A stretch of DNA of 64,000 nucleotides from Candidatus Bathyarchaeota archaeon (lineage in GTDB: Archaea > Thermoproteota > Bathyarchaeia > Bathyarchaeales > Bathyarchaeaceae): contig SOJZ01000031.1 of NCBI GenBank assembly GCA_004376295.1, forward strand, positions 12,624 to 76,623. The letters are read 5' to 3'. Both the position numbers and the translations under genes were made by a program. Shown here piece by piece: positions 1 to 64,000 of this stretch (positions are counted from its first letter, which is position 1; the number at the start of each line of letters is the position of its first letter). The notes under the pieces are model-generated. The model had not been told where the DNA came from. It was given only the letters and a program-made list of their open reading frames with translations, and searched no databases.

Positions 1-768
1 AGCTAACATGAACTCCACAGCGTCTCGCCACGTGCTTATTCCACCGCAACCGATAACCGGAATATCAACCTCACGATAAACCTCATACACACATCTAACC
101 GCAATAGGCTTTATCGCGGTTCCAGACAGTCCACCGATCTTGTTAGCCAATATTGGCCGAGTCGTTTCAACATCAATTATCATAGCCCTAACAGTGTTGA
201 TGGCTGTTATCGCATCTGCTCCCGCTTCAGCCGCTGCTTTAGCCACCTTAGCTATGTCAGCAACGTTAGGAGTTAACTTGACAAAAACAGGTGTATCCAC
301 TCTTCCTTTCACTTTTTTCAAAATTTCTGCCACCAACTGTGAAGATTGTCCAATTTCTGCCCCTGTTTTTTCAACGTGTGGACACGAGACGTTCAATTCT
401 ATCGCATCTGCTCCTGCTTCAACGGCAACCCTCGCCGCCTCAGCAAACTCCTCAGATGAAAAGCCGTAGACGCTTACAATTATTGGAACGCCTAACTCTT
501 TCGCTTCACGTATCTCCTCACTAAAATATTGAACTCCCGGGTTAGGAAGCCCCACAGCATTGAGCAACCCACATTCAGCCTGAACCACGGTTGGGTTGGG
601 ATAGCCTTCTCGCGGTTCTAATCCCACAGACTTCGTAACCACCGCGCCAGCACCCGCATCAGCAACCCTCTTTAACGTCAATCCAGACAACCCGAGAATC
701 CCTGAGGCCAACATCGTAGGATTAGCAAGCTTTAACCCTGCGATTTCTATGGCAAGTCGACGCGACAT
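1..768 (-). CDS. pyrD: Dihydroorotate dehydrogenase catalytic subunit (class 1-type); 3' end cut by window edge
   Basis: Own translation of minus strand from ATG at 768: MSRRLAIEIAGLKLANPTMLASGILG...LNAVGLPNPGVQYF...ELNVSCPH...GGLSGTAIKP. Frame stays open to base 1. Absent from the ORF track because no stop lies inside the window. Confidence 0.85.
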   Translation of the reverse strand, partial: MSRRLAIEIAGLKLANPTMLASGILGLSGLTLKRVADAGAGAVVTKSVGLEPREGYPNPTVVQAECGLLNAVGLPNPGVQYFSEEIREAKELGVPIIVSVYGFSSEEFAEAARVAVEAGADAIELNVSCPHVEKTGAEIGQSSQLVAEILKKVKGRVDTPVFVKLTPNVADIAKVAKAAAEAGADAITAINTVRAMIIDVETTRPILANKIGGLSGTAIKPIAVRCVYEVYREVDIPVIGCGGISTWRDAVEFMLA

Positions 769-864
769 AGAGCACCTCTCCAGTTGCAGTAAGGTTATTC
801 AATAAGCAAGATAAAGGTTAGGAAGAACCGGCTGAAACGATTGTATGATAATGGAGAGAAAAAC

Positions 865-2079
865 ATGAAGGCAGCGATCATAGAGTGTGTGATGGGCGTT
901 TTCGGATTCGGAGAAGCCAACAAACTCGTTGATAAGGTATTCTTCCCAAAAGATCCGAAGGAAACGGCGAAAAAGCTTGCAAAAATTGAAGCCGGAAACG
1001 TAGTTGATGAAATAGTCACCTTGGTTGAAAAATTGCAGGGAAAGGATTACACAATCTTTGTGTTCGAGAGTTCAGAGGTCGCTCGAAATGCTTGCGAAAG
1101 GTTGAACATCGAGGTGGATGTGGCGAAACCCTCAGAGGCAGGAAAACTGCTTCGTAGGAACCTTGACAAATTCGCGGTGAAAGTAGGTTTTTTGAAACAT
1201 ACCTCAGAGCTCCGCAACTGGACTCACAAGGTCTCTATGGAGCTGACCAAAATGAGAGTGAAGGGAGCAATCGAAAAGCGAGACTTGGTGGTGGTGCAAG
1301 CCATCCAAACCATCGGCGACTTGGACACAACACTTAATCTCTTTATGGGCAGAATACGCGAGTGGTACGGCCTTCACTTCCCAGAGTTAGATCGGCTGGT
1401 GGAGAAGCATGAAACATATGCACGACTTGTCACTAAGTTGGGAGGAAGAGAAAACTTTACCGCAGAAAATTTAGAAAAAGAGGGGTTGCCAAGAGCTAAA
1501 GCTGAATGGATAGCTAAGGCGGCACAAGCGTCAATGGGCGCCTCGCTTAGCAATGAAGACGCAGATCAGATACAAGCCATGTGCAAAACCGTGCTAGCGC
1601 TCTATAACCTAAGACAGTCGCTGGAGAGCTACGTAGATTCGATTATGGAAGAGGTTGCGCCCAACATCCGTGCACTAGCTGGTCCGCTAATAGGGGCACG
1701 ACTCATAGCGCTTGCCAGTGGGTTAACCAACATGGCTAAAATGCCAGCAAGCACAATTCAGGTTCTAGGAGCCGAAAAAGCCCTTTTTAGATCGATTAGA
1801 ACCGGAACCCGCCCCCCAAAACACGGAGTAATCTTCCAACACAACTTCATTCAGAGGGCAAAGCATTGGCAGAGAGGAAAAGTAGCACGAGCACTAGCTG
1901 GAAATCTGGCCATAGCCGCACGAGCCGATGCCTTCAGCAACAAGTACATTGGCGATAGGTTGAAAGCTGGGCTTGAGAGAAGGGTCAAGGAGATTCAGGA
2001 AAAATACAAGCAACCCCCACTCAAGAAACCTTCCATGAGAAAACCATTTAGGAGAACGAAACGTGGCCGTAAACGTTAA
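865..2079 (+). CDS. nop5: Nop5 (Nop56/58 family) C/D box sRNP core protein
   Basis: ORF track 841..2079; ATG at 865 follows GGAGAG. Nop domain stretch AGPLIGARLIALASGLTNMAKMPASTIQVLGAEKALF...PKHGVIFQH and a basic K/R tail. Overlaps the downstream fibrillarin gene, as in the conserved archaeal pair. Confidence 0.9.
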   Translation: MKAAIIECVMGVFGFGEANKLVDKVFFPKDPKETAKKLAKIEAGNVVDEIVTLVEKLQGKDYTIFVFESSEVARNACERLNIEVDVAKPSEAGKLLRRNLDKFAVKVGFLKHTSELRNWTHKVSMELTKMRVKGAIEKRDLVVVQAIQTIGDLDTTLNLFMGRIREWYGLHFPELDRLVEKHETYARLVTKLGGRENFTAENLEKEGLPRAKAEWIAKAAQASMGASLSNEDADQIQAMCKTVLALYNLRQSLESYVDSIMEEVAPNIRALAGPLIGARLIALASGLTNMAKMPASTIQVLGAEKALFRSIRTGTRPPKHGVIFQHNFIQRAKHWQRGKVARALAGNLAIAARADAFSNKYIGDRLKAGLERRVKEIQEKYKQPPLKKPSMRKPFRRTKRGRKR

Positions 2080-2755
2080 GCCACATCCACATTTTCCCGC
2101 AATCTACTGGACTACTCTTGAAGACGGCTCCCGAAAACTAGCGACAAAAAACCTTGCCCCAGAAAAAACTGTCTATGGCGAACGACTAATCCGATACAGG
2201 CAGGCAGAATACAGGCTTTGGGACCCTTATCGAAGCAAGCTTGCCGCCGCCGTTCTGAAGGGCTTAGAAACGGTACCCATTCAACCAGATCACAAGGTTT
2301 TGTATTTGGGGGCTGCTTCGGGCACAACAGCGAGTCACATCTCCGACATCATTGGAGAACGCGGTTACGTATATTGCATAGAATTTGCCGCTCGGACTAT
2401 TCGAGAGTTGGTTAACAATGTATGCGAGTTTCGTTTCAACATGTCCCCTTTACTGATGGACGCACGTTTCCCAGAACGGTATTCAATGCTTGTGGAGGCG
2501 GTGGATGACATCTACTGCGACATAGCTCAGCCCGAGCAGGCTAAGGTGTTGGCGGACAACGCCGATCTATTCCTTAAAGCCGGCGGATGGATCATGTTCG
2601 CAGTTAAGGCTCGAAGCATCGACGTTACAAAAGAGCCTTCCGAGGTTTATCAACGGGAAATAGGTATCCTGAAGACTCGTGGTTTTCAGGTCAGGGAGGT
2701 CATACGCTTAGAACCCTATGACAAGGCACATGTGATGATTGTAGCTGAGCGTTGA
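2063..2755 (+). CDS. flpA: Fibrillarin-like rRNA/tRNA 2'-O-methyltransferase
   Basis: 230 aa; SAM-binding motif KVLYLGAASGTTASHISDI; GTG start overlaps the nop5 end by 17 nt. Confidence 0.93.
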   Translation: MAVNVKPHPHFPAIYWTTLEDGSRKLATKNLAPEKTVYGERLIRYRQAEYRLWDPYRSKLAAAVLKGLETVPIQPDHKVLYLGAASGTTASHISDIIGERGYVYCIEFAARTIRELVNNVCEFRFNMSPLLMDARFPERYSMLVEAVDDIYCDIAQPEQAKVLADNADLFLKAGGWIMFAVKARSIDVTKEPSEVYQREIGILKTRGFQVREVIRLEPYDKAHVMIVAER

Positions 2756-2855
2756 GATGGGTAATAAGAAGAGATATAGCTGTAAGATATGTTTAGAATG
2801 CATGAACTGTAAGTTTATATGAGACTCTTCCTATATTCTTAGTTCTGAGGGGGAG

Positions 2856-3797
2856 ATGAAGCTGGCGCAGATTCTCGACGCCACTGAATTGATTTTAAAG
2901 AAAGCTGGCTTCCAAATTTCTGAAAGATGCACCTCGCGGCCAAGTTGTTTTGATTTTGTAACAAGAAAAGGGAAAAGACTTGCTTTCGTAAAGGTACACT
3001 CCGATGTTGGAAACGTTTCAGCGAGGGATGCTTGCGAAGTTCAAGCAATCTCCGGATGTTTTTCCGCTACGCCTCTCTTTATCTGCGACAAAACACGCGA
3101 AAAGCCCTTAGAAGATGACACCGTCTACTCAAGATGTAGCATCTATACAATTACCCTCAAAACGCTTGAAGACATAGTCTCTCGCAAAATGCAGCCGCTT
3201 GTAGAGGCTGGTCCAGGAGGTTGCTACGTTAGGCTCAATGGAAACGCCATTAGAAAGAAGAGGCTAGAATTGGGCTTGTCTGTTGGCAAGTTAGCAGAGA
3301 TGATGGGTGTTTCCCGAAGAACTCTGTACGGCTACGAAAAAGGCATGGCTAAGGCCTCCGTGTCCGCCGCCTACGGCCTTGAATGGATTTTAGGCATTCC
3401 GGTGGCGCAGTCTATCGACGTGTTTGAATCAGTTCCTCAGGATACAGGATTTTTCGCCACCGCCAAGCGCATAATCATCAAACACGGCTTTCTGCAAATG
3501 GTCTTAAAGAAACTTGCTCAGTTCGATTTTGATGTAGCTCCCACTAAAAGGGCTCCTTTCGACTTTATAGCGCGGTCCCCAGGGGACTCGTTAAACATAG
3601 TGGGCGGTGTCCCCCATAAAGGGGAACGAAATGTCGATCAGAGAGCAGAGGAAATCGTAAGCTTCAGCAAAATCGTCAACGCTCAACCGGTCTTTATAAC
3701 GGATGGTAAACCGATTCCAAACAATGGCATCTCGCTGATTGATCGCGAGGATTTGGAAGGGATAGAAGATCCAGAAGAGTTCATTGCACAATTTTAG
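2856..3797 (+). CDS. Putative HTH-type transcriptional regulator (XRE-like HTH, archaeal MJ1164-like family)
   Basis: 313 aa; central helix-turn-helix LELGLSVGKLAEMMGVSRRTLYGYEKG. Family assignment is from memory and not verified. Confidence 0.65.
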   Translation: MKLAQILDATELILKKAGFQISERCTSRPSCFDFVTRKGKRLAFVKVHSDVGNVSARDACEVQAISGCFSATPLFICDKTREKPLEDDTVYSRCSIYTITLKTLEDIVSRKMQPLVEAGPGGCYVRLNGNAIRKKRLELGLSVGKLAEMMGVSRRTLYGYEKGMAKASVSAAYGLEWILGIPVAQSIDVFESVPQDTGFFATAKRIIIKHGFLQMVLKKLAQFDFDVAPTKRAPFDFIARSPGDSLNIVGGVPHKGERNVDQRAEEIVSFSKIVNAQPVFITDGKPIPNNGISLIDREDLEGIEDPEEFIAQF

Positions 3798-4465
3798 ACT
3801 AGTTTTGTCTGTTTTGCCTTAACTTCTGCTTTAATTCTTTTAGCTGGCTTCCACGATTTACGCACAAAGTCTGGGTAAACGCCAAACTTTTTCACCCAAT
3901 TTTCTAGAAATTTGATGGTTTTAGGATCGGTTGGGTAACCACAGCCGAAGTCTCCATGTTTCTTTCTTAACTCAGAAACCGCGCTGTCACGCTCCACTTT
4001 TGCGATGATTGAGGCTGCTGAAACTATGGGGTACTTTGCGTCTGCTTTGTGTTCTGATATTATTCTAACCTTGAACGGAATGCCTTCGATAATGTGATTT
4101 CCGAATCGATCGGCCAACACATCCGAAGCATCTACGTACGCCACGTCTGGCTTGAGGGCTTCTACCACTTTAGCCATGGTCTGAGCTTCAAGCCGATTCA
4201 GTCTATGAAGCTTTTTGCCAGTTTCAACCACCCTGTCGATGTCCGTTGGAGACAACTTTATAACATGAAATTTGAGAGCCAACTTCTTGATTTCTTCAGC
4301 AAGTTGTTCTCGCCTGCGAGGGGAAAGGAGTTTGGAATCCTTCACGCCTAAGCCTATGAGCTTAGGCAAGTCTTTTTCGTCGAGCAAAACACCTGCGATA
4401 GCAAGAGGTCCAATTGCTGCCCCGCGACCGGCATCGTCAACTCCAGCTATTTTCACATTTAACAA
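3794..4465 (-). CDS. rnhB: Ribonuclease HII
   Basis: 223 aa; N-terminal GVDDAGRGAAIGPLAIAGV catalytic motif; typical length. Confidence 0.92.
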   Translation of the reverse strand: MLNVKIAGVDDAGRGAAIGPLAIAGVLLDEKDLPKLIGLGVKDSKLLSPRRREQLAEEIKKLALKFHVIKLSPTDIDRVVETGKKLHRLNRLEAQTMAKVVEALKPDVAYVDASDVLADRFGNHIIEGIPFKVRIISEHKADAKYPIVSAASIIAKVERDSAVSELRKKHGDFGCGYPTDPKTIKFLENWVKKFGVYPDFVRKSWKPAKRIKAEVKAKQTKLV

Positions 4466-4491
4466 CTTCCATTGGCAATTGGCATAAGTGC

Positions 4492-5040
4492 TTAAGATGG
4501 CTTCTCTAAGGACTGAACGACTTTGTGAATAATAACATTGTGGAGGTCTTCTCGGTTTTCATAGGTTACCTCCAGGATCTCCGCGTCCTCTCTCGCTTTG
4601 ATGACGTTGATCAGCGGGTCCCGTGCTCTAAAATGGATGGTTCCCACCACTGGTTTACTGCTTCTTATCGCTTGATCAACTGCTTTCTTAAACTCGGGTG
4701 AAAAAAGCTCCATAGGTCCTATCTCATCCACGACGATTATGTCCGCGTCTCTTGCAGCGTTGAGAATGGAACTCGCGCCTATAACGTTTAGATCACTCAA
4801 ATTAACTCGGTACTTACTGACTCGAGGACCAGTGGGCTGAGTTACATGAGCCAACCAGCCTCTTTGTCCAGTGTGAAAATCAACTATCTCAAAGCCCACA
4901 CGAACTCCTCGTTCACGAACCTCACGACTGATCATGCCGCCGACCTTATACCCTTTAGCCTTTAAAGCATCGACGGCGCGAAGTAGAACGCTTGTTTTGC
5001 CGACGCCGGGGCGTCCAGTTACGAATACAAGTCGCTTCAA
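4492..5040 (-). CDS. P-loop nucleoside-triphosphatase (THEP1/MJ1559-like)
   Basis: 182 aa; Walker A VTGRPGVGKTSV, Walker B IIVVDEIGPMEL. Confidence 0.8.
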   Translation of the reverse strand: MKRLVFVTGRPGVGKTSVLLRAVDALKAKGYKVGGMISREVRERGVRVGFEIVDFHTGQRGWLAHVTQPTGPRVSKYRVNLSDLNVIGASSILNAARDADIIVVDEIGPMELFSPEFKKAVDQAIRSSKPVVGTIHFRARDPLINVIKAREDAEILEVTYENREDLHNVIIHKVVQSLEKPS

Positions 5041-5104
5041 ACATGCTCACCTGAAACTTTCCTTTTTTCATAAACCATTATAAAGAAGGATATTAACGAA
5101 TTTT

Positions 5105-6355
5105 GTGGTTGACAAAAATTTTGGGGTTGTAGAGTTGAGTTTCAGTTTTCCCACGGAAATTGTGACCGAGGGGAAGACAAGCGTTGTGGTGCCTAAGCTT
5201 GAGGCGTATGTGAAAGAGCCTTGGGAATACGCTCCGTCTAAGGCGCCAGTGTTCTACAACCCGGTTATGAAGTTGAACAGAGACGTAGCGGTTTTGGCGT
5301 TGCAAGCGTATCAGTCAACGTTAGGAAGAGAGATTTCTGTTTGCGAACCCTTAGCCGGATGCGGTATTCGAAGCGTCAGGTTTGCAATGGAGGTTGAAGG
5401 TGTTCTGAAAATCGTTATGAATGATATTAACCCAAAAGCCGTCCAACTTGCTCAATTCAACGTTGAACGCAATAAACTGGTTGAGCGCGTCTCTGTCATG
5501 AACGAGGATGCAAATCTTCTTTTAAGCCGGTATGCAGCACCTCGCAAGAGGTTCGATTTCATTGATATTGATCCTTTTGGGTCTCCAGTGCCGTATTTAG
5601 ATGCTACAATCCGCGCTCTTCGTAACGGCGGTCTGCTGGCTTTAACAGCCACTGATATGGCTCCCTTATGTGGTGTTCATCCTAGGGCTTGTGTCCGAAA
5701 ATATGGCGGAAAGCCTCTGCGAACTGAGTACTGTCACGAGCTAGCCGTCCGTCTTTTAGTTGGATGCTTAACGATGATGGCGGCAAAGCATGATGTAGCA
5801 ATCAAGGTTCTATTCAGCCACAGCACGGATCACTACATTAGAGCGTATGCCCTCACTCGTTACGGCGCAAGACAAGCCGACAAGAGTGTTCAAACGATGG
5901 GATATATTCTTCATTGCTTTGCGTGTTTTCATAGGGAAGCAATCGGAGGAATGTTTTCTTCCTTAGAACGAAAGTGTCCTGAATGTGGGTCTAAGCTGAA
6001 TGTTGCAGGCCCATTGTGGCTAGGCAAGTTGTTTGATGAAGATTTTTGTTCGTTGATGGAGAAGGAGGCTTACGGAAGAAGACTGAGAGAGAAAAGGGTT
6101 CTCAAGCTGTTGTCTTTGACCCGAAATGAGATTGAAGCACCAATCACTTATTATGTGGTTGACAAAATCTGTGATAAATTCAATTTGCCAATTCCGCCTT
6201 TAATTGAAGTGATTAATGAGCTCAAAAGCGCAGGTTTTCAAGCTGTGCCGACACATTTCAACAGCAGAGGCGTTAGGACAGACGCTTCTACAAAGGTTAT
6301 GAAAGAATATGTGATCAAATGCGTACAGATACACAAAGATGTTTTTGATCAATAG
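5105..6355 (+). CDS. trm1: tRNA (guanine(26)-N2)-dimethyltransferase
   Basis: 416 aa; FYNPVMKLNRDV, IDIDPFGSPVPYLDA, Cys cluster CFACFH...CPECGSKL. Confidence 0.9.
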   Translation: MVDKNFGVVELSFSFPTEIVTEGKTSVVVPKLEAYVKEPWEYAPSKAPVFYNPVMKLNRDVAVLALQAYQSTLGREISVCEPLAGCGIRSVRFAMEVEGVLKIVMNDINPKAVQLAQFNVERNKLVERVSVMNEDANLLLSRYAAPRKRFDFIDIDPFGSPVPYLDATIRALRNGGLLALTATDMAPLCGVHPRACVRKYGGKPLRTEYCHELAVRLLVGCLTMMAAKHDVAIKVLFSHSTDHYIRAYALTRYGARQADKSVQTMGYILHCFACFHREAIGGMFSSLERKCPECGSKLNVAGPLWLGKLFDEDFCSLMEKEAYGRRLREKRVLKLLSLTRNEIEAPITYYVVDKICDKFNLPIPPLIEVINELKSAGFQAVPTHFNSRGVRTDASTKVMKEYVIKCVQIHKDVFDQ

Positions 6356-6371
6356 TCTTCAATTTTTTTCA

Positions 6372-6512
6372 GGCGTCTTTAATCCGTATGGCGGAGTAGC
6401 GTACTGGGCGCATATCGGCGGTTTTATAGCTGGACTGCTCACTGCCTTCCTGTTCAAGATAACTGCTTCTCAGAAGAGATTACCCGAGAGAACGTTTAGC
6501 CTCGTCAGCTGA
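6372..6512 (+). pseudogene. C-terminal remnant of a rhomboid-family intramembrane protease
   Basis: Own translation: GVFNPYGGVAYWAHIGGFIAGLLTAFLFKITASQKRLPERTFSLVS*. It contains the rhomboid catalytic-His motif AHxGGxxxG. No start codon and no upstream rhomboid body. It begins right after the trm1 stop and overlaps the 3' end of the convergent GNAT gene. Confidence 0.45.
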
Positions 6513-7388
6513 TAACCTTTTTTCGAAAAGATAGATGCATGTAAGCGTGTCACGTTCAAATCCCATTATGTCAAAGGCAGAAGTTATCGGCTTATGATCA
6601 CATGTGAAGCCATATATCTTTTTGATCCCTGATTCGCGGCAGTATCTCTTAAGAAATCTTATCATGTCTAACACTGCTTCTTGGGTTCCATCCACGTAGC
6701 ATGTCTGAACAGAATTCTCGGTCCATTCGCGGCTTACTCCATCGTCGATCAATATCAAACCTGAAACCGCGTTTTCATCCCTGTAAATTATTGCTTTCTT
6801 TTCAGCTAGAAACTTTTTGAGGTCCTCTTTCTGAAGGGAGGTCCACACGTATAAAATGGTGAACGATCCCGCAGACTTTGCGTAGCACTTCGACTTTCTA
6901 AGAAATTCCCATATCTCCTTTTCATCCGTCACTTTTGCCCATCTCGTTTTCTCACTCTTCCCCGCTTCCGTCTTTTCGCATGTCATTTTCACAAATTCTG
7001 AAACAAGATTTAAGCCAAGTTTCCTTAGAACACGTAGAGCTGCTGTGTTATCAGAAGCTGTGATCAGCCTAACTAGCTTCGCGCCTTTCTGAAGAGCGAA
7101 CTTAAAGCATTCCTTTGTGATTGCGGTGGCGACGCCTTTTCGCCTGTAATTTGGGTCTGTCCTAGCAGCTTCCAGCCAGGCCTCTCCTTGCTTCAAAATT
7201 TTCACGTGGCTAATTCCCACAGGAACGTTGTTTATGGTTGCAACAAGTATTCTTCCGTCTTTTTCTTCAAGCCAGCGGTTCCAGACACGGGGAACGTAGT
7301 CTCCCCAATCCCATGTTTTCTCACAAAACTTGAAAACAGCGTCGTTGTCTGAACTTCGAGCTTTTCTAACGATGATTTTTTGTTTCAA
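6480..7388 (-). CDS. GNAT-family N-acetyltransferase
   Basis: 302 aa; acetyl-CoA binding-like RRKGVATAITKECFKFA in the N-terminal half. Confidence 0.75.
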   Translation of the reverse strand: MKQKIIVRKARSSDNDAVFKFCEKTWDWGDYVPRVWNRWLEEKDGRILVATINNVPVGISHVKILKQGEAWLEAARTDPNYRRKGVATAITKECFKFALQKGAKLVRLITASDNTAALRVLRKLGLNLVSEFVKMTCEKTEAGKSEKTRWAKVTDEKEIWEFLRKSKCYAKSAGSFTILYVWTSLQKEDLKKFLAEKKAIIYRDENAVSGLILIDDGVSREWTENSVQTCYVDGTQEAVLDMIRFLKRYCRESGIKKIYGFTCDHKPITSAFDIMGFERDTLTCIYLFEKRLSADEAKRSLG

Positions 7389-7548
7389 TTCCGCGTCACG
7401 ACATATACTCTTTCCTTGTTATTCTATAAACCTTGATATGTAGGCCTAAAGACAATTTTCTATTACTATTGGTGTCTGTCATTGTGTGAGTTTATGCATC
7501 AAACTTATAACATGGAACCTGGGGTTACATTGTTAAGGGGTTATCCCT

Positions 7549-8277
7549 GTGACTAAAGTGTTATATTTAGAGGATAGTTACCGCAGAGAATGTGATGCCG
7601 CTGTAGTCTCGGTCAAAGATGGAAAATATGTAATTTTGGACCAAACAGTCTTCTATCCTAAGGGTGGGGGTCAACCGTGGGACACTGGGAAAATCATGAA
7701 GGGAAATGAAATCTACAATGTTGTTTACGTTGGCAAGTTTTCTGGAGAGATATCTCATGAGGTTGATCGAGCTGGCTTAAAAGAAGGAGATAATGTGCAT
7801 TGCGTCCTAAATTGGGAACGAAGATACAAGCTTACGCGAAGCCACACTGCAGCTCATGTATTCGCTTCGCTTCTGTGCACGGGTACTGGAGCCCTTGTCA
7901 CTGGCAACCAGCTTGAGGAGGACAAGATTCGTTTTGATTTTAGCTTGGAAAGGTACGATCGAGAAATCCTTAATGAGTACATAGATGAGGCGAACGATTT
8001 GTTCAGAAAAGACATCCCTGTAAAGTGGTATGAACTTCCCAGAGAAGAAGCCCTAAAAATTCCGGGTGTAATAAAAATGGCTAAGGCCCTCCCACCAGAC
8101 ATTCCATATCTCCGCATTGTCGAAATAGTCGGTGTGGATAAACAAGCAGACGGCGGAACCCACGTTAAAAATCTGAGAGAGGTTGGGCAGATAAAATTAC
8201 TTAAAACTGAAAACAAAGGTAAACATAACCGGCGAGTCTACTTCACACTTACTCGTGAGTATCCTCAACTGGCATAA
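7549..8277 (+). CDS. alaX: Alanyl-tRNA editing protein AlaX (AlaX-M type)
   Basis: 242 aa; HxxxH motif in RSHTAAHVF. The second zinc motif reads ADGGTHV, so Asp sits where I expect Cys. Confidence 0.8.
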   Translation: MTKVLYLEDSYRRECDAAVVSVKDGKYVILDQTVFYPKGGGQPWDTGKIMKGNEIYNVVYVGKFSGEISHEVDRAGLKEGDNVHCVLNWERRYKLTRSHTAAHVFASLLCTGTGALVTGNQLEEDKIRFDFSLERYDREILNEYIDEANDLFRKDIPVKWYELPREEALKIPGVIKMAKALPPDIPYLRIVEIVGVDKQADGGTHVKNLREVGQIKLLKTENKGKHNRRVYFTLTREYPQLA

Positions 8278-8617
8278 GATGCTCATGTGGTAGGCGTTTG
8301 TTCAGTAATAGTCGATTCAGGAGGCGGACTAGTAGGAAGTCGAAGGTTTTGCCCCACAAAAGCCATTTTAGCTTATGGCAGATGTGCAGTAGTTGTAATC
8401 CTTTTTCTGTAGTTTGATAGAATGTTTCGCTTGTCTTTTCCACTTTTAGTAGCTTCAGTTCCATCAAGGCATACAGGTAGTTGTTCAAGATCATGTGGTC
8501 TAAGTTACACCTGTACATGATCTCCGTTTTCTTGATTCCTTCAGCTGCCACACGGAGTATATTGACAGCTACGTCGAGTTCGTTGCTTTCTCCCGTTCTG
8601 TTGCACCCCTGCGTCAA
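8249..8617 (-). CDS. Small winged-helix DNA-binding protein
   Basis: 122 aa; wHTH-like ...KKTEIMYRCNLDHMILNNYLYALMELKLLKVEK...; convergent 29-nt overlap with alaX. Confidence 0.5.
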   Translation of the reverse strand: MTQGCNRTGESNELDVAVNILRVAAEGIKKTEIMYRCNLDHMILNNYLYALMELKLLKVEKTSETFYQTTEKGLQLLHICHKLKWLLWGKTFDFLLVRLLNRLLLNKRLPHEHLMPVEDTHE

Positions 8618-8765
8618 ACCACATGTTCACATTCGCTGCAAAGGCTATAATCGTTATTTCAATTTTGGGAATGTAGCAGAACTGATAGTAAGAGAGCTAA
8701 AATATACTAGAAGCGTCGCCCTTACTGTTTTGCACAAACTAGACGCAAACGCATGTGTGATAAGT

Positions 8766-9662
8766 ATGCTCGGTGAACTTGCAGCCTTAGGCGCCGCGTT
8801 ATGCTGGACTGTGTCCGCAGCCTTATACAAGGTAGCGTTGTCAGATGCGAAGCCGGTTTCAGCTAACATTTCACGGTGCATATCCACAACTGTGTTCTTC
8901 ATCGCATGCTTAGGAGCGACGGGGAGGTTGCAGTATTTAGCGGCTTTACGAGTGGATTCGTTGCTTTTGGCTGGTCTCAGCGGAGCTATTGGTTTATGCG
9001 TCGGCGACACTTTGTATATGTTGAGTTTGAAGTTGATCGGGGTTTCTAGGGCGGTTCCTGTTACCTGCACGTACCCGTTGTTTACCCTGTTGTTCGCGAC
9101 TTTGTTCTTCAGCGAGCAGATCACGTTGTTTGTGTTGTTGGGCGCCGTCCTCATAATTGCGGGCATATGGTTAATCAGTCAAGAGAGGGGTAAGTCGAGT
9201 GGATTGGCGAGGAAAGTTTTATTCAAGGGTATTCTTGTTGCATTCGTTACGGCGGTAGTGTGGGCAGTGAGTATAGCCTTTATGGATGAGGCTCTGGCCC
9301 TCTCTGAGTTGGCTGTTTTTGATGCTGCGTTTGTTGTGAACACGGTTAGGCTATTGGCGACTACTTTTTCGTTGCTGGCCATTTCTCCCTTTTTTGACCA
9401 ACAATTCGGTTTCTTGAAGCTAAAGAGGAGAACATGGGTTATTCTCGCCTTAGGTGGGATTGTAGCGTTGGGCTTAGGCTGGGTTTTGCTGGCAGTAAGT
9501 CTTTTGGACATTCCAGCTTCTTATGCAGTTCCAATTTCTTCGGTATCTCCGCTTTTTGCAACTCTGTTTGGAGCTTTTTTGTTAAAAGAAAGAGTTACCG
9601 CTAGAATCTTTGTTGGATCAGTTTTCATAGTCTTTGGGACATCCGTATTGTTCATTATATAA
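8766..9662 (+). CDS. EamA/DMT-family transporter
   Basis: ORF track 8481..9662. I moved the start to ATG 8766 (MLGELAALGAALCWTV...) because the upstream part is antisense to 8249..8617. About 10 TM helices in two EamA-like halves. Confidence 0.78.
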   Translation: MLGELAALGAALCWTVSAALYKVALSDAKPVSANISRCISTTVFFIACLGATGRLQYLAALRVDSLLLAGLSGAIGLCVGDTLYMLSLKLIGVSRAVPVTCTYPLFTLLFATLFFSEQITLFVLLGAVLIIAGIWLISQERGKSSGLARKVLFKGILVAFVTAVVWAVSIAFMDEALALSELAVFDAAFVVNTVRLLATTFSLLAISPFFDQQFGFLKLKRRTWVILALGGIVALGLGWVLLAVSLLDIPASYAVPISSVSPLFATLFGAFLLKERVTARIFVGSVFIVFGTSVLFII

Positions 9663-9722
9663 ATGACCGTTCAGTTTCGCCTACCTAGTGAATAGCATGC
9701 AGAGATTCGGATTTATTGGGGC

Positions 9723-10322
9723 TCATATGCCGAGTTTTTCATAAATCTTCGGTCTGTTTTCTTCCACTTTCTTCCGAACATCTTCGAACAGGTTGTTTCC
9801 ATACGAGTCAATAGCGACAGCTAAAGGACCGAAGTCTTCAACTTCTAGAATCCATAGTGCCTCGGGCATTCCTAGGTCGAACCATTCTACGGTTTTCACG
9901 TTCTTTATTGCCTTCGCTGCGAGGACGGCTGCTCCGCCTGTGAAGGCTCCGTAGACTGCTCCATACTTTTTCATAGCATCAGTGGTTTTTTTGCCCATTC
10001 CACCTTTTCCTATTACCACTCGGACTTTGTAGTTTTTGATGAATTCGTCTTCGAATAGGTCCATGCGTGTGCTTGTTGTTGGGCCTGCTGCGACTATTGT
10101 CCATTTGTCGTTTTCTTTTTTTACTATGGGGCCGCAGTGGAAGACTGCTAGTCCGTGTGGGTTGATGGGCATCTTTTTTCCTTGTTTATAGTATTCTAGT
10201 GCTCTTTTGTGGGCGCTGTCTCGGGCTGTGAACATGGTTCCTGTGATGTAGATGACATCGTTTACTTTCAGTTTTCTTACGTCTTCTTCTGATATTGGAG
10301 TTTTCAGTTTGTAAGTCGCCAT
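9723..10322 (-). CDS. fumB: Class I fumarate hydratase / Fe-S hydro-lyase, beta subunit
   Basis: 199 aa; ...GLAVFHCGPIV...VVIGKGGMG..., typical of the tartrate/fumarate dehydratase beta-type C-terminal domain. Confidence 0.85.
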   Translation of the reverse strand: MATYKLKTPISEEDVRKLKVNDVIYITGTMFTARDSAHKRALEYYKQGKKMPINPHGLAVFHCGPIVKKENDKWTIVAAGPTTSTRMDLFEDEFIKNYKVRVVIGKGGMGKKTTDAMKKYGAVYGAFTGGAAVLAAKAIKNVKTVEWFDLGMPEALWILEVEDFGPLAVAIDSYGNNLFEDVRKKVEENRPKIYEKLGI

Positions 10323-10466
10323 TCTAGTACACCATATTATTAGCTAGTAGAGTATGTGATGCTTAGAAAGATGCAAATTAGCTTTTTGGTTTCTCAACTG
10401 GAATCGTAACTTGTCGTTAGAAGTTGAAAAGAAACGTTTAAGCTAAGCAGTTCCATAATATTATGT

Positions 10467-10658
10467 ATGCCCGAATTTGATAGACGAGTCATAATCCCTT
10501 GGATTGTGACTGTTTGTATAATGGGGTCTCTTATTGCCATATTCATTGACATCATTAAACAGAACCCTTGGTTTCTCCTCTATGAAGGTTTCGTTTTAGG
10601 GTGGCTTCTCGTGCTCACTTTAATCGCTATAGAGCATTTTAAAAGCGAGCGGAAGTAA
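10467..10658 (+). CDS. Small membrane protein (2 TM)
   Basis: 63 aa, hydrophobic; no homology recognised. Confidence 0.35.
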   Translation: MPEFDRRVIIPWIVTVCIMGSLIAIFIDIIKQNPWFLLYEGFVLGWLLVLTLIAIEHFKSERK

Positions 10659-10659
10659 C

Positions 10660-10790
10660 CTTCGGCTATAACTTTTCTGCATTTGGTACAATCTTAATCG
10701 TTGACTAAGTTCTCTCTTTCTTCTGTTCTCTTTCTGCCCTTTCACTTTAAGGGCTAAAATCAACTTAGAAGCCGTAACTATTTTAACATT
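10660..10790 (-). repeat. Composite degenerate copy of two repeat modules (leader element E3 plus a frame-shifted KKERT*/CTKCRKVIAE remnant)
   Basis: 10726-10757 ttctctttctgccctttcactttaagggcta matches the first 30 nt of the 13343 and 38085 elements. 10660-10715 matches 13520-13572 (tagtcaacgatt...aaatg.agaaaagttatagc) with a 1-nt deletion. Confidence 0.6.
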
Positions 10791-10846
10791 ACTGATATAA
10801 CATTCTGGAGCCGTAAAAGCTTTAGACAACAGAAAAAGAGGAAGTT

Positions 10847-13333
10847 TCAGGCTTCTTTCCTCATTTTATTCCCTAATATCTTCTTGTGTGCCAAACCGAG
10901 GTAGGCTGTTGTTGCTATGAGGATTATTGATGTTGCTATGAAGATGTACATTAGGTTTCGGGTAGTGCTGAGTTCATTTATCGCTTCTTGCCAATCTGAC
11001 CACAGTTTGTCATAGGATGATTGAAGGTTATTATAGCTGTCCAACAGTTCATGATGCCTTGAACTTAACTCGTTGTACTTTTCCAGCAATTCATAATACA
11101 GAACTCGGAAGTTTACAATTGTTGGATCGTACGGAACCATCAGCGGATAATTGTCTTGATTGTTTACATCGATAATGTATGGCGTGTCCCCTATTCCATC
11201 ACCACCAGTCTCATTCTGATAAGGACCACTATACTCATCAACGCCAGCATAGTCACTCCAATAGTTTCCGCCAGAAGGATAACCATCATCCCAATGAACG
11301 TTATGAGACTTATCTACCCGAGCTTGATAGTATCGGTAGTTTTCGATAAAGTTATTATGATATACTACACCATAGTTTGAACACATTAAAAAGATTCCTC
11401 CCTCATTATGTGAGATGTTGTTTTCTTTGATGTTTACACGATCTGAGTAGTACGAAAATATTCCGCGCTCATTGTATGAAAAGTTGCAGTGCTTCACCAT
11501 GGTTCCAGGCGAACATATTAAGGATATTGCATAAAAATTGTGGGTTGCTTCCACGTTCTCTATTAGAGTGTTTGGCGAAAATGCTATGAGTAAGCCGTTT
11601 CCGTTTCTCGATAGGGAAAGATTAGCTATTTGAACATCACTTGAATTTACAACTGCAAGGTATCCAACATTTGGAAAAGTCGCAGGATTAATAAAAAGGT
11701 TCTCCTCGTTGACCAAATAGTATACTGGCTTTCCATCTACAAGGTTGGAAGAATCTATGTCTTGAAGAAAATCACTAATAGACCAAGAACCCAAAATATG
11801 CAGATTATGCGAGTTGTTGAAGAGTATATTCCTTCGCAAGAAGTTTTGGCTGGATCCGCTTATAGTTAGTCCAAATTTATTTCCGTATGCTACGCAATCA
11901 GTTACTGTATTGCGTTTGCCTCTAAACAGCTGGATTCCGTCACCCCCATTCGTCACTGTAAGATTCGCTATCTTAACATCATCAGCCCAAACAAAGATTA
12001 CGGGTTCCCATACTGGAGAATACGCTACACCCACGATTACAGTAGTATTTTTATTCTCCCCAACAAGAGCAACCCTCTTATTCACTACCACATTTTCATA
12101 GTATGTTCCTGCTTCAATAAAGATTGTGTGGCCGTCTAGAGTTTCTGAGGCATTTATGGCTTCTTGAACTGCAGCATAGCCTAATCCTGTGTTGATGTTA
12201 TGTGCTGGAAGGGGGCTCCATGGATTCATAAGCGGGTATCGGTCTCGATTGTCTGCATGAATAACATATGGTGTATCGCCTAGTCCATCGTTTCCATGCT
12301 GGTCTTGGTTTGGACCACTGTTCTCATCCGAACCTGCATAGTCGCTCCAGTAGTTTCCACCAGAAGGGTAACCATAGTCCCAAGTGTTTATTGATCCTGA
12401 GTAGCTTCCTGCTTGTTTTGTGTTATCCAGAAAATTGTTGTGGTATATGCTGTTTGAGTTGGAATACCATAGTGCGATGCCGTCCCATTCATTCTGAATT
12501 AACGCATTTCCTGTGACTGTATTAGAGTTAGACCCGAATAATACTATACCATATCGGTGGTTTGAAGCTAGGTGGTTACCAATAATGTTGCTGTGGTTAG
12601 AGGCGTCCAACCGTATACCTGCCTCATTATTACAACTCAACATGTTTCCAACAATTTTGTTATGAGTGGACCATCCTACGCTAATGCCACAAAAACTGTT
12701 GTTATAGATTTCGTTATTATGAATCATGTTGCTGTTGGCATCACTCCCTATAACGACACCCACTTCATTGTTGAATAAGCTGTTTCCCTCTATGTGGTTG
12801 TCATTACTGAGGACTATGTCAATCCCTCTATAGTTGTTGAATACCAAGTTGTCAAAGACAATGGAGTTGCTGGAATAATACAAGAAGATGCCCATGTCAT
12901 TGTCTGATATGATATTGTCGTGAACTGTAACATTATTGCAACAACCTTCCCATTCACCCACCTTGATTCCATAAGTGATATGAGGGATATGATATCCATT
13001 CTGAATTGTTAACCCGCTAATGCTAACGTAGTCAGCGGTTACAGAGATAACAGTCCCGTTTCGGCTTCCGTCAATAATGGTGTTTTCCTTGTTTTCTCCA
13101 ATAAGCGATATTGACTTATTTACAACTATATGTTCATAGTATGTTCCATTTCTCACAGAAACAGTGTCTCCTAGATTCGCTGCGTTTATGGCTTCTTGTA
13201 TCGTTGGATAGTCGTCAGGAACTATTATTGTTCTAGGCTCTGCTTTAACTGGTTGAATATCAAATGCCAACGCTAACATACCAATAAAAAGTAGCGTAAG
13301 CATTATTCCAGAAACTTTCCACGCTTTTTTCAT
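10847..13333 (-). CDS. Secreted, C-terminally anchored surface protein with two right-handed beta-helix (NosD/PbH1-like) modules
   Basis: 828 aa with signal peptide. Internal duplication: DYPTIQEAINAANLGDTVSVRNGTYYEHIVVNKSISLIGENKENTIIDG vs GYAAVQEAINASETLDGHTIFIEAGTYYENVVVNKRVALVGENKNTTVIVG, and WDYGYPSGGNYWSDYAGSDENSGP...GDTPY vs WDDGYPSGGNYWSDYAGVDEYSGP...GDTPY. Coiled-coil plus TM tail. Confidence 0.8.
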   Translation of the reverse strand: MKKAWKVSGIMLTLLFIGMLALAFDIQPVKAEPRTIIVPDDYPTIQEAINAANLGDTVSVRNGTYYEHIVVNKSISLIGENKENTIIDGSRNGTVISVTADYVSISGLTIQNGYHIPHITYGIKVGEWEGCCNNVTVHDNIISDNDMGIFLYYSSNSIVFDNLVFNNYRGIDIVLSNDNHIEGNSLFNNEVGVVIGSDANSNMIHNNEIYNNSFCGISVGWSTHNKIVGNMLSCNNEAGIRLDASNHSNIIGNHLASNHRYGIVLFGSNSNTVTGNALIQNEWDGIALWYSNSNSIYHNNFLDNTKQAGSYSGSINTWDYGYPSGGNYWSDYAGSDENSGPNQDQHGNDGLGDTPYVIHADNRDRYPLMNPWSPLPAHNINTGLGYAAVQEAINASETLDGHTIFIEAGTYYENVVVNKRVALVGENKNTTVIVGVAYSPVWEPVIFVWADDVKIANLTVTNGGDGIQLFRGKRNTVTDCVAYGNKFGLTISGSSQNFLRRNILFNNSHNLHILGSWSISDFLQDIDSSNLVDGKPVYYLVNEENLFINPATFPNVGYLAVVNSSDVQIANLSLSRNGNGLLIAFSPNTLIENVEATHNFYAISLICSPGTMVKHCNFSYNERGIFSYYSDRVNIKENNISHNEGGIFLMCSNYGVVYHNNFIENYRYYQARVDKSHNVHWDDGYPSGGNYWSDYAGVDEYSGPYQNETGGDGIGDTPYIIDVNNQDNYPLMVPYDPTIVNFRVLYYELLEKYNELSSRHHELLDSYNNLQSSYDKLWSDWQEAINELSTTRNLMYIFIATSIILIATTAYLGLAHKKILGNKMRKEA

Positions 13334-13342
13334 GTTTCACAC

Positions 13343-13417
13343 TTCTCTTTCTGCCCTTTCACTCAGGGCTAGGCGGTGACACGCCTCCAAAGTAGTCAAC
13401 TCTGGCTTAAACATTTT
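13343..13417 (-). promoter_or_regulatory. Conserved ~75-nt 5' leader/promoter element (copy E1) with GC hairpin
   Basis: Lies immediately upstream of the 13333 start. About 92 percent identical to 38085-38157 by my alignment. Contains hairpin AGGCG-TGTCAC-CGCCT and a TTTAAG TATA-like box (minus-strand sense). Confidence 0.55.
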
Positions 13418-13503
13418 CACCTTTCCCCCTTACTTTTGATGAGTATCGAACTTACGATGATTAGAACCGAAAGAACCGTTAAAAGCGCTAGCCCACTTCC
13501 ATC

Positions 13504-13572
13504 TCAATTCTGGTTAGTCTCTTTTGGTTCTGCTATAACTTTTCTACATTTCACACAAGTCTCAATCGTTGA
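13504..13572 (-). other. Start-less mini reading frame STIETCVKCRKVIAEPKETNQN* in frame behind the TAG stop of 13573..13770
   Basis: Own translation. Related frames occur at 10660-10715, 36930-37020 and 63535-63641. Several differences between copies are synonymous. Confidence 0.35.
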
Positions 13573-13770
13573 CTATGTTTTCTCTTTCTTCCTATTCTTC
13601 AAATATTCAAATGTTATCATGGAGAGAGGAATCATTAAGGTGAGAAGAAGCAGCAGTGCGATTCCTATCTGTCCTATTGCGATGAACTCGATTATGATGA
13701 AAATCCAGAGAGCACCTACCATTATGACAGAGCCTTTAGCAAAATCACCTAAGAGACCCATGTTTCTCAC
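13573..13770 (-). CDS. Small membrane protein (2 TM)
   Basis: 65 aa; hydrophobic core, basic tail KNRKKEKT; 3 nt downstream of 13774..14769. Confidence 0.5.
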   Translation of the reverse strand: MRNMGLLGDFAKGSVIMVGALWIFIIIEFIAIGQIGIALLLLLTLMIPLSMITFEYLKNRKKEKT

Positions 13771-13773
13771 TAG

Positions 13774-14769
13774 CTATGCTAATAATTCAGATTTTCTTAA
13801 CCAAAGACCAGAGAAAACCACCATTCCACTAAGTATCATTGCACATGCAGTTCCAAATAGACCAAAATAGAGAGGATTAGGAACTCTGGTCACTCCATGT
13901 TCAATTTCTGTACGTATGCTACTGAAATTCCATAGTGTAACAGCGTCTATTGTTATGAGTGCTACATTTATCAAGAATCCAGAGAGGAATGAGAAACCGA
14001 CGATACGTAACTTCTTTCCCATGTTCCAGCTTTCTAAGTAAGCTGATCCACCACCTTTCTCTAGCCATAGATAGATAAGAGCCCCTAAAGGAAGACTGGC
14101 AAGTACTATACTATTTTGTATGTTTGGGACTATTGTGAGGATATCAAAATGTCCAAAGTTCCAAGCAAGAGTAAGAAAGAAAGGTATAATTAAGAACCCC
14201 GTAATATAAGCACATACCAAGTAGCCAATTTGAAGTTTATTCACTTTCAACCCTATTCCCATTATCATTCCAATAGGAATCATAGCAATTCCGCTTAGAA
14301 TAGGTAAATAGTTTGTTTCATGCCAAACTCTTGTTATTTGATATTGTACTTCCTTTGGGTAAGAGTCTTCGTTGACAAAAATAAAGTAGCGTACATAGAC
14401 TGCTCCCGTTACTACCATAGAGTGTGATGGTGTACTCAACTTGTAATCTGCATGGTCTGTTTCAACAAATGTAGGTTCAAACTGGCCTTCTTGCCAATAG
14501 TTGAAAAGTGTTTCATCTAATGGATAACAAGATTTGATAGTTCCGTCAGAGACGGTAAATGAAGCGATGTAATCATATGGAGAAAGAACTCCAAAGTCTT
14601 TCCATTTAGTTTCATTTCCTTGAACCGTCAAAGAGCCACTCCATGCAACCTCACTCTTCTCAACTTGTCCGAAAGCGGGATTCACTAGAAAACTCATGAG
14701 GGTATAAGTTCCAGCTAGAAGCATGCCAACTACAATTATGCTTCCTACTAGAAGCTTCTGATTTTTCAT
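13774..14769 (-). CDS. Polytopic membrane protein with N-terminal extracytoplasmic domain
   Basis: 331 aa; signal/TM at N-terminus, soluble domain of about 130 aa, then about 6 TM. Confidence 0.6.
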   Translation of the reverse strand: MKNQKLLVGSIIVVGMLLAGTYTLMSFLVNPAFGQVEKSEVAWSGSLTVQGNETKWKDFGVLSPYDYIASFTVSDGTIKSCYPLDETLFNYWQEGQFEPTFVETDHADYKLSTPSHSMVVTGAVYVRYFIFVNEDSYPKEVQYQITRVWHETNYLPILSGIAMIPIGMIMGIGLKVNKLQIGYLVCAYITGFLIIPFFLTLAWNFGHFDILTIVPNIQNSIVLASLPLGALIYLWLEKGGGSAYLESWNMGKKLRIVGFSFLSGFLINVALITIDAVTLWNFSSIRTEIEHGVTRVPNPLYFGLFGTACAMILSGMVVFSGLWLRKSELLA

Positions 14770-14910
14770 ATGAGTTCAATAGCTTATACTCATAGAATGT
14801 CTTAAATCTTACGATTTATGAATAACTGACTTGAGAACGAGCAAAGTAACGTTTCAAAGAAAGATTTAAGAAATTCCGCGAGAGAGGAAACAGTAAAGGA
14901 GTCAATTTGG

Positions 14911-15432
14911 GTGGAAAGGGTCATCTCTTCGCCTTGGGCTTTCTTTATTTTTCTTGTCGTCGTAATAGGATTTGTTACGTATCTTGTTTTAAACGTGAAG
15001 TATAAACGCTGGTCTAAAATCAGTACACTGATATTACTTGTCTCACCATTCATTCCTTGGGGCTTGGTTCTTCCTACGGAAGGAAAGACATTTTTATTGT
15101 TTCCAGTGTATTTTCCGTTAACTCTACTTTGGCTACTTGCAGGTGTGTTCTTGCTTGCCCACGAATGGAGACCTGAAAGATTTAAGAACGTTGGCTACAG
15201 GTTAATGCTTGTTTGTGGGCTGTCATCTATAATTGTATGGATCGGCTTTTTATTTTTCGAGTCGAATATAGCATCGTCTGTAGCAGGTAGTGTAGTAAGG
15301 GATGTTGAGCGTTATCCTCTTATTCTGACCCCTTTGTTGGCATCCTTAGGCTTGATTGCAAGAAGTTTATACGTGGCAGTTGGTAATCTACGAATTTCAT
15401 CCCACAATGACGGCAAACATAAAAATCTTTAG
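14911..15432 (+). CDS. Membrane protein (about 5 TM)
   Basis: 173 aa, hydrophobic; no homology recognised. Confidence 0.5.
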   Translation: MERVISSPWAFFIFLVVVIGFVTYLVLNVKYKRWSKISTLILLVSPFIPWGLVLPTEGKTFLLFPVYFPLTLLWLLAGVFLLAHEWRPERFKNVGYRLMLVCGLSSIIVWIGFLFFESNIASSVAGSVVRDVERYPLILTPLLASLGLIARSLYVAVGNLRISSHNDGKHKNL

Positions 15433-15833
15433 GGGTTATAAGGGTTCAGAAAAGAGGAGTAAGTAAAAACTATCCTTTTAAGGTTCAAGGCTTCGGCGAT
15501 TATGGCAACTTCTTTCAAACCCAGCTTCCTATTGGTTGCCTTAACCACTAAACGTTCTCGCCAACCACAATCAAGGCACTCAAACTTCAAAGGCAACAAA
15601 CCCATGTGACCCGACATATCGCCGCTCATAGTGCCGACTCTGCGAACTCTCGGGCTTTTGCAATGTGGGCAGATTTGAACATCCACATACTTCTCTTCCC
15701 TCTCCAACTCTTCTAGAACTTCGAGTAACCCCAAAAACTTCTGACTTTCAGCTGTCTTCTGTTTAAGAAGAACGATCTGCTTCTGTTTCTTCTTCTTTTT
15801 CCGTCGCTTCTCCTCACCCATCCTAAGCCACAT
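15429..15833 (-). CDS. Zinc-ribbon protein with lysine-rich N-terminus
   Basis: 134 aa; CPHCKS...CLDCGW pair of CxxC knuckles. Confidence 0.5.
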   Translation of the reverse strand: MWLRMGEEKRRKKKKKQKQIVLLKQKTAESQKFLGLLEVLEELEREEKYVDVQICPHCKSPRVRRVGTMSGDMSGHMGLLPLKFECLDCGWRERLVVKATNRKLGLKEVAIIAEALNLKRIVFTYSSFLNPYNP

Positions 15834-16086
15834 CTTCTACGTTATTTCGTCTCTAAAGATTAATCTTTTGTTCCGCTATCATATTTCCACTTTCTCACAT
15901 TTACAAACTTCTAATGCGCTCATACATTGACTAAAAAACTGGCTAAAATGCTCCAGATACTTAGCTTCTAACACAAACAAAAACTTACCTATTCTGGAAA
16001 AAACACCAGTCTTAGCTCTCTCTCCAAGTTAAAACCTTAAAAAGCTATTTATTGTTCTGCCAGCACACTTTGTTAAGGGAAATGAC

Positions 16087-16677
16087 ATGTCTGAGCTACA
16101 TCTACTTGAAGGCGAACGCTTGATTTTGGACGTCTCTCCCACACCTAATTTCAAGAGATACGTGACGGTTACGGCTGCCATTGCGGGACTCACTTTTTTG
16201 GCAATGGTGAACGTATTAGTCGCCATGACCTTCTATGTGGTAACTGGGGGTGCTCCGATCACCGAGGTAGGTATAGGCCCTCTACTCGCAACCTATGCTT
16301 TTCTATATCTCATTCTCGCGCCTATAGTCATCGCTTCAGCATATGCCTTCGCCAACTTGATGCACAACAAGTATCACTACTGGGTCACGAATCAGCGAGT
16401 GGTCTGGAAGCATGGGGTAATAGGCTACAGCATAACGAGCGTCCCCCTCGAGAGAATCTCCGATGTTGCGATGAGCAGGACGTTTTTGGAAACGATCTGC
16501 GGAGTGGGCGGCGTAGTTGTAAAGGAAATGGGAGCAGTACCAAAGTACGGTTACCGGTATGGAGCAGTCGGGTGGAGTTTCCCAACGATGATAGCTGTGC
16601 CGGATCCTGAGGAAATGCAAGAGCGGATTCTTGAATTAGTTGGCAAAAAGGGAAAAGAGAGCAAACTCACCGTTTAA
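16087..16677 (+). CDS. Membrane protein with bacterial PH (bPH_2, YdbS/YdbT-like) domain
   Basis: 196 aa; 2-3 TM followed by YWVTNQRVVWKHGVIGYSITSVPLERISDV. Confidence 0.7.
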   Translation: MSELHLLEGERLILDVSPTPNFKRYVTVTAAIAGLTFLAMVNVLVAMTFYVVTGGAPITEVGIGPLLATYAFLYLILAPIVIASAYAFANLMHNKYHYWVTNQRVVWKHGVIGYSITSVPLERISDVAMSRTFLETICGVGGVVVKEMGAVPKYGYRYGAVGWSFPTMIAVPDPEEMQERILELVGKKGKESKLTV

Positions 16678-16837
16678 GAGTGCACGCTATAGGAATAATT
16701 TTGTGAGCATTAAGAGGGAAATCAGCATGCCTTTCTCTGCCAATCTTTGTTTATCTAGTCATAAAAAGAAAAACCTTGAAAAAGATACGAGAAAACAGTC
16801 CAAACTGTGCTTAAGAAGACATTCTTGAACCAACGGA

Positions 16838-17086
16838 TTAACGAAGAATCTTTCGTTGAGTAGGAGTTAGCCAAGATTTCCTGCCGCAGTTTGGACATTT
16901 CACATAGTATGCCGTTTGTGTTGGAATAGGGTTTCTACCTCGAAAGGGTCGAGCTAATAGCAACCTTACGAAAGAGACTTGAAATTCATAACCACATTCT
17001 GAACATTGAAACCACATGTGTTTCTCACCTAAAATTATATAAGGTGTTGTACATAAGTGGCACGCCAACGCCTGAATCTTCGCCAC
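16838..17086 (-). CDS. Small multi-CxxC zinc-ribbon protein
   Basis: 82 aa; CHLC...CSEC...CPNC. Confidence 0.45.
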   Translation of the reverse strand: MAKIQALACHLCTTPYIILGEKHMWFQCSECGYEFQVSFVRLLLARPFRGRNPIPTQTAYYVKCPNCGRKSWLTPTQRKILR

Positions 17087-17109
17087 AAATCTCTAAGAGT
17101 TCCCTTCTA

Positions 17110-17544
17110 CTAATACCATCTGAGTTTCCTTCCTACTTTGTCGCCGATATACGCTCCAATAACAATCAGGGTGAGGAAAAGCCAAAGGAAGTATGGAGAT
17201 GAAAGGGGGCGACCTAAAAGTAACCTCAATGTTGTGAGGATTGCGAAACCAGTAAATAAGCCTCCGCCCACTATGCACTCCACCCTACGTGCATAGTAGT
17301 AATACTTTGGTGAAAGCTCCTTGGCCTTCTCCACATATCCCTCTTTGCGAGCGACATATCCAAAGACCAATCTGGCAATAATAAGAAGGATTGGAAAGCT
17401 GATCCCAAGAAGAATACGTGCATACACTGTGAGAAGAAAAATCGGAACTGCCATAAACAAGAAAAATACGGTTATGATTATAATTCTGAAAGCTTTGCTC
17501 CTCGCCCAATAAGAATCGATTACTTTTTTGAGCCTTCGAATCAA
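17110..17544 (-). CDS. Membrane protein, 144 aa (tandem paralogue A)
   Basis: 4 TM; C-terminal IGAYIGDKVGRK resembles IGAFIGDWIGRR of the neighbouring gene. Confidence 0.5.
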   Translation of the reverse strand: MIRRLKKVIDSYWARSKAFRIIIITVFFLFMAVPIFLLTVYARILLGISFPILLIIARLVFGYVARKEGYVEKAKELSPKYYYYARRVECIVGGGLFTGFAILTTLRLLLGRPLSSPYFLWLFLTLIVIGAYIGDKVGRKLRWY

Positions 17545-17564
17545 CTTCTACTCTCGCACAGTTT

Positions 17565-17999
17565 TTAAGGGCATAATGGGAGGCGATAGTTTCTTCGTCT
17601 GCCTATCCAGTCGCCTATGAATGCTCCTATGATGTAAGGCACGGTGAAACTTATGATAAGGGAAGGCCAAACTCCCAGATAGTTGGTTAACAAGCGACCG
17701 AGCCCGCTGAGACAGAGAACCACCCATAAGCCGAATCCTATAGGACTGATTCCTAAGAGTACGTATAAGCCTCTGTTCATTTTCATAGAGGGTCGGAGCC
17801 ACAAATTTCGCTTAATGCGTATGTAATATGCGAAACCAATTATTAGGAAGGTTAGAGCTAATCCACCCACCGTTCTCTCTAGAGGAACACGCAAGAAAAG
17901 GTAGCCAACAACTCCTGAAGCGATAGTCGTGAGCAGACCAGCTATCCAGAGAGGCTTCCACCAGCGGGGCTTTAAACCCTTAGCTTTAACTCCAGACAT
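17565..17999 (-). CDS. Membrane protein, 144 aa (tandem paralogue B)
   Basis: Same length and topology as 17110..17544. Confidence 0.5.
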   Translation of the reverse strand: MSGVKAKGLKPRWWKPLWIAGLLTTIASGVVGYLFLRVPLERTVGGLALTFLIIGFAYYIRIKRNLWLRPSMKMNRGLYVLLGISPIGFGLWVVLCLSGLGRLLTNYLGVWPSLIISFTVPYIIGAFIGDWIGRRRNYRLPLCP

Positions 18000-18094
18000 A
18001 AGCTTTCAAGATAACAGTCTTTATACTCAGATTTAAGAATATAGTTGAAAAGTATGAAACGTTTTTATCTCGGAAATGAGAAACATTTAATATA

Positions 18095-18787
18095 GTGCCT
18101 GTGATGTCTGAAGCGGTATTTGAAACGAGAGCGATCCCCGTTTGGCACATCATAATCTTTGCCATTCTCTGTTTTTATATGGCAATCAGTGTTTTTGCCA
18201 TATTTAGCGGCATAGCTGGTTGGGCTATAATTGGCGTATTGGCCTTCGCTGGCCCCTTATTCTTTGGATTTCTGCTTTCCATAGTCTTTAGCAAACTCAA
18301 AGTGTATGATGATGGAATTTCGTTCAGGATATATCACGTCGGCTTCGACGAGATAAGTAGAATTAGGCTTAGGTGGGGTGGAAGGCTTATGACCTACGGA
18401 AAAAAGTTGGACCTGGGGTACATACTGCTTAACCCCGAGAAATTCGTTGAGGCAATTAAGGCTGTTAAACCAGAGGTCCTAGTGGAATACAGAAAGCCCG
18501 TAACAAGGTGGAAACCAATAATTTATTCCATAATCCCTTTTGTTTCCCTTACGGTGTTGTGGGCGATTGGATACGCTTTAGGCTACATCGGCATAGTTAT
18601 TACCCCATTCGCTTGGGCACTCGTATGGGGCATTACTGCCACACTCTCCACTACAGTTTGGGTTTACTGGCTTCCGCCGCATCGGTACAGAATATTGGGT
18701 TTAGGCAGACTTGGAACATCCATTGCTATAGGCTTGGTAATAGGGATACCAATATTTCTCATGATGCTTACGAGACTGTTCATATAG
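18095..18787 (+). CDS. Membrane protein, paralogue of 38415..39113
   Basis: 230 aa. Shared blocks DDGI...; IGY...G.VI.P..WA..WGIT...; LG..G.SI.IG.VIG, with roughly one third identity in the C-terminal half by eye. Confidence 0.6.
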   Translation: MPVMSEAVFETRAIPVWHIIIFAILCFYMAISVFAIFSGIAGWAIIGVLAFAGPLFFGFLLSIVFSKLKVYDDGISFRIYHVGFDEISRIRLRWGGRLMTYGKKLDLGYILLNPEKFVEAIKAVKPEVLVEYRKPVTRWKPIIYSIIPFVSLTVLWAIGYALGYIGIVITPFAWALVWGITATLSTTVWVYWLPPHRYRILGLGRLGTSIAIGLVIGIPIFLMMLTRLFI

Positions 18788-18926
18788 ATAAGGCTAAAAA
18801 ACAAGAAAGCATGAACCATAGACAAAATGGCTTTGAAACTGCATGCATGCAGAGTAGTTTGGTTAGTGTGGGGTATGTTAGAGAGCGGTTAGGAGAGAGA
18901 GAATTTCCGTCCGTAATTATTAAAAG

Positions 18927-18948
18927 TGGACAAACGCGAGTTTGTCCA
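18927..18948. terminator. Stem-loop between convergent genes
   Basis: TGGACAAAC-gcga-GTTTGTCCA, a 9-bp perfect stem flanked by TAATTATTA on both sides. Function not established. Confidence 0.3.
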
Positions 18949-19050
18949 TAATTATTACAAGTATTAATGGCAATGTTAAAAGGAGAAAGTTGAATCATGA
19001 AGATTGAGGTTTGAAAAATATGCACCCTCTGTTGATTGAAATAGAAGATA

Positions 19051-19482
19051 TCAGTATAGCCTTTTCTCTACCAGCTTGGACAGATATTTAGCTACTATGA
19101 ATGCAATAACATACGAGGAAATGAAAACGAGGTAGAAATAAGGGCCTTCAAAAGTATATTCCATAAAAAACTTAGAAATCATTCCAATAACAGCAAAAAT
19201 TGCGAAGCCCAGCGCCATACCAATAGCTAGTGTATAGAATCGTCTTATAGTTTTAGGAGTGCCACCCACAGTCAAATAGTAGGCAAGGCTGAGAGCTACA
19301 AGCATCGCAATGGATGACAAAACTATATGGAGAGGATCAACAACCTCAGGTATGTTGGGCCACAGAGTCGGGGATATGAAAATGCGAATAAAAACCCCAG
19401 AAATGAAAATAAGAGAAAAAAGGATTAGGAGATTTTTACGGGACATCCCTACCATCGCACACCCCAATATCAGTATGGGCAA
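19051..19482 (-). CDS. Membrane protein (4 TM)
   Basis: 143 aa, hydrophobic. Confidence 0.5.
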   Translation of the reverse strand: MPILILGCAMVGMSRKNLLILFSLIFISGVFIRIFISPTLWPNIPEVVDPLHIVLSSIAMLVALSLAYYLTVGGTPKTIRRFYTLAIGMALGFAIFAVIGMISKFFMEYTFEGPYFYLVFISSYVIAFIVAKYLSKLVEKRLY

Positions 19483-19557
19483 CAGCAGTTCTTACATGCC
19501 AAATGGGAATCGCTCTTATCTTGAATGGGGGTTCCCGCACCATCGCTTGTCACACTT

Positions 19558-19767
19558 CTATAATTGCCTACCTTTAACAGCCTTTAACTTAAAAAATACA
19601 ATTAAACCTGAAATGATGCTAACAAAAAAAAGGAGGAACGTCGTGTATGGTGTTATAAAGTCGGGCACAATGCGGAATGGTGAATAGAAGGAAAACAGAG
19701 GATAAAGAAGCGTAATAATAATTACCGTGGTTACTAATCCTACTGCAAGAGGATGTTCCTTCAGCAT
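19558..19767 (-). CDS. Small membrane protein (2 TM)
   Basis: 69 aa, hydrophobic. Confidence 0.4.
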   Translation of the reverse strand: MLKEHPLAVGLVTTVIIITLLYPLFSFYSPFRIVPDFITPYTTFLLFFVSIISGLIVFFKLKAVKGRQL

Positions 19768-20070
19768 CCTTTAAATCCTCAATAATATTGTAAATCATGC
19801 TCACTTATATTTCTGATCTATGCATGCATAATTTGTCCCGTTTTGTCCCAAAGAAAGGCTAAAATAATGGTTTTTCAGACATATTTACACTATATTTAAA
19901 CATATATTAATCCACATCCGAGCTTTAAGGGATAAAATGAAAAGGAGGAACGTTACAGAGACAAATAAATTGGGGAGTCTTTCCTTTACGCCAATTGTCA
20001 TTATGTGAGGAGATCAAAACAAAAGACACCAAGCATAAATTCTTGACTTTCCTCAATAACGTCATAGTCA

Positions 20071-20586
20071 TTGGTGATCGTGTTGAAAATTACAGATCGG
20101 CTGTCAATTGTGTGTGCCGTGACCATCGGTGGGTTGTTAGTAGCGTGTCTATGTGGTTCCTGTTTGCTATACTTTCAGCTTCTTAGATCAGAACAAAATG
20201 GGGCTGATCCGAATTTATTGTTCATAAATCTTCATTATGCCCAACAAAACATGATCCTTCTTCAGACTGCTACAGCTTCGCTGGGCGTGTTAACGTCTTA
20301 CTTTTCAATTTACATGATGGAAAGACCGTTGAGCTGGCATGACAGGCCTAAGTCAACTCTAGCTGCTTTTCCGGCGATTATCATTCTTATGCTCTTTTTG
20401 CAAATCACTCCTTATCAGCAGATCTCAAGAAGCTTGGTGCTCGTTGACTATGACCTACAGCAGGCTGTGATGTCAATATCTATCTTAAAGATTTTTGCGA
20501 TCGGTCAGATTGCACTTTGGACTATTTTTCTTGCCTTATTCATTTTTTCTTACGCAAAGGTTCTTAGACGAGTCAGGTCGTTATAA
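20071..20586 (+). CDS. Membrane protein (about 4 TM)
   Basis: 171 aa, hydrophobic. Confidence 0.45.
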   Translation: MVIVLKITDRLSIVCAVTIGGLLVACLCGSCLLYFQLLRSEQNGADPNLLFINLHYAQQNMILLQTATASLGVLTSYFSIYMMERPLSWHDRPKSTLAAFPAIIILMLFLQITPYQQISRSLVLVDYDLQQAVMSISILKIFAIGQIALWTIFLALFIFSYAKVLRRVRSL

Positions 20587-20795
20587 TCTATTTAAGTTTG
20601 TCTTCCAATATCTGGTGAACAAATCTTTTTGCATCGCTAAACTGTTTTGAGGTAGCAAGGATACCGAAAATTGCAAAAAATATTGTAGTAATGATCATTG
20701 AAGTGTTTCTTCTAGTTGCTTTACTTTTTACCAAACTTCTCTCCATAGGAATGTTTATATTGTCAGCCTTTAAAAGCTTACTATAGGAATTGATT

Positions 20796-21257
20796 ATGAC
20801 TTTAAGCATGGGTTACCTTACTTCGAGGCAGAAACGGATCTGGAACCTAAAAAGCAAGGGTCTCTTACAGGCGAGCATTGCTAGAAGATTGGATGTGACC
20901 CGTCAGACCGTTCACAAGGCCCTCAACGTCGCTAACACTAAAGTCTCCCAAGCACTCCTGGAAACAGCGAAGATCAACAAAATAAAGGTTAAAACCGTTG
21001 ACCACACTAATGGAATCTTGATAGGTCATAGCCCAGAACTCAAAACCGAAGCCATGATCACCTTTTCAGCTAGAAACGGAGTTCAAATCTGGTACAGACA
21101 TGAGGGGGACTGCGAGAACTGCGATCAACTTCAAGTCTGCAGAACAATGCTACTCGCCGAGGCAGAGGACAGAAACATTCAGCTTCCGGAAAACCCGAAC
21201 TCAATGCTGCCCTCCAAACTGGCTGAAATCCTATTCTCAAAGATTATAGGTGAGTGA
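20796..21257 (+). CDS. Tfx-like HTH DNA-binding protein
   Basis: N-terminal LTSRQKRIWNLKSKGLLQASIARRLDVTRQTVHKAL (LuxR/sigma-r4-like HTH, as in the archaeal Tfx family). Start ambiguous: TTG 20790, ATG 20796 or ATG 20808. Confidence 0.55.
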   Translation: MTLSMGYLTSRQKRIWNLKSKGLLQASIARRLDVTRQTVHKALNVANTKVSQALLETAKINKIKVKTVDHTNGILIGHSPELKTEAMITFSARNGVQIWYRHEGDCENCDQLQVCRTMLLAEAEDRNIQLPENPNSMLPSKLAEILFSKIIGE

Positions 21258-21260
21258 AAA

Positions 21261-22070
21261 ATGGAAATCCACAAAAGGTTGTGGAACTGGTGTCGAAGGC
21301 CTAAAAGGCCCGTTTCAACGAAATTTACAAGATTAGCTATACCACTGTGCGTCTCGGTTCTAATTGGAGGTCTCCTCCTAACTGCGGGGGTTACTATAGT
21401 TTTGTTTCCAATGGCGTTTTTTAAAGTTGATGAGGGCCCGGGTGTCGCTGAGGTTGTGGAAGTGATAGAGTTTCCCGGTGGCGCGATAGTAGTGACTAAT
21501 CACACTCAGGTTCCTGGCTACGCCTCCTACATAAGCATTAGAGTGACTTCTAACGTCACATCTAAAGAGGATTTTCTGGCATACATAGACTCTCGAACAA
21601 AGGCTTTACTTGAGCTGGCAGATTCCATTAACCCTAACGAAACGGTCTTGGTCTCGGTAACCTTCAAATCCCCCTTAAAACCGGCTGAATTTACGGATTT
21701 TTGCAGGAACTACGTAGCGGATGCTCGGGAGTACGTGACTGCTTATATAAATGAAACTACAGGAGAAGTATTGGGCAGTGGCATCCTCAAGGGACCAAAT
21801 CCACAGGACCCAAATTTCGAAGAAGCTCTCACAAGCGTTAGAGAAGGCTTGAAGGTAACTGGTGTAATTGCTTTTAAAGGGCTCATGAAAGTAGATGTTG
21901 CAAAGGCACAGCAACTAAACAATTCAAAGATTCTCCTAGTTGATCTTAGGGAAGACCTCGCTGTAAGAAGCCTCATGGAAAAATATCGTTCCGAAGGTTT
22001 TGACGTAATCACGGACTCACCAATTGAGTGGGATATATACAAAGAATACCTAAAATACGCGAGCAATTGA
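21261..22070 (+). CDS. N-terminally anchored hypothetical protein
   Basis: 269 aa; one TM then a soluble domain; 3 nt after the Tfx-like gene. Confidence 0.5.
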   Translation: MEIHKRLWNWCRRPKRPVSTKFTRLAIPLCVSVLIGGLLLTAGVTIVLFPMAFFKVDEGPGVAEVVEVIEFPGGAIVVTNHTQVPGYASYISIRVTSNVTSKEDFLAYIDSRTKALLELADSINPNETVLVSVTFKSPLKPAEFTDFCRNYVADAREYVTAYINETTGEVLGSGILKGPNPQDPNFEEALTSVREGLKVTGVIAFKGLMKVDVAKAQQLNNSKILLVDLREDLAVRSLMEKYRSEGFDVITDSPIEWDIYKEYLKYASN

Positions 22071-22156
22071 CCGTCCCTTAAATGACTGCTAATGACACCA
22101 CAGTTTATGCGTGCGCATTGCCTTACTTCCCATCAACCTTTCTCCCAGAATTTTAT

Positions 22157-22176
22157 GTTTAATCAATTGATTAAAC
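22157..22176. repeat. Perfect 20-bp palindrome GTTTAATCAATTGATTAAAC
   Basis: Read directly. Sits between the convergent genes 21261..22070 and 22231..22815. Confidence 0.6.
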
Positions 22177-22230
22177 CGTCTTAATCAGTAAGGTAACCAA
22201 AGTTCATCGCACTCAAATCTCGAATGCCCA

Positions 22231-22815
22231 TCATTTGATATGCAAGTCTTCTAAGGAAAGTTCTCTTTCCAAGGCTGAAAGAAGAGTTAATGTTTCTTCA
22301 TGTCTTCTTTTCGCAATCTTTTTTGCAGTTTCGGTGTTTAGCAAAGGATAAATGGCTTTCAATTCTTTGAAAGAACGCTTAACAACCAAGTCAAATGGTG
22401 TATTGCCAAACCAATGAAATGCTCTAACCACACCCAAAACTCCTAGTATGTCGATCTTGTCAGCGTCCCAAACTATTCTCTCTTCTAAGGTTTCTAGTTT
22501 ATCCCTAAAATCAAGATCATGATTGAGCACTATCTTGGTTACCTTTTCTCTCCTTTCTTTAGGATACTTGATCTCTTTCAAGACCTCATTAGCCAATTTA
22601 GCTCCAGTTTCGTGATGTGGTTTACCAACAGTCCATCCAACATCATGTAGAAGGGCTCCTATTTGAACTAGTTCTACATCTGCATTCTCTTCTTTAGCCA
22701 GAAAAGTTGCTGTCTTGAAGACTCTTTTCACATGCTCGAAAGAATGAACACTATCTTTAATTGATGCCATCTTCTCTTTTACAATACTTTCAAGATTCCC
22801 CAATGAAAAACCCAT
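22231..22815 (-). CDS. HD-domain metal-dependent phosphohydrolase
   Basis: 194 aa; HSFEHVKRV ... GALLHDVGW (H...HD signature). Confidence 0.8.
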   Translation of the reverse strand: MGFSLGNLESIVKEKMASIKDSVHSFEHVKRVFKTATFLAKEENADVELVQIGALLHDVGWTVGKPHHETGAKLANEVLKEIKYPKERREKVTKIVLNHDLDFRDKLETLEERIVWDADKIDILGVLGVVRAFHWFGNTPFDLVVKRSFKELKAIYPLLNTETAKKIAKRRHEETLTLLSALERELSLEDLHIK

Positions 22816-23022
22816 AGCTACTAACCTTCAAAAGACACATCTAGTATCCATCGAAAATAAAAATGCATGCATGCTCGCATTTTCATCTGATGATCTTGGT
22901 CTTGATTTTGAATGTTGGAGTTGCAATGAGTATGATTGTCTTTTTCCTGATGGAATTGATCACTTTATACTATTCAAGGGCATGGAAAAAACAAGCTACG
23001 TGCGCACGCAGAGACTGTAGAT

Positions 23023-23340
23023 TCATTGACTTATTCCAGTCTCTACATCCTCGGTGCCCCACAATTCTATATTTTCTACGTTGTCTAACCCGAGCAATAG
23101 TATCACTTTGCCGGCTTTTTTGTATGCACCTAATTGCTCTACGAACCTCTCAGTTTTGGTTTTAACCTCTACTGCTAGCATCTGGGTATTTTTCTTCGCA
23201 ATGACGTCTGGATACCTATCCCCAAAAGAATTTACCTCATGAACTGGAAAATCATCATAATCATATTTCTTGTCGTATATTTTATACCCCAGATTCTTGA
23301 GTTTCCTTTTTGCTTTCTCAACTAGCCTATCATGAAACAA
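23023..23340 (-). CDS. Small PD-(D/E)xK-like (restriction-endonuclease-fold) protein
   Basis: 105 aa; ...YPDVIAKK...MLAVEVKTK... fits a D...ExK arrangement. Weak call made by eye. Confidence 0.4.
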   Translation of the reverse strand: MFHDRLVEKAKRKLKNLGYKIYDKKYDYDDFPVHEVNSFGDRYPDVIAKKNTQMLAVEVKTKTERFVEQLGAYKKAGKVILLLGLDNVENIELWGTEDVETGISQ

Positions 23341-23571
23341 CTAAACTAACAGAGAAACATTCTAAAGGCTCATACAGTTAGTCCGTCTATACCTTCCCAA
23401 GCGTGAACAAAAATGAGAACGAAACGTATGCATGCATTAAATTTGTAGGATTAAACATTCTACATAACATTGATAGTCTTCCAAAAGCTACAAAAATTGT
23501 GCACGCATTTAATGCCGATTGTATATTATACGTGAAGCGGTGCAAAACTCATTCTGACTGATAATGTTCAG

Positions 23572-24336
23572 GTGGCTGTAAACTTGAAGATTTTGAAATT
23601 GTCAGGAACTTACCTGAAAAGAAAAGCGTACCAGTACTTAATTTTAGGGATTTTGTGTCTATTTGTCTTTGTTGCCATATTTCTTACCACTGACCCAAAA
23701 TTGCCTCTTTATATTGACCTAGGGCGGTACCACACCACTCGTGTGTTAGTAATGATATTTCCGCTATATGGGGTGCTCCGTTTCTACCGGTTGCATCGTG
23801 CCTACCAGCAAGGCTTTGAAGGAGAAAAACAAGTTACCAAAGTTCTTTCTTCAACTTTGAGCGACGACTATTTTCTCATCAATGATGTTCAGCTTGTTGC
23901 GGGTAAAAGAAGCAACATTGACCATGTTGTTCTGGGACCAACCGGAATATTTGTATTGGAAACCAAAAACCACAGTGGCAAGATTACTTGCTATGGTGAT
24001 AGTTGGACAGGTATAGGTCAAAACCCTTCTACACAGGCACGAGTCAACGCTTCGAGAGTCTATAAGGTCATTAGGGCTTCTGGAATCTTTGTATCAAAAC
24101 TTCCATGGATTCAAGCGGTTGTAGTTTTCGCTAACAAAAAAGTAGAATTAGAAGTGCGCAAAGCCCCATCCAAGGCTAAAGTTCTAAAGATTGTTGAATT
24201 GACCAATTACATAACCCAAGAAACAACACGTCTATCCGCTCAAGAAATTGAGTTAATGAGCAAGGAGATTCTAAACATGCACGAATGTGGGGGGTTAAAT
24301 TTTAATCCAACCAACCAACCAACCAAGACGGAATAA
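23572..24336 (+). CDS. Membrane-anchored NERD (nuclease-related domain) protein
   Basis: 254 aa; 2 N-terminal TM, then GEKQVTKVL...IDHVVLGPTGIFVLETKNHSG. The last 13 codons lie in direct repeat R1. Confidence 0.75.
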   Translation: MAVNLKILKLSGTYLKRKAYQYLILGILCLFVFVAIFLTTDPKLPLYIDLGRYHTTRVLVMIFPLYGVLRFYRLHRAYQQGFEGEKQVTKVLSSTLSDDYFLINDVQLVAGKRSNIDHVVLGPTGIFVLETKNHSGKITCYGDSWTGIGQNPSTQARVNASRVYKVIRASGIFVSKLPWIQAVVVFANKKVELEVRKAPSKAKVLKIVELTNYITQETTRLSAQEIELMSKEILNMHECGGLNFNPTNQPTKTE

Positions 24337-24365
24337 AACTTTAATCCAACCAACCAAACCAACGG
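24297..24365 (+). repeat. Direct repeats R1 (24297-24331) and R2 (24335-24365), core TTTAAYCCAACCAACCAA
   Basis: aaattttaatccaaccaaccaaccaaccaagacgg / aaaactttaatccaaccaaccaaaccaacgg. A third copy lies at 25069-25099. Confidence 0.8.
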
Positions 24366-24455
24366 TGCGCGCGCATAGAAGAAGCTTCTATTACGCAATT
24401 TCATAAACCCTTTATGACTTGAAAGCTAACTGGTTTCAAAAGGAGGAAGATGTAA

Positions 24456-24932
24456 GTGAGAATGAAAGTGACTATGGCGATAGTGGCGCTGTTTCTAGCC
24501 TTCATGGCAATCAACACGTTACCAGTACAAGCCTGTGAACTCCGCGGATACACACCTGGCTTTTGGAAACAAGAACAACACTTTGAATACTGGCCAGATG
24601 GGATAGAACCCTACAAGTTCCTGGGGCAATATTTCATGTTCCCAGTGGAGATGATACCCATTAACTATACATACGATTTCCTTACAGATGCCCTTAGATT
24701 TAGGGGAGGTAGTGATTGGAAGGGAGGGTCGCGTATTCTGTTGCGGGCTGCCGTAGCTGCTCTGCTTAACGCGATGTATTTCGGAGTGTTCGAAGAATCA
24801 GAATGTCATAGCGGTTACTACTACACCCCCTGCGAAGTGATTGGCCTTGTTAGCGCTGCGTTGGACAGCTTGGACCGGGGTGAAATGCTCTCGTTAGCTG
24901 GTGAGCTGGACTTCTATAACAACCAAGGTTAG
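24456..24932 (+). CDS. Secreted hypothetical protein
   Basis: 158 aa; signal peptide MRMKVTMAIVALFLAFMAINTLPVQA then CELRGYTPGFWKQ. The gene is bracketed by repeats R2 and R3. Confidence 0.6.
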   Translation: MRMKVTMAIVALFLAFMAINTLPVQACELRGYTPGFWKQEQHFEYWPDGIEPYKFLGQYFMFPVEMIPINYTYDFLTDALRFRGGSDWKGGSRILLRAAVAALLNAMYFGVFEESECHSGYYYTPCEVIGLVSAALDSLDRGEMLSLAGELDFYNNQG

Positions 24933-25068
24933 ACTGTTGGACCAGTTAGAATCTGCGCCTCAACTTCCCTTTTTTGTGTGTGCTCAAATTGTTAATGCAA
25001 CCTGCGCGCACTGCAATGCATTATGTTATAGTATGATACATTGTATGTTGTGAAGGAAGGAAGGAATT

Positions 25069-25099
25069 AAAATTTAACCCAACCAACCAACCAACTTGG
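25069..25099 (+). repeat. Direct repeat R3
   Basis: aaaatttaacccaaccaaccaaccaacttgg. In the NERD reading frame it would encode LKFNPTNQPTW..., against LNFNPTNQPTK at the NERD C-terminus. Confidence 0.75.
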
Positions 25100-25229
25100 A
25101 CGACGACGGGACGGGGATAGACGGGGGGAAACGACCAACCAACGACGGGGACAACGACGGACGACGACGGACGACGGGGACAACGACGACGGACGGGGAG
25201 AAACGACGGACGACGGTTAACGGACGGTC
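25097..25229 (+). repeat. T-depleted GACG-rich imperfect tandem tract with six G3-G6 runs
   Basis: About 120 nt containing a single T (in gatag). Units end in GGGG, e.g. acaacgacggacgacgacggacgacgggg / acaacgacgacggacgggg. Confidence 0.8.
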
Positions 25230-25450
25230 CTATACCATGTATACCCCTGATTTGGATAGGTTCTTAATGGAATAGGAATGAGGAAGGATGGAATATAGAG
25301 AGTATAATGAGTGAGGGGTAAAAAAGCAGAGAAAACTTACCCCCTCATAACAAAAATACGAGGGGTAAAATTCACACAAAAAATTACCCCTCATCATTAA
25401 AGAACGTTCATAGTACAGGGGGAAAATGCATGCACGGTATAGAAACATAC

Positions 25451-26155
25451 CTAATAAACGCGCTCGGGCTTTGGATGCCCAAAGCCGTGCTTAGCGAATA
25501 ATTTCTCATTGACTGCGTTGTATAGTGCTATCTCTAGTACCGTGGAAATAGCTTGAAGAAATTCCACAGCTTCATGCTTGACGCCGCAGATATCACATGG
25601 TCTATCATGATCTGGGAAGAATCTCTTTTTGTCACCTTTCTTGCACTCTTCAATCACCAAATCAATTGTTTGTGCCCACTTTTCTTTCAATTCCGAAACG
25701 GCCTTTTCTATTATGGGATCGATAGCGTCCGTAAAATCCTGAGCCACAAAGGACTGTCCAAAAGGGACTTCCTCAACATAAATACGAGTTGCAGTTCCAA
25801 TAAGCTCGATTCTTTCTGGTTTGCCGTGGACAATGACTTCTCTGTATTTTTCCTCTGTCTTCTTTTTCCCTGGATGTTTTTTGGGAGGTCTTCGGCTTTC
25901 CACCCACGAAGCATCTTGACTTGGACCCTCTAAGAACTTAATAGCCCCATAAACAGTGTTTTTTGAAAGGTTCAGTTGTTTCATCATCTCTTTAGCTGTA
26001 AGACCAGCACTTCCCGCATCTCTCAAGGCTTCTATAATCTCCCAGTTTGTACGGGAACCTAGCGCCCTCGCCTCCCTGTAGTCTGTAACTGGAATGGAGA
26101 GGAAATAACGGTTCATCTTCTTTTCTTTCGATGCCAAGTGAATCACGTTTCCCAT
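25451..26155 (-). CDS. Winged-helix (ArsR/TrmB-like) transcriptional regulator
   Basis: 234 aa; NWEIIEALRDAGSAGLTAKEMMKQLNLSKNTVYGAIKFLEG; divergent from a chain of small plus-strand ORFs. Confidence 0.6.
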   Translation of the reverse strand: MGNVIHLASKEKKMNRYFLSIPVTDYREARALGSRTNWEIIEALRDAGSAGLTAKEMMKQLNLSKNTVYGAIKFLEGPSQDASWVESRRPPKKHPGKKKTEEKYREVIVHGKPERIELIGTATRIYVEEVPFGQSFVAQDFTDAIDPIIEKAVSELKEKWAQTIDLVIEECKKGDKKRFFPDHDRPCDICGVKHEAVEFLQAISTVLEIALYNAVNEKLFAKHGFGHPKPERVY

Positions 26156-26420
26156 GTTTCCTAGGAATTCTAGGAATTTTATGACTTATAAGATTTTCCA
26201 GTGTTACGGAAAAGCCATGATTTGAGGGTATTTTTGGAATATAGCTGAAAATCTTTATTAAAAATGATTTTACTCCAATATTCAACCGTCTTTGGTGTCG
26301 TCGGGTCCGCTGGAGGCTGAAAAACACAATGGAGGTGGTTTATGGTGCCTGACAAAAAACGTGAAAAGATGGGAGGAATCTATGTCCTCCCGAGAAAAGA
26401 TCGAGACGTGAAATCTCGCG

Positions 26421-26819
26421 TTGGAAAAGCAAGAAGGGGAGGGTTGCTTGGTGCTGATAGAGCAGGAACCTATTGAAAACTGCCACAGCTTGAGGGCAGC
26501 CGAGTTCAAGATACTCAGGATTGATGTCACGAAACTGTCGTCAGAACGGCGGAAGGAAGTGCTAGACGAATGGTTCAGCTATCATCTGCGCTGTATAGAT
26601 GGAAACGGACACAGGTGGACATCACGCCATTGGCTTCCTGAATTGAGAGCTTGGATTTGGGAACCATGTGAGAAGTGTGGCGTTCTCCGATTGACCCAGA
26701 CAACTGGAAATACAATAGTATGGCATCAGATGGCGAAATACGCTGAAGCGTTGATCATAAACAAAGACTTTCAGAGACTTGAAAATAACCTAACGAAACT
26801 CGGGGGGCATGTGTTGTGA
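26421..26819 (+). CDS. Hypothetical protein (first of four coupled small ORFs)
   Basis: 132 aa with TTG start. Its TGA stop overlaps the GTG of the next ORF (GTGA). Confidence 0.4.
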   Translation: MEKQEGEGCLVLIEQEPIENCHSLRAAEFKILRIDVTKLSSERRKEVLDEWFSYHLRCIDGNGHRWTSRHWLPELRAWIWEPCEKCGVLRLTQTTGNTIVWHQMAKYAEALIINKDFQRLENNLTKLGGHVL

Positions 26820-26968
26820 CCAAAAAGAAGCTTAAATGGCTTCAGTTCCAAAAATACGTTGGAAGGCGACTAGAACGACTGCATCCCTATGACAAATGCT
26901 CACCACAAAAACGTTCAAACACAACAGGAAAAATCCCAGACTGGTTCTGTATCTGCAAAAGGAGGTGA
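26816..26968 (+). CDS. Hypothetical 50-aa basic Cys-containing protein
   Basis: Own translation MTKKKLKWLQFQKYVGRRLERLHPYDKCSPQKRSNTTGKIPDWFCICKRR*. Below the ORF-track size cut-off. GTGA overlap with the upstream ORF, and it ends in GGAGGTGA. Confidence 0.3.
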   Translation: MTKKKLKWLQFQKYVGRRLERLHPYDKCSPQKRSNTTGKIPDWFCICKRR

Positions 26969-26973
26969 TATTA

Positions 26974-27192
26974 TTGGCAAGAGGTGAGAGGACAATAAGG
27001 GAAGTCAAATATGTGAAGGCTTTAACCCCCCAACACATCAAAGAAACCGTCAGGAAATATCGTGGCCACCCTTGGTACGCAAGAATTGAAGTCATTGTTC
27101 CTGGACGCAAACACACCAGGATTCCTGCGAAAACCCGTGAATGTGCCAAAAAGCAGAAAGTCAAGATCCGGAGATTCTGGGGCTTCAAATGA
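26974..27192 (+). CDS. Hypothetical basic protein
   Basis: ORF track 26896..27192. I prefer TTG 26974, 6 nt after GGAGGTGA. ATGA stop/start overlap with the next ORF. Confidence 0.35.
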   Translation: MARGERTIREVKYVKALTPQHIKETVRKYRGHPWYARIEVIVPGRKHTRIPAKTRECAKKQKVKIRRFWGFK

Positions 27193-27323
27193 CAAGTGCA
27201 AGCAAAAACAAAAAGGAGCAGTCTTTGAAGAAGCTGCAAGAAAAGCTGACTTTGTATGAGTTAAACCTCTATGAAGAAGCATTCAAGCTTGATAGAAAAA
27301 GAAAAACTACCTATATCCAGTAA
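27189..27323 (+). CDS. Hypothetical 44-aa protein
   Basis: MTSASKNKKEQSLKKLQEKLTLYELNLYEEAFKLDRKRKTTYIQ; ATGA coupling to the upstream ORF. Confidence 0.3.
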   Translation: MTSASKNKKEQSLKKLQEKLTLYELNLYEEAFKLDRKRKTTYIQ

Positions 27324-27484
27324 TGTATGCATGCGCGCTACGGGGCTATGGAGCCATTTTAGGCGATCTTATGCGCGCAATAAGAGTTTCGACAACAATT
27401 CTGAGGGCTTCCTTCGCATATTCGCTGACTCTTGCTGATAACTTCTTTTTCAACATTTTCTTTCCGCGGGCGCGCGCCTAGATG

Positions 27485-29800
27485 TTACGATTCAGGATAT
27501 AAAATATCATAGCGGACGTCGAATCTTTTTTTCTCTTTCTTACGTGGTGTAAAGTATTGGAATAAAGTAGATGGAATCGGTAGGAATACGGAGTTCTTTA
27601 AGATTACCGTCATAGTCTCGTAACTATGCCCACCTGGAGGAATGGACAGTAACTCGTTAAGTTGTATGTCATAATAGAAACCAAAAATGCCAGCGGCATG
27701 ACGAAATATATAGATGATTCTTTGACCGCCCCATATCATCTCTGTAAAATGAGGCTGAAAGAAGAAATCTGCTCTGTCAACATACGCCTTATCTGATAAT
27801 CGTAGAAGACCTTTAAAGCCATACATAATCTCCGAATCGTCCAATACTAGTATCTTTGCCTCTGTCTCAACATCGGATCTATGCAAAGCTGGTTTTGCTT
27901 CAAAAGCAGAATAGCTTACATCCTCACTTTCAGATTGAGATCTTATTAGCACTCGTTGACTCTCTACAATATCAGGCATAACGGACGCTACCGTTTGTAT
28001 GTCTTGGATCGAAACCACTTGTTGCTGTTTCTGAGCTGCCACGAGTGCTGCATCAATAGCTTTAGAAAACGTAGTTTTCCCTTTTACGAAGTCTGCAATG
28101 ACATCATCCAACCGCTTAATTTCAGTAACATCGTATTCGAATACATCTCTTTGTCGTCGCAACCTTTTCAAGAACGCTTCAGCTCCTTCTCTTGTACTAC
28201 TTGGCACAAGATGTGATATACGTGGAAAAACGATCGTCCGTACAAAGTCTTTAGTGAACTTATTGAATACAACGAAGTCTGAGTTGTAGCATTGAAGAAG
28301 ATTCTTTATGGCAGTATTATTCGAATCTAGTGTCAAAATGGGAGGTTTCACATCATCCTTAATTAATAGAGATAGATTATGTGTGATTCGCCCAAATTGT
28401 ACCTTGACCTTTAGAAAATAATCAGATTCAAGAATTTGCCCCAACTTAAATGCTAATGCTGCTTCTTCTCTATTCCAAGCAGTTTTTGGCTGAACCTTGA
28501 GAACCTGTGGTTCGCCAGATACTAAAGATGCTTTGGTGTATCGTGCTAGATATTCCACTTCACATCGAGCGCGTGGATTACTCCGAGAGATACGAATTAA
28601 GGGTGTTTCCTCCGACGTGAATGCACTAGCAACACTTTCATCCACGCCCTTGTAATAATTGATATGAAGTTTAGTTGATAAATCCCCAATTTCCTTAAGG
28701 GTTGTTTTCTTATCCGTTGGAAGTAGAGCGACTTTCAGGTTTCCAAGAAGCTCGTATCTGTTCCGCTTGGCTGCCCAGCCCATGAAGGAGGTGTTCATGT
28801 CTACATATGGGGAATCTGCAATAATTGGGGCTATCATTTGTTCTGCAGAAGATACAAGTGACTGAAGCACTTGAACACTAGCAGCCGTCAGAGATTCGCG
28901 TCCTGCAGTTGGTTGAAGGACTTCCAAGTTAGCCACTCCACCAAATGAATAACTCGAATATACCCCTGTTCTTGCAAGACCAAAACCACTCGTGAATGCC
29001 ATTATCTGCCCTATTCCTTGTTTTAGCAAAACTCGCCCTTTAATTGGGTTCTCATTTAATATGATGCTATCCATTTCGATCCAGACAATACCACTCTCCG
29101 AAATTCGGAACTTCAGGTTACATTCACATGAATCAGCTTTGATTTTCTTAATATCACGTGACCAAGCTGCACCTCCTTCAGGCGGACAAGACTCTTCTAG
29201 AGGGTGCATACTTGCTAGAGTTCCATTTATGTACACAGGTATTGGCAAATGTTTCACGAATGTTTCAAGATAGTTTGTTGCCCCAGCAATATCGATAATG
29301 TGATCAGAAAGTAATTCCGCAATAACCTTGGTTCCCGGTTCATTAAGTGGTGCAAGATTTTCTTCAGAGATACAATCTTCTTCCAGCGAGAGTGTGTCTC
29401 GATTAGCTTGACATTTTGTTCGAATATTATTACTAGCAGACTCACTAATGACCGTGAGCTTCCGGCAAATGCCAAAATTGGCGAGACCTCCTATTCCGAA
29501 AGTTCCCACAACTCCTGCAGCTATAGCTTCAGGGGTATTCTTGCCACTCGCACCTGCACGCCAAAAATGATTTTTAAGTTCCTCTGGCGTCATCCCGATT
29601 CCGTTATCTGTGACGTCTATAGAGTTAGCTGAAATCTTTACATCTATTCTGGGGGAAAATGTCTCGGGGCTTCGATATCTTCTCACTAAGATTGCATCAT
29701 AGGCGTTTTGAACATTCTCTCTTAGTAGAGCGTAAGGTGAATCGTAAATCTTAGTCGAAAGTACCTCTAATATCTTTGTTACTTCAATTTGGAATTTCAT
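27485..29800 (-). CDS. Hsp90-like GHKL (Bergerat-fold) ATPase with about 600-aa uncharacterised C-terminal region
   Basis: 771 aa; motif I RENVQNAYDA, motif II DNGIGM, motif III GTFGIGGLANFG. The ATG is 1 nt after the stop of the upstream gene. Confidence 0.85.
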   Translation of the reverse strand: MKFQIEVTKILEVLSTKIYDSPYALLRENVQNAYDAILVRRYRSPETFSPRIDVKISANSIDVTDNGIGMTPEELKNHFWRAGASGKNTPEAIAAGVVGTFGIGGLANFGICRKLTVISESASNNIRTKCQANRDTLSLEEDCISEENLAPLNEPGTKVIAELLSDHIIDIAGATNYLETFVKHLPIPVYINGTLASMHPLEESCPPEGGAAWSRDIKKIKADSCECNLKFRISESGIVWIEMDSIILNENPIKGRVLLKQGIGQIMAFTSGFGLARTGVYSSYSFGGVANLEVLQPTAGRESLTAASVQVLQSLVSSAEQMIAPIIADSPYVDMNTSFMGWAAKRNRYELLGNLKVALLPTDKKTTLKEIGDLSTKLHINYYKGVDESVASAFTSEETPLIRISRSNPRARCEVEYLARYTKASLVSGEPQVLKVQPKTAWNREEAALAFKLGQILESDYFLKVKVQFGRITHNLSLLIKDDVKPPILTLDSNNTAIKNLLQCYNSDFVVFNKFTKDFVRTIVFPRISHLVPSSTREGAEAFLKRLRRQRDVFEYDVTEIKRLDDVIADFVKGKTTFSKAIDAALVAAQKQQQVVSIQDIQTVASVMPDIVESQRVLIRSQSESEDVSYSAFEAKPALHRSDVETEAKILVLDDSEIMYGFKGLLRLSDKAYVDRADFFFQPHFTEMIWGGQRIIYIFRHAAGIFGFYYDIQLNELLSIPPGGHSYETMTVILKNSVFLPIPSTLFQYFTPRKKEKKRFDVRYDILYPES

Positions 29801-29801
29801 C

Positions 29802-31307
29802 CTATCGTCCTCTCCTTATGGCAATTCTTCTCTCTGCTTTTACCCTCTTTTCTAGAGCATCTATGAATCCTTTGTCATAAGTTAGTGTATCTCTCTTACA
29901 CTCCGAAATTGTTTGGTCCGCAGAATCAAATTTTCCCTTCTTACAGAGGGCATCCACAACAATACTAAGTTCGTTTGGATTCCTGGGTTTCCGAATTAAT
30001 CCTATCAGATCATCCCATCTCCCAAGTTCATACAAACACTCGGTCAACAGTCTATTGACAATCGGAATGTCATCTGGCAGTTCTGCCAACAAACCGAGGG
30101 CTTCATTATATTTCTTCTCCCTCATGTATAATTCGGCTTTCTCTAACGAGGGTGAGATTTCAGACAAGACCTTTTTCCTCCTTTGTGCTATTTCTCGAAG
30201 TAAGGGAAGATCCATTTCATACCAACTCTTACCACCAAATTCTTGGAGTTTTGCGGAGGTGAAGCTAGTATTACTGAACCACTCCCTAACATGAATCTTT
30301 ACTTTATAATCTGTTTCATCTATTTCAATTAGGTTATATTGTCTTCGATACCCTGAAGGAATCGCCTGCGGATCTGCACAGAGAGAACCTGCTGAGATTA
30401 TCGGCATAAAACGTTCAGGATTCAAATGGTATGCATAAGAAACGATATTGCTTTTATGTTGGTGACCATGCAGCCCTAGAACATATCCACGGTCGATTAG
30501 CAAGGGTAATACTTCTTTGCGATTTAAGTGATCGATGTTATACTCTGAACTCTCTAAACCGTGATGCCAAAAGGCAATTTTTAAAGGAATATTGTTCAGT
30601 GCTGATTCTCGAATCCGAAGCCCGTTTCTAGCGACGTTGTCGGTAAAGATTCTGCCACGATGATCGTAACAATCATTTCCGTATAGTGAACTGAATCCTG
30701 TAAGCATAGCTCTGCGATCCGAAGTAACAAAATTGACTGCTTGTTCATTATTTTCAAGGCTGAACTTATAACCTTGCATTTTGTAGAAATCATCAAAGAA
30801 CTCTTTGAAATACTTGAGCCGTGATTTATAGAGGTCAAAATCTTTAATCCGATAAAGCTGTAGATCCTCCAAAGAAAGGCGATATGGGCTGTTTGCACCT
30901 CTTAGCAGTTCAGAGAGATTTTTTCGACCATTGGCTTCTACACACTCCATGGATTGTCTGCAAAGTTGCCAACACACATCATGATTGCCAGGCACTACAA
31001 AAACTCTACTAAGATCTCTATCAAACAATTCATTACTTAACTGAATCAAGAACCCTTTGGCCTCTTGATATTGCTTAGCTAAAGTTTCAGAGACATTAGT
31101 GTCGGTGATCGGTGCTCCACTGATGAGATCACCGGTTACTACAACGACATCACATTTTTGTATAGCTGGATTTTCATGTTGTTGTTTCTCCAAATCTAAA
31201 AGCAAACATGATAAAAGCATGTCATTAGACACAGGTGCATTTTGCGATCGATGTAAATCGGATAGGTGAAGGATTGTAAGCACGGAGCCCACGCTCTTCT
31301 CGCTCAT
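29802..31307 (-). CDS. Calcineurin-like metallophosphoesterase with C-terminal TPR-like helical domain
   Basis: 501 aa; ILHLSDLHRS, VVVTGDLISG, VVPGNHDV, AFWHHGL, LGLHGHQHKS (all canonical phosphoesterase motifs). Helical repeat tail ...YNEALGLLAEL...LYELGRWDDLIGL... Confidence 0.85.
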   Translation of the reverse strand: MSEKSVGSVLTILHLSDLHRSQNAPVSNDMLLSCLLLDLEKQQHENPAIQKCDVVVVTGDLISGAPITDTNVSETLAKQYQEAKGFLIQLSNELFDRDLSRVFVVPGNHDVCWQLCRQSMECVEANGRKNLSELLRGANSPYRLSLEDLQLYRIKDFDLYKSRLKYFKEFFDDFYKMQGYKFSLENNEQAVNFVTSDRRAMLTGFSSLYGNDCYDHRGRIFTDNVARNGLRIRESALNNIPLKIAFWHHGLESSEYNIDHLNRKEVLPLLIDRGYVLGLHGHQHKSNIVSYAYHLNPERFMPIISAGSLCADPQAIPSGYRRQYNLIEIDETDYKVKIHVREWFSNTSFTSAKLQEFGGKSWYEMDLPLLREIAQRRKKVLSEISPSLEKAELYMREKKYNEALGLLAELPDDIPIVNRLLTECLYELGRWDDLIGLIRKPRNPNELSIVVDALCKKGKFDSADQTISECKRDTLTYDKGFIDALEKRVKAERRIAIRRGR

Positions 31308-31484
31308 TTTGAAATCTTCCAGTAATCGTACGCTTGAGTATGAGTGTTCGCTATTAACACATGATGCCTTTCAAAATATATATTTGCATGCTTGCATCAC
31401 TACTCTACCTACAAAACTACGGAATCTATCAGCGGTAAAGACACCAGAGGAATTTTGAGCTAACCAGCTAACAAGTGTTTATCT

Positions 31485-31785
31485 TTTTGGACTCTTCTAT
31501 TTTGGCTGAAATGGTGACTAGACGGTCTTTTTTTCACTATGATTTGACACTATTTTGGACTCTATCAGAGCTAGTAGAATAAATATTTTACTGGTCTACG
31601 CTGGTCTACAGTTGATTTTATATTCTAATGGTCTTTCCAATGGATATTCTATTAAAAGAAGCTCAATTCGGGGTTTTACACTATACTGAAATAATGCTAA
31701 ATTTTTCCATTCTTTTATTTTCGTGTGTAATGTTGGTCTACCATTACTTTTTTTAATAGATGTTCTGTTAGCACTTTGTTAGCAC
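31485..31785. repeat. Cluster of short direct repeats inside a ~960-bp ORF-free AT-rich region (31308-32271)
   Basis: ctggtctacg/ctggtctaca tandem at 31591-31610. tggtct variants at 31521-31530, 31627-31636 and 31733-31742. ttttggactct at 31485 and 31553. tgttagcac x2 at 31766-31785. Confidence 0.6.
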
Positions 31786-32271
31786 CGAATCTAACAATTA
31801 ACATAGTTTAATGGGCTTTTTTGTGTTCATGAATATACCTATCATCATATTCGTCTGGCCCAGTCTGCAAATATATCACCTTATAAAACTATGATGGTGG
31901 TTTTTTCTTAAATCTTAGTGCACACATTTTTCTAGCATCTTCCCTTTTTCTGGAAACCAAAAAAGTAGGTTAATTATCTGGTCGATTACAGGTAACGCCT
32001 TCTTGTTGCCTGTGGAAAGAAATGATATCAATAACTGTTTCTAGATAAACAATCGCCAAAAACGCAATTGCCAATGTAGCAATCGAACCACTATCCGTAT
32101 ACTAAAATGAGAAAAAACTAATTTAAGATATTTTATCAGAAAAAACCATGAAAGAGCCGTTTTGAAATTACGCCGTTAAAACTTTCTAATCAATGCAATA
32201 AATGGGTGGTAAAGAAGTGAAGGTATTATAAAATGGCCTCTGCATGTATGCAAGTGTAGAATAGAGTTAAT

Positions 32272-32772
32272 CTACCATGTTTCTATAAGCTCTGCCAAGT
32301 ATTTTAGACCGAAGGGTTTAGCGACAAATCCCTTAAGGCTGACTAGCATGTTCTCGCTGCCTTCTATGAGCTCGCCAAGTTCTGCCTTAAGATCATTTAT
32401 GAACAGGTCATACTCTGCGTAGCTTCTGTGCAAAGAGATCATTACAGCATCCTTTCCCATACCTTGAGCTTTTGAGGCAAATATAATGTTAGGATGTTTA
32501 TTCAACCATTTTTGTCCCTTCTCAATCAGTTCTTTTGATCTTGGCACCTTGTAAACGCCCGTGGTAATAGCCATGATTTCAAATCCTATCTTAGCGAAGT
32601 CGGGGATGATCGTGAAGTCTCTTATGGTTCCATTCTTCACAAGCTTACTTCTCGTTCTGGTTACAGTTGGCTGTGACACTCCAACAAGCTCTGCTAGTTT
32701 CCTATCACTCTTCTTGGAATCCTTTAGCAATTCCACAAGAACCTTTTTCATTACCTTTTTCATCAGCATCAC
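32272..32772 (-). CDS. Lrp/AsnC-family transcriptional regulator
   Basis: 166 aa; HTH LAELVGVSQPTVTRTRSKLVKNGTI plus a C-terminal RAM-like domain. Confidence 0.8.
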   Translation of the reverse strand: MMLMKKVMKKVLVELLKDSKKSDRKLAELVGVSQPTVTRTRSKLVKNGTIRDFTIIPDFAKIGFEIMAITTGVYKVPRSKELIEKGQKWLNKHPNIIFASKAQGMGKDAVMISLHRSYAEYDLFINDLKAELGELIEGSENMLVSLKGFVAKPFGLKYLAELIETW

Positions 32773-32893
32773 CGCTCAACTGCATGCATTTGTATCACCT
32801 GCAAATTAACCTTTCTGCACGTACATGCAAGCCCTCTCTTCTTTTTTTCTATCGTTAGTTTTTTAGATGCATGCATGGCGCTCAAAGCGTGGC

Positions 32894-33367
32894 TCATACT
32901 TGAAGATAGAATCCCCGAATTATGTCCTGTCTCGAGACGATCCCAACGAGCTTCTTTTCCTTGTCAACAACAGGCAGTCTGTTGATGTTTTTCTTCTTCA
33001 TTATACTTGCCGCTTCAACTATGCCTGTATCCATTGAGACGGTTACGAGCTTTTGAGTCATCACTTCAGCTACACTTTTGCCTCCAATATCCTTTATTGC
33101 ATTCAGCATTTGTTTTAGCTTGTAATCTTTGATACCTAGGCTTATCTGAAGTGGCAGGTAGTGTTCAAGCTTCGTTAATATCGGAGACCGCTCACCTAAG
33201 CGGATAATATCTGACTCGCTGACAAGTCCAATCACTTCTCTTTTCTCGTTAACCACTGGTGCGCCGCTAATATTGTACTTATGAAAGGTCTCACAAACTT
33301 CTCGTATAGTGGTTTCAGGGCTGAACGTTATTACTTCTTTCGTCATTACATCTCTCACTAGAGGCAT
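32894..33367 (-). CDS. CBS-domain pair protein
   Basis: 157 aa; two CBS repeats (VMT.EVIT...; GIVSRQDII). Confidence 0.85.
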   Translation of the reverse strand: MPLVRDVMTKEVITFSPETTIREVCETFHKYNISGAPVVNEKREVIGLVSESDIIRLGERSPILTKLEHYLPLQISLGIKDYKLKQMLNAIKDIGGKSVAEVMTQKLVTVSMDTGIVEAASIMKKKNINRLPVVDKEKKLVGIVSRQDIIRGFYLQV

Positions 33368-33379
33368 GACATCTCACCT

Positions 33380-33850
33380 TTAGCCTTTTGTGATTGCATG
33401 TATAATATCTTCCCTGGCAACTATCCCAACTAGCTTTCCATCCTCATCTACGACTGGCAGATGGTTCACATCTTTCTCACACATTATTTCCGCAACTTTT
33501 TCAATCAAAGTTTCAGGGAGAATAGTGATTGATTTTTTCGTCATAATCTCTTTGATCTTCACCTTTTGAGCTCTCTCGAAATCCCTAAAAAGCTCATCCA
33601 CTTCGATTTTAAGTAACCTATCTGATATTATTGGCGGCAAAGCGGAGGCAAGTGTACCTATCGAACTTTCGAATATTTCACTTATCAGGTTTACCAGATT
33701 TTTCTCACTTACAAACCCAACAACTTTTTCGTCATCCATAACTGGTGCTCCATTGATGTTATTCTTTAGAAACTTTTCTGCAACTAACGCTGCTGTGTCA
33801 TCAGGGTTCAATGTTATTACTTCCTTCGACATTATATCCCTTGCCTTCAA
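33380..33850 (-). CDS. CBS-domain pair protein
   Basis: 156 aa; paralogue of the preceding gene. Confidence 0.85.
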   Translation of the reverse strand: MKARDIMSKEVITLNPDDTAALVAEKFLKNNINGAPVMDDEKVVGFVSEKNLVNLISEIFESSIGTLASALPPIISDRLLKIEVDELFRDFERAQKVKIKEIMTKKSITILPETLIEKVAEIMCEKDVNHLPVVDEDGKLVGIVAREDIIHAITKG

Positions 33851-34078
33851 AAACTCACCTTTTATTCTTCATGCATACCATGTTTAAAAAGTTACGGTAT
33901 CATTTTATGCATGCATAAGCAAATTGAAAAGACGTGGTGTGAAAATAGGCATCGCAACAAGTGTAGCCAAGCCCTATTGGACGGAAGCAGAAACATACCC
34001 AAATGTGACAAACGACAAGTTAGAACTAACAAAAGAACAAGTGAGACTGCTTGATTTGTTCACTGCTGATTAGCTGAG

Positions 34079-34135
34079 TTACGGACATGCATGCATACAG
34101 CGTTTAACATAGATCGTTTACGTTTTAACATTCGA
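34079..34135 (+). repeat. Intergenic repeat carrying an ATGCATGCAT core (copy 1)
   Basis: gttacggacatgcatgcatacagcgtttaacatagatcgtttacgttttaacatt. Homologous to 53470-53535, about 85 percent identity by eye. Confidence 0.7.
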
Positions 34136-34510
34136 AAGTGTAAAAAACGGGTAAAACTCCAAAAATCGATCGTGCGCGTTTTTTTAGAGGTGGTGAGGTT
34201 TCTCCATACTTGGCTAAGCTTTCTAAAACCTAAATAAACTTGGTATCGACGTATTGGATATAGGTGTAACCGACTAATCGCAATAGATTCTTTTGGGTGT
34301 TATCTAGGTCTGCAACATTCACGAATAGACATCACCTTCCATCTTTCACAAGTTCATACGGTTTCCGACATAGAAAATTGTTAGTGAAGTTGATCTTTAG
34401 ATGTGTTTAACCGAGAAGGTGTGTATTATTTTTAAATCGTTATTCATAAAAATCTATGTTCATTTTACATGCATGCATATTGCATAGTGAAAAAGAAGGG
34501 GAAGAAGTAG

Positions 34511-35599
34511 CTACTTAAGGCTACTTTCTTTTTCTAAACGTGGCGGTTCATTGGTCTCTTTTCTAGGTTTTGACCTGATCACCAGAAGGGTTACCACGAC
34601 TCCGGCTAAGGTGGATGTTGCTCCAAGGAGAATGGAAAGGACAACTAGAATGGGTAGAAAGGACACATCAATGTTTATTGTTGTTTCGGGAGTTTGGGCA
34701 ACACCCGAAATCATCAAGTCCCTGTTTAGCCAATTCACCTTTCCATCGTATTTGAGGACTGTTAGCCAGGCTTTATACTGGAAGATTTCTCCTATTCTGA
34801 GGTCTATTTTGGATAAGTCGCCTTTTGAAAGCACGGTCTCTATTGGCGTCCAACCTCCTTTGGGAAGTCTGTAGCCTACTTTTCGGAATGGAGAATAATT
34901 TTTCACTATCTTGTCCTCAGTGAGGACAAAAAGCGTTATCTCTGTGTCTCCCCCTACTGGGCTTGTAATGACCAGAGGGTAGTAAAGGAAGTCTGAGTTG
35001 AATTTGTAGAGTATTGGGTCAACGCTTCTTTCCTCCGAGGAGACAGTTATCAAATCTAGAGCGTAGTAACGGAAGCCTCTATTCATGTAGTCTTCAACTA
35101 CAGACTCAAAGCTTCCTAGAGACACCACGTCATCAACACCACTGTTTTCCAGAAAGCTGTCCATCCAGCTGCTTAGTTCGGAGGTGTCGCTTGCTTTGAC
35201 GACTGTGATGTTGTGGGCGCCTATTTCTTCGTGGAAAACAACTTCAACACTATTAGAGCGAACTTCACCTTTGTTACCGTACATGAACATGTTTAAGCCT
35301 TCATTCCAAATCAGGTTTTGAACCTCATTGAAGGATTGGAAGCTTGCAGCCTCCACAGTAGGTTTTGAAGGAAGAGGAAGAATCTCTAAGACTAGGGTTT
35401 CTTGACTGGAGGTTACGTCTGTTGAGAGTATCATTATTTCCTCGTGTCCGTTCCATGCAAGGATTGCTTTCTGTCCGGGCTCGTAGACTGAGACATCAGG
35501 TTCAATGGGAATCAAGCCTCTATCAGCATAAACAGAAGGGAAACGCAGGGAAACCAATAAAAACAACGCAACTACACAAATAAAACGAAGTTTCTGCAA
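34511..35599 (-). CDS. Secreted, C-terminally anchored protein (DUF2330-like)
   Basis: 362 aa; signal peptide and C-terminal TM. The DRGLIPIEPDVSVYEPGQKAILAWNG start resembles DUF2330 proteins (from memory). Confidence 0.55.
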   Translation of the reverse strand: MQKLRFICVVALFLLVSLRFPSVYADRGLIPIEPDVSVYEPGQKAILAWNGHEEIMILSTDVTSSQETLVLEILPLPSKPTVEAASFQSFNEVQNLIWNEGLNMFMYGNKGEVRSNSVEVVFHEEIGAHNITVVKASDTSELSSWMDSFLENSGVDDVVSLGSFESVVEDYMNRGFRYYALDLITVSSEERSVDPILYKFNSDFLYYPLVITSPVGGDTEITLFVLTEDKIVKNYSPFRKVGYRLPKGGWTPIETVLSKGDLSKIDLRIGEIFQYKAWLTVLKYDGKVNWLNRDLMISGVAQTPETTINIDVSFLPILVVLSILLGATSTLAGVVVTLLVIRSKPRKETNEPPRLEKESSLK

Positions 35600-36114
35600 A
35601 TGGACACCCTTCAGTTCTTAGTTTTCTTCCCTTATAATACTAAGGATTAGAACATCCAGACAAACAGTGTTCTACTTTTTAGAACAATTGGATGGCGAAG
35701 AAATTGTACATTCCAGTTTTTCTGAACATGAAGCAGACCAACTCTTTGAAAGTCTTGAACTTCTGTACAAACAAAGAAGACAAACTATAGTAAAACGGAG
35801 AAACAAAATTCAGAATGAGCCTACCTAGATTACATAGTAAAAAAGTAAAATTGCTGTGTATGCATACTGGCACTTGAAGTAACGTTTTTATCAACTCAAT
35901 CGAATAATCTGTTGAAGGAAGTAGTAGTTGCATGAAAGGCGTGAAGTTCTTGTTAGTTGTAGCTACATTAGGTGTGATAATCATTTTCGTTTCCGCGGCA
36001 TTAATCGTGCCTCGTCTCCCCCTTTTCCCTGTAGATTCTGTTGCAGCATCTGAATGGACGCATGTCTGTCATAGTACAGTGGTTTTCATTTCCTTAGCAT
36101 GCATGCATGAAACT

Positions 36115-36348
36115 TCATGTGCGGCTTTGCCGTCTTCTCTTTTTAAGCTTTTCAATTTGCTTGCCAGTGCCCATTCCTAACAGGAAGATAAGGGCTACTA
36201 ACATTGGATCAATTGGAATCTCTACAGGTTCACCAATTATCATATTGTTCCAAACTGAAACTCCAATGAACAGCACTAGGAAAAAGACGGTGAGGGCGAA
36301 TAGAGGGTCAATGACCTTCTTTAGATTCTCTCTAGTCATTTTAGTCAC
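36115..36348 (-). CDS. Small membrane protein
   Basis: 77 aa, 2 TM, basic tail. Confidence 0.45.
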   Translation of the reverse strand: MTKMTRENLKKVIDPLFALTVFFLVLFIGVSVWNNMIIGEPVEIPIDPMLVALIFLLGMGTGKQIEKLKKRRRQSRT

Positions 36349-36377
36349 CTCTTAGCACCAAGAGCTGTGGCTTCCAA

Positions 36378-36623
36378 TTATGCATGCATGCATTTGCCAA
36401 CTAAACGATATAGAAGTAGACAAAACAAAAATAGACAAACCAAGAGCACAACAACAAGTACACCACACTCCACTCCCATGAAAAAAACATCCGAATGAGT
36501 AGGATATTTTGCAGTAAACAACCGCTGAGTAATCAAAATACTAACAATAACGAAAATAATGATGGCACCAAGAAGAACATATCCTTTTATCGACGATTTT
36601 TCCTTCTCATTCATGGCTTTCAC
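36378..36623 (-). CDS. Small membrane protein
   Basis: 81 aa, 2 TM. The last codons (KCMHA*) are formed by an (ATGC)n tract. Confidence 0.45.
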   Translation of the reverse strand: MKAMNEKEKSSIKGYVLLGAIIIFVIVSILITQRLFTAKYPTHSDVFFMGVECGVLVVVLLVCLFLFCLLLYRLVGKCMHA

Positions 36624-36638
36624 TCTTCACTATTCTAA

Positions 36639-36932
36639 TTAGTTCTTTTGGTTGTGCTTTTCTATTTTCCATATTACCATCAGATTTGCTATGGCAACTA
36701 TCAATAGCATGATTATTGAAAGATTTGGAAACGTAATCCACGTGTTGTATCCATAGTCTATACGAACAAGAACTGGACTCCAAAAGAACTTAGAATATTC
36801 AGAATCAATGTATCCAGCGTTGATGATGTTGTAAACAGTTCGCCAAATATCCCAATTGCATACTCCATAGACCACGATGAGAACAACATTGACCAAAATC
36901 ATGAGTCTGAAATATTTCGACAAATCCATCAC
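36639..36932 (-). CDS. Small membrane protein
   Basis: 97 aa, 2-3 TM. Confidence 0.45.
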   Translation of the reverse strand: MMDLSKYFRLMILVNVVLIVVYGVCNWDIWRTVYNIINAGYIDSEYSKFFWSPVLVRIDYGYNTWITFPNLSIIMLLIVAIANLMVIWKIEKHNQKN

Positions 36933-37020
36933 CTTTTCTGAATGTATTAATTAGTTCCTTCGGTTCTACTATAACTTTTCCGCATTTATCACATTCAGAA
37001 ACTTCTAAAGGCTTATACAT
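36805..37020 (-). CDS. Mini CxKC protein MYKPLEVSECDKCGKVIVEPKEL... (true 3' end uncertain)
   Basis: The only copy of the CxKC motif family with an ATG. The frame overlaps 36639..36932 out of frame, so the functional product may be about 30 aa or fused by a frameshift. Confidence 0.3.
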   Translation of the reverse strand: MYKPLEVSECDKCGKVIVEPKELINTFRKGDGFVEIFQTHDFGQCCSHRGLWSMQLGYLANCLQHHQRWIH

Positions 37021-37069
37021 AGGAATGTAAGGCTTCTAATGTTTAGAGATATATTCAATTATAGATTAA

Positions 37070-37366
37070 ATGGAATTGATGGGAAAAGCGATGGCAAAGT
37101 GGTGGGACAGAAAATGGCGTTTAGTGATAGTTGCAATTCTATTACCGATTTTGCTTGTTCCCATTATCAGCGTATTCTTGTTTCCTGAAACACCATTAAC
37201 CGAGTCTCTTTTGTATGGTGCGGTCTTTTCTTTGTTTGTTGCTTCGGCATTCCGTATCTTGCAACAAATAGAACGGTTGGGGTTAAGAGTTGTCATTCTT
37301 GTGGTGGTGGGTGCGGCTTTGCTTGTTTTATTATTAGGATTTGCGTTCAGAATATGGAAGTATTGA
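37070..37366 (+). CDS. Small membrane protein
   Basis: 98 aa, 3 TM. The stop is immediately followed by ATGCATGCAT. Confidence 0.45.
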   Translation: MELMGKAMAKWWDRKWRLVIVAILLPILLVPIISVFLFPETPLTESLLYGAVFSLFVASAFRILQQIERLGLRVVILVVVGAALLVLLLGFAFRIWKY

Positions 37367-37721
37367 TGCATGCATGGCCTTGGGTCAAAAGACTTAACAG
37401 AATCCAACCTAAGACTTTACAGCCCTTCATTTTAATCCATCACCCGATGGTTAACATCTTTCTTCATCACCCTAAGACTTAACAGAACCCAAAATTCCAA
37501 TAATCTTCATAACATGAACAGTGTAGATACCGAAAGAGTAATACTCCTTCTTTTCTATTCTCTTAAACAAGCATTCAAAGAAATAGTTGAAAGAATGTGG
37601 AAGCTATTAGTAGAATGAAGAAGTTACAGTTTGTTAAAATCAAATGTCAATATGGATATACTAATCTTATCCCAGTCTATGAAGTTTTAGAGTTTATGAA
37701 ATTAACGTTCGGCATTTTTTG

Positions 37722-37883
37722 TTATTTCTGTTTCATTTTACTTTTCTTTTTCCGTTTACCCAAATCATCAAGCTTTTTCATCCACGCTCCTCTAACGTAA
37801 ATCGCCCCAACCCCTGGCTCCACAATTGCCCCTATGCCAGTAGCTTTTCGTTTCCTCTTCTTCCTCAACCTTCTACGAGACAT
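37722..37883 (-). CDS. Hypothetical 53-aa highly basic protein
   Basis: Own translation MSRRRLRKKRKRKATGIGAIVEPGVGAIYVRGAWMKKLDDLGKRKKKSKMKQK*. Below the ORF-track cut-off. Confidence 0.25.
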   Translation of the reverse strand: MSRRRLRKKRKRKATGIGAIVEPGVGAIYVRGAWMKKLDDLGKRKKKSKMKQK

Positions 37884-38084
37884 ACACTCCCTCTTCCACC
37901 TAACAATAGATAGTCAAAGCCGAACATAAAAATTAGCTTCCTCACTAGAGCATACCTAACTTCTAGAATGCTCGTCTTCACATGTTATCACAGCAGGGAT
38001 TTTTCGTCTTTGACTAGTGTAATTCCAACATTCTTATCCTCGTGAAAGGTTTTCAATTTTCCCCACTCCCTTTTTCATATTTTG

Positions 38085-38157
38085 TTCTCTTTCTGCTCTT
38101 CACCTAGGGCTAGGCGGTGACACGCCTCCGAAGTAGTCAACTCTGGCTTAACATTTT
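38085..38157 (-). promoter_or_regulatory. Conserved leader element copy E2, followed only by a 14-codon ORF (38034-38078, MKKGVGKIENLSRG*)
   Basis: ttctctttctgctcttcacctagggctaggcggtgacacgcctccgaagtagtcaactctggcttaacattttt. Same hairpin as E1. The downstream gene body is apparently lost. Confidence 0.55.
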
Positions 38158-38414
38158 TCGCATATTCCTTCTCCTTTTTTGTGGGACTTACTCTTGTGAA
38201 GAAATACTATCAGGCTTATCTCAGGTTTTCTTGTTAGCTCACGTTTGTATTTACCATGAATAGCCGTCCCAAGCAACAACGTCAGGGGGTTCAACGTATC
38301 TTACTGTTCCCCTAATGTGCATATAACCGTGTCCAACGAATCTCCCTGACATCTCAGCGTCTGTTGTTCCTCTGCCAGAGTTTCTTGTAACTCACTTCTT
38401 AATCATTACCCTTC

Positions 38415-39113
38415 TTAGCTTGTTATTAAAATATAGAAGAAGAACATCATTGTGCCTATGACTGATCCGATGAAGATGGATGATCCGGCTTTGCCTAAAC
38501 TAGCGACCTTAAACCTGATTGGAGCCGTATACACACCGACGGCGAAAGAAAAGGCGGTCGTGATGCCCCACAGGATAGCCCAAACCGCTGGATTAATCAC
38601 CAACCCAACATGTCTTACAAGATACCCGATTAGGGTTAGAGTAGTGGGTGGAACGAGGAGATAAATCAGCGGGACTATTTTGCTTGGGGCTCTTCTGAGC
38701 TGTGATGGAGCTCCCTGCTTAAAATCTTTAACTGCTTCAACACATTTCCTCCATTTAAAGGGCATAATCCAACCTCCATACATGCCACCATATTTCAAAA
38801 TTCTACCACCCGCCGTGAATTTGATTTCATCATAGTTCCAGTACGATGTGCCAAATATGATTCTTTTAACAATAATTCCGTCATCTCTCACTTCGATGTC
38901 GGCAAAAGAACCAGATAACATGGGGATCAACCAAAGTGACGCAATCAATATCAGAACAATATTCCAAACATAAATCGCTATCACAAAAAAGAAAAGGGAG
39001 AAGAAAAGGGGATATAGCAGAATCGGATAAACCCCTCTAGTTACGAATCGTACGTGCTCTTTGTTACTCTCTCGCAACAGTGTCAATGTCACAACACCAG
39101 ATAGCGCCTTCAA
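38415..39113 (-). CDS. Membrane protein, paralogue of 18095..18787 (inverted orientation)
   Basis: 232 aa. See 18095..18787. Confidence 0.6.
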   Translation of the reverse strand: MKALSGVVTLTLLRESNKEHVRFVTRGVYPILLYPLFFSLFFFVIAIYVWNIVLILIASLWLIPMLSGSFADIEVRDDGIIVKRIIFGTSYWNYDEIKFTAGGRILKYGGMYGGWIMPFKWRKCVEAVKDFKQGAPSQLRRAPSKIVPLIYLLVPPTTLTLIGYLVRHVGLVINPAVWAILWGITTAFSFAVGVYTAPIRFKVASLGKAGSSIFIGSVIGTMMFFFYILITS

Positions 39114-39269
39114 TCACCAACTGGATGCGCCCATTATGCTAAGTATATAGCTATATTAAAGTAAATAGCGACATCAAAAACCACCCGCAAAAAACACACA
39201 CCTCAAAAAAGCCTATCAAAACCCTAATTGAACCGCACAACAGATCTGGCCTAGAAGCCATCATACACA

Positions 39270-39636
39270 CGTAGAAACAGAAACAAAACCCAGGAACAAA
39301 CCTGACACAAGCCACGACCTCCTAGGTAGGGGAACCTGCGGTTAAGGAGTACGTGCGCGCTTGCAACATCACATGAAAAAAGCATTCTTCAATACAGCTG
39401 CCATCTTTCGCTATCTTTTCCTATCTTTCTATATCTTTTTGCATCTTTTTCCACCTTTTCCTATCTTTTCCCATCTATTCCTATCGTGGGATAAACCATT
39501 TTTAAGCTTATTTCCAAAAAACAAACGAAAAACAAGCTTTGCAAAGAACAAAAAAATTATAGGGGGGTCTAAAGAGAGAGACACGCACAAATAACATAAC
39601 AAACCCAGTATACACCAAAATACGCAAACCACAGAC
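39270..39636 (+). repeat. A/C-rich strand-asymmetric leader repeat (left copy, split by a ~228-bp insertion at 39333-39560)
   Basis: 39270-39332 and 39561-39636 together align in inverted orientation with 42110-42236, including CCTAGGTAGGGG and AGAGAGAGA.AC.CACAAA.AACATAACAAA...TACACCAAA...CAAACCA.AGAC. Confidence 0.65.
39401..39486 (+). repeat. About nine tandem 10-bp units, consensus CYATCTTTTC (phased T-tracts)
   Basis: ccatctttcg ctatcttttc ctatctttct atatcttttt gcatcttttt ccaccttttc ctatcttttc ccatctattc ctatcg. Exact 10-bp register. Confidence 0.85.
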
Positions 39637-39670
39637 ATAGAGAACGCTTAATAATCAACTAACAAAAAAT

Positions 39671-41125
39671 ATGAGAAGTAAAAGAGGCAAACTAATGAAG
39701 TTCTCATTCATAAACCCAGGCCCAAACACACAACTCTCAGTAAGAGAAAGAAAGAAAATGTTCGGAGCAAGCCCACCACTAGGCATATTCTACGTAGCTA
39801 CGATCCTACAACACGAAGGAATAGAAGTCTCCATACTAGACCAAGCAGCAAAAGGACTAACAACAGAATCAACAGTCAAATGGATAAAAAAAGAAGACCC
39901 AGACATACTCGGATTCTCAGTTTTAAGTTGCTCAAGCCAAACAGCACCAAAAATCGCGGAGAAGGCAAAAAAAGAAAACCCAAACCTAACCACAGTCTTC
40001 GGCAACATGCACGCAACCTTCAACGCAGAAAGAATACTCGAAAAATACCTCCAAGTAGACATAATCGTACGCGGCGAAGGAGAATACACGACCCTTGAAC
40101 TCGTAGAATGCTTGGAGAAAGGGAAAAACCTGAAAGACATTCAAGGCATCAACTTTAGAAAAAACAACAGAATAATCACAACTCCAACGAGACCACCAAT
40201 CAAAGACGTCGATTCAATACCCTTTCCAGACCGCGAGTTATCAAACGTAGAATATCACGCGATGGCTGCTGGAATAAACGCTGCCCCCAAAAAATATGCT
40301 AGCTTTGTTTCATCTCGAGGATGCGTATACAGATGTCGTTTCTGCGGAGTTCGAAGATTCGCCAACAACATTTGGAGACCTAGATCCGTTGAAAACACAT
40401 TAAAAGAGCTACAGTTTTTGGTAAGCAAAGGCTATGAACAAATCTACTTTGTAGACGACAATTTCATGATTAACAAGAAAAGAGTCATAGAAATCTGTCA
40501 AAGAATTAGAAAAGAGAAAATGGACATAGACTTCATCTGCTTGGGCCGAGTCGACAACTGTTCCTATCAGATGTTGCGAGAACTCGTGAAAGCAGGTTGC
40601 AGAATAATCCATTTCGGAATAGAGAGTGCAAATCAAAGAATTCTGAACTATTACAACAAACAGATAACTCCAAAACAATCCAAAGACGCCGTCAAAACCG
40701 CAAAAAAAGCAGGAGTAGACGTCGTAATTGGCTCACTTATAGTCGGCGCCCCAGATGAAACTCGGCAAGAAATACAAAACACCCTTAAGTTTACCCATCA
40801 GTTAGACCTCGACATTCCAGAAATCAACCTTCTCTCAGCTTTTCCTGGAACAGACATTTGGGATGAGCTCAAAATGAAGGGCGTCTTAGATGAAGATCAA
40901 TTTTGGGAGACCGGAGTTTCGGTGTGTGAAATATCTCCTGACGCAGTGCCACCTGACGAAATCAAACGTATGATTCACGAGTACATCAAACGTTTCTTCC
41001 TTCGACCTCGTTTCTGGTTGGCAGAGATAATGCAGACCTTGAAAAGCCCTTATCGACTTAGCCTCGCGATTAACAATCTTAGCCGAATTGACACCATTGT
41101 CGAAAGCGCGCGCGATCTCATTTAG
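39671..41125 (+). CDS. B12-binding-domain radical SAM enzyme
   Basis: 484 aa; N-terminal cobalamin-binding-like domain, SSRGCVYRCRFCG (CxxxCxxC). Alternative start at MKFSFINPG (39695). Confidence 0.85.
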   Translation: MRSKRGKLMKFSFINPGPNTQLSVRERKKMFGASPPLGIFYVATILQHEGIEVSILDQAAKGLTTESTVKWIKKEDPDILGFSVLSCSSQTAPKIAEKAKKENPNLTTVFGNMHATFNAERILEKYLQVDIIVRGEGEYTTLELVECLEKGKNLKDIQGINFRKNNRIITTPTRPPIKDVDSIPFPDRELSNVEYHAMAAGINAAPKKYASFVSSRGCVYRCRFCGVRRFANNIWRPRSVENTLKELQFLVSKGYEQIYFVDDNFMINKKRVIEICQRIRKEKMDIDFICLGRVDNCSYQMLRELVKAGCRIIHFGIESANQRILNYYNKQITPKQSKDAVKTAKKAGVDVVIGSLIVGAPDETRQEIQNTLKFTHQLDLDIPEINLLSAFPGTDIWDELKMKGVLDEDQFWETGVSVCEISPDAVPPDEIKRMIHEYIKRFFLRPRFWLAEIMQTLKSPYRLSLAINNLSRIDTIVESARDLI

Positions 41126-42002
41126 GCCGCTTATGAGTTAAGTATTCAACTGTTCCATCTGAATGAATGCGTGCTGAAGCCCTCCTTGCAGCCCAGCATT
41201 GAACAGCGACCGCTGCAGGATAAGACGCGGGATGTCTCTCAGCATATTCAATGTGTACACCCAGCACCGTGAATTTGCCGCCAAGTCCCATTGGTCCAAT
41301 CCCTGTGGAGTTTGCTGCTTCGTACAGTTCTTTTTCAAGCTTTGCGAGTTCAGGGTCAGGGTTAAACTGATTCAGTGGTCTCAACAAAGTCTCCTTTGCC
41401 AATTTCATTGCGATATCAGCGCCGCCTCCTACTGCAACGCCTATAATGTTTGGGGGGCATGGCTTTGCACCAGCCTTTATTATCGTGTCTACAACAAACT
41501 TTTTTAAACCCTTTACGCCCTCGCCAGGTCTCAGCATGCCTAACGCGCAGACATTTTCGCACCCTCCTCCCTTTGGAAAAACTGTGATTTCAATGTCGTT
41601 TCCAGGCACGATTTCCCAGTGGATGAATGGGATGAATCTTCCTGTGTTGTCTCCTGTATTCTTTTGAGTGAATGGGTTAACAGCGTTTGGGCGTAGAGGC
41701 ACTTCTTTTGTGGCTCTTTTCGTGGCGTTGCGGAGGACTTCTTCGATTTTGCCTAAGCCTTTCACTTGAGCGCCGGCTTTTAGGTAGAAAATGATTACTC
41801 CAGTATCTTGACACATGGGTGTGCGCGTTTTTTCAGCCAATTCGATGTTGTTTAGTATGGCTTTCAGCTGGGTTTTACCTGCTTCACTTTCTTCTCGGCG
41901 ATACGCGTTTTGAATGGCTTCTTTTACGTCTTGTGGCAGTTCTGTTACTGCTAGTTGTAAAAGTTTAATTGCAACGTTTTCGACGATGTTTTGTTTTGTC
42001 AT
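41118..42002 (-). CDS. fumA: Class I fumarate hydratase / Fe-S hydro-lyase, alpha subunit
   Basis: 294 aa; TPMCQDTGV cluster-ligand motif. Partner beta subunit gene is at 9723..10322 on the same strand. Confidence 0.88.
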   Translation of the reverse strand: MTKQNIVENVAIKLLQLAVTELPQDVKEAIQNAYRREESEAGKTQLKAILNNIELAEKTRTPMCQDTGVIIFYLKAGAQVKGLGKIEEVLRNATKRATKEVPLRPNAVNPFTQKNTGDNTGRFIPFIHWEIVPGNDIEITVFPKGGGCENVCALGMLRPGEGVKGLKKFVVDTIIKAGAKPCPPNIIGVAVGGGADIAMKLAKETLLRPLNQFNPDPELAKLEKELYEAANSTGIGPMGLGGKFTVLGVHIEYAERHPASYPAAVAVQCWAARRASARIHSDGTVEYLTHKRPK

Positions 42003-42109
42003 GTTTTTCCTCCGTGAAGCGGATAGAAGTTAGACTATTCGGTTTAATACTTTTTGCGGCGTTCTAAGTGTGTGAGTATGGTTTCAGCCTGTATTCTTAC
42101 AGAATTTTT

Positions 42110-42236
42110 GTCTGGTTTGGAGTTTGGTGTATGCGTGTTTTTGTTATGTTGTTTGTGTGTTTCTCTCTCTTATCGGCCCCCTACCTAGGGGGGTCCTTTG
42201 GTGGGTTTGGTTTAGGGCTTGCTTTGGCTTCTGTTT
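42110..42236 (-). repeat. A/C-rich leader repeat (right copy, uninterrupted), upstream of fumA
   Basis: Appears G/T-rich on the plus strand. Contains the near-palindrome GGCCCCCTACCTAGGGGGGTCC. ORFs 42068..42256 and 42124..42327 in it look spurious. Confidence 0.65.
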
Positions 42237-42509
42237 GGATGCGCAAAATCAAGTAATATCTGAAGAGCAAGAAGAGGTTAAGATGCTGAACTGGAAAAAT
42301 TTTGGAGAAAAAAGGAAGGAAGTCTAGGATGTGTCAGACGGAGTAATCTTTAAAGTTCAGCTGTTGTTTCCGATGTGGTTGTGTAGTCTATGTACTTGAC
42401 CTACGTTTTGACTTCATCCGAATACCACAGGGTGTACATTCGGTCTCCACTTTATGAAGGTACAAAAGAACTCTTCAGTGAAGCTTAGATACCATTTTAA
42501 CTTTCTTTA

Positions 42510-43766
42510 CTATGTAACGTGAACTTCTTTGCCAGTTGATTCAAAAATGGTGTTTTCCAGCTCTTTCTTTTGGGTTTCAATTTTTTCCAGTGCTCCTTTG
42601 TGTTCGTTATCTACGGCAGCGACCCTTGAATCAACAAGTTCCTTCTGCTTCTGTAATTCTTCTAGCTTTTTTTGAAGTTGGGCAGACTCTTTTCGAAGTG
42701 TTGTCATCGCTTTGGAGGTTGAGAGTCGTTGTTTACCATAGAATGCCTCTTTACAGCTTCGATGCAGGGAGATCAAAGCATCCTTGTGGAGTATGCTGTT
42801 TATCTGCGTCTGAGCTTTTTTTAGGCGAGTGCTCTTCAATTTCAGTTTCCCTTTGGTCATCGCATCATCCATCTTTCGAAGTAGCTTTTTAAGCAATGGA
42901 TACCCCTCATCCTCGGTTGCGAAAGCCTCAAGCGGTCTGGTCAAGTATTCATCAAGTTTTTTCATTTCATCCGGCGGCAGAGGATAACCCGGACCTCGAG
43001 CTAAGGTTTGGAACTTAAGAAATGGTTTTTGAAGGCGACGAAAATCATACCTTAGCTTTTCTTCAAGTTCTTCGATTTCTTCGTTTGTCTGAGCAAGCCT
43101 GCTTACCTCGTCTCTACTTTGAATCAACATGATTTTCTGTTGACTTTCATCCATGTTTTTTTCAAGAATGTTTCTTCTCAATTCCATTCTTTTCTTTCGT
43201 TCTTCAACCGCATCTAACTTTTTTAAGGATTGAGAAAGTTTATCAACCATTAAAAACGAGTCTTCCACAATCTTGGCCTTTGTATACCCATGCGATGAAA
43301 AAGAACGTAGTTTCTCAAGCGATTTCATAGCTTTTCCAAACGCGACATCAAATCTCCTTCGATCCAGCATGAAATACGGTGAAATTAGGGGAAACCACTT
43401 TGCTCTTTCCTTTCCAACCATTGTAAGCGCCTTTTCTGAATCATCGCATGCCATCTGAAGGCTTTCTGATGAAATCAAATCAGGGAACTCAACATTGTCA
43501 ATCGTTTCTATGGCATATTTAGCAAGTTTATTCAATATTTTAGCTCGCCGGTACGTTTTGCGACTGTTTTTCGACATCTCTATTTCGCTGTTTCGCATCA
43601 GTTTTTCACAAATCTCTCGAACATCGTTTAGTCTTTCCCTAACATTGTTGAGCAAAAGCGTTCCTTCCGTCTTAAGCGGCTCAACTATAGGGGCTGTTTC
43701 TTGCTCCAGCCATTCTTTAATATCGTTTAACGGTATTTCAGTCTCAGCCATTGTAGCTGCTCCCAT
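42510..43766 (-). CDS. Coiled-coil hypothetical protein
   Basis: 418 aa, charged heptad-rich sequence; no domain recognised. Confidence 0.55.
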   Translation of the reverse strand: MGAATMAETEIPLNDIKEWLEQETAPIVEPLKTEGTLLLNNVRERLNDVREICEKLMRNSEIEMSKNSRKTYRRAKILNKLAKYAIETIDNVEFPDLISSESLQMACDDSEKALTMVGKERAKWFPLISPYFMLDRRRFDVAFGKAMKSLEKLRSFSSHGYTKAKIVEDSFLMVDKLSQSLKKLDAVEERKKRMELRRNILEKNMDESQQKIMLIQSRDEVSRLAQTNEEIEELEEKLRYDFRRLQKPFLKFQTLARGPGYPLPPDEMKKLDEYLTRPLEAFATEDEGYPLLKKLLRKMDDAMTKGKLKLKSTRLKKAQTQINSILHKDALISLHRSCKEAFYGKQRLSTSKAMTTLRKESAQLQKKLEELQKQKELVDSRVAAVDNEHKGALEKIETQKKELENTIFESTGKEVHVT

Positions 43767-43969
43767 TAATTTAGTTGGGATTATCTGATTTTAATATTAA
43801 TGAATAAGGCAAACTTATTTAATCTGTTGTTTATCTAGACATTGTAGATATAAGTTTACGCATTATTGAGTAGCTACTCTTAAATAGCTAAGTTCAGACA
43901 ACCGATTCTCTATGGGAGGCTGCTGTCACGCGTTTCGATAGACCCGCAGTAAAGATCGCTGGTGCCGCT

Positions 43970-44563
43970 GTGTTAGCAGCGCTATCAGTAGTTATGCAGG
44001 TTCTGCCGCCTCTATTTGTGACGCCTTGGTTCATGCGGATAGATATCGTCGCTGTTTTCTGGGTTTTATGTTGGATTCTGTTTGGGTTTAAAGCTGGCCT
44101 TCTTTGCTTGCTGATCAGCGTACCACTTGTTGGCGTTCTTGGTCCGTTCGCTGGGGGCTGGGTTGGAGCGATCATGAAATCGGTCTCAAGCGTCTGGATG
44201 TTCGCAATTCCAGCATTTTTTGCATGGAAAACAAGCGGAACGAACCGTCTTCTAGAAAACAAGTGGTCTTACATCTTTAGTGGCATTCTTGCAATCGTTG
44301 TTAGAGATATAGTTTGTATATTCTTCAATCTTTACTTTGCCTTGCCCGTTTTCTTTGGGATGACCATAGATGATATTGTCTTTATGTTCTCGACTCCTGG
44401 TTTCCTAAGTTTTGTTGGGCATTCACTGGGTCTAGTTGGTCTTGGAGCCTATGTTATAGAGGTTGCCTTCTGGAACACTATACAGGGAATATTGGACATC
44501 TATGTTTCTTTGATAATCGGAGTTATCATTTTGCGAAGGTTTCCTGAGATAATGAACAAATAA
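43970..44563 (+). CDS. Membrane protein (ECF-transporter S-component-like)
   Basis: 197 aa, about 5 TM, GTG start. Resemblance to S components is by eye only. Confidence 0.45.
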   Translation: MLAALSVVMQVLPPLFVTPWFMRIDIVAVFWVLCWILFGFKAGLLCLLISVPLVGVLGPFAGGWVGAIMKSVSSVWMFAIPAFFAWKTSGTNRLLENKWSYIFSGILAIVVRDIVCIFFNLYFALPVFFGMTIDDIVFMFSTPGFLSFVGHSLGLVGLGAYVIEVAFWNTIQGILDIYVSLIIGVIILRRFPEIMNK

Positions 44564-44566
44564 CAA

Positions 44567-45100
44567 TCAGCGTGCATGCGAAGCTGAAAGTGATAGACTA
44601 GTTGGAATTATTTGACACCTAGCTGCTTCCATGTATTCAGTGAACAGTAGATCATCCTTTTCTGGGAAATAAACAAAAGCTTGTCCAACTTTCTCGTAGA
44701 GTAGTTTCATTATCTGAATTTCAACAAGTTTGGCTCCATGGCCGAAGATTTGTTCAAGAGCGTTGGCAAACTCCTCAATCCTGTTAGGAATCTCCGACCT
44801 TTTAATCTTGAAAGTTTTTTCCAGATAAAAGTAGATCGCCTGTTTCGGTGAATCTCCTAATGAAGACAGCCCCTCATCTACTGCTTCTAGCACAAGTTTG
44901 TTAAACTCACGGTTACACAGCGGTGATACTTCTTTGGCACAGACTCTGATGTTAGTATCGCGTTGCAGGTTAGGCTTGCTGGATATTGAATGCAAACACA
45001 CTCTGTATATGTACCAGTTGGTCGTGAATTCACGGTTCATCAACTTCGCCTCTTCTTGTAGTTTTGTTGAACTGTTCACGTGTTCCACCTGTATACACAT
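44567..45100 (-). CDS. Hypothetical protein
   Basis: 177 aa; conserved-looking C-terminal half LVLEAVDEGLSSLGDSPKQAIYFYLEKTFKIKRSEIP...; start uncertain. Confidence 0.45.
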   Translation of the reverse strand: MCIQVEHVNSSTKLQEEAKLMNREFTTNWYIYRVCLHSISSKPNLQRDTNIRVCAKEVSPLCNREFNKLVLEAVDEGLSSLGDSPKQAIYFYLEKTFKIKRSEIPNRIEEFANALEQIFGHGAKLVEIQIMKLLYEKVGQAFVYFPEKDDLLFTEYMEAARCQIIPTSLSLSASHAR

Positions 45101-45142
45101 CGTATCGTATGACTTAATATATCGATTATTTCACTATCCGAT

Positions 45143-45163
45143 ATATATCGAAATTCGATATAT
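45143..45163. promoter_or_regulatory. Operator-like inverted repeat ATATATCGAA-a-TTCGATATAT
   Basis: 10-bp perfect arms with a 1-nt spacer. An extra half-site ATATATCGA lies at 45117-45125. Sits in the divergent region after the 45100 start. Confidence 0.45.
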
Positions 45164-45604
45164 GAACGCGCACATTCACTCGACCGTGTTCTATAGGATT
45201 GTAGGGATCGCAGGCATTGAACAAGATTTTAGCATTGTCAAAAAAAGAATTCAGACTGGAAAAATCGGTAAGAGACAATATTTGAATGATTTGAAGACTA
45301 GGATTTCAAGAAAAGGCTGAACCCGTATTTTGAAAAGAGGGTTGAGGTTCCTAGGATCAGAATAGGTAAAAGGCAGACTATGAGACTTTGATCAACGATG
45401 AGGCTTTGTTGCTCGCGAAATATCTTAGGGATGAAAGGAGGACATGGGTTCCACGGTTTGCTCTTCCAAAATAGCGTGCGATATACATAGGATGATAGAT
45501 GTTATGCGCGCGTTCATTCTGCGCATTTGATGTATGTGGGAGCTGCGGCGCGCGCTAGAGTCTATGAAGCATTTAATTGATGCTTTCTTTGTAATAATTC
45601 TATC

Positions 45605-46489
45605 ATGAAAAAATATGCACAGGTATTGTTGTATCTTTTTTGGCTTGAACTAAAGAGAATTATATTTGGAGTAAAGTATTCTGTAGAAGTTGATGTGACG
45701 GACAACTGTAATCTTAGATGTAAACATTGCTATCATTTTCACGGTAAAGACGATTTTAAAACACAAGAACTATCCATACATGTTTGGGAAAAAAGGTTCA
45801 ATGAACTCTACAAGTCAGGAATAAGGAACATTCTTTTGGTTGGAGGTGAGCCTGCGCTCAGGATTGATGTTCTTATGCTCGCTGACAGGATATTTCCTTT
45901 TGTTTACGTTATTACAAACGGAACAATAAAGATACCAGAAGAATTCAATCATAGATTATATGTTTCAATAGATGGGTCTAGAAAAACAAACGATTCACTC
46001 AGAGGGAAGGGTGTTTTTTCAAGAGTAATGAAAAACTATTCAGGGGACAAACGTGTTGTTATCAATATGACAATCACGAGAGATAATTACAAAGAGCTTG
46101 AGGATGTTGTAAAAATTGCAAAAGAGAGTGGTTTCAAGGGTGTTGTGTGTAATATATGCGCAGGTGGAACCGATGTTAGTGTTCCCATGGTTGTAAGAAA
46201 AAAAGAGAGAAAAACTATAATAAAAGAACTGAAACGAGTGAAGGCATCATACCCAAAAGATTTTCTTTTGAGCAAAGCGATGATAAAATGGTATGAATAC
46301 CCAGATCATAGGGGGTTATGCCACTGGGGCGATGAAGTATTACATTTTGATGTTTCATGGAACAGAAGAAGGTGTTTTGGAAACAATGCGGACTGTTCCA
46401 ATTGCGGGTGTCTGGCCGGGGCCTTTCAGAGTCCTCTAAGAATGCTAAGGCATCTAAGAGAGATTATGAAAATAGCTGTATGTTCATAA
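45605..46489 (+). CDS. Radical SAM protein with Cys-rich (SPASM-like) C-terminus
   Basis: 294 aa; TDNCNLRCKHCYHF; C-terminal CFGNNADCSNCGCLAG. Confidence 0.8.
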   Translation: MKKYAQVLLYLFWLELKRIIFGVKYSVEVDVTDNCNLRCKHCYHFHGKDDFKTQELSIHVWEKRFNELYKSGIRNILLVGGEPALRIDVLMLADRIFPFVYVITNGTIKIPEEFNHRLYVSIDGSRKTNDSLRGKGVFSRVMKNYSGDKRVVINMTITRDNYKELEDVVKIAKESGFKGVVCNICAGGTDVSVPMVVRKKERKTIIKELKRVKASYPKDFLLSKAMIKWYEYPDHRGLCHWGDEVLHFDVSWNRRRCFGNNADCSNCGCLAGAFQSPLRMLRHLREIMKIAVCS

Positions 46490-46546
46490 GCGAAACTTAA
46501 TGATGCACGCGCAAAGAATACTTCATGACACATCAAATTTCTTATT

Positions 46547-47521
46547 TTACAACCCTATTGACTGTCTAAACACTTCTAAGTTGACGCTTCCAGCTCTAAA
46601 GGTGTTGCCCGTTGCAGCGTTGTTGACTATCAAGACTGCTGGAGCGAATAGGTCGGGATCGATTCGACGAAAGTCATAGTCAACTTCCTTGAAGATTTCA
46701 AAGAACGGTTTCCCATAGCTTTTAGAGGCTGAAGATGATGCTTTATTCACCAATTCTCTCAGCTTTTCATCATCGTCATAGCGTATGGTATAACAAGCCA
46801 CACCTGCATACAAGATTGCGTCATTCGTTCTTCCCATAGCTTCAGCAAATTTAGGGTGTACTGGTGCAATGGGTGCGTATCCCCACGCGTGTATTATTAG
46901 TTTTGGGTCAAGTCCCAGTTTGGTTAACTTATGTATCCCTGTTTCTACGATTCTTCCAGAGATTTGTGTAGATCCACTTATGGTTGTTGTTGGAACCAAA
47001 ATCAAGAATAAACGGTCAGAAGTGACGCCGCATTGGCTAGAAATATAGGTTATTACATTTTCAGGCGGTTCCATATTTGTTTCAAGCACAAGCACTGTCA
47101 CATCAGCTTTGTCCCTGTAGTTTATTTTTTCATAAATTTCTCTAGGCTTCAAAGCCAACGCACGAGCGGGACCAGAACCTATAGCAACGTAGTTACCCAT
47201 GTTGATGTGCCATCCGCCAAATTGAGATCCCAACGTCGCTACCGCTGGGTGGTCTGTGTATACGAATATGGAAGGAATTTCAAGATCCTTATACTGTTTA
47301 TAGAAAATCTCTGCGTGGCCATAGCCGCCGAGACATATCTCCGTTATAATTTGGCCAGCGAGGAATCCTCCTCTTGCTTTGATTCCGGCGTCAATTAAAG
47401 TTGTACCTGATTTTGTTTCTTTAACTGCAACTCCATACTTTTCAGCGTCGTCGCAAAGGTTCTTTACGAGTGGCCATGCGGTGTGATTTACACTTAGTTG
47501 AGGTGCAGACATTTTTTTCAC
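46547..47521 (-). CDS. mch: Methenyltetrahydromethanopterin cyclohydrolase
   Basis: 324 aa; ...GSQFGGWHI...AIGSGPARALA...GRTNDAILYAG... matches the Mch pattern. 4-nt overlap with fwdC. Confidence 0.88.
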   Translation of the reverse strand: MKKMSAPQLSVNHTAWPLVKNLCDDAEKYGVAVKETKSGTTLIDAGIKARGGFLAGQIITEICLGGYGHAEIFYKQYKDLEIPSIFVYTDHPAVATLGSQFGGWHINMGNYVAIGSGPARALALKPREIYEKINYRDKADVTVLVLETNMEPPENVITYISSQCGVTSDRLFLILVPTTTISGSTQISGRIVETGIHKLTKLGLDPKLIIHAWGYAPIAPVHPKFAEAMGRTNDAILYAGVACYTIRYDDDEKLRELVNKASSSASKSYGKPFFEIFKEVDYDFRRIDPDLFAPAVLIVNNAATGNTFRAGSVNLEVFRQSIGL

Positions 47522-48339
47522 TCTAGATATTTTTCGTAAAATTTCAGGTGCGGGTTTTGAATTTGCGAAACGAACAACTTTCCATTACCATCTTCAGCTA
47601 AGTCGCCAACAAACTTGTAGAACGGCCCTTTAACAATTTCTCCGTTTACCTTGACTTTGGACTTAACGCTATCAACTGTAAACGTAGGAAGAATTGAGGG
47701 TGTGTGGCCGCAAACAACGATTTTTCCTCCACTCATTTGAGCCCCAGCTCGTCCTTCCGAGTTTCCTTGAACAATTATTGTTCCGTTTCTCATGTGGACG
47801 CCCACAAACTGTCCAACGTTTCCATCTATTCTGATTAGCCCGCTTCTCATGAAACATCCAACTTCATTTCCAGCATTTCCCTGTATAATGATTTTTCCTC
47901 CATTCATTCCGCGGGTGCTTCCGCGATAGGCTGCCCCAATGTAATCGCCTGCATCTCCTTTGATTTGAATGATACCTTTTTTCATCATGCATCCGGTCCA
48001 TGAACCTGCGCTACCCGCCACTACTATGGTGCCTCCTTGCATTTCTTCACCGAGGTGCATGCCTGTGTCGCCGTCGATAATTATTTTACCTGTAGACATT
48101 TTAGCGCCGATTCTTCGGGCCTTTCTGACATCTCCCAAAATCCGTATAGTCATTTCTTCTGATTGGTTCTTTGCATTATATTCTATTTTGAAAAGTTGGT
48201 CGAGAGTTCTCTTTTGATTTCCTTCCCAAATTTGTAGCTCAGCTATTTTACTGACTGATTTTTCAACGAAAATGTCAGGTGTGATGCATTGGGCGTCTAG
48301 GGGAGCTTTGAATAAACGTTTCGGATAGAGCGTAATCAT
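47518..48339 (-). CDS. fwdC: Formylmethanofuran dehydrogenase subunit C
   Basis: 273 aa; repeated G-x-G-D/N beta-helix motifs (GDAGDYIGAAYRGS, GNAGNEVGCFM). Confidence 0.9.
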   Translation of the reverse strand: MITLYPKRLFKAPLDAQCITPDIFVEKSVSKIAELQIWEGNQKRTLDQLFKIEYNAKNQSEEMTIRILGDVRKARRIGAKMSTGKIIIDGDTGMHLGEEMQGGTIVVAGSAGSWTGCMMKKGIIQIKGDAGDYIGAAYRGSTRGMNGGKIIIQGNAGNEVGCFMRSGLIRIDGNVGQFVGVHMRNGTIIVQGNSEGRAGAQMSGGKIVVCGHTPSILPTFTVDSVKSKVKVNGEIVKGPFYKFVGDLAEDGNGKLFVSQIQNPHLKFYEKYLE

Positions 48340-48344
48340 GAGTT

Positions 48345-50039
48345 CTAAACCTCAGTCTTAACCGAGATAGGAGCAGAAGCAGCTAAGAAGCTTTCAGGGA
48401 TTGAATAATTTTCGTACTCAACAGTCCAGTATTCTCGAAATCTTCGTTTCATATCATCTGCAACTTCTATCGGCGATGAAAGCTTCGGGTTAACCCAGAA
48501 CGTTTTTCCACGAACCGACTTTACAATTTTTCCATCTTTCACCACGATTTCGCCGTTTTTGATCGTGTACGCAGTGTTTTCGAAAGCTTTGCGAACCGCT
48601 TTGTGTTTTCTAGAAGGATCAACTAGCTCAGGATTTATGTTATATATAGCTATGTCAGCGTCTGCCCCGATTCCAAGATGCCCCTTCTGTGTTAGGCTTA
48701 AGGACTTTGCTTGACCAGCACGTGTGACTATGGCTATTTCATAAAAGCTATATTCTCGATTAATGCTTGGAAGCAGACTTTTGTGTCTCGCTCGTTTGTT
48801 GATTCTTTTCATCGTTTTATCTCTTGCATTTCGGCTCATTAACCACGAAATTATTCGAGGGTAAGTGGTGAATGGGGCAGCGTTTGGGTGATCGGTTGTT
48901 AAGTAGATTTTCCATGGGTCTTCGACTAAGAGACCGAGTTCAAGTCCGATTGACCATTGGATGGAGTGGACGTAGCTTTTGCGTCTGTACCTGAAAGGCA
49001 CGATTCCAGAGCTTGTCTCGGTTTCCACATCGTGGTTAACCCACTTGTTGCTGGTCAGCTGGTAGAGGCCATATTGGAATGGGCCGTCAGCCGTCATCGT
49101 AGTTGTATCGGTGAAAACCACCTGCCCAAGATCAAGCGTTACATGACGGTGGTGATTAACGTATTTGGCGATTTCTTCAGCTCCTGACCTTAGCGTCCGC
49201 CAATTAGATCCTTTGTAGGCGCTAAACTGACAGTGAGTAATATGTATTACTGGCTTATCCTCTAAGGCTAGATTTTCGACGCACTTCATCGTGTCCAAGG
49301 CTGTGGCATAGTTGCCAGCTTTTCCAAGATTGTTGGTGTGCACGTGAATCGTGTGAGGCATATGAAGGAGCTTGTTTACCTTGCATAAGCCACGAATAAT
49401 CTCTTTCGGAGTGATGTTAAAGCGTGGAACAGGGTCGTCAATGTTTCTGACGTTCTGTCCAAAACCCCAAGCTTCTAGCCCACCCGGGTTTACGATCTTT
49501 ATGGCATAACCTTTCGTGGCAACCATTATCCAAGCTACGTGAGCCGCACATTCCTTAATCATTCCGTCTCGAAGGTATTCTAAGACGAACCACCAGTCCC
49601 CCAGTAACGGATAGCTGGCCTTGTCAACCATGGGTGTGTCATCGAGCTCCTCATGAGTGTGCCGAGCCTCAAGTGGAGGCATCGAAGGATTCATGATCGT
49701 TGTATATCCCATTCTTGCATAACGGTAGCCAGTTGTGAATGTTGATGGAACAGAATAACCCACCCCAGACCGAGTAATAGCTGTTTTTGCTTCTACGTCT
49801 CTAAAGTGGTCTTCAGGTCGCAGAAGACGACCTGAATTGACTTCCGCACCAGCGATGTGAGTGTGAATGTCAACTCCACCAGGCATAACAATCATTCCAG
49901 AAGCATCAATCACCTTTGCTTTTTTCTCATCTACTTTTCCAACGATTTTTCCATCGCTGATTGCGAGGTCCATTTTTTCTCCATCTATGCGATTTAGAGG
50001 ATCGTAAACAAACCCGTTCTTAACAATAAGTTGTGTCAT
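48345..50039 (-). CDS. fwdA: Formylmethanofuran dehydrogenase subunit A (amidohydrolase)
   Basis: 564 aa; GGVDIHTHIAG metal-binding motif. Confidence 0.9.
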   Translation of the reverse strand: MTQLIVKNGFVYDPLNRIDGEKMDLAISDGKIVGKVDEKKAKVIDASGMIVMPGGVDIHTHIAGAEVNSGRLLRPEDHFRDVEAKTAITRSGVGYSVPSTFTTGYRYARMGYTTIMNPSMPPLEARHTHEELDDTPMVDKASYPLLGDWWFVLEYLRDGMIKECAAHVAWIMVATKGYAIKIVNPGGLEAWGFGQNVRNIDDPVPRFNITPKEIIRGLCKVNKLLHMPHTIHVHTNNLGKAGNYATALDTMKCVENLALEDKPVIHITHCQFSAYKGSNWRTLRSGAEEIAKYVNHHRHVTLDLGQVVFTDTTTMTADGPFQYGLYQLTSNKWVNHDVETETSSGIVPFRYRRKSYVHSIQWSIGLELGLLVEDPWKIYLTTDHPNAAPFTTYPRIISWLMSRNARDKTMKRINKRARHKSLLPSINREYSFYEIAIVTRAGQAKSLSLTQKGHLGIGADADIAIYNINPELVDPSRKHKAVRKAFENTAYTIKNGEIVVKDGKIVKSVRGKTFWVNPKLSSPIEVADDMKRRFREYWTVEYENYSIPESFLAASAPISVKTEV

Positions 50040-51475
50040 TTTCGTTTGCTCCCTAGTCTGCGAACTTCATGAAGGATTCTTTGCAGAATCTCAACATCAG
50101 AAAGACAGTTGCTCGGCGGTTCTACAATCTTCTTTAGTGGTAAAGGAACGTGATCCATGCGGTAGGCAGTCCCCTCTGTCTCGATCCCTACGAAAGTGGA
50201 TGGAAACACCACATCCGCCATTAACGAAGTAGGAGTTGTTTGTGGGTCAATCACAATAAGAGGATTTTTCACCAAGTTTTGAGCTGCTTTTTTTGGGAAA
50301 TGCGCGACCGGATCTGAAGCGACTACAAGCGCAGCATCCGTTTCATCTCGGCACAATATATCAATCACCGATGTTTCGCCAGGGTTGTACTGTGGATAGC
50401 CCTGAGAGAAGTCAACGGCAAAGGGATATCCGGTTTGCCAAGTGAACACGACGTTTGCTCCAGCCACATTGAAATGCCCTCGCATAGGCATGATCAGAAA
50501 CTTTGTGCGCCGGTTCAGATCGCGAACTAGAGAAATTGCAGCATCAATGTTTCGGAGCTTACCTTCAGTCATGGTTAGCCCTAATCCGAAAAAGATAACT
50601 CCCAATTTGCATCCTATCATAACATCAGCAATTTCGTCAAGCGTTTCAACAGGCACACCAGCAACACGGTCAACGTCAAGTTCTTCGTCTGCAATAAGCA
50701 TGCGAAAGGCTTGCAGAAGCTCGTAGTCTTTGTTGGGTTCAACTTGAAGAAAATAGTCAGCTACATCAGCGGAATGGGTCTTACGGACATCTACGACCAC
50801 CATCTTTCTTTTCTTCTTGAACATAGTGTAGGGGAGTTCGCGACTGATCTCAGGTGTAGCGAACACGTCGCGTCTAAGGACTAGATTGACAGCTCTTCGA
50901 AGTCTCTTTTTGGACAGAATGCCGCCCAATCGTGAGACATATGCTCTCCATGTACTCTTTTGAAATCTACCATTCGAAAATGTTGTGTATCTTTCTACGT
51001 GGCGGGGATGAGAGCTCCAAGGGTTGCATCCCCAATAAACGATGAGGTCCGCTCGATGCCGCAGTTGCCCCAGAGTGCAAGACGAAATGCCAACATCTTG
51101 GATGCTCAGAATAGACGGGCCATGGCAAATGGTAGACGTATTGTCGATAACCCCGCCAACCTCCTCGGCCAGCTCCAGTCCAACGCGAATTGCTTCACAA
51201 CTTGTAGAACTCCAGCCATACAATATGGGGTAAGTAGCATCTATGAGGATCTCTGCACTCTTTCTAATTGCTTCGTCCAAAGAAGCTTCAACTAACTCGC
51301 CGTTCTTTCTTACAAGCGGTTTCACACTTCTGTGATTAGCATAGTCTAAAAACTTGGCTGCACCAATAGCGCATGCGTTTCTAACATCCGTTATAACGTT
51401 GTTTTTTACAATGACTTCGATGTCATCGCAAAAAGAACCGCAGACTGGACAGGTCACTTGGGAAACGACGGGCAC
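50036..51475 (-). CDS. fwdB: Formylmethanofuran dehydrogenase subunit B (molybdopterin/tungstopterin)
   Basis: 479 aa; N-terminal CPVCGSFCDD cluster. The frame is uninterrupted, so this is not a Sec version. Confidence 0.88.
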   Translation of the reverse strand: MPVVSQVTCPVCGSFCDDIEVIVKNNVITDVRNACAIGAAKFLDYANHRSVKPLVRKNGELVEASLDEAIRKSAEILIDATYPILYGWSSTSCEAIRVGLELAEEVGGVIDNTSTICHGPSILSIQDVGISSCTLGQLRHRADLIVYWGCNPWSSHPRHVERYTTFSNGRFQKSTWRAYVSRLGGILSKKRLRRAVNLVLRRDVFATPEISRELPYTMFKKKRKMVVVDVRKTHSADVADYFLQVEPNKDYELLQAFRMLIADEELDVDRVAGVPVETLDEIADVMIGCKLGVIFFGLGLTMTEGKLRNIDAAISLVRDLNRRTKFLIMPMRGHFNVAGANVVFTWQTGYPFAVDFSQGYPQYNPGETSVIDILCRDETDAALVVASDPVAHFPKKAAQNLVKNPLIVIDPQTTPTSLMADVVFPSTFVGIETEGTAYRMDHVPLPLKKIVEPPSNCLSDVEILQRILHEVRRLGSKRK

Positions 51476-51477
51476 TC

Positions 51478-51876
51478 TTATTCCCTCTTGTAATGTTCTT
51501 CAAGCAGATCAAGCATGCTTGATACTCTTTCTTCAAGAGCAGGCTCAATCTCGGCAGGTATCCCCTTTAGTGACGGCATCCCAGTTCCATGGGTTTCTGG
51601 GTTCATGACAAGACTTGCCCAAGGACCATAGGGAATGAAAACAATCTTGGGATGCGGTGCTGTCGGCGACTTGACCAATCTTAGGACTACAGAACCGAAA
51701 TTGGTGATGATTTTGACATTTTCGTTTTCTCTTATTCCAAGTGATTTTATGTCTTCTGGGTCCATGTGACAAATCGCCACGCTCTCTTGGTACTCCTCAG
51801 AGAGCTTGCCGTGTTCCTTTCCCACACCTTGATCGACTGTTCGACCGGTTAGCAGTGAAACTTTTAGTTTAGGCAT
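51478..51876 (-). CDS. fwdD: Formylmethanofuran dehydrogenase subunit D
   Basis: 132 aa; molybdopterin-dinucleotide-binding beta-barrel type; first gene of the tightly packed fwdDBAC-mch operon. Confidence 0.85.
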   Translation of the reverse strand: MPKLKVSLLTGRTVDQGVGKEHGKLSEEYQESVAICHMDPEDIKSLGIRENENVKIITNFGSVVLRLVKSPTAPHPKIVFIPYGPWASLVMNPETHGTGMPSLKGIPAEIEPALEERVSSMLDLLEEHYKRE

Positions 51877-52183
51877 CAGGCTGTCCCAACCGAAAGGATA
51901 CGCTTTAACTCGTTAATCAGCTTGAAACGTTTACTAAGCATGATTTAACCTATTAATGTTATTGATGTTACTTGTCTTTCATAAACTTCCTTTTTTCGAT
52001 TCCATTATACATTCTGATGTTGTTGAACATTGACACGTGCCCTTCTCATCTGGACGTAGGCAGTTGCATGCTTCGCATTCAAACTGGCGCAACTCAATGA
52101 ATCTAACTCACTTTCATACAGCCTATCAATCCTTTTGTTTGTGTCATATATTGAACGGAGGTGGAAACCGTCACACACGCGGT

Positions 52184-52777
52184 CTATACCGGTAGAACGG
52201 CCTCTCCTGAAGCCAGTTTCATCAAGTCTTCTTCTCCCTCAGCATAACCCGAAGCGATTAAGATGTCCCCAGCTTTTATCACAACATAAGGCTTAGGACG
52301 TATCCATTTCCCCCCTCTTCTAATACTTAATACCCACATCCCCGTCTCCTCTGGAATCTGAGCATCCCGCAGAGTTTTGTTTATTAACGAAGATTCTCTA
52401 GCTACTTGCACACGAGTCACCGTTTCCTCAGCCTCCTCAATCACAAGCTTCAAAACAGGATGCGGCTCTAACCCTCTCAAAACAACCCCGGCTATCTCCG
52501 CAGCAGCATCCGCTATCTTTTCCGTAACAACTCCCAACCTTATCAAACCGAGGAAATCCTTGGATTCTTTTCGCTTGAACCCACTCGACAAAACTAAAAG
52601 TTCAAACTCTGTGTGCAACTCATCCACGTGTTCTTCGAGTTCTTGCACTTCTTCCGCCAGCTCATGGCTGTTAAGAAGAAGTGAGGAGTATGCGAGGTCC
52701 ATCATGAGTTCAGAGGTGTCTTTCAGCTCCACGAGTTTATTTACAATTTTTTTGAAGTGTCTTTCAGGTGATGCCAT
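52184..52777 (-). CDS. PhoU-like + TrkA-C domain protein (COG3273-like)
   Basis: 197 aa; paralogue of the upstream gene. N-terminal helical ELMMDLAYSSLL...EEHVDELH, C-terminal TrkA-C. Confidence 0.65.
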   Translation of the reverse strand: MASPERHFKKIVNKLVELKDTSELMMDLAYSSLLLNSHELAEEVQELEEHVDELHTEFELLVLSSGFKRKESKDFLGLIRLGVVTEKIADAAAEIAGVVLRGLEPHPVLKLVIEEAEETVTRVQVARESSLINKTLRDAQIPEETGMWVLSIRRGGKWIRPKPYVVIKAGDILIASGYAEGEEDLMKLASGEAVLPV

Positions 52778-52780
52778 AGT

Positions 52781-53389
52781 TTAATCCTCTAATTTCTGAA
52801 CCGTTCCATCAGCAAGTCCTTTAAATTCCTCAATGCCCAACGGAGCTCCTCGAGCAACAAGAACATCCTCCTTGTGAACTTTTTCATCCTCTTTTGGGTT
52901 TATGATCCACTTCTTTCCTCGACGAATCGCGATGATGTCGACCCCAATCTTTGCGGCCAACTCTAATTCTCCCAATTTTTGCCCAATCAGAATCGAATCG
53001 GGCTTAACTTGGGCGCGGGCTAGTCGTTCCTCAACTTTTTGGAAAGCCTCGCGAACAATGGGATGAATACCGATTTCCTGTAACACTATTGCGGCTATGT
53101 CAGCAGCAGCGTCAGAAATCTTGTTAGCGGCGGCAGCCACCACGGAAACTCCGACAAGAGCCTCGGCGTCTTCTGCGTCTCTAGCAGCCAACATGGCGTT
53201 CATACCTAAAATGTAAGCGAGTGTGTCAACGTGTTCCTCCAGTTCTAAGACATCCTCAGCGAGTTCACGACTATGAAAAAGAGCTGCAGAATAAGCCAAA
53301 TCGATCATTAATTCGGATATGTCTTTCATTTCAACGAGTAAGTCTCGAACTGGTATGGGTTTGTACTCAATTTTTTCTAGGTGCACCAT
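52781..53389 (-). CDS. PhoU-like + TrkA-C domain protein (COG3273-like)
   Basis: 202 aa; ELMIDLAYSAALF...EEHVDTL; tandem paralogue. Confidence 0.65.
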   Translation of the reverse strand: MVHLEKIEYKPIPVRDLLVEMKDISELMIDLAYSAALFHSRELAEDVLELEEHVDTLAYILGMNAMLAARDAEDAEALVGVSVVAAAANKISDAAADIAAIVLQEIGIHPIVREAFQKVEERLARAQVKPDSILIGQKLGELELAAKIGVDIIAIRRGKKWIINPKEDEKVHKEDVLVARGAPLGIEEFKGLADGTVQKLED

Positions 53390-53469
53390 GCTGTCAAAAA
53401 CTCTCCAAGCGTAACATGATCTCGCTACCTAGCATTAAATTGTGCGTATATTAATATTAATGTATTTTA

Positions 53470-53535
53470 AACGGTTACCTTTGCATGCATGCATAAAGGG
53501 TTTAACATAGATCGTGGACATTTTAACATTGTTTC
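53470..53535 (+). repeat. Intergenic repeat carrying an (ATGC)n core (copy 2)
   Basis: aacggttacctttgcatgcatgcataaagggtttaacatagatcgtggacattttaacatt. Homologous to 34079-34135. Confidence 0.7.
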
Positions 53536-53693
53536 GTGTCCAATTTGTGTACAATTCCCAAAATCAGGGGGTTGATAGAGTATCAGAGTGGAACTGGACT
53601 CCTTGCATGGGTGCATAGAACATTTCTCCTCAACTTATTAATGCAACTTCAAGCAAGATAATATGTAGAGTATAAGAGAGAGGGTGAATAGTC

Positions 53694-54503
53694 TTGAATG
53701 AAAAACAGTTTATGGTAGGCGCTTTGATTGGTTTAATGCTATTAGCACTAGCATTGGCTCCGTTGTCTGGTCAGGAAGGTGGTGGATATAACCCTTGGGC
53801 AGATTTGGATGGTGATGGAAACATAGATGCTGACGACTTGTATCTTCTGGCAAATGCGTATGGTACTTCAGGAGAACCCCTCAATCTTCCTATGGCTTTG
53901 GAATATGACAGCGGATGGGTTAACATCATCGACAAACTAGGTCAGCATTTCAACATAACCCACAACCTGAACAGCTCGAACACAATCGTGCAGATTAGAG
54001 GAAAAACAACATTGGCAGGCCCAGCCCATCGGAGACATTTCGATGGAACAGGCTACACAGCGGGATGGAACCAAACATACGGAGGAGCAAACGCCGACCA
54101 TGCTCGTTCCGTGATTCAGACAGCTGATGGAGGATACGCAATAGCAGGCTACACCTACTCGTATGGTGCTGGTGGTTGGGATTCCTGGCTGGTTAAGATT
54201 GACTCTGCTGGTAACATGCAGTGGAACCAAACATACGGAGGAACATTCGATGAAGACACCTGGTCCATGGTTCAGACGAGCGATGGTGGATACGCGTTGG
54301 CTGGCTCCACCCATTCCTATACTGCTGGTGGCTTGGATTTCTGGCTGGTTAAGACGGATGCGTTCGGATTAACAGAGGCTTTCGAGTTGGGATTAGCTAT
54401 TACGGGTCGGACAGCGGACACTTTAGAACTGTATAAGGGCGCAATCGACCCCTACTGGAACTATGTGCGCATCAGGATATGGGTAGCCAAAGAAACCCCA
54501 TAA
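53694..54503 (+). CDS. Secreted protein with dockerin/EF-hand-like DxDxDG motif and tandem ~47-aa beta-propeller-like repeats
   Basis: 269 aa; signal peptide; ADLDGDGNIDADDLYLLANAYG. Repeats WNQTYGG...DGGYA.AG.T.SY.AGG.D.WLVK.D x2. Confidence 0.65.
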   Translation: MNEKQFMVGALIGLMLLALALAPLSGQEGGGYNPWADLDGDGNIDADDLYLLANAYGTSGEPLNLPMALEYDSGWVNIIDKLGQHFNITHNLNSSNTIVQIRGKTTLAGPAHRRHFDGTGYTAGWNQTYGGANADHARSVIQTADGGYAIAGYTYSYGAGGWDSWLVKIDSAGNMQWNQTYGGTFDEDTWSMVQTSDGGYALAGSTHSYTAGGLDFWLVKTDAFGLTEAFELGLAITGRTADTLELYKGAIDPYWNYVRIRIWVAKETP

Positions 54504-54859
54504 CCACAATGCATGCGTGTGCGCGCAAATGATAGGCTTCAGCAGCTTTGGGAAGAGACCTCTTCCAAGAGTATGTAGGTAGAAATCTGATTGCTCACTG
54601 GCAGCCCTATTTCAAAGCCCCTCTTCATTTTCCGGTTGTTACAGCTAACTCTCTTAAAGAATGTTCAAACCTGGAATGCATGCATGACAGCAGAACATTA
54701 ACGATAACTGAAGTATGGTCGGTATACATTCTAAAAGGGCTGGTGTGCTGGACGTAACCCGCCTATAGGGCATTATAGAATTATGCTCTATCTCTCTTAC
54801 TTCGTTTAGTTCTTTCATTTTCTCATCTCGCATGTAGGCTTATAGGTGGTGTTTTATTT

Positions 54860-55060
54860 TTGGGTTTGCTTGTTTTAGGTCTTTTTTTCATGCATGCCTG
54901 TCATTGTGGGTGGGGGAAGGGGTACAAGGGGAAACTGCGCTTCGGGGGGTTTCCCCCTGTTCCTATGGCTTCGGGTGGGTGTGGCAATATGAATAGCCGA
55001 GCGACCAGCTCGGCTGGTATCATGCCCTCAATTCCAAGTAAAAGGTATAGCAAACACTAG
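54860..55060 (+). CDS. Small Gly/Cys-rich peptide with hydrophobic N-terminus (speculative)
   Basis: 66 aa. TTG start preceded by ATAGGTGGTGTTTT, the same string that precedes 55108..55290. Confidence 0.25.
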   Translation: MGLLVLGLFFMHACHCGWGKGYKGKLRFGGFPPVPMASGGCGNMNSRATSSAGIMPSIPSKRYSKH

Positions 55061-55107
55061 AATAGGTGATATCCATATATACGAAACAAAAATAGGTGGT
55101 GTTTTTT

Positions 55108-55290
55108 ATGAAGGAAAAAGATGAGCATAGTCCTGTCGTGCTGAAGTTGGTTTCGAAAGGGAAGAGCGGAGTTCAGATCTCAAGTGTTCCCATGAAGAAG
55201 TTAAAGGCTCTAGAAGAGTGGCATCAGAAGAACTATCATCCCTGCAAATGGCGAATAAGCAAGGATGGGAAAAACCTCTTACTGATGTAA
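55108..55290 (+). CDS. Small hypothetical protein
   Basis: 60 aa from ATG 55108 (MKEKDEHSPVVLK...); AGGTGGTG lies 8 nt upstream. Confidence 0.3.
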   Translation: MKEKDEHSPVVLKLVSKGKSGVQISSVPMKKLKALEEWHQKNYHPCKWRISKDGKNLLLM

Positions 55291-55593
55291 GGCATGCATG
55301 TATGTGATGTGCATTCATCTATTCTTTAACCATTGTGCAACTCTTTTTAGATGTGGAATTGCACTTTGGTCGATTATTGGAACTTCTCTTGCACCCATCT
55401 TTTTGAGGGATTGATATTTAGCCATTTGTGAATAGATAACTGCATGCATGCATACCATTATTCAATCTTATACCTCTAAGTTTGAATGGTAGTTTCATAG
55501 CAAAATACGTATAAATTCAAGGGATTTCTGCATGTATACATGCAAAAAAAAGTAATATATAGCAGACGTAAAGACAATTATGGGGTTAATAGA

Positions 55594-56076
55594 ATGCCAT
55601 TTACAGTTTTTGTAAGTCATAGCACTAAGGATATGGACATAGTCAATGAACTTGCAAAATGGTTGGAGTTAAATGGAGTTGTTGCTCATGTAGCTCAATT
55701 ACAGACAGAAGCAGGAAAACCTTTGGCTGAAACGATTTCAGAGGGACTGGAGTCAAGCAATTGTGTTCTCGCGATTTTAACGAAAGATGGCGCAAGGTCA
55801 AAGTGGGTCAATCAAGAAATTGGATATGCAAAGCGAGCTGGAAAAATGGTTGTGCCAATAGTAGAAGAAGGGGTAAGGGTAAAAGGGTTCCTTGAAAGTT
55901 TGGAATATATCCCTTTCGACAGACGTAATCCGTATGACGCTGTGACTCGAGCTGTGGAATATCTCAGAACGCTTGCTGTCAGAAAGGAGGAAGAAGAAAG
56001 AGCAAGAGCTATCTTTGGAGGATTACTTTTTCTCTTTGGTCTTCTAGCCCTTGCAGCTGTAGCTTCTGGAGAGTGA
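55594..56076 (+). CDS. TIR-domain protein with C-terminal transmembrane anchor
   Basis: Start moved to ATG 55594 (MPFTVFVSHSTKDMDIV...). SKWVNQEIGYA contains the conserved TIR Glu. Tail IFGGLLFLFGLLALAAVASGE. Confidence 0.8.
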   Translation: MPFTVFVSHSTKDMDIVNELAKWLELNGVVAHVAQLQTEAGKPLAETISEGLESSNCVLAILTKDGARSKWVNQEIGYAKRAGKMVVPIVEEGVRVKGFLESLEYIPFDRRNPYDAVTRAVEYLRTLAVRKEEEERARAIFGGLLFLFGLLALAAVASGE

Positions 56077-56182
56077 GATAACGTCTATCAAGTTAGCTTG
56101 GGAGTTCCTGAAAAGAGCTCTGAGGTGCCTAGAGGAAGCTAAAAGGCATTTTGACAATCCAAGCCATGTCGTAGATTATCCT

Positions 56183-56524
56183 TTGTGTATAACCCGAGCT
56201 CATGAATGCGTTGAATTTTCTCTAAAGGCAGCATTGTTATTGGTAGGAAGAAGACTTCCTCACACTCATGACTTAAGTGATGTTCTAACAGGAGCAATTA
56301 AGAAATTTCCAGAGTGGTTCAAAGAAAAGGTTCCTTCGTTTGCAGTTCATTCCAAGGTTATGAACGTCATTAAAGTCTATGCAACGTACGGCTACGAACC
56401 TACGAGTACACCTCCAAAAGAGCTTTTCAAGGAACACTACGCAAATATGTGCGTTAAGAATGCGGAAGACGTTTGGTCTAATTGCCATCGTCTTTACCAT
56501 GAGATACAATCGCTAAAACCGTAA
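56183..56524 (+). CDS. HEPN-domain protein (annotated start truncates the domain)
   Basis: Rx4H motif GRRLPHTHDL. The frame is open from 56063 and encodes a plausible first HEPN helix (ITSIKLAWEFLKRALRCLEEAKRHFD), but has no ATG/GTG/TTG before 56183. Confidence 0.7.
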   Translation: MCITRAHECVEFSLKAALLLVGRRLPHTHDLSDVLTGAIKKFPEWFKEKVPSFAVHSKVMNVIKVYATYGYEPTSTPPKELFKEHYANMCVKNAEDVWSNCHRLYHEIQSLKP

Positions 56525-56573
56525 TGCATGCATGCATTTTATAGACATGTAAAACTATCTTGAGGCTGTATGC

Positions 56574-57185
56574 ATGGATGCATCTCGTTTACATTTTTTA
56601 GATGTCATTCGAGGAGTTGCTGTTTTATGGATGGTTGCTTTTCAAATAGCCGACGCATTCGGATTTTATGACCTTTACGGCTCTTCGTGGTTTCAGTTCG
56701 GGCTTAATTGGGTTCGGCTCTTTTGGTTTGTAAGTGGCTTTTCAGCCGTCCTTATGTATAGAAAATATAGTGTCAAGCGGTTTTGGTCTAAAGTTGCTTA
56801 TCGTTTCACTCTCTTCTCGTGTGTTGGGTTGTTGTTGGCCTTAGTCGTTCCATTTAATATAGACGTTACGCAAATCTGGTTTTATGAAGCGGTTTCAAGT
56901 ATAGGTTTGAATCTTATCTTCGTATCTGTCCTCGTATATGTTAATCGACTGTCCGTGTATGTAGCTTCTTTATTCGTGCTGCTGACGGCTCAAATAACCA
57001 TAGCTTTAAACGTTATGTTTAACCCTCTCGAAGTTTTAGCCTTCATGATTCTCGGCTCGATTCTCGCAACGAAAGACTTCAACTTAAACATTAAAAACAG
57101 ATTTTTAGAGTTTCTTGGTCGTCACGGTTTACTCCTTTACGTCTTGCATTTTCTGATTATAGCATGTAAGAGGTTTTTCTCATGA
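56574..57185 (+). CDS. Membrane protein, DUF1624/acyltransferase-3-like (short)
   Basis: 203 aa; LHFLDVIRGVAVLWMV N-terminal motif, about 6 TM. Confidence 0.5.
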   Translation: MDASRLHFLDVIRGVAVLWMVAFQIADAFGFYDLYGSSWFQFGLNWVRLFWFVSGFSAVLMYRKYSVKRFWSKVAYRFTLFSCVGLLLALVVPFNIDVTQIWFYEAVSSIGLNLIFVSVLVYVNRLSVYVASLFVLLTAQITIALNVMFNPLEVLAFMILGSILATKDFNLNIKNRFLEFLGRHGLLLYVLHFLIIACKRFFS

Positions 57186-57238
57186 ACACAAACACAGCTA
57201 TTAGAACAAGTTCAACGATGCATGCATGTGTGCAATCT

Positions 57239-58492
57239 TCATTTGGTTTTCGTACGTTCTTTTAGCTTCTTGAATTTCTTCTTGCTTCCTTCCAAAGTTT
57301 CAAAGTGCTCTTCTACCAATGCCTTCAAGGGTGCACGCATGCGGTCGGTAAGACCGTCGATGATGAAGTCTAAGGTTCTTTTGAGGTTTTCTGGGGCATC
57401 ATCGCTGTTCACAAGCTCTACTAAAGGCTGTAATTTAGCCATTTTTCCCTCCAAGACGTTAATCTCTTTGTCTCTCTCTTTCAATTGCTCTCTCAATTCC
57501 TCTATAACCTCTTCTGTTTCTGTCGGTGTAGCGGTTTCAAGCCTTAAGAATGGCATAGCCTTCTCAGCATACAGTTTGCGGTGGAACTCTGGGTCTTTAG
57601 GACGATAGTGCTCGTCTACGCCTTCTCTGACTATATGCCCCATCCAGAATTGCACGTATTCAAATCCTGCAGGGGTGGCGTATTTTCTGAAGAACTTGCG
57701 TAGATTGTAGAGTCTAACCTCGGCAGGTTTGTGATACTGACGTTTCTTAATTTTCATGACTTTGTGTCTCTCAAGTTTGTGGATGATTAAACGGAAAGTC
57801 TTACTGACGCTTTTAGGAGAGAAACATCTGTTTTCGCTGTGGTGCGTGAAAAGGTAATCGCTAGGTTTTATATGCGGTCTAGTTTTGAGATAGAGTTTAA
57901 GGAATCTTACGGTTTCAGGCCCTGCAAAAGTGAAGTAGTCGCGGTATTGCCCTTTAGCTATCTCTGCTGGCACGTTGACCTTTAAAGGGATAATGTCTGC
58001 TTCAAAATCTTTTTGAATATGCTCGTAACGGAGGCTATTAAGCGTGCATGGTCTTAGTCCGCTTTGAGCCATCATACAGAAATACGCTTTGTCTCTAACT
58101 TTGGCGTGAGCTAAGATTTGTGCTACTTCTTCTTTAGTGATGTCGCGGTTGTGGTATACGATTCGAAGCTTTCCTACAGGCACGTAGCCTAATGGCAAAT
58201 CATTATGCTTGAAGAAACTTCTTATCGCCCCTATGTAACTGGCAATTGACGCTGAAGTACGTTCTCCATTATCCAAATACGATATGAAAGCTCGAAGATA
58301 CCGTGCATACTTTCTTCGGAATTCACGGTCAGTCATAGCATCGTATTCTTCTAGAATCTGTTGGGGGGTTTTTTCTATAAAATCGCTAAAAATCTGTAAT
58401 AGTCTTCGGTAATTTTTCTCGGTGTGTACGCTTTTAGAATGACTATATTGCACGCTGGATATCCAACTATCTACCACGTTGAATTTATCCAT
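57239..58492 (-). mobile_element. Tyrosine recombinase / integrase with C-terminal coiled-coil extension
   Basis: 417 aa; catalytic-type residues in GLRPCTL, YNLRKFFRKY, WMGH, DEHYRP. No tRNA seen nearby. Confidence 0.82.
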
Positions 58493-58687
58493 CTTTTTCC
58501 ACGTACTTTTTTATGCTAGAATAGGCATTGGGCCTATATAAAGGTAACCTATAAGGTTATCTTTTAATATTAATGTGGGCTGTTATTAATTTTGCAAGAG
58601 AATCAAGGTGGTTTATTCAGAAGTTAAGTATCGGCTACTAGACATAGTGCGATAAGAAGTACAAAGAAGACGAATATACTTTCCAAG

Positions 58688-59761
58688 CTACACAATATTC
58701 CAGAATTCTTTAGGAGTCACTTTAGCCTTTCTTGCTGAGGCTATGTTGTATGGACAAACCTTTATGCATGTTGAACAATCTATGCCGTTTTGGCACCAGT
58801 AAAGGTAGCATCGTTCGACATCAACATACCATTTCAACGCTCCTGGATTGTTGGATCTGCATGTTGCTTGGAAGTTTGGTTCATTATCCATAGAAATCGC
58901 AACCGCCTTGCAATGTTGAGCGCACAACTTGCATTTTTCACAGAATTCTTTTACGCCGAATTTTATGGGTTTGTCAGGGCCCAACGGAAGATCTGTGAAA
59001 ATCTTGCAGAATCTTACTCTTGGGCCGTATTGAGGTGTTATCAATAGGCCATTGCGACCTAGTTGTCCAAGTCCAGCGTCAATTGCAAGTGGAATGCTCA
59101 AGGCAGTGTCATTTCCGCATTGAATTGCTTCATATCCGAGATTTCGGATAAACTCGCCCATGCATGCAAGTATAAAAGCCATTTTTGAATACCCCACTCC
59201 AGTAGCAGCCGCAGCAGGAGCAGCTGGAGAAGTTGCAATCCCATCCGCATCCATTTCAACCGCCATAACAATAACATTTTCGAATTTCTCTGGAATATTA
59301 ACATCTGCGTATAGCCAGTCTCTATTTAGCTTGCAGATTCCAACCAGCGATGCACCGAAAAGCTTTGCTGCTCGCTTGGTAAAAGTGCTCATCTTACATG
59401 GGTCATCAACTTCATATTTCGTTTTTGTCCAATCAATTCCAATAGTAGCTGCAGGGGTTCCATACAATTTGATTTTCTTCCAGGAAAAACCACCTTCAAA
59501 AGCGTCATGCACTATCCAAGAGGCATAAGCTAACGCAAAGTCAATTCTTGAATAACCCGGTTTTCCATTTGCAACGGTGTCAAGCACTTTTTCATCATAC
59601 ATTCGCTTGTAGCCTTTCCATGATGAATCCCACATTACCCTATCAAAAATTGTGTTTTTACGGTCGAAGCGGCGAAGCTCAAATCGATCGATAACGTAGG
59701 GCGGTTTTTCAACCCTTTTCACTTTAACTCTGGGAGCTTTGCTTGTTCGATTTGAATTCAT
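58688..59761 (-). CDS. Reductive-dehalogenase/QueG-like Fe-S protein
   Basis: 357 aa; two ferredoxin-type motifs CEKCKLCAQHC and CSTCIKVCPYN; no TAT signal seen. Confidence 0.6.
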   Translation of the reverse strand: MNSNRTSKAPRVKVKRVEKPPYVIDRFELRRFDRKNTIFDRVMWDSSWKGYKRMYDEKVLDTVANGKPGYSRIDFALAYASWIVHDAFEGGFSWKKIKLYGTPAATIGIDWTKTKYEVDDPCKMSTFTKRAAKLFGASLVGICKLNRDWLYADVNIPEKFENVIVMAVEMDADGIATSPAAPAAAATGVGYSKMAFILACMGEFIRNLGYEAIQCGNDTALSIPLAIDAGLGQLGRNGLLITPQYGPRVRFCKIFTDLPLGPDKPIKFGVKEFCEKCKLCAQHCKAVAISMDNEPNFQATCRSNNPGALKWYVDVERCYLYWCQNGIDCSTCIKVCPYNIASARKAKVTPKEFWNIV

Positions 59762-59978
59762 AATCTAGCACCTAAAGACATAACGGAATAGAGGATTTAA
59801 GTTGATTTTCCTTCTTTTCTCGGTTCTGTTAACTTTTCTATCATGAAAGCTTTTATCGTAAAGTTTCAAAAACCTTCTACTGCTCCTACACAAGTCTCAA
59901 CTTTGACATAACAGTTAAAAAGATTAGAACTATTGATATTCAAAACCTCTTGAAACAAAAAAAAGGGAATGTGCAGGT

Positions 59979-60914
59979 ATGGGATATTGGAAAGGCATGC
60001 GTTACTATCAGGATGGCGACGCATTCGTAGAAGTTGATGATACCTTCGCCGAGATGTTTTCGATGTGGGCTGGAAGAATTCTGATAACGGCTCACAACAA
60101 GAAATGGGCGTTAACAGCAGCGGGCATGGCAACAGGATTCGCTGCTTCCATAATCATGTCTCCAGCAGAAGCCGGAATAGAAGACATCGTTCCATCCAAT
60201 AAAACTCCTGATGGACGAGTTGGAGCGGTGATCCAAATTTACCACAGGACACGGAGGGAATTGAAGACCCAGATGATCTTAAGGATAAGTCAATGTATCA
60301 TGACATGTCCTACGACCGCAGCCTTCGACGCACTACCCAAAGCTAAGAGAAGATTGAAAGTGGGACGAAGCCTTCGCCTTTTCGGTGACGGATTTCAAAA
60401 AAAAGATGTTGTCGCAGGACGTGATGTTTGGCGCATCCCAGTCATGGAGGGAGAATTCGTAGTGGAAGATCGCTTCGGCGTTATGAAGGCCGTTGCAGGG
60501 GGGAACTTTCTGATTCTAGCGAAAAGTCGTGATTCCTGTCTTAAAGCGGCGGAGGAAGGGGTAAAGGCTATCAACCAGAGAGCTGAAGGAGTCATATTAC
60601 CTTTCCCTGGAGGCATATGCGGATCTGGATCTAAATCAGGCTCAATGAAATACAAACTTAGAGCATCGACGAATCACCCGCTCTGTCCGGGACTGAAGAA
60701 AATTGTGCCTGACTCGCAGGTTCCAGACAACGTGAACAGCGTTTACGAAATCGTCATAAACGGTTTGAATTCCAATTTTGTTAAGAAAGCGATGGCTGAA
60801 GGGATAAAAGCAGCAGTGAAGGTTCCAGGAGTGGTTAAAATCTCGGCTGGTAACTATGGAGGAAAGCTCGGTCCGTTCCGAGCTTATCTTAACGAAGTAT
60901 TACAACTAGCATAG
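59979..60914 (+). CDS. ftr: Formylmethanofuran--tetrahydromethanopterin N-formyltransferase
   Basis: 311 aa; VDDTFAEMFSMWAGRILITA...ATGFAASIIMSPAEAGIE matches the Ftr N-terminus pattern. Start may be an internal Met. Confidence 0.86.
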   Translation: MGYWKGMRYYQDGDAFVEVDDTFAEMFSMWAGRILITAHNKKWALTAAGMATGFAASIIMSPAEAGIEDIVPSNKTPDGRVGAVIQIYHRTRRELKTQMILRISQCIMTCPTTAAFDALPKAKRRLKVGRSLRLFGDGFQKKDVVAGRDVWRIPVMEGEFVVEDRFGVMKAVAGGNFLILAKSRDSCLKAAEEGVKAINQRAEGVILPFPGGICGSGSKSGSMKYKLRASTNHPLCPGLKKIVPDSQVPDNVNSVYEIVINGLNSNFVKKAMAEGIKAAVKVPGVVKISAGNYGGKLGPFRAYLNEVLQLA

Positions 60915-60926
60915 CAGGTACACAAC

Positions 60927-61493
60927 ATGCGATTAATAGTGGCCATAACCGGAGCCAGTGGAGTCATCTATGGCAAACGCATGTTGGAAGTGTTACGGAG
61001 CAAAAACGTTGAAACTCACCTTATAATTAGCAAGGCCGGGGAAAAAGTAATTGAACACGAACTTGACACCTCAAAGAGTAACCTCAAAAGACTAGCTAAC
61101 TACGTTTATGACATGGATGATTGGACCGCTCCAATCGTGAGCGGATCATTCAAAACGGATGGAATGGTTATCATTCCTTGTAGCATGAAAACGCTGGCAG
61201 GAATAGCTCATGGATACTCAGACAACATCATTTTAAGAGCCGCAGATGTTACGTTAAAAGAAAAACGAAAACTGATCATCGTCCCTCGTGAAACCCCTTT
61301 GAGTGCTATTCATTTGCGCAACATGCTAGAACTCGCGGAGGAAAACGTCACAATTGTTCCAGCAATGCCCGCATACTATCACGAACCTAAGGGCATAGAC
61401 GATCTTGTGGACTTTGTAGTTGGAAAAGTTTTGGGTCTCTTGGGAATAAAACACACTCTTACTAGAGGTTGGTCAAATAGAACACCTAAGTGA
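60927..61493 (+). CDS. ubiX: Flavin prenyltransferase UbiX
   Basis: 188 aa; MRLIVAITGASGVIYG..., PCSMKTLAGIAHG. Confidence 0.9.
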   Translation: MRLIVAITGASGVIYGKRMLEVLRSKNVETHLIISKAGEKVIEHELDTSKSNLKRLANYVYDMDDWTAPIVSGSFKTDGMVIIPCSMKTLAGIAHGYSDNIILRAADVTLKEKRKLIIVPRETPLSAIHLRNMLELAEENVTIVPAMPAYYHEPKGIDDLVDFVVGKVLGLLGIKHTLTRGWSNRTPK

Positions 61494-61735
61494 ATCATTA
61501 CTATGTTGAATTTCACTCTGAGAGTGATTTCAGGCTATTTTACTCTCTAAATGGATTTTTTACATAATTACCTATCAAAAATTTCAACATCACTCTCTGA
61601 GCTAGTTGTATGTTGATTGCGGTGAGAGACTTTTGATTGTAACAAACTGCAGTTTCTTCATTAGGTCTTCTCATTACTCTCTTTCGAGAATAACACCAAG
61701 TCTACATAAAAGTTATACTGTATAGAATAGCTGTC

Positions 61736-62395
61736 TTACTTTACTCTTATTTTCAATGTCTTCGAGAAGACAGTATGTCTCTCCTCTTTGATACTCTTAT
61801 ATTCGTAACAACTAACATGAAAACTCATGTAGAATGTGTAGTCTCCCTTTTCGTGTGTCTTTATCTTAAACGAGGAAACATATTTTTCGTCTTTGTACCA
61901 GAATCGTTCTTTGGGGAAATGAAGATGCCCATACCAATCTTCACACCACTCTTGTTCAATTGAACCTTGTTTTATAAATGCGTCAGAATAGGAGATTTCA
62001 GGTTTCTTTCTTGTTTCCTTTATTCTGAATCCAAAATATCTATCTCCTACTTTTGCGTTAATTCTAGGTTTTATTCTTAAGAAGATAACATCCTTAATGT
62101 CTTTTGGGAGTTCAAGTTCATCCTTGGTGTGATATATTTCAGTATCTTGTTTTTCGTAAGTGATTTTATAGTCTTTCAATGTTGGAATAAGGAAATGCAC
62201 CTCTAACGGGTCTTCCATTAGTTCAGTATATTCTTTCCTTTCTTTCCTTTTTTTATGCCAATTGTATAGTGCTTTTAGTCCCCTTGAAATTGTAAATAGG
62301 AAAGTTATTACTAGAAGGATGAAAGTCAATATTTGGTAAATTGTCCATTCTTGAAAGAATTCAAACATAACAAAATCTGTAGGTATTCTTAACAT
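61736..62395 (-). CDS. N-terminally anchored hypothetical protein
   Basis: 219 aa; one TM; AT-rich codons. Confidence 0.45.
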   Translation of the reverse strand: MLRIPTDFVMFEFFQEWTIYQILTFILLVITFLFTISRGLKALYNWHKKRKERKEYTELMEDPLEVHFLIPTLKDYKITYEKQDTEIYHTKDELELPKDIKDVIFLRIKPRINAKVGDRYFGFRIKETRKKPEISYSDAFIKQGSIEQEWCEDWYGHLHFPKERFWYKDEKYVSSFKIKTHEKGDYTFYMSFHVSCYEYKSIKEERHTVFSKTLKIRVK

Positions 62396-62552
62396 CGGTG
62401 TTTCCTCTACTATTATTTGTCTTTAGATTTCAATATTTTGTAGATTCTATTAGCCCTTTTACAAGCGAGGGGTCATCGTAGTTACCCTTACTATGTTCTC
62501 TCAATCTTACAGTTTATGTGCTTGAAAAGTTAATAGAATATGGGTATGCAAG

Positions 62553-63416
62553 TTGGAACCAGAAGAAATTTGGTTGTTTCCAATTCACTTCAAATCCGAT
62601 ATCAGAGAGGATATCTTCATAGATGAAGACAAGTTGAAACTCAGAAGGATTACTGATGAGGAGATTCTCAGATTTTTCAATATTAAAGTAGAAGAAAGAA
62701 CTGAAAGTGGGTTAATCAAAACGACGTCGGGTGCAGGTTTTGGCATCCTTGATGATCCTTTAGGTGGCATTTTGATAAACCATAGAGCTTTTGTTATGTC
62801 TTCTCAATTCATTCTTGAAGCAAAAGAAATAGAGTGCGTCAATTGGTTTCAGCAAGCTTTAAAACTGTACAGAGCTGGAAAAACTGGTGTCTTTTATGGA
62901 GTAAACCAGAATGCTCGCAGTATTCGCTTCTTACATCCAATTCCGTATTATGGAAAAGAGGTATATCGCCTAGAAGAAGGTGATCTCCGCAAGGTAAAGG
63001 CTCTGTATGAAACTATTAAGAGTACTAAGAGTAAACGTTACGATTTAGTAATGGAGAAATTTTTGTTCGCTTTATCTGGATTGTCCATTGAAAGCCATCA
63101 TAGGTTTTTAGAATTAGCAACCATTCTGGAAATGCTCTATGTGCCTAAACATGGAACTGAATTGAGCTTTAGATTCTCGTTGAGAGCCTGTAAAGTATTA
63201 TCAAAGTATCAATCCATGGATGAAGAAAAGACGTACAAGGATATGAGGACCGTTTATGACATAAGATCGGGCATTTCCCATTCTGGTTTTCACAGGGATA
63301 CTACGAAATACTTAGATAGTCTAATCGATTACACGAGGAAATCTATTGTCTTATTTCTAAAGGATTCTTCTATTTTTGAGGATAAGAAATTAGACGAACT
63401 ATGTATAAAGAATTAG
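62553..63416 (+). CDS. Hypothetical protein with C-terminal HEPN-like Rx4H motif
   Basis: 287 aa; YDIRSGISHSG in a helical C-terminal half. Weak call. Confidence 0.4.
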   Translation: MEPEEIWLFPIHFKSDIREDIFIDEDKLKLRRITDEEILRFFNIKVEERTESGLIKTTSGAGFGILDDPLGGILINHRAFVMSSQFILEAKEIECVNWFQQALKLYRAGKTGVFYGVNQNARSIRFLHPIPYYGKEVYRLEEGDLRKVKALYETIKSTKSKRYDLVMEKFLFALSGLSIESHHRFLELATILEMLYVPKHGTELSFRFSLRACKVLSKYQSMDEEKTYKDMRTVYDIRSGISHSGFHRDTTKYLDSLIDYTRKSIVLFLKDSSIFEDKKLDELCIKN

Positions 63417-63643
63417 ATACACACACAAAACTCATTAATTTTTGATAAGCCTCTGAAAATTTCTGATACATCCCTGTTCTTCTATATGGATTAATTTCTT
63501 ATAGAAGAGTAATAATAGTCAGAAACCATAATCCTCATAATCTGGATAAATGGACTGAGAATTCGCTTTTGAGTATTCTAATCAATTCTTCTGGTTCTGC
63601 TATTATCTTACTGCATTTCTCGAATTCGGAAACTTGAAGAAGC

Positions 63644-64000
63644 TTAGACCCTTTTGAAGGATTTGAAACATTCATTAACAAAATTTAGAAACTGCTCTGA
63701 AGAGACATCGAATTCTTTCTTAATTCTTATCTTAACTCTGTCGTGTTCCCCTCTACTTGTAATTTCCACAGAACTTTCCAACTGCAGTTTTTCTGACAAC
63801 GGTGATTCTTTATCAAAGACCTTTAACCCAAGTTCCTTCGAAACTTGTTCAACATTGATATCTCCCTTCTTTACTAGAAAATTTAGAAGGAGAGCTGTTT
63901 TCCGAGTATTAATATGCATCCAGATATGATTTCCTTCCTTAAATGAAACATAGAACTTCTGATTCCAGTTTGGTCCTTCGATAGTTTCGAAATTCTCTTT
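63644..64000 (-). CDS. Hypothetical protein, 5' part outside window
   Basis: The frame of ORF 63644..63919 stays open upstream to base 64000 (KENFETIEGPNWNQKFYVSFKEGNHIWMHINTRK...). Confidence 0.45.
   Translation of the reverse strand, partial: KENFETIEGPNWNQKFYVSFKEGNHIWMHINTRKTALLLNFLVKKGDINVEQVSKELGLKVFDKESPLSEKLQLESSVEITSRGEHDRVKIRIKKEFDVSSEQFLNFVNECFKSFKRV

Follow-up and report, generated by a model that had tools for sequence, protein, structure and literature searches.

Short (ATGC)n tracts as probable joints between interchangeable gene cassettes in the accessory DNA of a Bathyarchaeia lineage

Results

Tracts and genes of the accessory stretches

The window, i.e. the whole 64,000-nucleotide stretch of DNA from a sediment archaeon analysed here, has its closest genomes in the Bathyarchaeia, and the methanogen host implied by an earlier reading made from the sequence alone (the sequence-only reading) is thus wrong. 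Tracts of the form (ATGC)n with at least 8 bases occupy 23 loci, 22 of which lie within two accessory stretches, at 18.8-37.4 kb (array 1) and at 53.5-57.3 kb. The features of array 1, in which no integrase was found, are as follows (features listed without a strand are unstranded).

18840-18851, tract TGCATGCATGCA, left edge of array 1, between convergent genes, 52 nt past a stop
19820-19829, tract ATGCATGCAT, in a divergent intergenic region
22159-22874, minus strand, HD-domain gene cassette (gene 22231-22815)
22159-22174, palindrome TTAATCAATTGATTAA, left HD-cassette junction, not an ATGC tract
22863-22874, tract ATGCATGCATGC, right HD-cassette junction
23428-23437, tract ATGCATGCAT, between divergent Hjc-like and NERD genes
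24365-24377, GC-type alternating tract GTGCGCGCGCATA, 28 nt past the NERD stop
25426-25434, tract ATGCATGCA, 16 nt past the stop of the wHTH gene 25451-26155 (minus strand)
27323-27338, mixed tract ATGTATGCATGCGCGC
27470-27477, GCGCGCGC, 8 nt past the stop of a GHKL ATPase gene
32241-32252, degenerate tract TGCATGTATGCA, 19 nt past the stop of the HTH gene 32272-32769 (minus strand)
32781-32789, tract TGCATGCAT, 11 nt before the HTH gene start
32816-32829, degenerate tract TGCACGTACATGCA, left joint of the mini-module
32831-32866, plus strand, 36-nt T-rich mini-module between two tracts
32867-33916, minus strand, CBS-CBS gene cassette with both flanking tracts (genes 32894-33367 and 33380-33832)
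32867-32877, tract ATGCATGCATG, junction A, 16 nt past the CBS operon stop
33907-33916, tract ATGCATGCAT, junction B, 74 nt before the CBS operon start
34086-34096, tract CATGCATGCAT, head of the 82-nt repeat D5
34468-34478, tract CATGCATGCAT, 32 nt past the DUF2330 stop, conserved in contig L001
36097-36109, tract GCATGCATGCATG, 5 nt past the stop of a 74-aa gene
36380-36393, tract ATGCATGCATGCAT, overlapping the stop of a 78-aa gene
37366-37376, tract ATGCATGCATG, right edge of array 1, overlapping the TGA stop of gene 37070-37366

The second stretch belongs to an integrated element of 5.1 kb, which carries eight tracts and one degenerate tract. The sole locus outside the accessory stretches lies just beyond it, inside a conserved gene, and is probably incidental.

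53451-53463, plus strand, left copy of the 13-nt direct repeat TTAATATTAATGT (attachment core)
53464-58563, integrated element with an integrase and a tract-separated gene array, missing from relatives L109 and L119
53482-53494, tract TGCATGCATGCAT, 19 nt inside the left element end, head of the second D5 copy
54509-54527, mixed tract ATGCATGCGTGTGCGCGCA, 5 nt past the stop of a 269-aa gene
54676-54686, tract ATGCATGCATG, in a non-coding stretch
54889-54897, tract CATGCATGC, with T7 directly before it
55292-55306, tract GCATGCATGTATGTG, 1 nt past the stop of a 64-aa gene
55441-55453, tract TGCATGCATGCAT, upstream of a TIR gene
55529-55544, perfect tract-like palindrome TGCATGTATACATGCA, overlapping the TIR start codon
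56524-56537, tract ATGCATGCATGCAT, overlapping the TAA stop of a HEPN gene
57218-57234, tract ATGCATGCATGTGTGCA, between an acyltransferase gene and the convergent integrase gene, 4 nt away from the stop of the latter
57239-58492, minus strand, tyrosine integrase of the element, 417 aa, with a Phage_integrase domain
58564-58576, plus strand, right copy of TTAATATTAATGT
59159-59168, CATGCATGCA, inside the conserved 357-aa gene, retained in L119

Abundance and sequence context

(ATGC)n is the top over-represented word of the window. The decamer ATGCATGCAT gives 17 overlapping matches at 15 loci, against 0.06 copies expected from dinucleotide-preserving shuffles, an enrichment of more than 200-fold; the number of 17 was reached in none of 100 shuffles. 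The four (ATGC)n 8-mers stand at 18-26 times and the 10-mers at 140-225 times their expectation, the highest ratios in the window. All 15 loci named in the sequence-only reading were thereby confirmed, with two starts displaced by one base (19820 instead of 19821, and 33907 instead of 33908), and every close variant that it had listed is present at its place. Relatives L109, L119 and L111 have such tracts in their accessory DNA too, and the tracts are 15-fold enriched across 476 kb of related metagenome loci.

Alternating sequences of other kinds are enriched as well, with 4 runs of (CG)n of at least 8 bases against 0.28 expected, and 28 alternating purine-pyrimidine runs of at least 12 bases against 6.4 expected. 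The GC-only relatives of the tracts that the earlier reading had listed are present; they are enriched and located at gene ends, but no junction was found at any of them. GTGCGCGCGCATA at 24365 and GCGCGCGC at 27470 possibly form a minor tract class.

Such over-representation of a short exact palindrome, together with the overlapping sites for common methyltransferases that the tracts contain, recalls HIP1 (GCGATCGC) of cyanobacteria, which occurs genome-wide, including coding regions, at about one copy per gene (PMC5861425), and which is linked to orphan methylases and recombination efficiency (PMC4390886; bioRxiv 10.1101/2024.09.10.611283). By analogy, the tracts could be highly iterated palindromes with a link to DNA methylation or restriction-modification like the one proposed for HIP1, with methylation of the overlapping CATG, GCATGC and ATGCAT sites affecting repair or uptake. 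Both sequences are over-represented by orders of magnitude, with a debated function and a link to recombination. However, the tracts are not genome-wide; they are length-variable, act as breakpoints (see below) and are confined to accessory intergenic DNA, the core having none in its 5.5 kb of intergenic sequence and one in coding sequence, although the intergenic length of the accessory part is similar (6.6 kb). Furthermore, isolated CATG is neither depleted nor enriched (280 observed against 236-295 expected), and searches of part of the window ORFs with Pfam, NCBIfam and PADLOC found no methyltransferase. We therefore regard a methylation-linked palindrome as quite unlikely.

Motifs with an identical core, TGCATGCA and CATGCATG, are bound by ApiAP2 transcription factors in Apicomplexa or by B3 factors in plants (the RY element), and share the intergenic enrichment of the tracts. 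These are eukaryotic promoter elements, whose resemblance to the tracts is one of sequence only, and this analysis gave no indication of a related DNA-binding protein or promoter role.

Placement relative to genes

In line with the mostly intergenic copies and the confinement to accessory DNA claimed earlier, the accessory tracts all lie outside genes or at the extreme edge of a gene, according to the gene calls of the public assemblies. A stop codon lies at most 35 nt away for 11 of 22 tracts, and at most 5 nt away for about seven. Oligo-T runs often adjoin the tracts.

This placement would suit tracts that serve mainly as regulatory or 3'-end signals, i.e. sites of a dimeric protein (a repressor, insulator or roadblock) or transcript-end elements, with recombination as a by-product of having numerous identical short sequences. 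We hold this to be possible though not favoured, and it is compatible with the tracts being cassette joints. It draws on their palindromic and intergenic nature, the nearby stop codons, the frequent oligo-T, and the clustering of several tracts within a single divergent promoter region, L132 having three at 6845-7084 and the window three at 32781-32867, ahead of the HTH gene. On the other hand, tract length (9-15 nt, or 2.25-3.75 units) and phase vary, the flanks are not conserved, the spacing to TATA-like boxes or start codons is not fixed, and convergent, tandem and divergent spacers all carry tracts. The RNA form folds at 0 to -2.7 kcal/mol, which gives no terminator hairpin. The Z-DNA or cruciform behaviour suggested earlier has no measured support, and the tract alone hardly folds. 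Moreover, regulation alone does not explain the breakpoints at exact tract edges described below.

Cassettes in alternative contexts

In contigs of other samples, homology to window cassettes, at 99-100% identity, gives way to unrelated sequence at the first or last base of the tracts at 22863, 32867, 33907, 36097 and 36380. A change of cassettes exactly at the tracts, the check that had been proposed earlier, is thus what we found, and the comparison supports the first of several options offered then without a choice between them, that of cassette-boundary or recombination sites.

Among the matches listed, 15 contigs of at least 10 samples carry the CBS cassette at 99-100% identity, in at least four contexts. 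At junction A (32867), three distinct left contexts meet at the first base of the tract, which is a breakpoint for six contigs, and contig L211 begins there. At junction B (33907) there are four right contexts, those of the window type, L211, L215 and L210, the last of which lacks a tract. Next to this cassette, the 36-nt mini-module lies between tracts in three contexts, those of the window and L214, and, inverted, that of L222; at position 32816, L214 has CATGCATGC and L222 has GCATACATGCAT, each with different DNA beyond.

The HD cassette occurs at more than 99.6% identity in three contexts (window/L221/L223, L220 and L222). On its right, the homology of L220 stops at 22874, and that contig has a 14-nt tract with unrelated DNA beyond it; on its left, the palindrome TTAATCAATTGATTAA at 22159 is the exact divergence point of L222 from the window and the place where L220 ends. 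The homology of L209 stops at 36099, within the tract at 36097, while L222 holds window positions 36380-36980 in another context that begins exactly at the tract at 36380. An AbiV cassette of L209, L212, L213 and L214 is likewise bounded by tracts.

Counted over HSPs of at least 95% identity, 11 of 16 internal breakpoints lie at distance 0 from a tract, compared with 0.5% of the window that is this near, and an all-against-all comparison places 45 of 90 breakpoint positions at tracts, with a background of 0.3%. The tally for the few cassettes sampled, among the exact-protein matches listed, is about eight independent tract junctions against four non-tract events. The rearrangements that bypass the tracts are the insertion of the 5.1 kb element, bounded by TTAATATTAATGT, an indel of a radical-SAM gene (45246-46538), the junction at TTAATCAATTGATTAA and the deletion of 8.5 kb at a microhomology of 7 nt. 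No indel junctions at tracts were found among relatives L109 and L119, which are at 93-95% identity, closer to species level.

Two tract length polymorphisms of exactly one ATGC unit (4 bp) were found between near-identical strains; for instance, the tract at 36097 has 13 nt in the window and 9 nt in L001, a 99.55% identical contig. These polymorphisms, together with the variable phase and length, might suggest a functionless mutational by-product, such as slippage-prone microsatellites or transposon footprints, and the alternative contexts might be assembly artefacts. We consider this very improbable: 2.25-3.75 units are too short for ordinary microsatellite dynamics, the placement at gene ends is non-random, and conserved transposon ends are absent beside the tracts. 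An artefact in particular is unlikely because the tracts are shorter than assembly k-mers and hence should be unable to cause chimeric joins; in addition, identical junctions come from at least five samples and independent assemblers, and the CBS junctions from two assembly pipelines and at least 10 samples.

The integrase of the 5.1 kb element

In relatives L109 and L119, the empty site of the element has a single copy of TTAATATTAATGT. The 417-aa integrase stands at one end of a co-oriented, tract-separated array, and of 71 related integrase loci 10 have a tract in the 400 nt downstream of the integrase stop, while none has one upstream. This arrangement raises the question of whether the array 53464-58563 is an integron-like platform whose integrase itself recombines the tracts. 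We find this unlikely, since the element itself demonstrably inserted at TTAATATTAATGT and not at a tract, most related integrase loci are free of tracts, array 1 has no integrase, and the NCBIfam matches of the protein at E of at most 0.001 include no integron-integrase model. Against the XerA-type model it scores 58 bits, with a cut-off of 220. As cassette genes of any kind regularly have a tract behind their stop codon, the integrase gene may be just another cassette.

Discussion

We propose, with a probability of roughly 80%, that the (ATGC)n tracts join gene cassettes which can be exchanged independently of one another within the flexible genome of a Bathyarchaeia lineage. A cassette holds between one and three genes together with about 40-90 bp of DNA upstream of them, and the tract typically lies 0-35 nt past its stop codon; the same cassette, at 99-100% identity, has different neighbours in different samples, and small modules also occur inverted. 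Strand exchange would take place inside the tract and between any two tracts. Because a tract is self-complementary and repeats every 4 bp, two tracts could pair with each other in both orientations and in registers shifted by 4 bp, and such pairing would explain the 4-bp changes in tract length. The outcome would be deletion, inversion or replacement of a cassette, or its insertion via putative circular intermediates. Many of the cassette contexts could also stem from differential deletion from a longer ancestral array, gain and loss being indistinguishable here, and the tracts may also serve a second purpose, either regulatory or at 3' ends.

The exchange rather probably depends on a putative tract-specific enzyme, either a recombinase or a nuclease whose cuts leave self-complementary ends of 4 nt, although no recombinase or nuclease was tied to the tracts in this analysis. 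A break at the tract followed by general short-homology repair is a more doubtful route.

Among known systems, integrons likewise have arrays of mostly single-gene, largely co-oriented cassettes, a recombination sequence right after each stop codon, cassettes found in different arrays and a cargo with many defence-like and unknown genes. The occurrence of arrays beside an integrase as well as without one is a further likeness to integrons and to CALINs, the attC clusters lacking an integrase that have been reported in Archaea (PMC9668308). In contrast to attC, an imperfect inverted repeat of 55-140 bp with R and L cores, the joint here is a tetranucleotide palindrome of 9-15 bp that is unable to fold as a hairpin; moreover, no IntI-type integrase is seen here by NCBIfam matches, the cassettes bring their own upstream region, and inverted modules occur. 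As attC sites, hairpins or fixed operators, the tracts were rejected.

In T4-type phages, short conserved intergenic motifs (PeSL) surround non-essential genes in hyperplastic regions, and their recombination leads to the insertions, deletions and replacements by which close relatives differ, with mini-circles as the proposed vehicle (PMC2839356, PMC4122927). The tracts similarly flank exchangeable genes, and recombination between them would separate close relatives. However, PeSLs are composite units of promoter and stem-loop terminator that recombine by homology in phages, whereas the tracts are 9-15 bp long, have neither a stem-loop nor a conserved promoter, and reside in an archaeal chromosome. 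Cassette shuffling at the tracts looks like an undescribed mechanism, with anti-virus genes making up many of the cassettes. As the cargo is largely defence-like, the arrays would act as shuffled defence islands.

Form, abundance and placement of the (ATGC)n tracts

The over-represented unit of this DNA is a run of ATGC repeats rather than one fixed 10-mer. The tracts, i.e. (ATGC)n runs of at least 8 bases, each named here by its start position, are 9-15 nt in length (the longest, of 15 nt, amounts to 3.75 units); each of the four phases is represented among them, and their flanks are not conserved. All the 15 loci at which the sequence-only reading had placed the 10-mer ATGCATGCAT were borne out, albeit with two coordinates off by one, and they correspond to 17 overlapping matches, compared with 0.06 expected from dinucleotide-preserving shuffles of the window; the variants listed in that reading are all present as well. 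In a k-mer census of the window, the four (ATGC)n phases are the top over-represented 6-, 8- and 10-mers, and the 10-mers occur at 140-225 times expectation, an over-representation of the HIP1 type, i.e. that of a short exact palindrome at 15- to 300-fold. The features of the window to which the tracts are related are as follows.

Features of the window referred to in the text
18.8-37.4 kb: array 1, the first accessory stretch
22159-22874: HD cassette, within array 1
32867-33916: CBS cassette (a CBS-CBS pair), within array 1
53.5-57.3 kb: second accessory stretch
53464-58563: 5.1 kb element, which contains the second accessory stretch
57239-58492: tyrosine integrase, at one end of the 5.1 kb element

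Tracts are found at 23 loci, 22 of which lie within the two accessory stretches; the sole exception, tract 59159, is inside a conserved gene and is kept in a relative. The core part of the window contains 0 tracts in its 5.5 kb of intergenic DNA and 1 in its coding DNA. As every intergenic tract is accessory, despite the similar length of accessory spacer (6.6 kb), the tract is not a general intergenic feature of this genome. The GC-type relatives, which had been grouped with the tracts, are indeed in excess, with four (CG)n runs of at least 8 bases in the window versus 0.28 expected, but no junction was found at any of them. Alternating purine-pyrimidine runs of at least 12 number 28 versus 6.4 expected, and 12 versus 6.4 when the (ATGC)n runs are left out of the count.

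Cassette neighbourhoods change at the tracts

Tracts are the places where the neighbourhoods of cassettes change. This can be seen in contigs of public assemblies (L-numbers below, which also denote relatives and metagenome loci) that encode proteins identical to those of the window; the matches listed cover few cassettes of one lineage. Contigs from other samples are 99-100% identical to single window cassettes, and their surroundings differ. In at least six contigs the CBS cassette aligns from position 32867 onwards, exactly where tract ATGCATGCATG begins, and another contig starts there; the alignment runs as far as 33916, where tract ATGCATGCAT of junction 33907 ends. Beyond 33916 there are four continuations among the matches listed, the one in L210 being without a tract, and to the left of 32867 there are three unrelated contexts among the matches listed.

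Left contexts of the CBS cassette at tract 32867
Context 1: window type
Context 2: AbiV-like HEPN gene, in at least five contigs from five samples
Context 3: that of L210

Furthermore, homology to the window ends at 36099, in tract 36097, in L209, and at 22874, the end of tract 22863, in L220, where it is followed by methyltransferase and ABC-transporter genes that are also separated by tracts. L222 contains window positions 36380-36980, beginning exactly at tract 36380. The AbiV cassette, known from L209, L212, L213 and L214, has tracts on both flanks. In both the window and L214, two tracts enclose a T-rich piece of 36 nt (32831-32866), which is inverted in L222. Hence the check proposed earlier, for gain or loss of cassettes exactly at tracts, turned out positive at 22863, 32867, 33907, 36097 and 36380, and the reading then put first, that of cassette boundaries, is upheld by near-identical contigs that change neighbours exactly at these sites.

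Quantitatively, 11 of the 16 internal end-points of alignments with at least 95% identity fall at distance 0 from a tract, and positions no more than 2 nt from a tract make up 0.5% of the window; in an all-against-all comparison, half of the end-point positions (45/90) are at tracts, versus a 0.3% background. Counted as independent events, these amount to about eight alternative junctions at five tracts, versus four events elsewhere. Degenerate tracts (TGCATGTATGCA, TGCACGTACATGCA and GCATACATGCAT) also sit at joint positions, which suggests that tracts decay by point mutation. We do not consider chimeric assembly a credible cause of the junctions, since no tract is as long as an assembler k-mer and different samples and pipelines gave the same junctions. 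In the viral contigs the CBS-cassette junction is absent, a scan for the 14-mer gave only scattered single matches at chance level, and the window integrase has no close relative.

The tracts also vary in length. Over 2 kb, L001 is 99.55% identical to the window, and tract 36097 is 9 nt long in L001 versus 13 nt in the window, one ATGC unit accounting for four of the five L001 gap positions; similarly, the 3' tract of the AbiV cassette is 10 nt long in L212 versus 14 nt in L209, L213 and L214. Such unit-length polymorphism between close strains is that of a tetranucleotide microsatellite or contingency locus, and the long many-unit arrays in genes or promoters by which such loci switch expression were not found, the maximum being 15 nt.

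Cassette anatomy and cargo

The anatomy of the cassettes was derived from public gene calls carried over to the window, which replaced cruder ORF-based spacer classes that had mislabelled many tracts as genic. A stop codon lies within 35 nt of half of the accessory tracts (11/22) and within 5 nt of about seven, and several tracts overlap the stop, TGATGCATGCATG at 37366 and TAATGCATGCATGCAT at 56524 among them. On the other side, the tract is located 11-97 nt upstream of the next start, so that the cassette includes its own upstream region, a putative promoter. The genes of the arrays are mostly co-oriented, on the minus strand in 25.4-37 kb and on the plus strand in 53.7-57.2 kb, and the modules range from 36 nt to about 5 kb, typically with one gene. 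The cargo is defence-like: it comprises NERD, TIR/ThsB-like and AbiV-like proteins and a GHKL ATPase paired with a phosphoesterase that matches anti-phage models. Other genes of the cargo encode small membrane proteins, HTH regulators and proteins with CBS or HD domains.

Host and related genomes

The window carries the nop5, trm1, fwd, mch and ftr genes. The closest relatives of its Mch are in two Bathyarchaeia assemblies, L109 and L119, with 93% amino-acid identity, and a protein assigned by name to 'Candidatus Bathyarchaeota archaeon' has the same sequence as its integrase; the host is a member of the Bathyarchaeia, not a methanogen. The core blocks of L109 and L119 are 93-95% identical to the window. 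With respect to gene content, a radical-SAM gene (45246-46538) is found in the window only, a radical-SAM and fumarase block (39604-42160) is missing from L119, and L119 has a 3.1 kb insertion (its positions 12408-15542) at window position 43820; none of these junctions has an (ATGC)n tract. The variable regions of L109, L119 and the more distant L111 have tracts of their own.

The 5.1 kb element and its integrase

The segment 53464-58563 is absent from both L109 and L119, and the 13-nt direct repeat TTAATATTAATGT that flanks it (53451-53463 and 58564-58576) is present as a single copy at their empty site; the segment is therefore an integrated element. Besides the tyrosine integrase, it encodes a 269-aa secreted-type protein and small ORFs, and carries TIR, HEPN and acyltransferase genes. 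It holds eight tracts and one degenerate tract, and its own boundaries are non-tract, so the integrase has demonstrably used a sequence other than the tract. The inverted 10-mers GGTTACCTTT (53473) and AAAGGTAACC (58540) are located near the element ends. The integrase is a generic Xer-like tyrosine recombinase, which scores 58 bits against the XerA-type model of NCBIfam (cut-off 220) and has no integron-integrase model among its NCBIfam matches at E ≤ 0.001. No integrase was found in array 1. On these two counts, an IntI-type integrase beside the insertion site can be dismissed.

An 82-nt repeat, which starts with a tract and contains GTTTAACATAGATCG and TTTTAACATT, occurs at 34086-34167 and 53484-53565 with 77% identity between the copies, one of which is the first module of the element. 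It had no match in the other loci, and no direct repeat marking another integrated element was found around the copy at 34086. Four contigs from other samples end 32-43 nt past tract 34086, inside this repeat.

We have also collected 80 metagenome loci with related integrases (L126-L205; integrase identity 44-65%; 476 kb). They contain 28 tracts of at least 10 bases versus 1.8 expected, concentrated at about 40-42% G+C (e.g. seven in 11 kb of L132 and three in 2.9 kb of L145), and the first 400 nt downstream of the integrase stop include a tract in 10/71 loci, whereas upstream tracts are seen in 0/71. Since most of the integrase loci are without tracts, the tract follows the host lineage rather than the integrase family. 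Homology end-points near a tract are 1/726 among these loci, a test that is uninformative because the loci have only the integrase gene in common. Many of these contigs start just 100-500 nt upstream of the integrase start; the assemblies seem to break at the element boundary, consistent with presence/absence polymorphism in populations.

Comparison with known systems

The attC site of integrons spans about 55-140 bp and has conserved R''-L'' / L'-R' cores; it is an inverted repeat with imperfect arms that forms a single-strand hairpin. The joints described here are 9-15 bp long with unconserved flanks and a hairpin energy, as RNA, of 0 to -2.7 kcal/mol, and, judged on these features, are not attC sites. 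A hairpin-type terminator, with a stable G+C-rich stem-loop ahead of a U run, is excluded by the same energies and by the T runs, which adjoin only some of the copies, and a cruciform or hairpin role for the tracts has to be given up, the tract being too short to fold. REP/BIME elements span 20-40 nt, are imperfectly palindromic, share a tetranucleotide at their head and go with a RAYT transposase gene in the genome. The tracts are shorter, perfect repeats with no conserved head, and no IS200-like gene was present among the window ORFs scanned. Other candidates were likewise rejected: a transcription-factor operator of fixed length and position, by the variable length and phase and by distances to starts from 11 to more than 600 nt; a core promoter or BRE, by a tract-to-start alignment that shows no fixed TATA spacing; restriction-site avoidance or excess outside the tracts, by CATG being at expectation; and a transposon target-site duplication, by the lack of conserved element ends inside the tracts. 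Scans of the window for Rfam families and for tRNAs found nothing, so the tracts are not part of a known RNA and the window has no tRNA attachment site. A regulatory or 3'-end role besides that of a joint is possible.

Integron cassette arrays and CALINs are known in Archaea (PMC9668308). The CBS, HD and AbiV cassettes resemble them in that each of these gene units recurs in several contexts, bounded by tracts, and the site tends to lie at the 3' end of an ORF. The two kinds of array also share their logic, in which units of one gene each are exchangeable, point the same way and have the site behind the stop; the site and the integrase are different. In mechanism, the nearest analogue is that of the PeSLs of T4-type phages, short motifs between genes that recombine with one another, so that non-essential genes are shuffled and mini-circles arise (PMC2839356). 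In both cases the motifs flank variable genes and the exchanges distinguish close relatives, whereas PeSLs are promoter-terminator composites, made up of a strong early promoter and a stem-loop terminator, and the tracts have no conserved promoter spacing or stable stem-loop. The likeness to HIP1 (PMC5861425) is in the statistics only: in the 64 kb and the fetched loci the tract is not a genome-wide palindrome that includes coding DNA. A palindrome of the HIP1 type would go with cognate orphan methyltransferases; the window ORFs scanned include no methyltransferase. No description of an (ATGC)n cassette joint was found in the full-text literature searched.

A putative tract-specific exchange system

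The tract is a newly recognised form of cassette joint, with a putative enzyme. Strand exchange would take place inside the tract, which, being self-complementary and 4-bp-periodic, could pair with any copy, in either orientation and in shifted registers; such pairing would explain why one module is inverted and why tract lengths change by 4 bp. Cassettes differing by 0-0.5% are found in four or more contexts, and tract pairs are used far oftener than the vastly more numerous other short repeats, which favours a tract-specific enzyme. Such an enzyme, putatively a recombinase, or else a nuclease that leaves 4-nt ends able to pair with themselves, probably exists. Structure-induced breakage followed by general short-homology repair is a less likely source of the junctions; only one microhomology deletion was seen, at TCATGAA. 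The observed variety may reflect insertion or differential deletion from longer arrays.

Returning to the tract-specific enzyme, we tentatively propose, with a probability of roughly 0.4, that Bathyarchaeia own a cassette-exchange system in which a putative recombinase or nuclease cuts inside (ATGC)n and rejoins any two tracts, thereby moving single-gene, largely defence, cassettes between arrays, strains and integrative elements; as part of the same proposal, this system would be an archaeal functional counterpart of integrons that operates on a 10-bp tetranucleotide palindrome, and not on attC and IntI. Bathyarchaeia are uncultured and among the most abundant sediment archaea. If the proposal is true, the 10-bp joint would offer a simple, sequence-based way to mark out the mobile genes and the defence islands of thousands of metagenome-assembled genomes, and integron-kind cassette shuffling would have evolved with a completely different site. 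It would also point to a putative enzyme with a very short, programmable-looking target, and explain the fragmentation of the assemblies of these genomes at tracts.

Other joint-like sequences and repeats

The perfect palindrome TTAATCAATTGATTAA at 22159-22174 is a homology breakpoint in L222 and a contig end in L220, and the related TTTAATCAATTGAAG follows a stop codon in L209, L212 and L213, about 25 nt upstream of a tract; this palindrome may be a second, rarer joint sequence. An element of ~30 nt, GAGAACATAGTAAGGGTAACTACGATGACC, occurs in five contexts (window about 62472-62500, minus strand; L207 826; L220 7528; L222 1401; L197 5195), usually 3-20 nt from a tract or a degenerate tract (GCACAT). 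L223 is without 8.5 kb (NERD, HTH and GHKL ATPase-phosphoesterase genes) between the TCATGAA copies at 23330-23336 and 31827-31833, a plain microhomology deletion that truncates an Hjc-like gene.

Array 1 is bracketed by paralogous membrane proteins in inverted orientation (18095-18787, plus strand; 38415-39113, minus strand; 33% identity, E 2e-26), and its right edge carries one copy of an 80-nt direct repeat beginning with TTCACCTAGGGCTAGGCGGTGACACGCCTCC (13358-13437 and 38099-38178; 83% identical, 24.7 kb apart). A repeat family at 10653-10723, 13520-13591, 36956-36993 and 63587-63624 encodes, on the minus strand, zinc-ribbon-like fragments resembling C-x-K-C-G-K-V-I-V-E-P-K-E; frameshifts interrupt some of the copies and two are preceded by a conserved stretch, and the family looks like a small gene in several decaying copies. 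About nine tandem 10-nt units (YATCTTTTCC-like) at 39402-39489 lie about 180 nt upstream of a B12-binding radical-SAM gene (start 39671). CCAACCAACC-rich repeats and ACGACGG-type tandem repeats surround a 158-aa secreted-type gene (24295-24369, 25067-25102 and 25142-25215), and the 8-mer CCAACCAA ranks directly behind the tracts in over-representation.

Follow-up and report, generated by a model that had tools for sequence, protein, structure and literature searches.

Systems in which an HSP90 module is coupled to Calcineurin-CE or other nucleotide-targeting effectors were reportedly predicted computationally by Nicastro, Burroughs, Iyer and Aravind in 2023. The nearest characterised relatives of the phosphoesterase described here, DS-9A/MisA/PUA-Cal and DS-8, protect against phages by converting NAD+ to NMN and AMP, or (d)NDP to (d)NMP. 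The anti-phage activity of DS-8 and DS-9 has been validated experimentally, and catalytic and NTPase mutants of DS-8 lose defence (PMC13092281). The nucleotide-degrading activity of DS-9A has been demonstrated, with two studies differing on its physiological substrate, NAD+ or dNTP/dNDP (bioRxiv 10.1101/2025.11.05.686725; PMC12871103). A precedent for GHKL control of an immune effector is VcSduA, in which the E27A substitution abolishes defence; the same Shedu study raised the speculative idea that misfolded proteins are sensed by Hsp90-like N-terminal domains (PMC12137116). An unvalidated 'purine phosphorylase + TPR + HATPase' system was also predicted by DefensePredictor (2026; Fig. 6F/S13A).

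We analysed a window of 64,000 nucleotides from a Candidatus Bathyarchaeota MAG. The preliminary description of this window had reported two minus-strand ORFs of 501 and 771 aa lying 1 nt apart, which was borne out by the ORF calls and the junction sequence. The features of the locus were as follows.

29802..31307, minus strand: phosphoesterase ORF, the proposed effector gene (501 aa)
27485..29800, minus strand: Hsp90-like ATPase ORF, the proposed sensor or switch gene (771 aa)
29798..29820, minus strand: gene junction, with the Shine-Dalgarno-like GGAGAGGA, the effector TAG, 1 nt and the ATPase ATG
31308..32271, no strand: AT-rich non-coding stretch upstream of the pair (longest ORF 49 aa, GC 0.335)

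At the junction the sequence is GGAGAGGACGA-TAG-g-ATG, in which 1 nt separates stop and start, and the Shine-Dalgarno-like GGAGAGGA lies upstream; this layout indicates translational coupling of the two genes. The ORF-free region previously noted next to the pair is real and presumably contains the operon promoter. An Rfam search of this region gave zero matches, and beyond the presumed promoter no element was identified in it. A search for direct or inverted repeats flanking the pair found none.

The phosphoesterase gene was directly upstream of the ATPase gene on the same strand in 79 of 80 related loci, which represent at least 15 phyla (Archaea plus 14 or more bacterial phyla), the single exception being a locus cut by a contig end. 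Homologues of both genes are thus conserved as neighbours in Archaea and Bacteria, and this near-universal synteny, together with the 1-nt junction, supports the earlier view of the pair as one operon. Most of the 80 loci have the two genes overlapping by 4 nt, whereas in the window they lie 1 nt apart. The correlation between the pairwise identities of the two proteins was r = 0.94 (0.79 among distant pairs), and the two genes co-evolve. No third conserved gene was found beside the pair, and its flanks were unrelated between genomes.

The pair was present on four conjugative plasmids and on three IMG/VR (proviral) contigs, the latter beside a serine recombinase, nSTAND3 and a Mu-type transposase. 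On pPUV-9 it adjoins an ABC-three-component system, IS21, an integrase and Fic. The flanks varied and contained many mobile-element and restriction-modification genes; the commonest families among 144 immediate neighbours were DNA methyltransferases (9) and recombinases or integrases (~7). Many flanking genes in other genomes were ordinary housekeeping genes, which counts against a role in conflict. The distribution was sparse: a scan of 185,579 species genomes gave 245 matches, and 251 representatives out of 1.84 billion passed E <= 1e-30. It was also patchy, archaeal members sharing ~40% identity with those of many bacterial phyla. The pair had no match in 5,426 complete E. coli genomes or in isolated phage genomes. 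It is a strict, mobile, co-evolving two-gene module.

We estimate a probability of about two in three that the pair functions as a mobile conflict module of two genes, directed against viruses or mobile elements and composed of a Calcineurin-CE-type effector and an Hsp90-like sensor or switch. This reading is supported by the 79/80 synteny, the co-evolution, the variable flanks rich in mobile-element and restriction-modification genes, the anti-phage-like phosphoesterase and the effector swapping described below. Weighing on the other side are the absence of matches in E. coli and isolated phage genomes, the lack of a PADLOC or NCBIfam model for the pair, the weak defence context and unremarkable composition of the locus in the window, and the disagreement over the substrate of DS-9A. 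In comparative terms, the pair has the hallmarks of a candidate antiviral defence system.

The defence-island context within the window itself was weak, since PADLOC returned domain-level matches alone and no complete known system adjoining the pair. Among the defence-type genes said to lie nearby, the following were recovered, while a separate PD-(D/E)xK gene apart from the NERD gene was not.

22231-22815: HD gene
23572-24336: NERD gene
25451-26155 and 32272-32772: wHTH genes

The pair had been described as clearly more AT-rich than the housekeeping blocks. Its GC of 0.407 differed only marginally from the window mean of 0.419, GC3 alone was somewhat lower (0.34-0.36, compared with about 0.40-0.50 in housekeeping genes), and there was no clear compositional island around the pair within the window. 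GCGCGC tracts, proposed earlier as a boundary, exist at 27333, 27373 and 27470, but the motif is over-represented throughout the window (14 sites against 4.4 expected, many at gene ends, without any extended motif in common), so they do not form a pair-specific boundary.

The phosphoesterase consists of two parts.

30210..31283, minus strand: catalytic alpha/beta-sandwich domain, aa 9-366 (from invariant columns, AF2 secondary structure and the DS-9A/DS-8 alignment)
29808..30206, minus strand: C-terminal all-helical TPR/PPR-like domain, aa 368-500 (AF2, seven helices)

All calcineurin-like phosphoesterase motifs listed in the preliminary description were intact (SDLH 16-19, TGDL 58-61, GNHD 107-110, WHHG 247-250, GHQH 281-284). 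The metal ligands D17, H19, D60, N108, H109, H248/H249, H282 and H284 were invariant in 52 homologues, and the AF2 model had a pLDDT of 92.9 and a pTM of 0.85. Pfam gave the expected family for both proteins, Metallophos for the phosphoesterase (E = 3e-15) and HATPase_c_3 for the ATPase (E = 1.3e-11). Every one of the 52 phosphoesterase homologues matched NCBIfam DS9_1_antiphage (best 8e-19) and 48 matched DS8; all 52 favoured the DS-9A/DS-8 models, with the remaining metallophosphoesterase models barely registering. Alignment to DS-9A and DS-8 recovered the published residues D207/H209, D255 and N367. The family has a non-canonical [LF]-N-[ST]-[CA] motif at the site of the PUA-Cal substrate-recognition Asn367 (PMC12871103). 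Its consensus is AAFNSC, and the window protein has F205-S206-S207, with Ser in place of the DS-9A substrate-recognition Asn, a point against the conflict-module reading. Judged by these profiles and alignments, the phosphoesterase groups in the "Calcineurin-CE" clade, together with the metallophosphatase domains of DS-9A/MisA and DS-8. The TPR-like tail noted earlier is real in the AF2 model, although Pfam TPR/PPR matches were weak and every one fell below the curated cut-offs. Designed PPR proteins in the PDB also matched this tail (E = 1e-7), which we propose to be a docking or regulatory module.

Some matches recall a DNA-targeting restriction-like system, in which a MutL/MORC/BbrUII-like clamp would work with an Mre11/SbcD/PolD-DP1-like nuclease that cuts invader DNA. 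A PADLOC 'Effector endonuclease' model matched the phosphoesterase (7.7e-12), minorities of the homologues matched the PolD small subunit (11/52) and SbcD (2/52), the ATPase N-domain matched a BbrUII/HgiDII restriction-enzyme model (1.8e-10) and PADLOC REase_II (2e-4), and DNA methyltransferases are the commonest neighbours. We nevertheless consider such a system unlikely. The uniform preference for the DS-9A/DS-8 models argues against it, as a characterised member of that clade hydrolyses free nucleotides (PMC12871103), and in the PDB the best fold match was YydB, followed by nucleotide phosphodiesterases, with Mre11 lower. The SbcD-like analogy drawn earlier does not fit, since the phosphoesterase is of the nucleotide-targeting clade and not of the Mre11/SbcD type. 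Neither a DNA-binding domain nor an SbcC/Rad50 partner was found, the ATPase scored far better against the Hsp90 model than against the MutL model (4e-24 against 1e-3) and has an Hsp90-like whole-protein fold, and alternative effectors such as PNP act on nucleotides.

The structural neighbours of the phosphoesterase include the cNMP phosphodiesterases Rv0805 and Lmo2642, and DS-8 has been compared with the cGAMP phosphodiesterase SMPDL3A (PMC13092281). Together with the carriage of the pair by plasmids and proviruses, this would fit a phosphoesterase that degrades a cyclic or linear signal under control of the ATPase, as a regulator, an off-switch or an addiction or stabilisation module of a mobile element. 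We regard this possibility as highly improbable. No nucleotide cyclase or other signal generator was found conserved beside the pair, which is self-contained in two genes, relatives replace the phosphoesterase by PNP or DUF4062 effector-type domains, and bulk nucleotides are the substrate of a characterised clade member (PMC12871103; 10.1101/2025.11.05.686725).

The ATPase was likewise divided into two regions.

29201..29800, minus strand: Hsp90-type ATP-binding N-domain, aa 1 to ~200 (from invariant columns, PDB alignments and AF2)
27488..29200, minus strand: middle and C-terminal region, aa ~200-771 (AF2, with likeness to Hsp90 M/C at fold level)

The Bergerat motifs were confirmed as intact and are invariant in homologues (ENVQNAYD 28-35, DNGIG 65-69, GTFGIG 99-104; key residues E28, N32, D35, D65, G67, G69 and G99-G104), and the lid (83-103) had low pLDDT in AF2. 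NCBIfam gave E-values of 4e-24 for "HSP90 family protein" and 1e-16 for HtpG, the two scores falling well short of the curated cut-offs, and a PDB profile search matched the N-domains of HtpG, Grp94 and TRAP1 (up to 4e-16). Foldseek aligned the model with full-length HtpG, TRAP1 and Hsp90 over ~600-690 columns (E ~1e-22). By fold, the roughly 600 aa previously left without a domain thus correspond mostly to the middle and C-terminal parts of an Hsp90-like protein, with a helical bundle (496-624) followed by a beta-rich C-terminal part (650-767) in the AF2 model. At the sequence level this region had no match to Hsp90 M/C. Its invariant P297-T-A-G-R301 loop is a candidate for supplying the catalytic-loop Arg, a role unsupported at the sequence level. 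The protein ends in ...DILYPES, without EEVD. By its modelled full-length fold, the ATPase is a divergent Hsp90 relative, which the earlier MORC/MutL-like analogy does not fit.

The Hsp90 fold and N-domain motifs could also suit a non-immune chaperone/co-chaperone pair, in which the ATPase would fold or regulate clients under stress and a PP5-like phosphoesterase would dephosphorylate the chaperone or its clients. A calcineurin-fold phosphatase with a TPR-like tail is reminiscent of eukaryotic PP5-Hsp90, an example of which (8gae) was among the ATPase fold matches, and housekeeping genes occur in the flanks. We find this distinctly unlikely given the sparse and patchy distribution, in which archaeal members are ~40% identical to those of many bacterial phyla, the conjugative plasmids and proviral contigs carrying the pair, and the variable flanks. 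The phosphoesterase is also nearest to anti-phage nucleotide hydrolases rather than PPP protein phosphatases, the ATPase scores far below the curated HtpG cut-offs, and a co-chaperone role leaves the PNP nucleosidase and DUF4062 partner swaps unexplained.

Upstream of more distant Hsp90-like ATPases there is still an overlapping gene, but the effector type changes: alternative partners were a 590-aa Metallophos protein, a PNP_UDP_1 protein, a DUF4062 protein and an unknown. HHalign matched the helical tail of the phosphoesterase to the C-terminal end of the PNP-type effector (84%, E = 7.5e-6) and to those of two other partners (57% and 54%). The tail match between effector types is moderate, and spurious matches are possible for TPR-like repeats. 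Related ATPases exchange effectors, some of which seem to have the same C-terminal helical tail. On the best reading, the sensor or switch is the ATPase, which stays constant, and the effector is the phosphoesterase, which varies. An NTP-driven sensor with a phosphoesterase effector, or the reverse, had been suggested; the former is well supported comparatively.

In the conflict module that we favour, the two proteins would be made in a fixed ratio and form a complex, with the TPR-like domain of the effector docking on the Hsp90-like dimer, as in TPR co-chaperones such as PP5. The divergent middle and C-terminal region of the ATPase may recognise an infection cue, most likely a protein of the invader or a 'client' that is aberrant. 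The cue would drive an ATP-dependent clamp cycle that releases the phosphoesterase, and the freed enzyme could deplete NAD+ and/or (deoxy)nucleotides, halting virus replication through abortive infection or dormancy.

Compared with known systems, the pair is covered by no model or named system in PADLOC 2023 or NCBIfam 2026. The earlier label "undescribed" is nevertheless probably wrong, as a computational study of 2023 had in all likelihood predicted this type of system already. The systems of Nicastro et al. reportedly likewise use an Hsp90-related ATPase as an NTPase switch, analogous to STAND NTPases, and place a Calcineurin-CE effector beside it, with effectors mixed and matched, in agreement with the present results. 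Features that may set the present family apart are the C-terminal TPR-like tail of the effector, the 771-aa ATPase and the archaeal members.

Metis/DS-9/PUA-Cal-HAD (MisA-MisB) is also a two-gene operon with an effector of the same phosphoesterase clade, and the metal ligands and the clade-specific N-S-C motif align between DS-9A and the window family. Unlike it, the window phosphoesterase lacks a PUA domain (the catalytic domain begins at residue 9) and has a TPR-like tail and an Hsp90-like ATPase partner; at 43 bits against a DS-9 cut-off of 420, it is not an equivalog. DS-8, a metallophosphatase-NACHT single protein from DefensePredictor, places a related effector under an NTPase switch, the logic proposed here. 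Its switch is a fused NACHT (P-loop STAND) NTPase, whereas that of the window is a separate GHKL/Hsp90-type ATPase, and the window phosphoesterase scored 30 bits against a DS-8 cut-off of 790. The DefensePredictor purine phosphorylase system, matched by its description, is probably the PNP_UDP_1 variant found upstream of a related ATPase. The C-terminal end of this variant matches the helical tail of the window effector, but its effector domain is different and its ATPase belongs to a more distant subfamily (about 25% identical).

Eukaryotic Hsp90-PP5 likewise joins a calcineurin-fold metallophosphatase bearing a TPR-type helical domain to an Hsp90 ATPase, and the TPR domain of PP5 autoinhibits the enzyme until Hsp90 binding, a mode of regulation that we propose for the window pair as well. 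PP5 is a PPP protein phosphatase with an N-terminal TPR that binds the MEEVD tail, whereas the window pair has a C-terminal tail, an ATPase without EEVD and an enzyme of a nucleotide-targeting clade; the resemblance is probably convergent. The best structural match to the whole effector was Bacillus subtilis YydB (PDB 9a6c, integrative YydD-YydB model; E = 9.5e-19, 548 columns), a 481-aa metallophosphoesterase with 16% sequence identity that binds a partner protein encoded nearby. That partner, YydD, is not an Hsp90-like ATPase, unlike the window partner; it is probably an ABC-type ATPase of an ABC-three-component system. In VcSduA/paraMORC3-Shedu and SLFN-pAgo-GHKL, defence depends on a GHKL ATPase, which is the proposed effector gate. 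These are single polypeptides of MORC/paraMORC type with nuclease or Argonaute effectors, whereas the window system is a two-protein pair of an Hsp90-type ATPase and a putative phosphoesterase effector.

The pair consists of two genes on the minus strand of the window:

29802..31307, minus strand, effector ORF encoding a 501-aa phosphoesterase
27485..29800, minus strand, ATPase ORF encoding a 771-aa Hsp90-like GHKL protein

The two genes form a tightly coupled operon. The preliminary description had placed them 1 nt apart, and the coding-strand junction indeed reads GGAGAGGACGA-TAG-g-ATG, with a single nucleotide between stop and start and a Shine-Dalgarno-like element upstream of the junction. 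Each of the two proteins has a 100% identical counterpart in a Candidatus Bathyarchaeota MAG, and they are publicly annotated only as "metallophosphoesterase" and "ATP-binding protein".

The five phosphoesterase motifs first read from the sequence were intact (Pfam Metallophos, E = 3e-15), and residues D17/H19, D60, N108-H109, H248/H249, and H282/H284 were invariant among 52 homologues. The AlphaFold2 model of the effector (pLDDT 92.9, pTM 0.85) showed an alpha/beta sandwich (residues 9–366) followed by an all-helical domain (residues 368–500), consistent with the proposed TPR-like tail, which Pfam TPR/PPR models matched weakly. The NCBIfam model DS9_1_antiphage, which represents DS-9A ("anti-phage phosphoesterase"; the MisA or PUA-Cal protein of Metis / DS-9 / PUA-Cal-HAD), matched all 52 homologues with a best E-value of 8e-19. 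The model of DS-8, a single-protein metallophosphatase-NACHT system, matched 48 of them, and the next-best models were the PolD small subunit (11/52) and SbcD (2/52). These profile matches place the effector nearer to DS-9A and DS-8, the validated representatives of the Calcineurin-CE effector clade, than to other metallophosphoesterase families. When DS-9A and DS-8 sequences from the DefensePredictor supplement were aligned with the family, the published catalytic residue numbers were recovered, as was a non-canonical motif around the substrate-recognition Asn (ALNSC in DS-9A, TLNTA in DS-8, consensus AAFNSC in the window family). This Asn is N367 of ECOR28 PUA-Cal, in the motif ALNSC (PMC12871103); an Asn occupies the equivalent position in 32 of the 52 homologues, and the window protein has Ser206 there (GFSSL). 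In a fold search with the effector model, B. subtilis YydB ranked first, and next came the nucleotide phosphodiesterases Lmo2642 and Rv0805. The YydB entry (PDB 9a6c) is an integrative model of the YydD-YydB complex, a hint that phosphoesterases of this type act as effectors bound to a partner in a different ATPase-based system.

The Bergerat ATP-binding motifs of the second protein were also intact (HATPase_c_3, E = 1.3e-11). Residues E28/N32/D35, D65-G67-G69-M70, and G99-G104, invariant among the ATPase homologues, correspond to the Hsp90-type motifs ExxxNxxD, DxGxGM, and GxFGxG. The best NCBIfam matches were "HSP90 family protein" (4e-24) and HtpG (1e-16), with MutL at about 1e-3, and the family profile matched the N-domains of HtpG, Grp94, and TRAP1 in a PDB search, the first ~220 residues being specifically Hsp90-type. 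The matches were confined to residues 2–222, and the HtpG-type bit scores were far under the curated NCBIfam cut-offs (85 vs 455 for PRK14083, 60 vs 371 for HtpG), so the ATPase represents a distinct family within the Hsp90 superfamily. The 600 aa behind the ATP-binding motifs had been described as lacking any nameable domain, which holds for the sequence but not for the fold. At the sequence level, a sub-profile search of PDB for an Hsp90 middle domain in residues 200–440 was empty, and HHalign against E. coli HtpG was not significant in either global or local mode. The AlphaFold2 model (pLDDT 82.4), however, aligned to full-length HtpG, TRAP1, and Hsp90 over ~600–690 columns (Foldseek, E about 1e-22, TM about 0.44/0.53), and the unnamed region is therefore, at the fold level only, mostly an Hsp90-like middle and C-terminal region, with a beta-rich end. 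The invariant R301 in PTAGRE, located in a loop preceding a long helix of the model, may correspond to the catalytic-loop arginine of Hsp90 (R380 in yeast, NVSRE in E. coli HtpG); HHalign leaves PTAGRE and NVSRE unpaired.

A scan of one genome per species yielded 245 relatives, and the best 80 of the 245 loci were fetched. Neighbour conservation had been proposed as a check on the pair, and a phosphoesterase homologue was found directly upstream on the same strand in 79 of these best 80 loci, the lone exception being cut by a contig end. The genes overlapped by 4 nt in most of the 80 loci, whose hosts were Bathyarchaeia and at least 14 bacterial phyla. The effector and the ATPase co-evolved (r = 0.94 for pairwise identities over 2,556 pairs). 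No third conserved gene was found around the pair, and the flanks were unrelated between genomes, among Bathyarchaeia too. The family is compact and rare, with 251 representatives at E ≤ 1e-30 among 1.84 billion, and no homologues were detected in isolated phage genomes or in 5,426 complete E. coli genomes. In four loci (L023, L036, L051, and L057) the phosphoesterase gene appeared as two ORFs, which could reflect frameshift, decay, or MAG error, and in a fifth (L062:6614-9984) it was split by a ~1.5 kb insertion with a 419-aa ORF. Homologues include an Enterobacteriaceae locus (L025) and a Mucilaginibacter locus (L024). At 7 and 10 kb downstream of the pair, an alphaproteobacterial MAG (L011:9907-14708) had another two GHKL-like ORFs, of 522 and 506 aa.

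The pair is mobile, and four plasmids carry it: three conjugative megaplasmids of P. aeruginosa and one plasmid of Rhizobium. On the P. aeruginosa plasmid pPUV-9 the pair (IST90_RS02510/RS02515) lies 3 kb from an annotated ABC-three-component system (L081:3708-7359, upstream of the pair; DUF3732 protein, middle component, and ABC-3C protein), with IS21, an integrase, and Fic nearby; YaaC and MvaT are also close. These neighbours mark the locus as an accessory or defence island of a conjugative megaplasmid. On the plasmid of Rhizobium sp. 007 (NZ_CP064189.1), the phosphoesterase upstream of the Hsp90-like gene was apparently truncated (only a 459-bp ORF annotated, IS21 adjoining), and a Metis/DS-9-like pair of 'metallophosphoesterase' and 'HAD-IA hydrolase' lay 10 kb downstream of the Hsp90-like gene (L082:24935-26292). 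The pair was also present on viral or proviral contigs of IMG/VR. One of them had a large serine recombinase flanking the pair (L165:3515-5215), and in another the flanking genes encoded an nSTAND3 NTPase and a transposase of the Mu type (L166:4138-5871 and 15328-17610). The commonest families among 144 immediate neighbours were DNA methyltransferases (9) and recombinases/integrases (about 7), with housekeeping singletons mixed in. Methyltransferases adjoining the pair, together with weak BbrUII/REase and PolD/SbcD matches, would fit a DNA-targeting restriction-like system, which we consider unlikely because the affinities to Hsp90 and to DS-9A/DS-8 were much stronger.

Distant full-length ATPase relatives, about 25–40% identical, were fetched from metagenomes. 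They retained a co-directional, overlapping upstream gene, the type of which varied by subfamily. The alternative partners were as follows:

Alternative partner, ~590-aa divergent Metallophos protein, some with a TPR tail
Alternative partner, 542-aa protein with a PNP_UDP_1 nucleosidase domain
Alternative partner, 434-aa DUF4062 protein
Alternative partner, 641-aa Metallophos protein
Alternative partner, 260-aa protein of unknown family

The loci with differing coupled partners (L083-L122, L123/L124, L126, L127, and L131, the last being the PNP-type locus) represent a broader family of systems with an Hsp90-type switch. An NTPase that stays constant while its enzymatic partners are exchanged is a typical signature of conflict systems. 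This signature marks out the ATPase as the sensor or switch, with the effector encoded by the upstream gene; strictly paired with the ATPase and replaced by other partners elsewhere, the phosphoesterase holds the exchangeable effector position of conflict-type operons. In HHalign comparisons with the C-terminal ends of the partners, the tail profile of the window family matched the PNP protein at 84% (E = 7.5e-6), the 641-aa Metallophos protein at 57%, and the 260-aa protein at 54%. It is plausible that the common helical tail is a docking module, on evidence that is moderate since helical repeats can match spuriously.

Effector swapping also bears on whether the ATPase could be a housekeeping chaperone served by a co-chaperone of the PP5 kind. 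In eukaryotes, Hsp90 relieves the repression of PP5, a calcineurin-fold phosphatase with a TPR domain, and this couple offers a mechanistic analogy for the window pair, not evidence of homology. Both the exchange of effectors and the patchy, horizontally transferred distribution argue against such a role, which is quite improbable.

The local DNA did not set the pair apart. It had been called clearly more AT-rich than the housekeeping blocks, but its GC content was 0.407 compared to 0.419 for the window, and GC3 alone was modestly lower (0.34–0.36 vs about 0.40–0.50), ruling out a compositional island. Nor did the GCGCGC/ATGCATGC tracts bound it, as the preliminary description had supposed. 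GCGCGC occurred at 14 sites in the window vs 4.4 expected, a count reached in 0/100 shuffles. The sites include window positions 24367, 25004, 27333, 27373, 27470, 39355, 41106, 45506, 45548, and 54521, and nearly every site is a gene end or intergenic DNA. Since GCGCGC is enriched across the window at many gene ends, it does not delimit the pair; with no longer motif common to the sites, the tracts were ruled out as boundaries or insertion scars, and no direct or inverted repeats flanked the pair. GCGCGC may be a genome-wide signal of a punctuating, terminator-like, or restriction-related kind.

The reported ORF-free region upstream of the pair was real (31308–32271; 964 bp, no ORF >49 aa, GC 0.335). 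Such a length is unusual between archaeal genes, and the stretch may contain the promoter of the operon, a gene in decay, or an RNA of unknown type; no Rfam match to a structured RNA was found in this gap or around the operon. The HD, NERD, and wHTH genes noted nearby exist, but their PADLOC matches were domain-level only. The HD protein (194 aa, 22231–22815; lowest GC3 of the region, 0.31) and the NERD protein (254 aa, 23572–24336), whose NERD domain resembles those of PglW and MkoA, stand alone 3–5 kb from the pair, and neither is part of a recognisable known system. The window's NERD, HD, and HTH genes were not conserved as neighbours of the pair in other genomes.

We consider the pair to be a real, well-delimited, and probably defensive module. 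The defence-module reading, taken as a whole, has a probability of about two in three; each step of the mechanism below is less certain than that. The effector and the ATPase would form a complex via the effector's helical tail. The divergent middle and C-terminal region of the Hsp90-like dimer may serve to sense a cue of infection, and the ATP-driven clamp cycle would then free the phosphoesterase, which might deplete NAD+ and/or nucleotides and thereby abort the infection. Work on related proteins provides precedents. The protection that DS-8 and DS-9 give E. coli against phages depends on their metallophosphatase residues (PMC13092281). The triggered DS-9A enzyme converts NAD+ into NMN and AMP (bioRxiv 10.1101/2025.11.05.686725), while a second study reported that it turns (d)NDP into (d)NMP as part of a cascade that depletes dNTPs, with NAD+ cleavage observed in vitro (PMC12871103); within the effector clade, hydrolysis of free nucleotides or NAD+ is known for DS-9A only (10.1101/2025.11.05.686725; PMC12871103). 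VcSduA, a GHKL-Shedu fusion protein, depends on its GHKL ATPase activity (PMC12137116). The phosphoesterase could instead be a signalling-nucleotide phosphodiesterase or part of an addiction module, which we regard as very unlikely.

A more specific reading of the defence module, which we put forward tentatively, is that innate immunity in archaea and bacteria uses an Hsp90-family chaperone-like ATPase as a sensor. A 'client' cue, possibly a viral protein or a disturbance of proteostasis, would cause the clamp to free a TPR-docked nucleotide-depleting enzyme, and one docking tail would accommodate interchangeable effectors (Calcineurin-CE, PNP, or DUF4062); the exact architecture and the archaeal members would then be previously undescribed. 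Such a sensor may read protein-level cues as a chaperone reads its clients, and it would be a prokaryotic counterpart or forerunner of the eukaryotic Hsp90-TPR-co-chaperone control of immune receptors and phosphatases.

If confirmed by experiment, the Hsp90-type clamp ATPase would be a new class of prokaryotic immune switch beside STAND, ABC, AAA+, and MORC-type NTPases, in a module spread horizontally across Archaea and at least 14 bacterial phyla. Nucleotide-depletion defence (Metis/PUA-Cal-HAD, DS-8) would gain a further type of trigger and reach archaea. The pair opens the question of how Hsp90-like machines came to be wired to immune effectors, which bears on Hsp90-dependent control of immune receptors in plants and animals. 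The system is tractable: it has just two genes, lends itself to clear point mutants, and uses interchangeable effectors that have a tail in common. Current defence-finder libraries lack the family, and its absence from E. coli means that E. coli-centred screens do not sample it. Specialists in the comparative genomics of immunity would not be surprised by the pair; still, with its unusual chaperone-type sensor, it is a strong candidate that is ready for testing.

The preliminary description had drawn analogies to SbcD-like and MORC/MutL-like proteins, and scores and fold ranks spoke against both. A MORC/paraMORC/MutL-type ATPase was rejected since MutL scored only about 1e-3 vs 4e-24 for Hsp90 and the top fold matches were all of the Hsp90 family. 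SbcCD/Mre11-Rad50 was rejected with SbcD matched by just two of the 52 homologues and Mre11 ranking 11th or lower by fold; moreover, the partner in SbcCD is the SMC-like SbcC/Rad50, whereas in the window it is a GHKL ATPase.

Compared to Metis / DS-9 / PUA-Cal-HAD, which has an N-terminal PUA-like m6dAMP-sensing domain, the window phosphoesterase has no such domain: its catalytic domain starts at residue 9, leaving no room for one, and it covers only profile positions 195–299 of the DS9_1 model. The partners also differ, being a HAD-family phosphatase in Metis / DS-9 and a HATPase_c_3/Hsp90-like protein in the window, where the operon has no HAD gene. DS-8 has a fused NACHT NTPase, whereas the window effector has no P-loop or NACHT and its C-terminal part is helical and TPR-like.

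The pair had been proposed as undescribed, and in terms of names this was correct, as neither PADLOC (2023) nor NCBIfam (2026) models name it. No named system in PADLOC-DB v2.0.0 matched both proteins at full length; the matches were partial and weak, namely PDC-S60 (4.8e-14, catalytic domain), 'Effector endonuclease' (7.7e-12), REase_II (2e-4), and TmtA (7e-3). A full-text literature search found no paper on an Hsp90-like and metallophosphoesterase defence pair and no experiment on any Hsp90-like and effector pair. The kind of system, however, was probably predicted computationally in 2023. The abstract of Nicastro et al. in NAR that year reportedly describes a class of systems in which HSP90- and HSP70-related modules, coupled to Calcineurin-CE effectors, play the part of STAND and GTPase domains; if this is right, such systems had already been predicted. 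PMC12871103 credits the term Calcineurin-CE to that work by Nicastro, Burroughs, Iyer and Aravind (NAR 2023). DefensePredictor (2026) lists a predicted, unvalidated system "purine phosphorylase, TPR, HATPase", which fits the PNP variant seen here. The window pair is thus an archaeal addition to a kind of system that so far is a computational prediction.

Follow-up and report, generated by a model that had tools for sequence, protein, structure and literature searches.

Short palindromes that lie past stop codons and between convergent genes are known from bacteria as REP and BIME repeats, which are also rearrangement hotspots. REPs measure 20–40 nt, with a conserved head and a hairpin that is stable, and are linked to RAYT transposases. 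The cyanobacterial palindrome HIP1 (GCGATCGC) is instead common inside genes and quasi-periodic (PMC5861425, PMC4390886, bioRxiv 10.1101/2024.09.10.611283). Integrons of bacteria and archaea place a tyrosine recombinase beside a run of short units (PMC9668308). A survey of Thaumarchaeota has described cryptic integrated elements and integrative plasmids that carry an intact (non-split) tyrosine integrase, with inserts of 2.6–98 kb (PMC6563490). The locus described here belongs to a Candidatus Bathyarchaeota archaeon and combines such an element with (ATGC)n palindromes, a lineage-wide gene-end marker where neighbouring strains trade whole gene units.

The locus lies within a 64,000-nt stretch (the window) of contig SOJZ01000031.1. 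Positions 53464–58563 are a 5,100-bp insert, a single integrated element that is missing from three close relatives (L002, L273 and L274), all relatives compared being metagenome assemblies. The flanks of the empty sites are 92.5–100% identical to the window at the nucleotide level. By blastn, window 46533–53464 corresponds to L002 1665–8599 and window 58564–61477 to L002 8586–11499; in L273 and L274 the gap is identical in place and the flanks are 98–100% identical. The insertion site is intergenic, with a PhoU/TrkA-C gene on one side and an rdhA-family gene on the other, and the insert is flanked by a perfect 13-bp direct repeat. Boundary features are as follows (no strand unless given).

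53451–53463: attL, left copy of TTAATATTAATGT, from direct reading and alignment; empty-site homology stops at 53463/53464
53464–58563: integrated element, 5,100 bp, absent from L002, L273 and L274
53473–53482, plus strand: left-end copy of GGTTACCTTT, lying after attL and before the first tract
58564–58576: attR, right copy of the same 13-bp direct repeat

Other genomes fill the site differently. In L001 the same locus holds an island with an unrelated 414-aa integrase and an OLD nuclease, and L271 shares the att site and the integrase (N-terminal region 95% identical) of the window but differs in integrase tail and cargo. The window and L271 diverge at 57477, inside the integrase gene and away from any tract. 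The original prediction had seen in this block an integrated element or a recombination hotspot, and the empty sites, the 13-bp att duplication and the L001 and L271 variants bear it out; the data support an element at a recombination hotspot, with various integrase elements occupying the position in sister genomes. The housekeeping genes ftr and ubiX do resume past the block as had been stated, after the rdhA-family gene (58688–59761; NCBIfam RDH 196 bits, cut-off 160). The block moved as a single 5.1-kb piece via the unrelated TTAATATTAATGT core, and the element does not have its att sites in the (ATGC)n tracts.

The enzyme and its upstream region comprise two features.

57239–58492, minus strand: intact tyrosine integrase, 417 aa (Pfam Phage_integrase and SAM-like N domain; phrog_1 integrase)
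58540–58564, no strand: inverted repeat AAAGGTAACC-TAT-AAGGTTATCTTT, which overlaps the TATA-like box of the integrase and abuts attR

An alignment of 23 homologues shows no variation at the catalytic residues R147, K180, R265, H286 and Y296, and more than 636 homologues were found. The protein belongs to a large Bathyarchaeia family in which other members are accompanied by a rolling-circle Rep gene. As XerA it was rejected (58.5 bits against a cut-off of 220), and as an integron integrase it has neither the IntI signature nor a match. The original prediction had named a XerA recombinase and syntenic conservation of the block as signs of its own failure; since the enzyme is distinct from XerA and relatives do not conserve the block, neither was seen. 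The inverted repeat at 58540–58564 is a putative binding site or operator of the integrase. The pattern AGGTAAC-N5-7-GTTACCTTTATATA is found upstream of most family members, and the family as a whole conserves an inverted repeat, GGTAACC/GGTTACC, at the promoter of the integrase. The conserved binding-type repeats of the family are of the GGTTACC type and not (ATGC)n.

Between 53.47 and 57.24 kb all credible genes are on the plus strand and the integrase is convergent with them, both as originally described. The cargo region contains the following features, all on the plus strand.

53484–53565: 82-nt unit leader, homologous to 34086–34167 (77% over 82 nt, 89% over the first 47)
53694–54503: secreted repeat protein, 269 aa, with signal peptide, dockerin-like DxDxDG segment and two 156-nt internal repeats
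54898–55030: rolling-circle rep remnant matching L155 and L157, made up of the GC-rich hairpin region upstream of the gene and roughly its first 10 codons
55096–55290: 64-aa ORF, AbrB-like by eye, without a match in the family search
55540–56076: ThsB-like TIR-domain protein with a C-terminal TM helix (Pfam TIR_2 4e-19, ThsB_TIR 3e-8)
56063–56524: HEPN-domain ORF that overlaps the end of the TIR gene (Pfam HEPN 4.8e-14)
56574–57185: DUF1624/HGSNAT_cat membrane protein, 203 aa (Pfam)

The leader homology, which begins at a tract, confirms the predicted relation of the left boundary repeat to the other accessory region of the window. The secreted protein has no Pfam family match. The TIR protein matches PADLOC ThsB models down to 1e-9, and the HEPN match spans residues 13–140 of the frame opened at 56063, with TTG at 56183 as the first canonical start. 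The DUF1624 protein is full length for its family (seven of seven homologues are 184–213 aa). No complete known defence system was found in the cargo, the ThsB-like TIR being without ThsA and the HEPN without MNT. The cargo had been described as single-gene defence cassettes; this does not hold for all of it, as only two of the five genes (TIR and HEPN) are of defence type and these share one unit.

The rep remnant is 100% identical to L155 over 61 nt and 80% identical to L157 over 133 nt, and in L157 and L083 the matching sequence runs into a 283-aa Rep_1 protein. The homology to L155 and L157 starts about 1–4 nt to the right of the tract at 54889–54897; no tract lies at the right end of the remnant near 55030. 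The element has lost its rep gene down to a stub of about 130 nt, and the remnant together with the Rep_1 gene of the relatives ties it to the rolling-circle family. The HUH Rep of the related elements gives a weak IS91-like match, and L083 adjoins a putative tRNA gene, as judged by eye.

The ten tracts listed by the original prediction stand with two amendments, as eight are perfect (ATGC)n of 8–14 nt, the one at 55529 is an alternating palindrome and the one placed at 56568 is a pair of out-of-register 7-mers. They are given here without strand.

53482–53494: (ATGC)n, 13 nt, 19 nt inside attL, the first feature within the element beyond GGTTACCTTT
54509–54516: (ATGC)2, 8 nt, 5 nt past a stop codon; the alternating purine-pyrimidine run continues to 54527
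54676–54686: (ATGC)n, 11 nt, read from the sequence
54889–54897: (ATGC)n, 9 nt, left of the rep remnant
55292–55300: (ATGC)n, 9 nt, 1 nt past the stop of the 64-aa ORF
55441–55453: (ATGC)n, 13 nt, read from the sequence
55529–55544: palindrome TGCATGTATACATGCA, alternating purine-pyrimidine, not strict (ATGC)n, read from the sequence
56524–56537: (ATGC)n, 14 nt, overlapping the HEPN stop codon
56570: out-of-register 7-mers ATGCATG|GATGCAT
57218–57228: (ATGC)n, 11 nt, between convergent stops (DUF1624 32 nt away, integrase 10 nt)

The interval 54504–55540 holds six of these tracts and, in agreement with the micro-ORFs first reported there, no ORF recognisable by Pfam. Across the window ATGCATGC occurs 47 times against 1.73 expected, a count reached by none of 100 shuffles, and GCATGC 45 times against 12.3 expected.

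The tracts are the local form of alternating purine-pyrimidine palindromes that occur throughout the lineage and are not specific to the element. With gene calls that were crude longest-ORF calls, 58 of 70 tracts are intergenic (about 83%). Of the tracts, 13 are no more than 10 nt from a stop codon (2.3 by chance) and 21 no more than 35 nt from one (6.0 by chance), and a single tract is found at 35 nt or less from a start (6.9 expected). Alternating runs of at least 8 nt occur in 41% of gene 3' flanks and at 10% of mid-gene positions. Such placement past stops and avoidance of starts would suit pure expression or topology signals, whether 3'-end punctuation, supercoil-sensitive RY boxes or Z-DNA-prone insulators. 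Half of the free 3' flanks carry an alternating tract and 20% a T5 run, and in L271, L272 and L268 the sequence of the orthologous tracts varies (mostly by transitions, in a by-eye alignment from the shared TGCAT start) while the alternation is kept. Tracts also adjoin housekeeping genes, in L268 and L284, and occur in contigs without any integrase. However, the core parts of the window (1–18 kb and 38.4–53.4 kb) have no intergenic tract of at least 8 nt despite many gene ends, and therefore the tract is not a universal terminator. A hairpin-terminator role is likewise unsupported, since tract RNA folds weakly, at energies (-0.8 to -6.2 kcal/mol) that do not surpass those of shuffled sequences. 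If the tracts were signals only, the coincidence of breakpoints with them would reflect the survival of recombinants that exchange units whole, and breaks should fall anywhere in the intergenic spacer; yet 5 of about 12 junctions lie at a tract edge to the nucleotide, and tracts make up only about 0.5% of the window. A role confined to signalling is therefore highly improbable, although the tracts may contribute to transcript 3'-end formation or DNA topology.

Breakpoints at tract edges are shown in the other accessory region, where homology to contigs 99% identical to the window ends exactly at tract edges. Two features outside the island are central.

32867–33916, minus strand: tract-bounded CBS-pair unit, at least 99% identical in at least four different contexts
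22863–22874, no strand: tract that joins the HD-gene unit to a completely different context in L284, from contig comparison

Homology at 99% identity ends at 32867 in L279, L280, L282 and L283, with outside sequences of three kinds, and further end-points are 33908/33916 in L280 and L281, 22874 in L284, 36099 in L279 and 36380 in L286. The HEPN_AbiV unit has a tract at each of its two ends, and L002 and L001 diverge at the tract at L002 12460–12470. When all loci are taken together, alternating runs show an enrichment of breakpoints of about 3-fold. In this lineage (ATGC)n tracts delimit exchangeable gene units, as the CBS-pair, HEPN_AbiV and HD units show directly. That the exchange is only apparent, from contigs mis-joined at short repeats, is barely credible. 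The sequences compared are all short-read metagenome contigs, several of which (L158, L119 and L281) end at or near tracts, but the tracts (8–14 nt) are shorter than the k-mers that metagenome assemblers normally use, the HEPN_AbiV-CBS junction is shared by three different samples (L279, L282 and L283), and an independent 38.8-kb contig reproduces the arrangement of the window and L278.

It is also conceivable, but unlikely, that a dedicated enzyme other than the integrase breaks and rejoins (ATGC)n and so mobilises units as defined fragments. Candidates would be a restriction-type nuclease/methylase pair with specificity for CATG, GCATGC or ATGCAT, or else a nuclease of the HUH or structure-specific kind that targets the palindrome, whether as such or in a Z-DNA or cruciform state. 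In three independent contexts the break coincides exactly with the outer edge of the tract and leaves tract length unchanged, and out-of-register tract-tract joints exist (window 56570; L281 2593–2617), for which end-joining is a better fit than in-register homologous crossover. The tract also holds nested type II restriction palindromes, alternating tracts are in strong lineage-specific excess (59 against 9.3 expected), and an HUH Rep with its IS91-like match is present in related elements. Against this, no candidate was found in the window, no conserved flanks were found around the tracts, and the data fit a site-specific cut and a crossover within the repeat alike. Junctions at microhomology off the tracts coexist with tract junctions; the deletion at TCATGAA in L287 shows that short-homology rearrangement does occur in the population.

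Very unlikely is an integron-like platform, in which the island integrase or family members in trans would recombine (ATGC)n sites in the manner of IntI and attC and the array beside the integrase would be a cassette store. Strains truly exchange tract-delimited units, the densest tract array of the window (10 tracts in 3.7 kb) adjoins the integrase, the gene-less mini-units look like empty cassettes, a tract sits just inside attL beside GGTTACCTTT, and many family integrases have a tract 10–35 nt past the stop codon. These last, however, are alternating runs present in 22 of 59 homologues and varying from (GC)n to (ATGC)n, and most loci of the family are without tracts. Conversely, the window at 18.8–37.4 kb and L284 are tract-rich without any integrase, and units of the other accessory region lie on both strands with their own leaders. 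The integrase is convergent and not divergent with its units and is not of the IntI type, tract flanks are not conserved, and the block went in whole at another core. The proposal that the integrase built up cassettes in place at the tracts is not supported. The wider cassette idea survives in part, as tracts bound exchangeable units elsewhere; within the island itself no unit exchange was observed and no alternative arrangement found, its TIR, DUF1624 and secreted-protein genes having been seen in a single order only.

The favoured explanation, which is probable but far from assured, has two layers, a single integrase-mobilised element and tract-delimited cargo units that recombine at tracts. 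A plasmid-like ancestor with integrase and rolling-circle Rep would have become a cryptic integrated element and lost rep, its own tyrosine integrase having inserted it by site-specific recombination at the 13-bp intergenic core. It now carries the secreted repeat protein, the TIR-TM and HEPN pair and the DUF1624 membrane protein. Tracts typically lie in intergenic DNA 0–35 nt past stop codons, and each tract-to-tract interval would be a self-contained transcription unit with a leader of about 50–200 nt, a gene or gene pair and a short tail. The identical perfect palindrome is present dozens of times, so that its copies could serve as crossover points for the swapping, inversion or loss of entire units between strains, probably through short-homology recombination and not a dedicated enzyme. 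Such exchange may have shaped the island's own cargo and would account for its gene-less mini-units. Against this reading count the single gene order seen for the island, the L271 divergence point and the right end of the rep remnant, both away from tracts, and the out-of-register double tracts.

Like REP and BIME repeats, the tracts are concentrated past stop codons and between convergent genes and are hotspots of rearrangement, but unlike REPs they are weakly folding repeats of 8–14 nt, and no gene resembling a RAYT was seen. They share with HIP1 and other highly iterated palindromes of cyanobacteria the lineage-specific and huge over-representation of a short palindrome, its nested restriction/methylation motifs and a link to recombination and gene transfer; unlike HIP1, they are mostly intergenic and close to stop codons, repeat a tetranucleotide a variable number of times and fall at junctions of unit exchange (PMC5861425, PMC4390886, bioRxiv 10.1101/2024.09.10.611283). 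As in integration hotspots and defence islands, one position holds differing TIR/HEPN or OLD-family islands and is empty in other genomes, but here defence-type genes are a minority and form no complete known system. With integrons the locus shares the concept of a tyrosine recombinase beside short units, some gene-less, each ending in a repeated palindromic site near a stop, with unit contexts that differ between strains (PMC9668308). Its sites, however, are perfect tetranucleotide palindromes of 8–17 nt and not imperfect attC hairpins of 50–150 nt (PMC9668308), its convergent integrase has no match to an IntI-specific domain or family, its units have their own leaders, both orientations occur, and the array itself moved whole via an unrelated att site. 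The closest likeness is to the Thaumarchaeota elements, which are also small integrase-bearing inserts between att direct repeats, with the integrase as sole conserved gene, mixed cargo including defence genes, relatives with a rolling-circle replication initiator and boundaries validated by empty sites (PMC6563490). Unlike these, the present element resides in a Bathyarchaeia host, targets an AT-rich intergenic core that contains a palindrome and not a tRNA gene, retains rep only as a 130-nt stub and has an interior punctuated by (ATGC)n tracts.

The block at 53464-58563, which lies between a PhoU/TrkA-C gene and an rdhA-family gene, is a mobile element that its integrase moved as a single unit. 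The window derives from a Bathyarchaeia MAG whose closest Ftr proteins are on Bathyarchaeota/Bathyarchaeia contigs (95-96% identity), and the sequences used for comparison, designated by L numbers, are metagenome contigs throughout. In L002, which is about 93% identical at the nucleotide level, window positions 46533-53464 and 58564-61477 are contiguous with an overlap of 14 nt, and the sequence at this empty site reads ...GTATATTAATATTAATGTAAATCG... The same empty site occurs in L273, with a left flank that is 98% and a right flank that is 100% identical, and in L274 with similar flank identity; in both contigs 186 nt separate the rdhA-family gene from the PhoU/TrkA-C gene. The 5,100-bp insert is absent from all three relatives with precise boundaries, which bears out the original prediction of an integrated element. 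Perfect 13-bp direct repeats, TTAATATTAATGT, flank the insert at 53451-53463 and 58564-58576 and the motif is single-copy in the empty sites of the relatives, so that the two hallmarks by which integration was to be checked, an empty site and an att duplication, are both present.

A recombination hotspot had also been proposed, and the insertion site is indeed used by differing integrases. L271 shares the att site and carries an integrase gene that is 95% nucleotide-identical as far as window position 57477, beyond which it has a different integrase C-terminal tail and different cargo. In L001 an unrelated 414-aa integrase and an OLD-family nuclease abut the same rdhA-family gene, and a third type of integrase is represented by a fragment in L003, ahead of ftr. 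The window has no tRNA genes and the insertion is thus not tRNA-targeting. An apparent partial tRNA gene, possibly tRNA-Lys, was recognised by eye at positions 1-140 of L083, directly upstream of the integrase promoter repeat; if this is correct, some members of the integrase family target tRNA genes, unlike the window element. A provirus reading is unsupported, as genes for virions or packaging did not turn up with PHROGs. In class the element corresponds to the cryptic integrated elements known from Thaumarchaeota (PMC6563490). Taken alone it adds nothing unusual to the archaeal mobilome, and for uncultured Bathyarchaeia it provides a cleanly defined att site together with a hotspot of integration.

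Cargo genes of the element and genes beyond its integrase
Plus strand: secreted repeat protein, 269 aa
Plus strand: small ORF, 64 aa
Plus strand: TIR_2 protein with a C-terminal TM helix; best PADLOC matches are ThsB models
Plus strand: HEPN ORF overlapping the TIR stop; first canonical start is TTG at 56183
Plus strand: DUF1624/HGSNAT_cat protein, 203 aa, full length for its small family
Beyond the integrase: rdhA-family gene, ftr and ubiX

The element contains no ThsA-like gene (SIR2 or Macro/SLOG) and so lacks the ThsB and ThsA pair that defines Thoeris. The Pfam match of the HEPN frame starts about 28 codons ahead of the first ATG, GTG or TTG of that frame (56063-56183), and the frame overlaps the stop codon of the TIR-TM gene by 14 nt. 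Translation may begin at a non-canonical start, the frame may be fused to TIR-TM by a frameshift, or the gene may be in early decay. Exact-protein look-ups with the 64-aa ORF and a 94-aa version of the HEPN protein gave no match. Truncation of the DUF1624 protein at the (ATGC)n tract at 57218 was rejected because all homologues are about 200 aa long.

The tyrosine recombinase is an intact 417-aa protein, terminal in the element and convergent with the plus-strand genes. Its catalytic R..K..xxR..H..Y residues (R147, K180, R265, H286 and Y296) are invariant in an alignment of 23 homologues, and more than 636 homologues are found in sediment metagenomes. Pfam assigns it to the generic Phage_integrase family only. 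As to its type, it is neither a XerA equivalog nor integron-type: it scores 58.5 bits against the archaeal XerA equivalog model NF040815, which has a cut-off of 220, and NCBIfam (E<=0.001) returned weak XerA/XerC/XerD-type matches and no integron-integrase model. Identity with the chromosomal XerA enzyme is ruled out by this score, by a profile alignment to the XerA structures 5HXY and 4A8E (4e-11) that covers the N-terminal half only, and by the absence of the gene from L002, L273 and L274. An inverted repeat, AGGTAAC-N5-7-GTTACC, joined to a TTTATATA box lies upstream of most members of the family; the window version, AAAGGTAACC-TAT-AAGGTTATCTTT, adjoins attR, and an extra copy of GGTTACCTTT is located 9 nt inward of attL. 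It is plausible that these GGTTACC-type repeats, rather than the (ATGC)n tracts, are the protein-binding repeats. L268, a contig of the L001 genome, encodes another member of the family at 10001-11141 (370 aa, 66% identical). This integrase stands alone with hardly any cargo, flanked by genes for a beta-CASP protein and a geranylgeranyl reductase, and TGCATATGTGTGCGCATG lies 10 nt past its stop codon.

The related contigs L083, L155 and L157 encode a 283-aa Rep_1 rolling-circle initiator (37.4 bits in L083 and L157 against a cut-off of 33.2). Window positions 54898-55030 correspond to the GC-rich hairpin region upstream of this gene together with about its first ten codons, after which the sequences diverge, and this remnant stands in the window in place of an intact HUH Rep gene. 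By this match, the gene-less micro-ORF interval contains debris of a lost replication module. The same segment had been considered as a structured ncRNA with a compensatory hairpin and is recast as the start of the rep gene with the DNA upstream of it; Rfam gave nothing credible, for the whole window at the gathering threshold or for the island at an E-value threshold.

The (ATGC)n tracts are palindromes and represent the local form of alternating purine-pyrimidine runs. Those originally listed within the block exist, eight as perfect (ATGC)n of 8-14 nt; of the remaining two, the site at 55529 reads TGCATGTATACATGCA and the one at 56570 consists of two 7-mers that are out of register. The window contains 47 occurrences of ATGCATGC on both strands against 1.73 expected, a count that no shuffle came near, and 23 tracts of at least 8 nt, nearly all of them within 18.8-37.4 kb and 53.4-57.2 kb. 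Many run on into other alternating purine-pyrimidine sequence, for example ATGCATGCGTGTGCGCGCA, and alternating runs of at least 12 nt number 28 against 6.5 expected. Tracts are plentiful in L001-L003, the close relatives, and occur in only a subset of 80 integrase-family loci; across 77 other Bathyarchaeia loci their number does not exceed chance. A viral signature was rejected, since the 14-mer (ATGC)3.5 has only 107 scattered single matches in IMG/VR, and literature searches with the tract sequence itself found only primers and plant RY elements. A general survey reports a Z-DNA motif enrichment of only about 1.7-fold in archaea (bioRxiv 10.64898/2025.12.30.697008); enrichment of this type is 6- to 13-fold in the window lineage. 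Two tracts abut out of register at 56570-56583 (ATGCATG followed directly by GATGCAT), as do CATGCATG and GCATGCATGCATGCATG at 2593-2617 of L281, an arrangement suggestive of the end-to-end joining of two pieces that each ended in a tract. A second tetranucleotide tract type, (CCAA)n within TTAAATTTTAATCCAACCAACC..., recurs in intergenic DNA at 24295-24369 and 25067-25102, and the complement of such a tract directly follows the integrase stop codon in L097. Six copies of a 10-nt periodic motif similar to TATCTTTTCC are present at 39402-39489, upstream of a radical-SAM gene at 39671.

The placement of tracts relative to genes was analysed in 179 kb of tract-rich sequence containing 70 tracts, with gene calls made by longest-ORF heuristics. 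Intergenic DNA makes up 23% of this sequence and holds 58 of the 70 tracts. Thirteen lie within 10 nt of a stop codon (2.3 expected) and 21 within 35 nt (6.0 expected, with a maximum of 13 in 500 permutations), and the 35 nt ahead of starts hold just one, where 6.9 were expected. An alternating run of at least 8 nt occurs in 41% of the free 3' flanks of the window lineage, compared with 18% of 5' flanks, 10% of mid-gene positions and 17% of the 3' flanks of other Bathyarchaeia. Past the stop codon of the integrase homologues, alternating runs ranging from (GC)n to (ATGC)n are found in 22 of 59 cases against an expected 11%. The orthologous tracts of L271 (TGCATGCATGC), L272 (TGCATGCGCGCGCA) and L268 (TGCATATGTGTGCGCATG) are all fully alternating, and their differences, aligned by eye from the common TGCAT start, are mostly transitions. 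Tracts are also present among housekeeping-type genes in L268 and L284. Judged by their placement, the tracts are a lineage-wide feature of gene ends, where they possibly act as boundary or termination signals, as supercoil-sensitive RY or Z-DNA-prone elements, or as methylation sites. A role as hairpin terminators is unsupported, as the tracts fold as RNA no better than shuffled controls and neither replace nor accompany T-runs significantly. A radical-SAM gene (45256-46532, 294 aa), whose stop is followed after 10 nt by the alternating tract ATGCACGCGCA, is shared by the window, L273 and L274 but missing in L002, and constitutes a second single-gene indel.

The other accessory region of the window, at 18.8-37.4 kb, was compared between strains by exact-protein look-ups with two of its genes, which led to contigs from several samples. 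Homology to the CBS pair, at 99% identity or more, starts exactly at 32867 in L279, L280, L282 and L283; this position is the outer edge of the tract ATGCATGCATG, and outside it lie three different sequences (an HTH gene, HEPN_AbiV and other sequence). The opposite end is at 33916 in L281, which is where ATGCATGCAT has its outer edge; in L280, which has lost this tract, it is at 33908. At least four contexts thus contain the CBS-pair unit of 1,050 bp, and HEPN_AbiV, found as its alternative neighbour, likewise forms a unit (770 bp) with a tract on each side. The HD-gene unit meets an unrelated context in L284 exactly at the tract 22863-22874, and in L286 its neighbour is window 36380-36980 in inverted orientation, broken at the tract at 36380. 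In L279 homology is lost inside the tract 36097-36109, and L002 and L001 diverge at a tract (L002 12460-12470). A census of junctions at 97% identity or more, comprising a small number of independent events, gave ten coordinates on the window, four of which match three tracts, and two further tract junctions occur at 92-96% identity. Since tracts cover only about 0.5% of the window, the probability of coincidence by chance is by our own arithmetic of the order of 1e-7 or less. Junctions outside tracts include the att sites of the island, a site at 22159 where the 16-bp palindrome TTAATCAATTGATTAA lies beside a AAGGTAACC motif, an 8.5-kb deletion in L287 between two copies of TCATGAA, and a 97-bp indel at 35139. 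Exchangeable cassettes bounded by tracts had been predicted for the island; this holds for the units of the other accessory region, whereas the island's own units were retrieved only as co-linear copies, with a single internal homology boundary (54898) that coincides with a tract.

Several further features of these variable regions were recorded. The palindrome at about 22158-22200 is perfect, has AAGGTAACC 17 nt off and marks the end of the HD-gene unit that lacks a tract. Given its likeness to the att core of the island plus an integrase-type repeat, it may be an old att site. The stretch missing in L287 (23337-31826) encodes a NERD nuclease, a 771-aa HATPase_c_3 protein and a 501-aa metallophosphatase-TPR protein and carries PADLOC candidate-system matches. 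Both edges of the 18.8-38.4 kb region are break points in contigs of other samples (L275, L276 and L273), as would be expected if strains vary in this region. Neither a second integrase nor a rep remnant was found in 17-39 kb, where the ORF at 21261-22070 was rejected as an integrase (hhalign probability 0.8%); the repeat at 34086 has no direct repeat partner, and the TTTWRCATT motif that accompanies several junctions occurs no more often than expected (6 against 6.35). Downstream of ubiX the sequence differs among three close genomes: window 61.5-64 kb, of low GC (0.34), L001 8698-10080, and L002 11616-12469, where one gene with a tract on either side makes up the variant segment. Inverted repeats of 44 nt (39560-39603 and 42140-42183, 82% complementary) surround 2.5 kb of DNA that encodes a B12-binding radical-SAM protein and a subunit of fumarate hydratase, and relatives of the repeat arm of about 60 nt are found at L001 15722-15781 and L002 20806-20868.

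Overall, a tetranucleotide palindrome marks gene ends in this lineage and coincides to the nucleotide with gene-content differences among near-identical strains. It is proposed that the island interior, like the other accessory region, is made up of tract-delimited minimal transcription units, each opening with a tract and a 36-200-nt leader, followed by one gene or a pair of genes and then by a 0-45-nt tail that reaches the next tract. Exchange of such units at the tracts takes place in the lineage, as the other accessory region shows. Recombination between copies of the short perfect repeat is the favoured mechanism, because microhomology events occur in the same population and the tracts have no conserved flanks. 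A dedicated nuclease or recombinase acting at the tracts would fit the breaks at the exact outer tract edge with unchanged tract length, as well as the out-of-register joints between tracts. Somewhat doubtfully, the tracts might be the recombination sites of an undescribed gene-cassette system of Bathyarchaeia, relying on a dedicated enzyme or a structure-specific mechanism, in which self-contained, promoter-bearing units with a tract just past the stop codon would be cut out, flipped and inserted again at tracts elsewhere. Candidates for such an enzyme would be integrases of the family working in trans, a nuclease of restriction-like type and an HUH protein, and integrase-borne elements such as the island would be the vehicles that load units and carry them between genomes. 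A dedicated process would amount to a second, integron-independent way of packaging exchangeable gene cassettes, in archaea. If the favoured recombination between short homologies is incidental, a lineage-specific intergenic repeat can make a region a modular, fast-shuffling gene store. The tracts also provide a sequence signature for variable regions and unit boundaries in the MAGs of this group and a concrete substrate for biochemical tests.

The block was originally likened to an integron in concept only; the stated differences in site structure and orientation stand, and the IntI-specific additional domain is missing as well. Compared with integrons, including those of archaea (PMC9668308), the element thus departs in its integrase, its sites, its orientation and its promoter-bearing units. 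In place of attC sites, which are imperfect inverted repeats of about 50-150 nt with extrahelical bases, the island has perfect (ATGC)n of 8-14 nt that lack conserved flanks and fold weakly (folded as RNA). In place of an array of promoterless co-oriented cassettes at the 5' side of intI, the integrase is convergent, the genes have leaders, and the units of 18.8-37.4 kb lie on both strands. Occurrence in differing contexts was observed for the tract-bounded units of the other accessory region; the units of the island were retrieved in co-linear copies only. The tracts resemble HIP1 of cyanobacteria (PMC5861425, PMC4390886), likewise a lineage-specific, hyper-abundant palindrome linked to recombination, and they show the excess of one short palindrome that typifies such sequences (47 against 1.7). 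They also resemble REP elements in being placed after stop codons, and differ from both HIP1 and REP in their length, their repeat nature and their behaviour at junctions.
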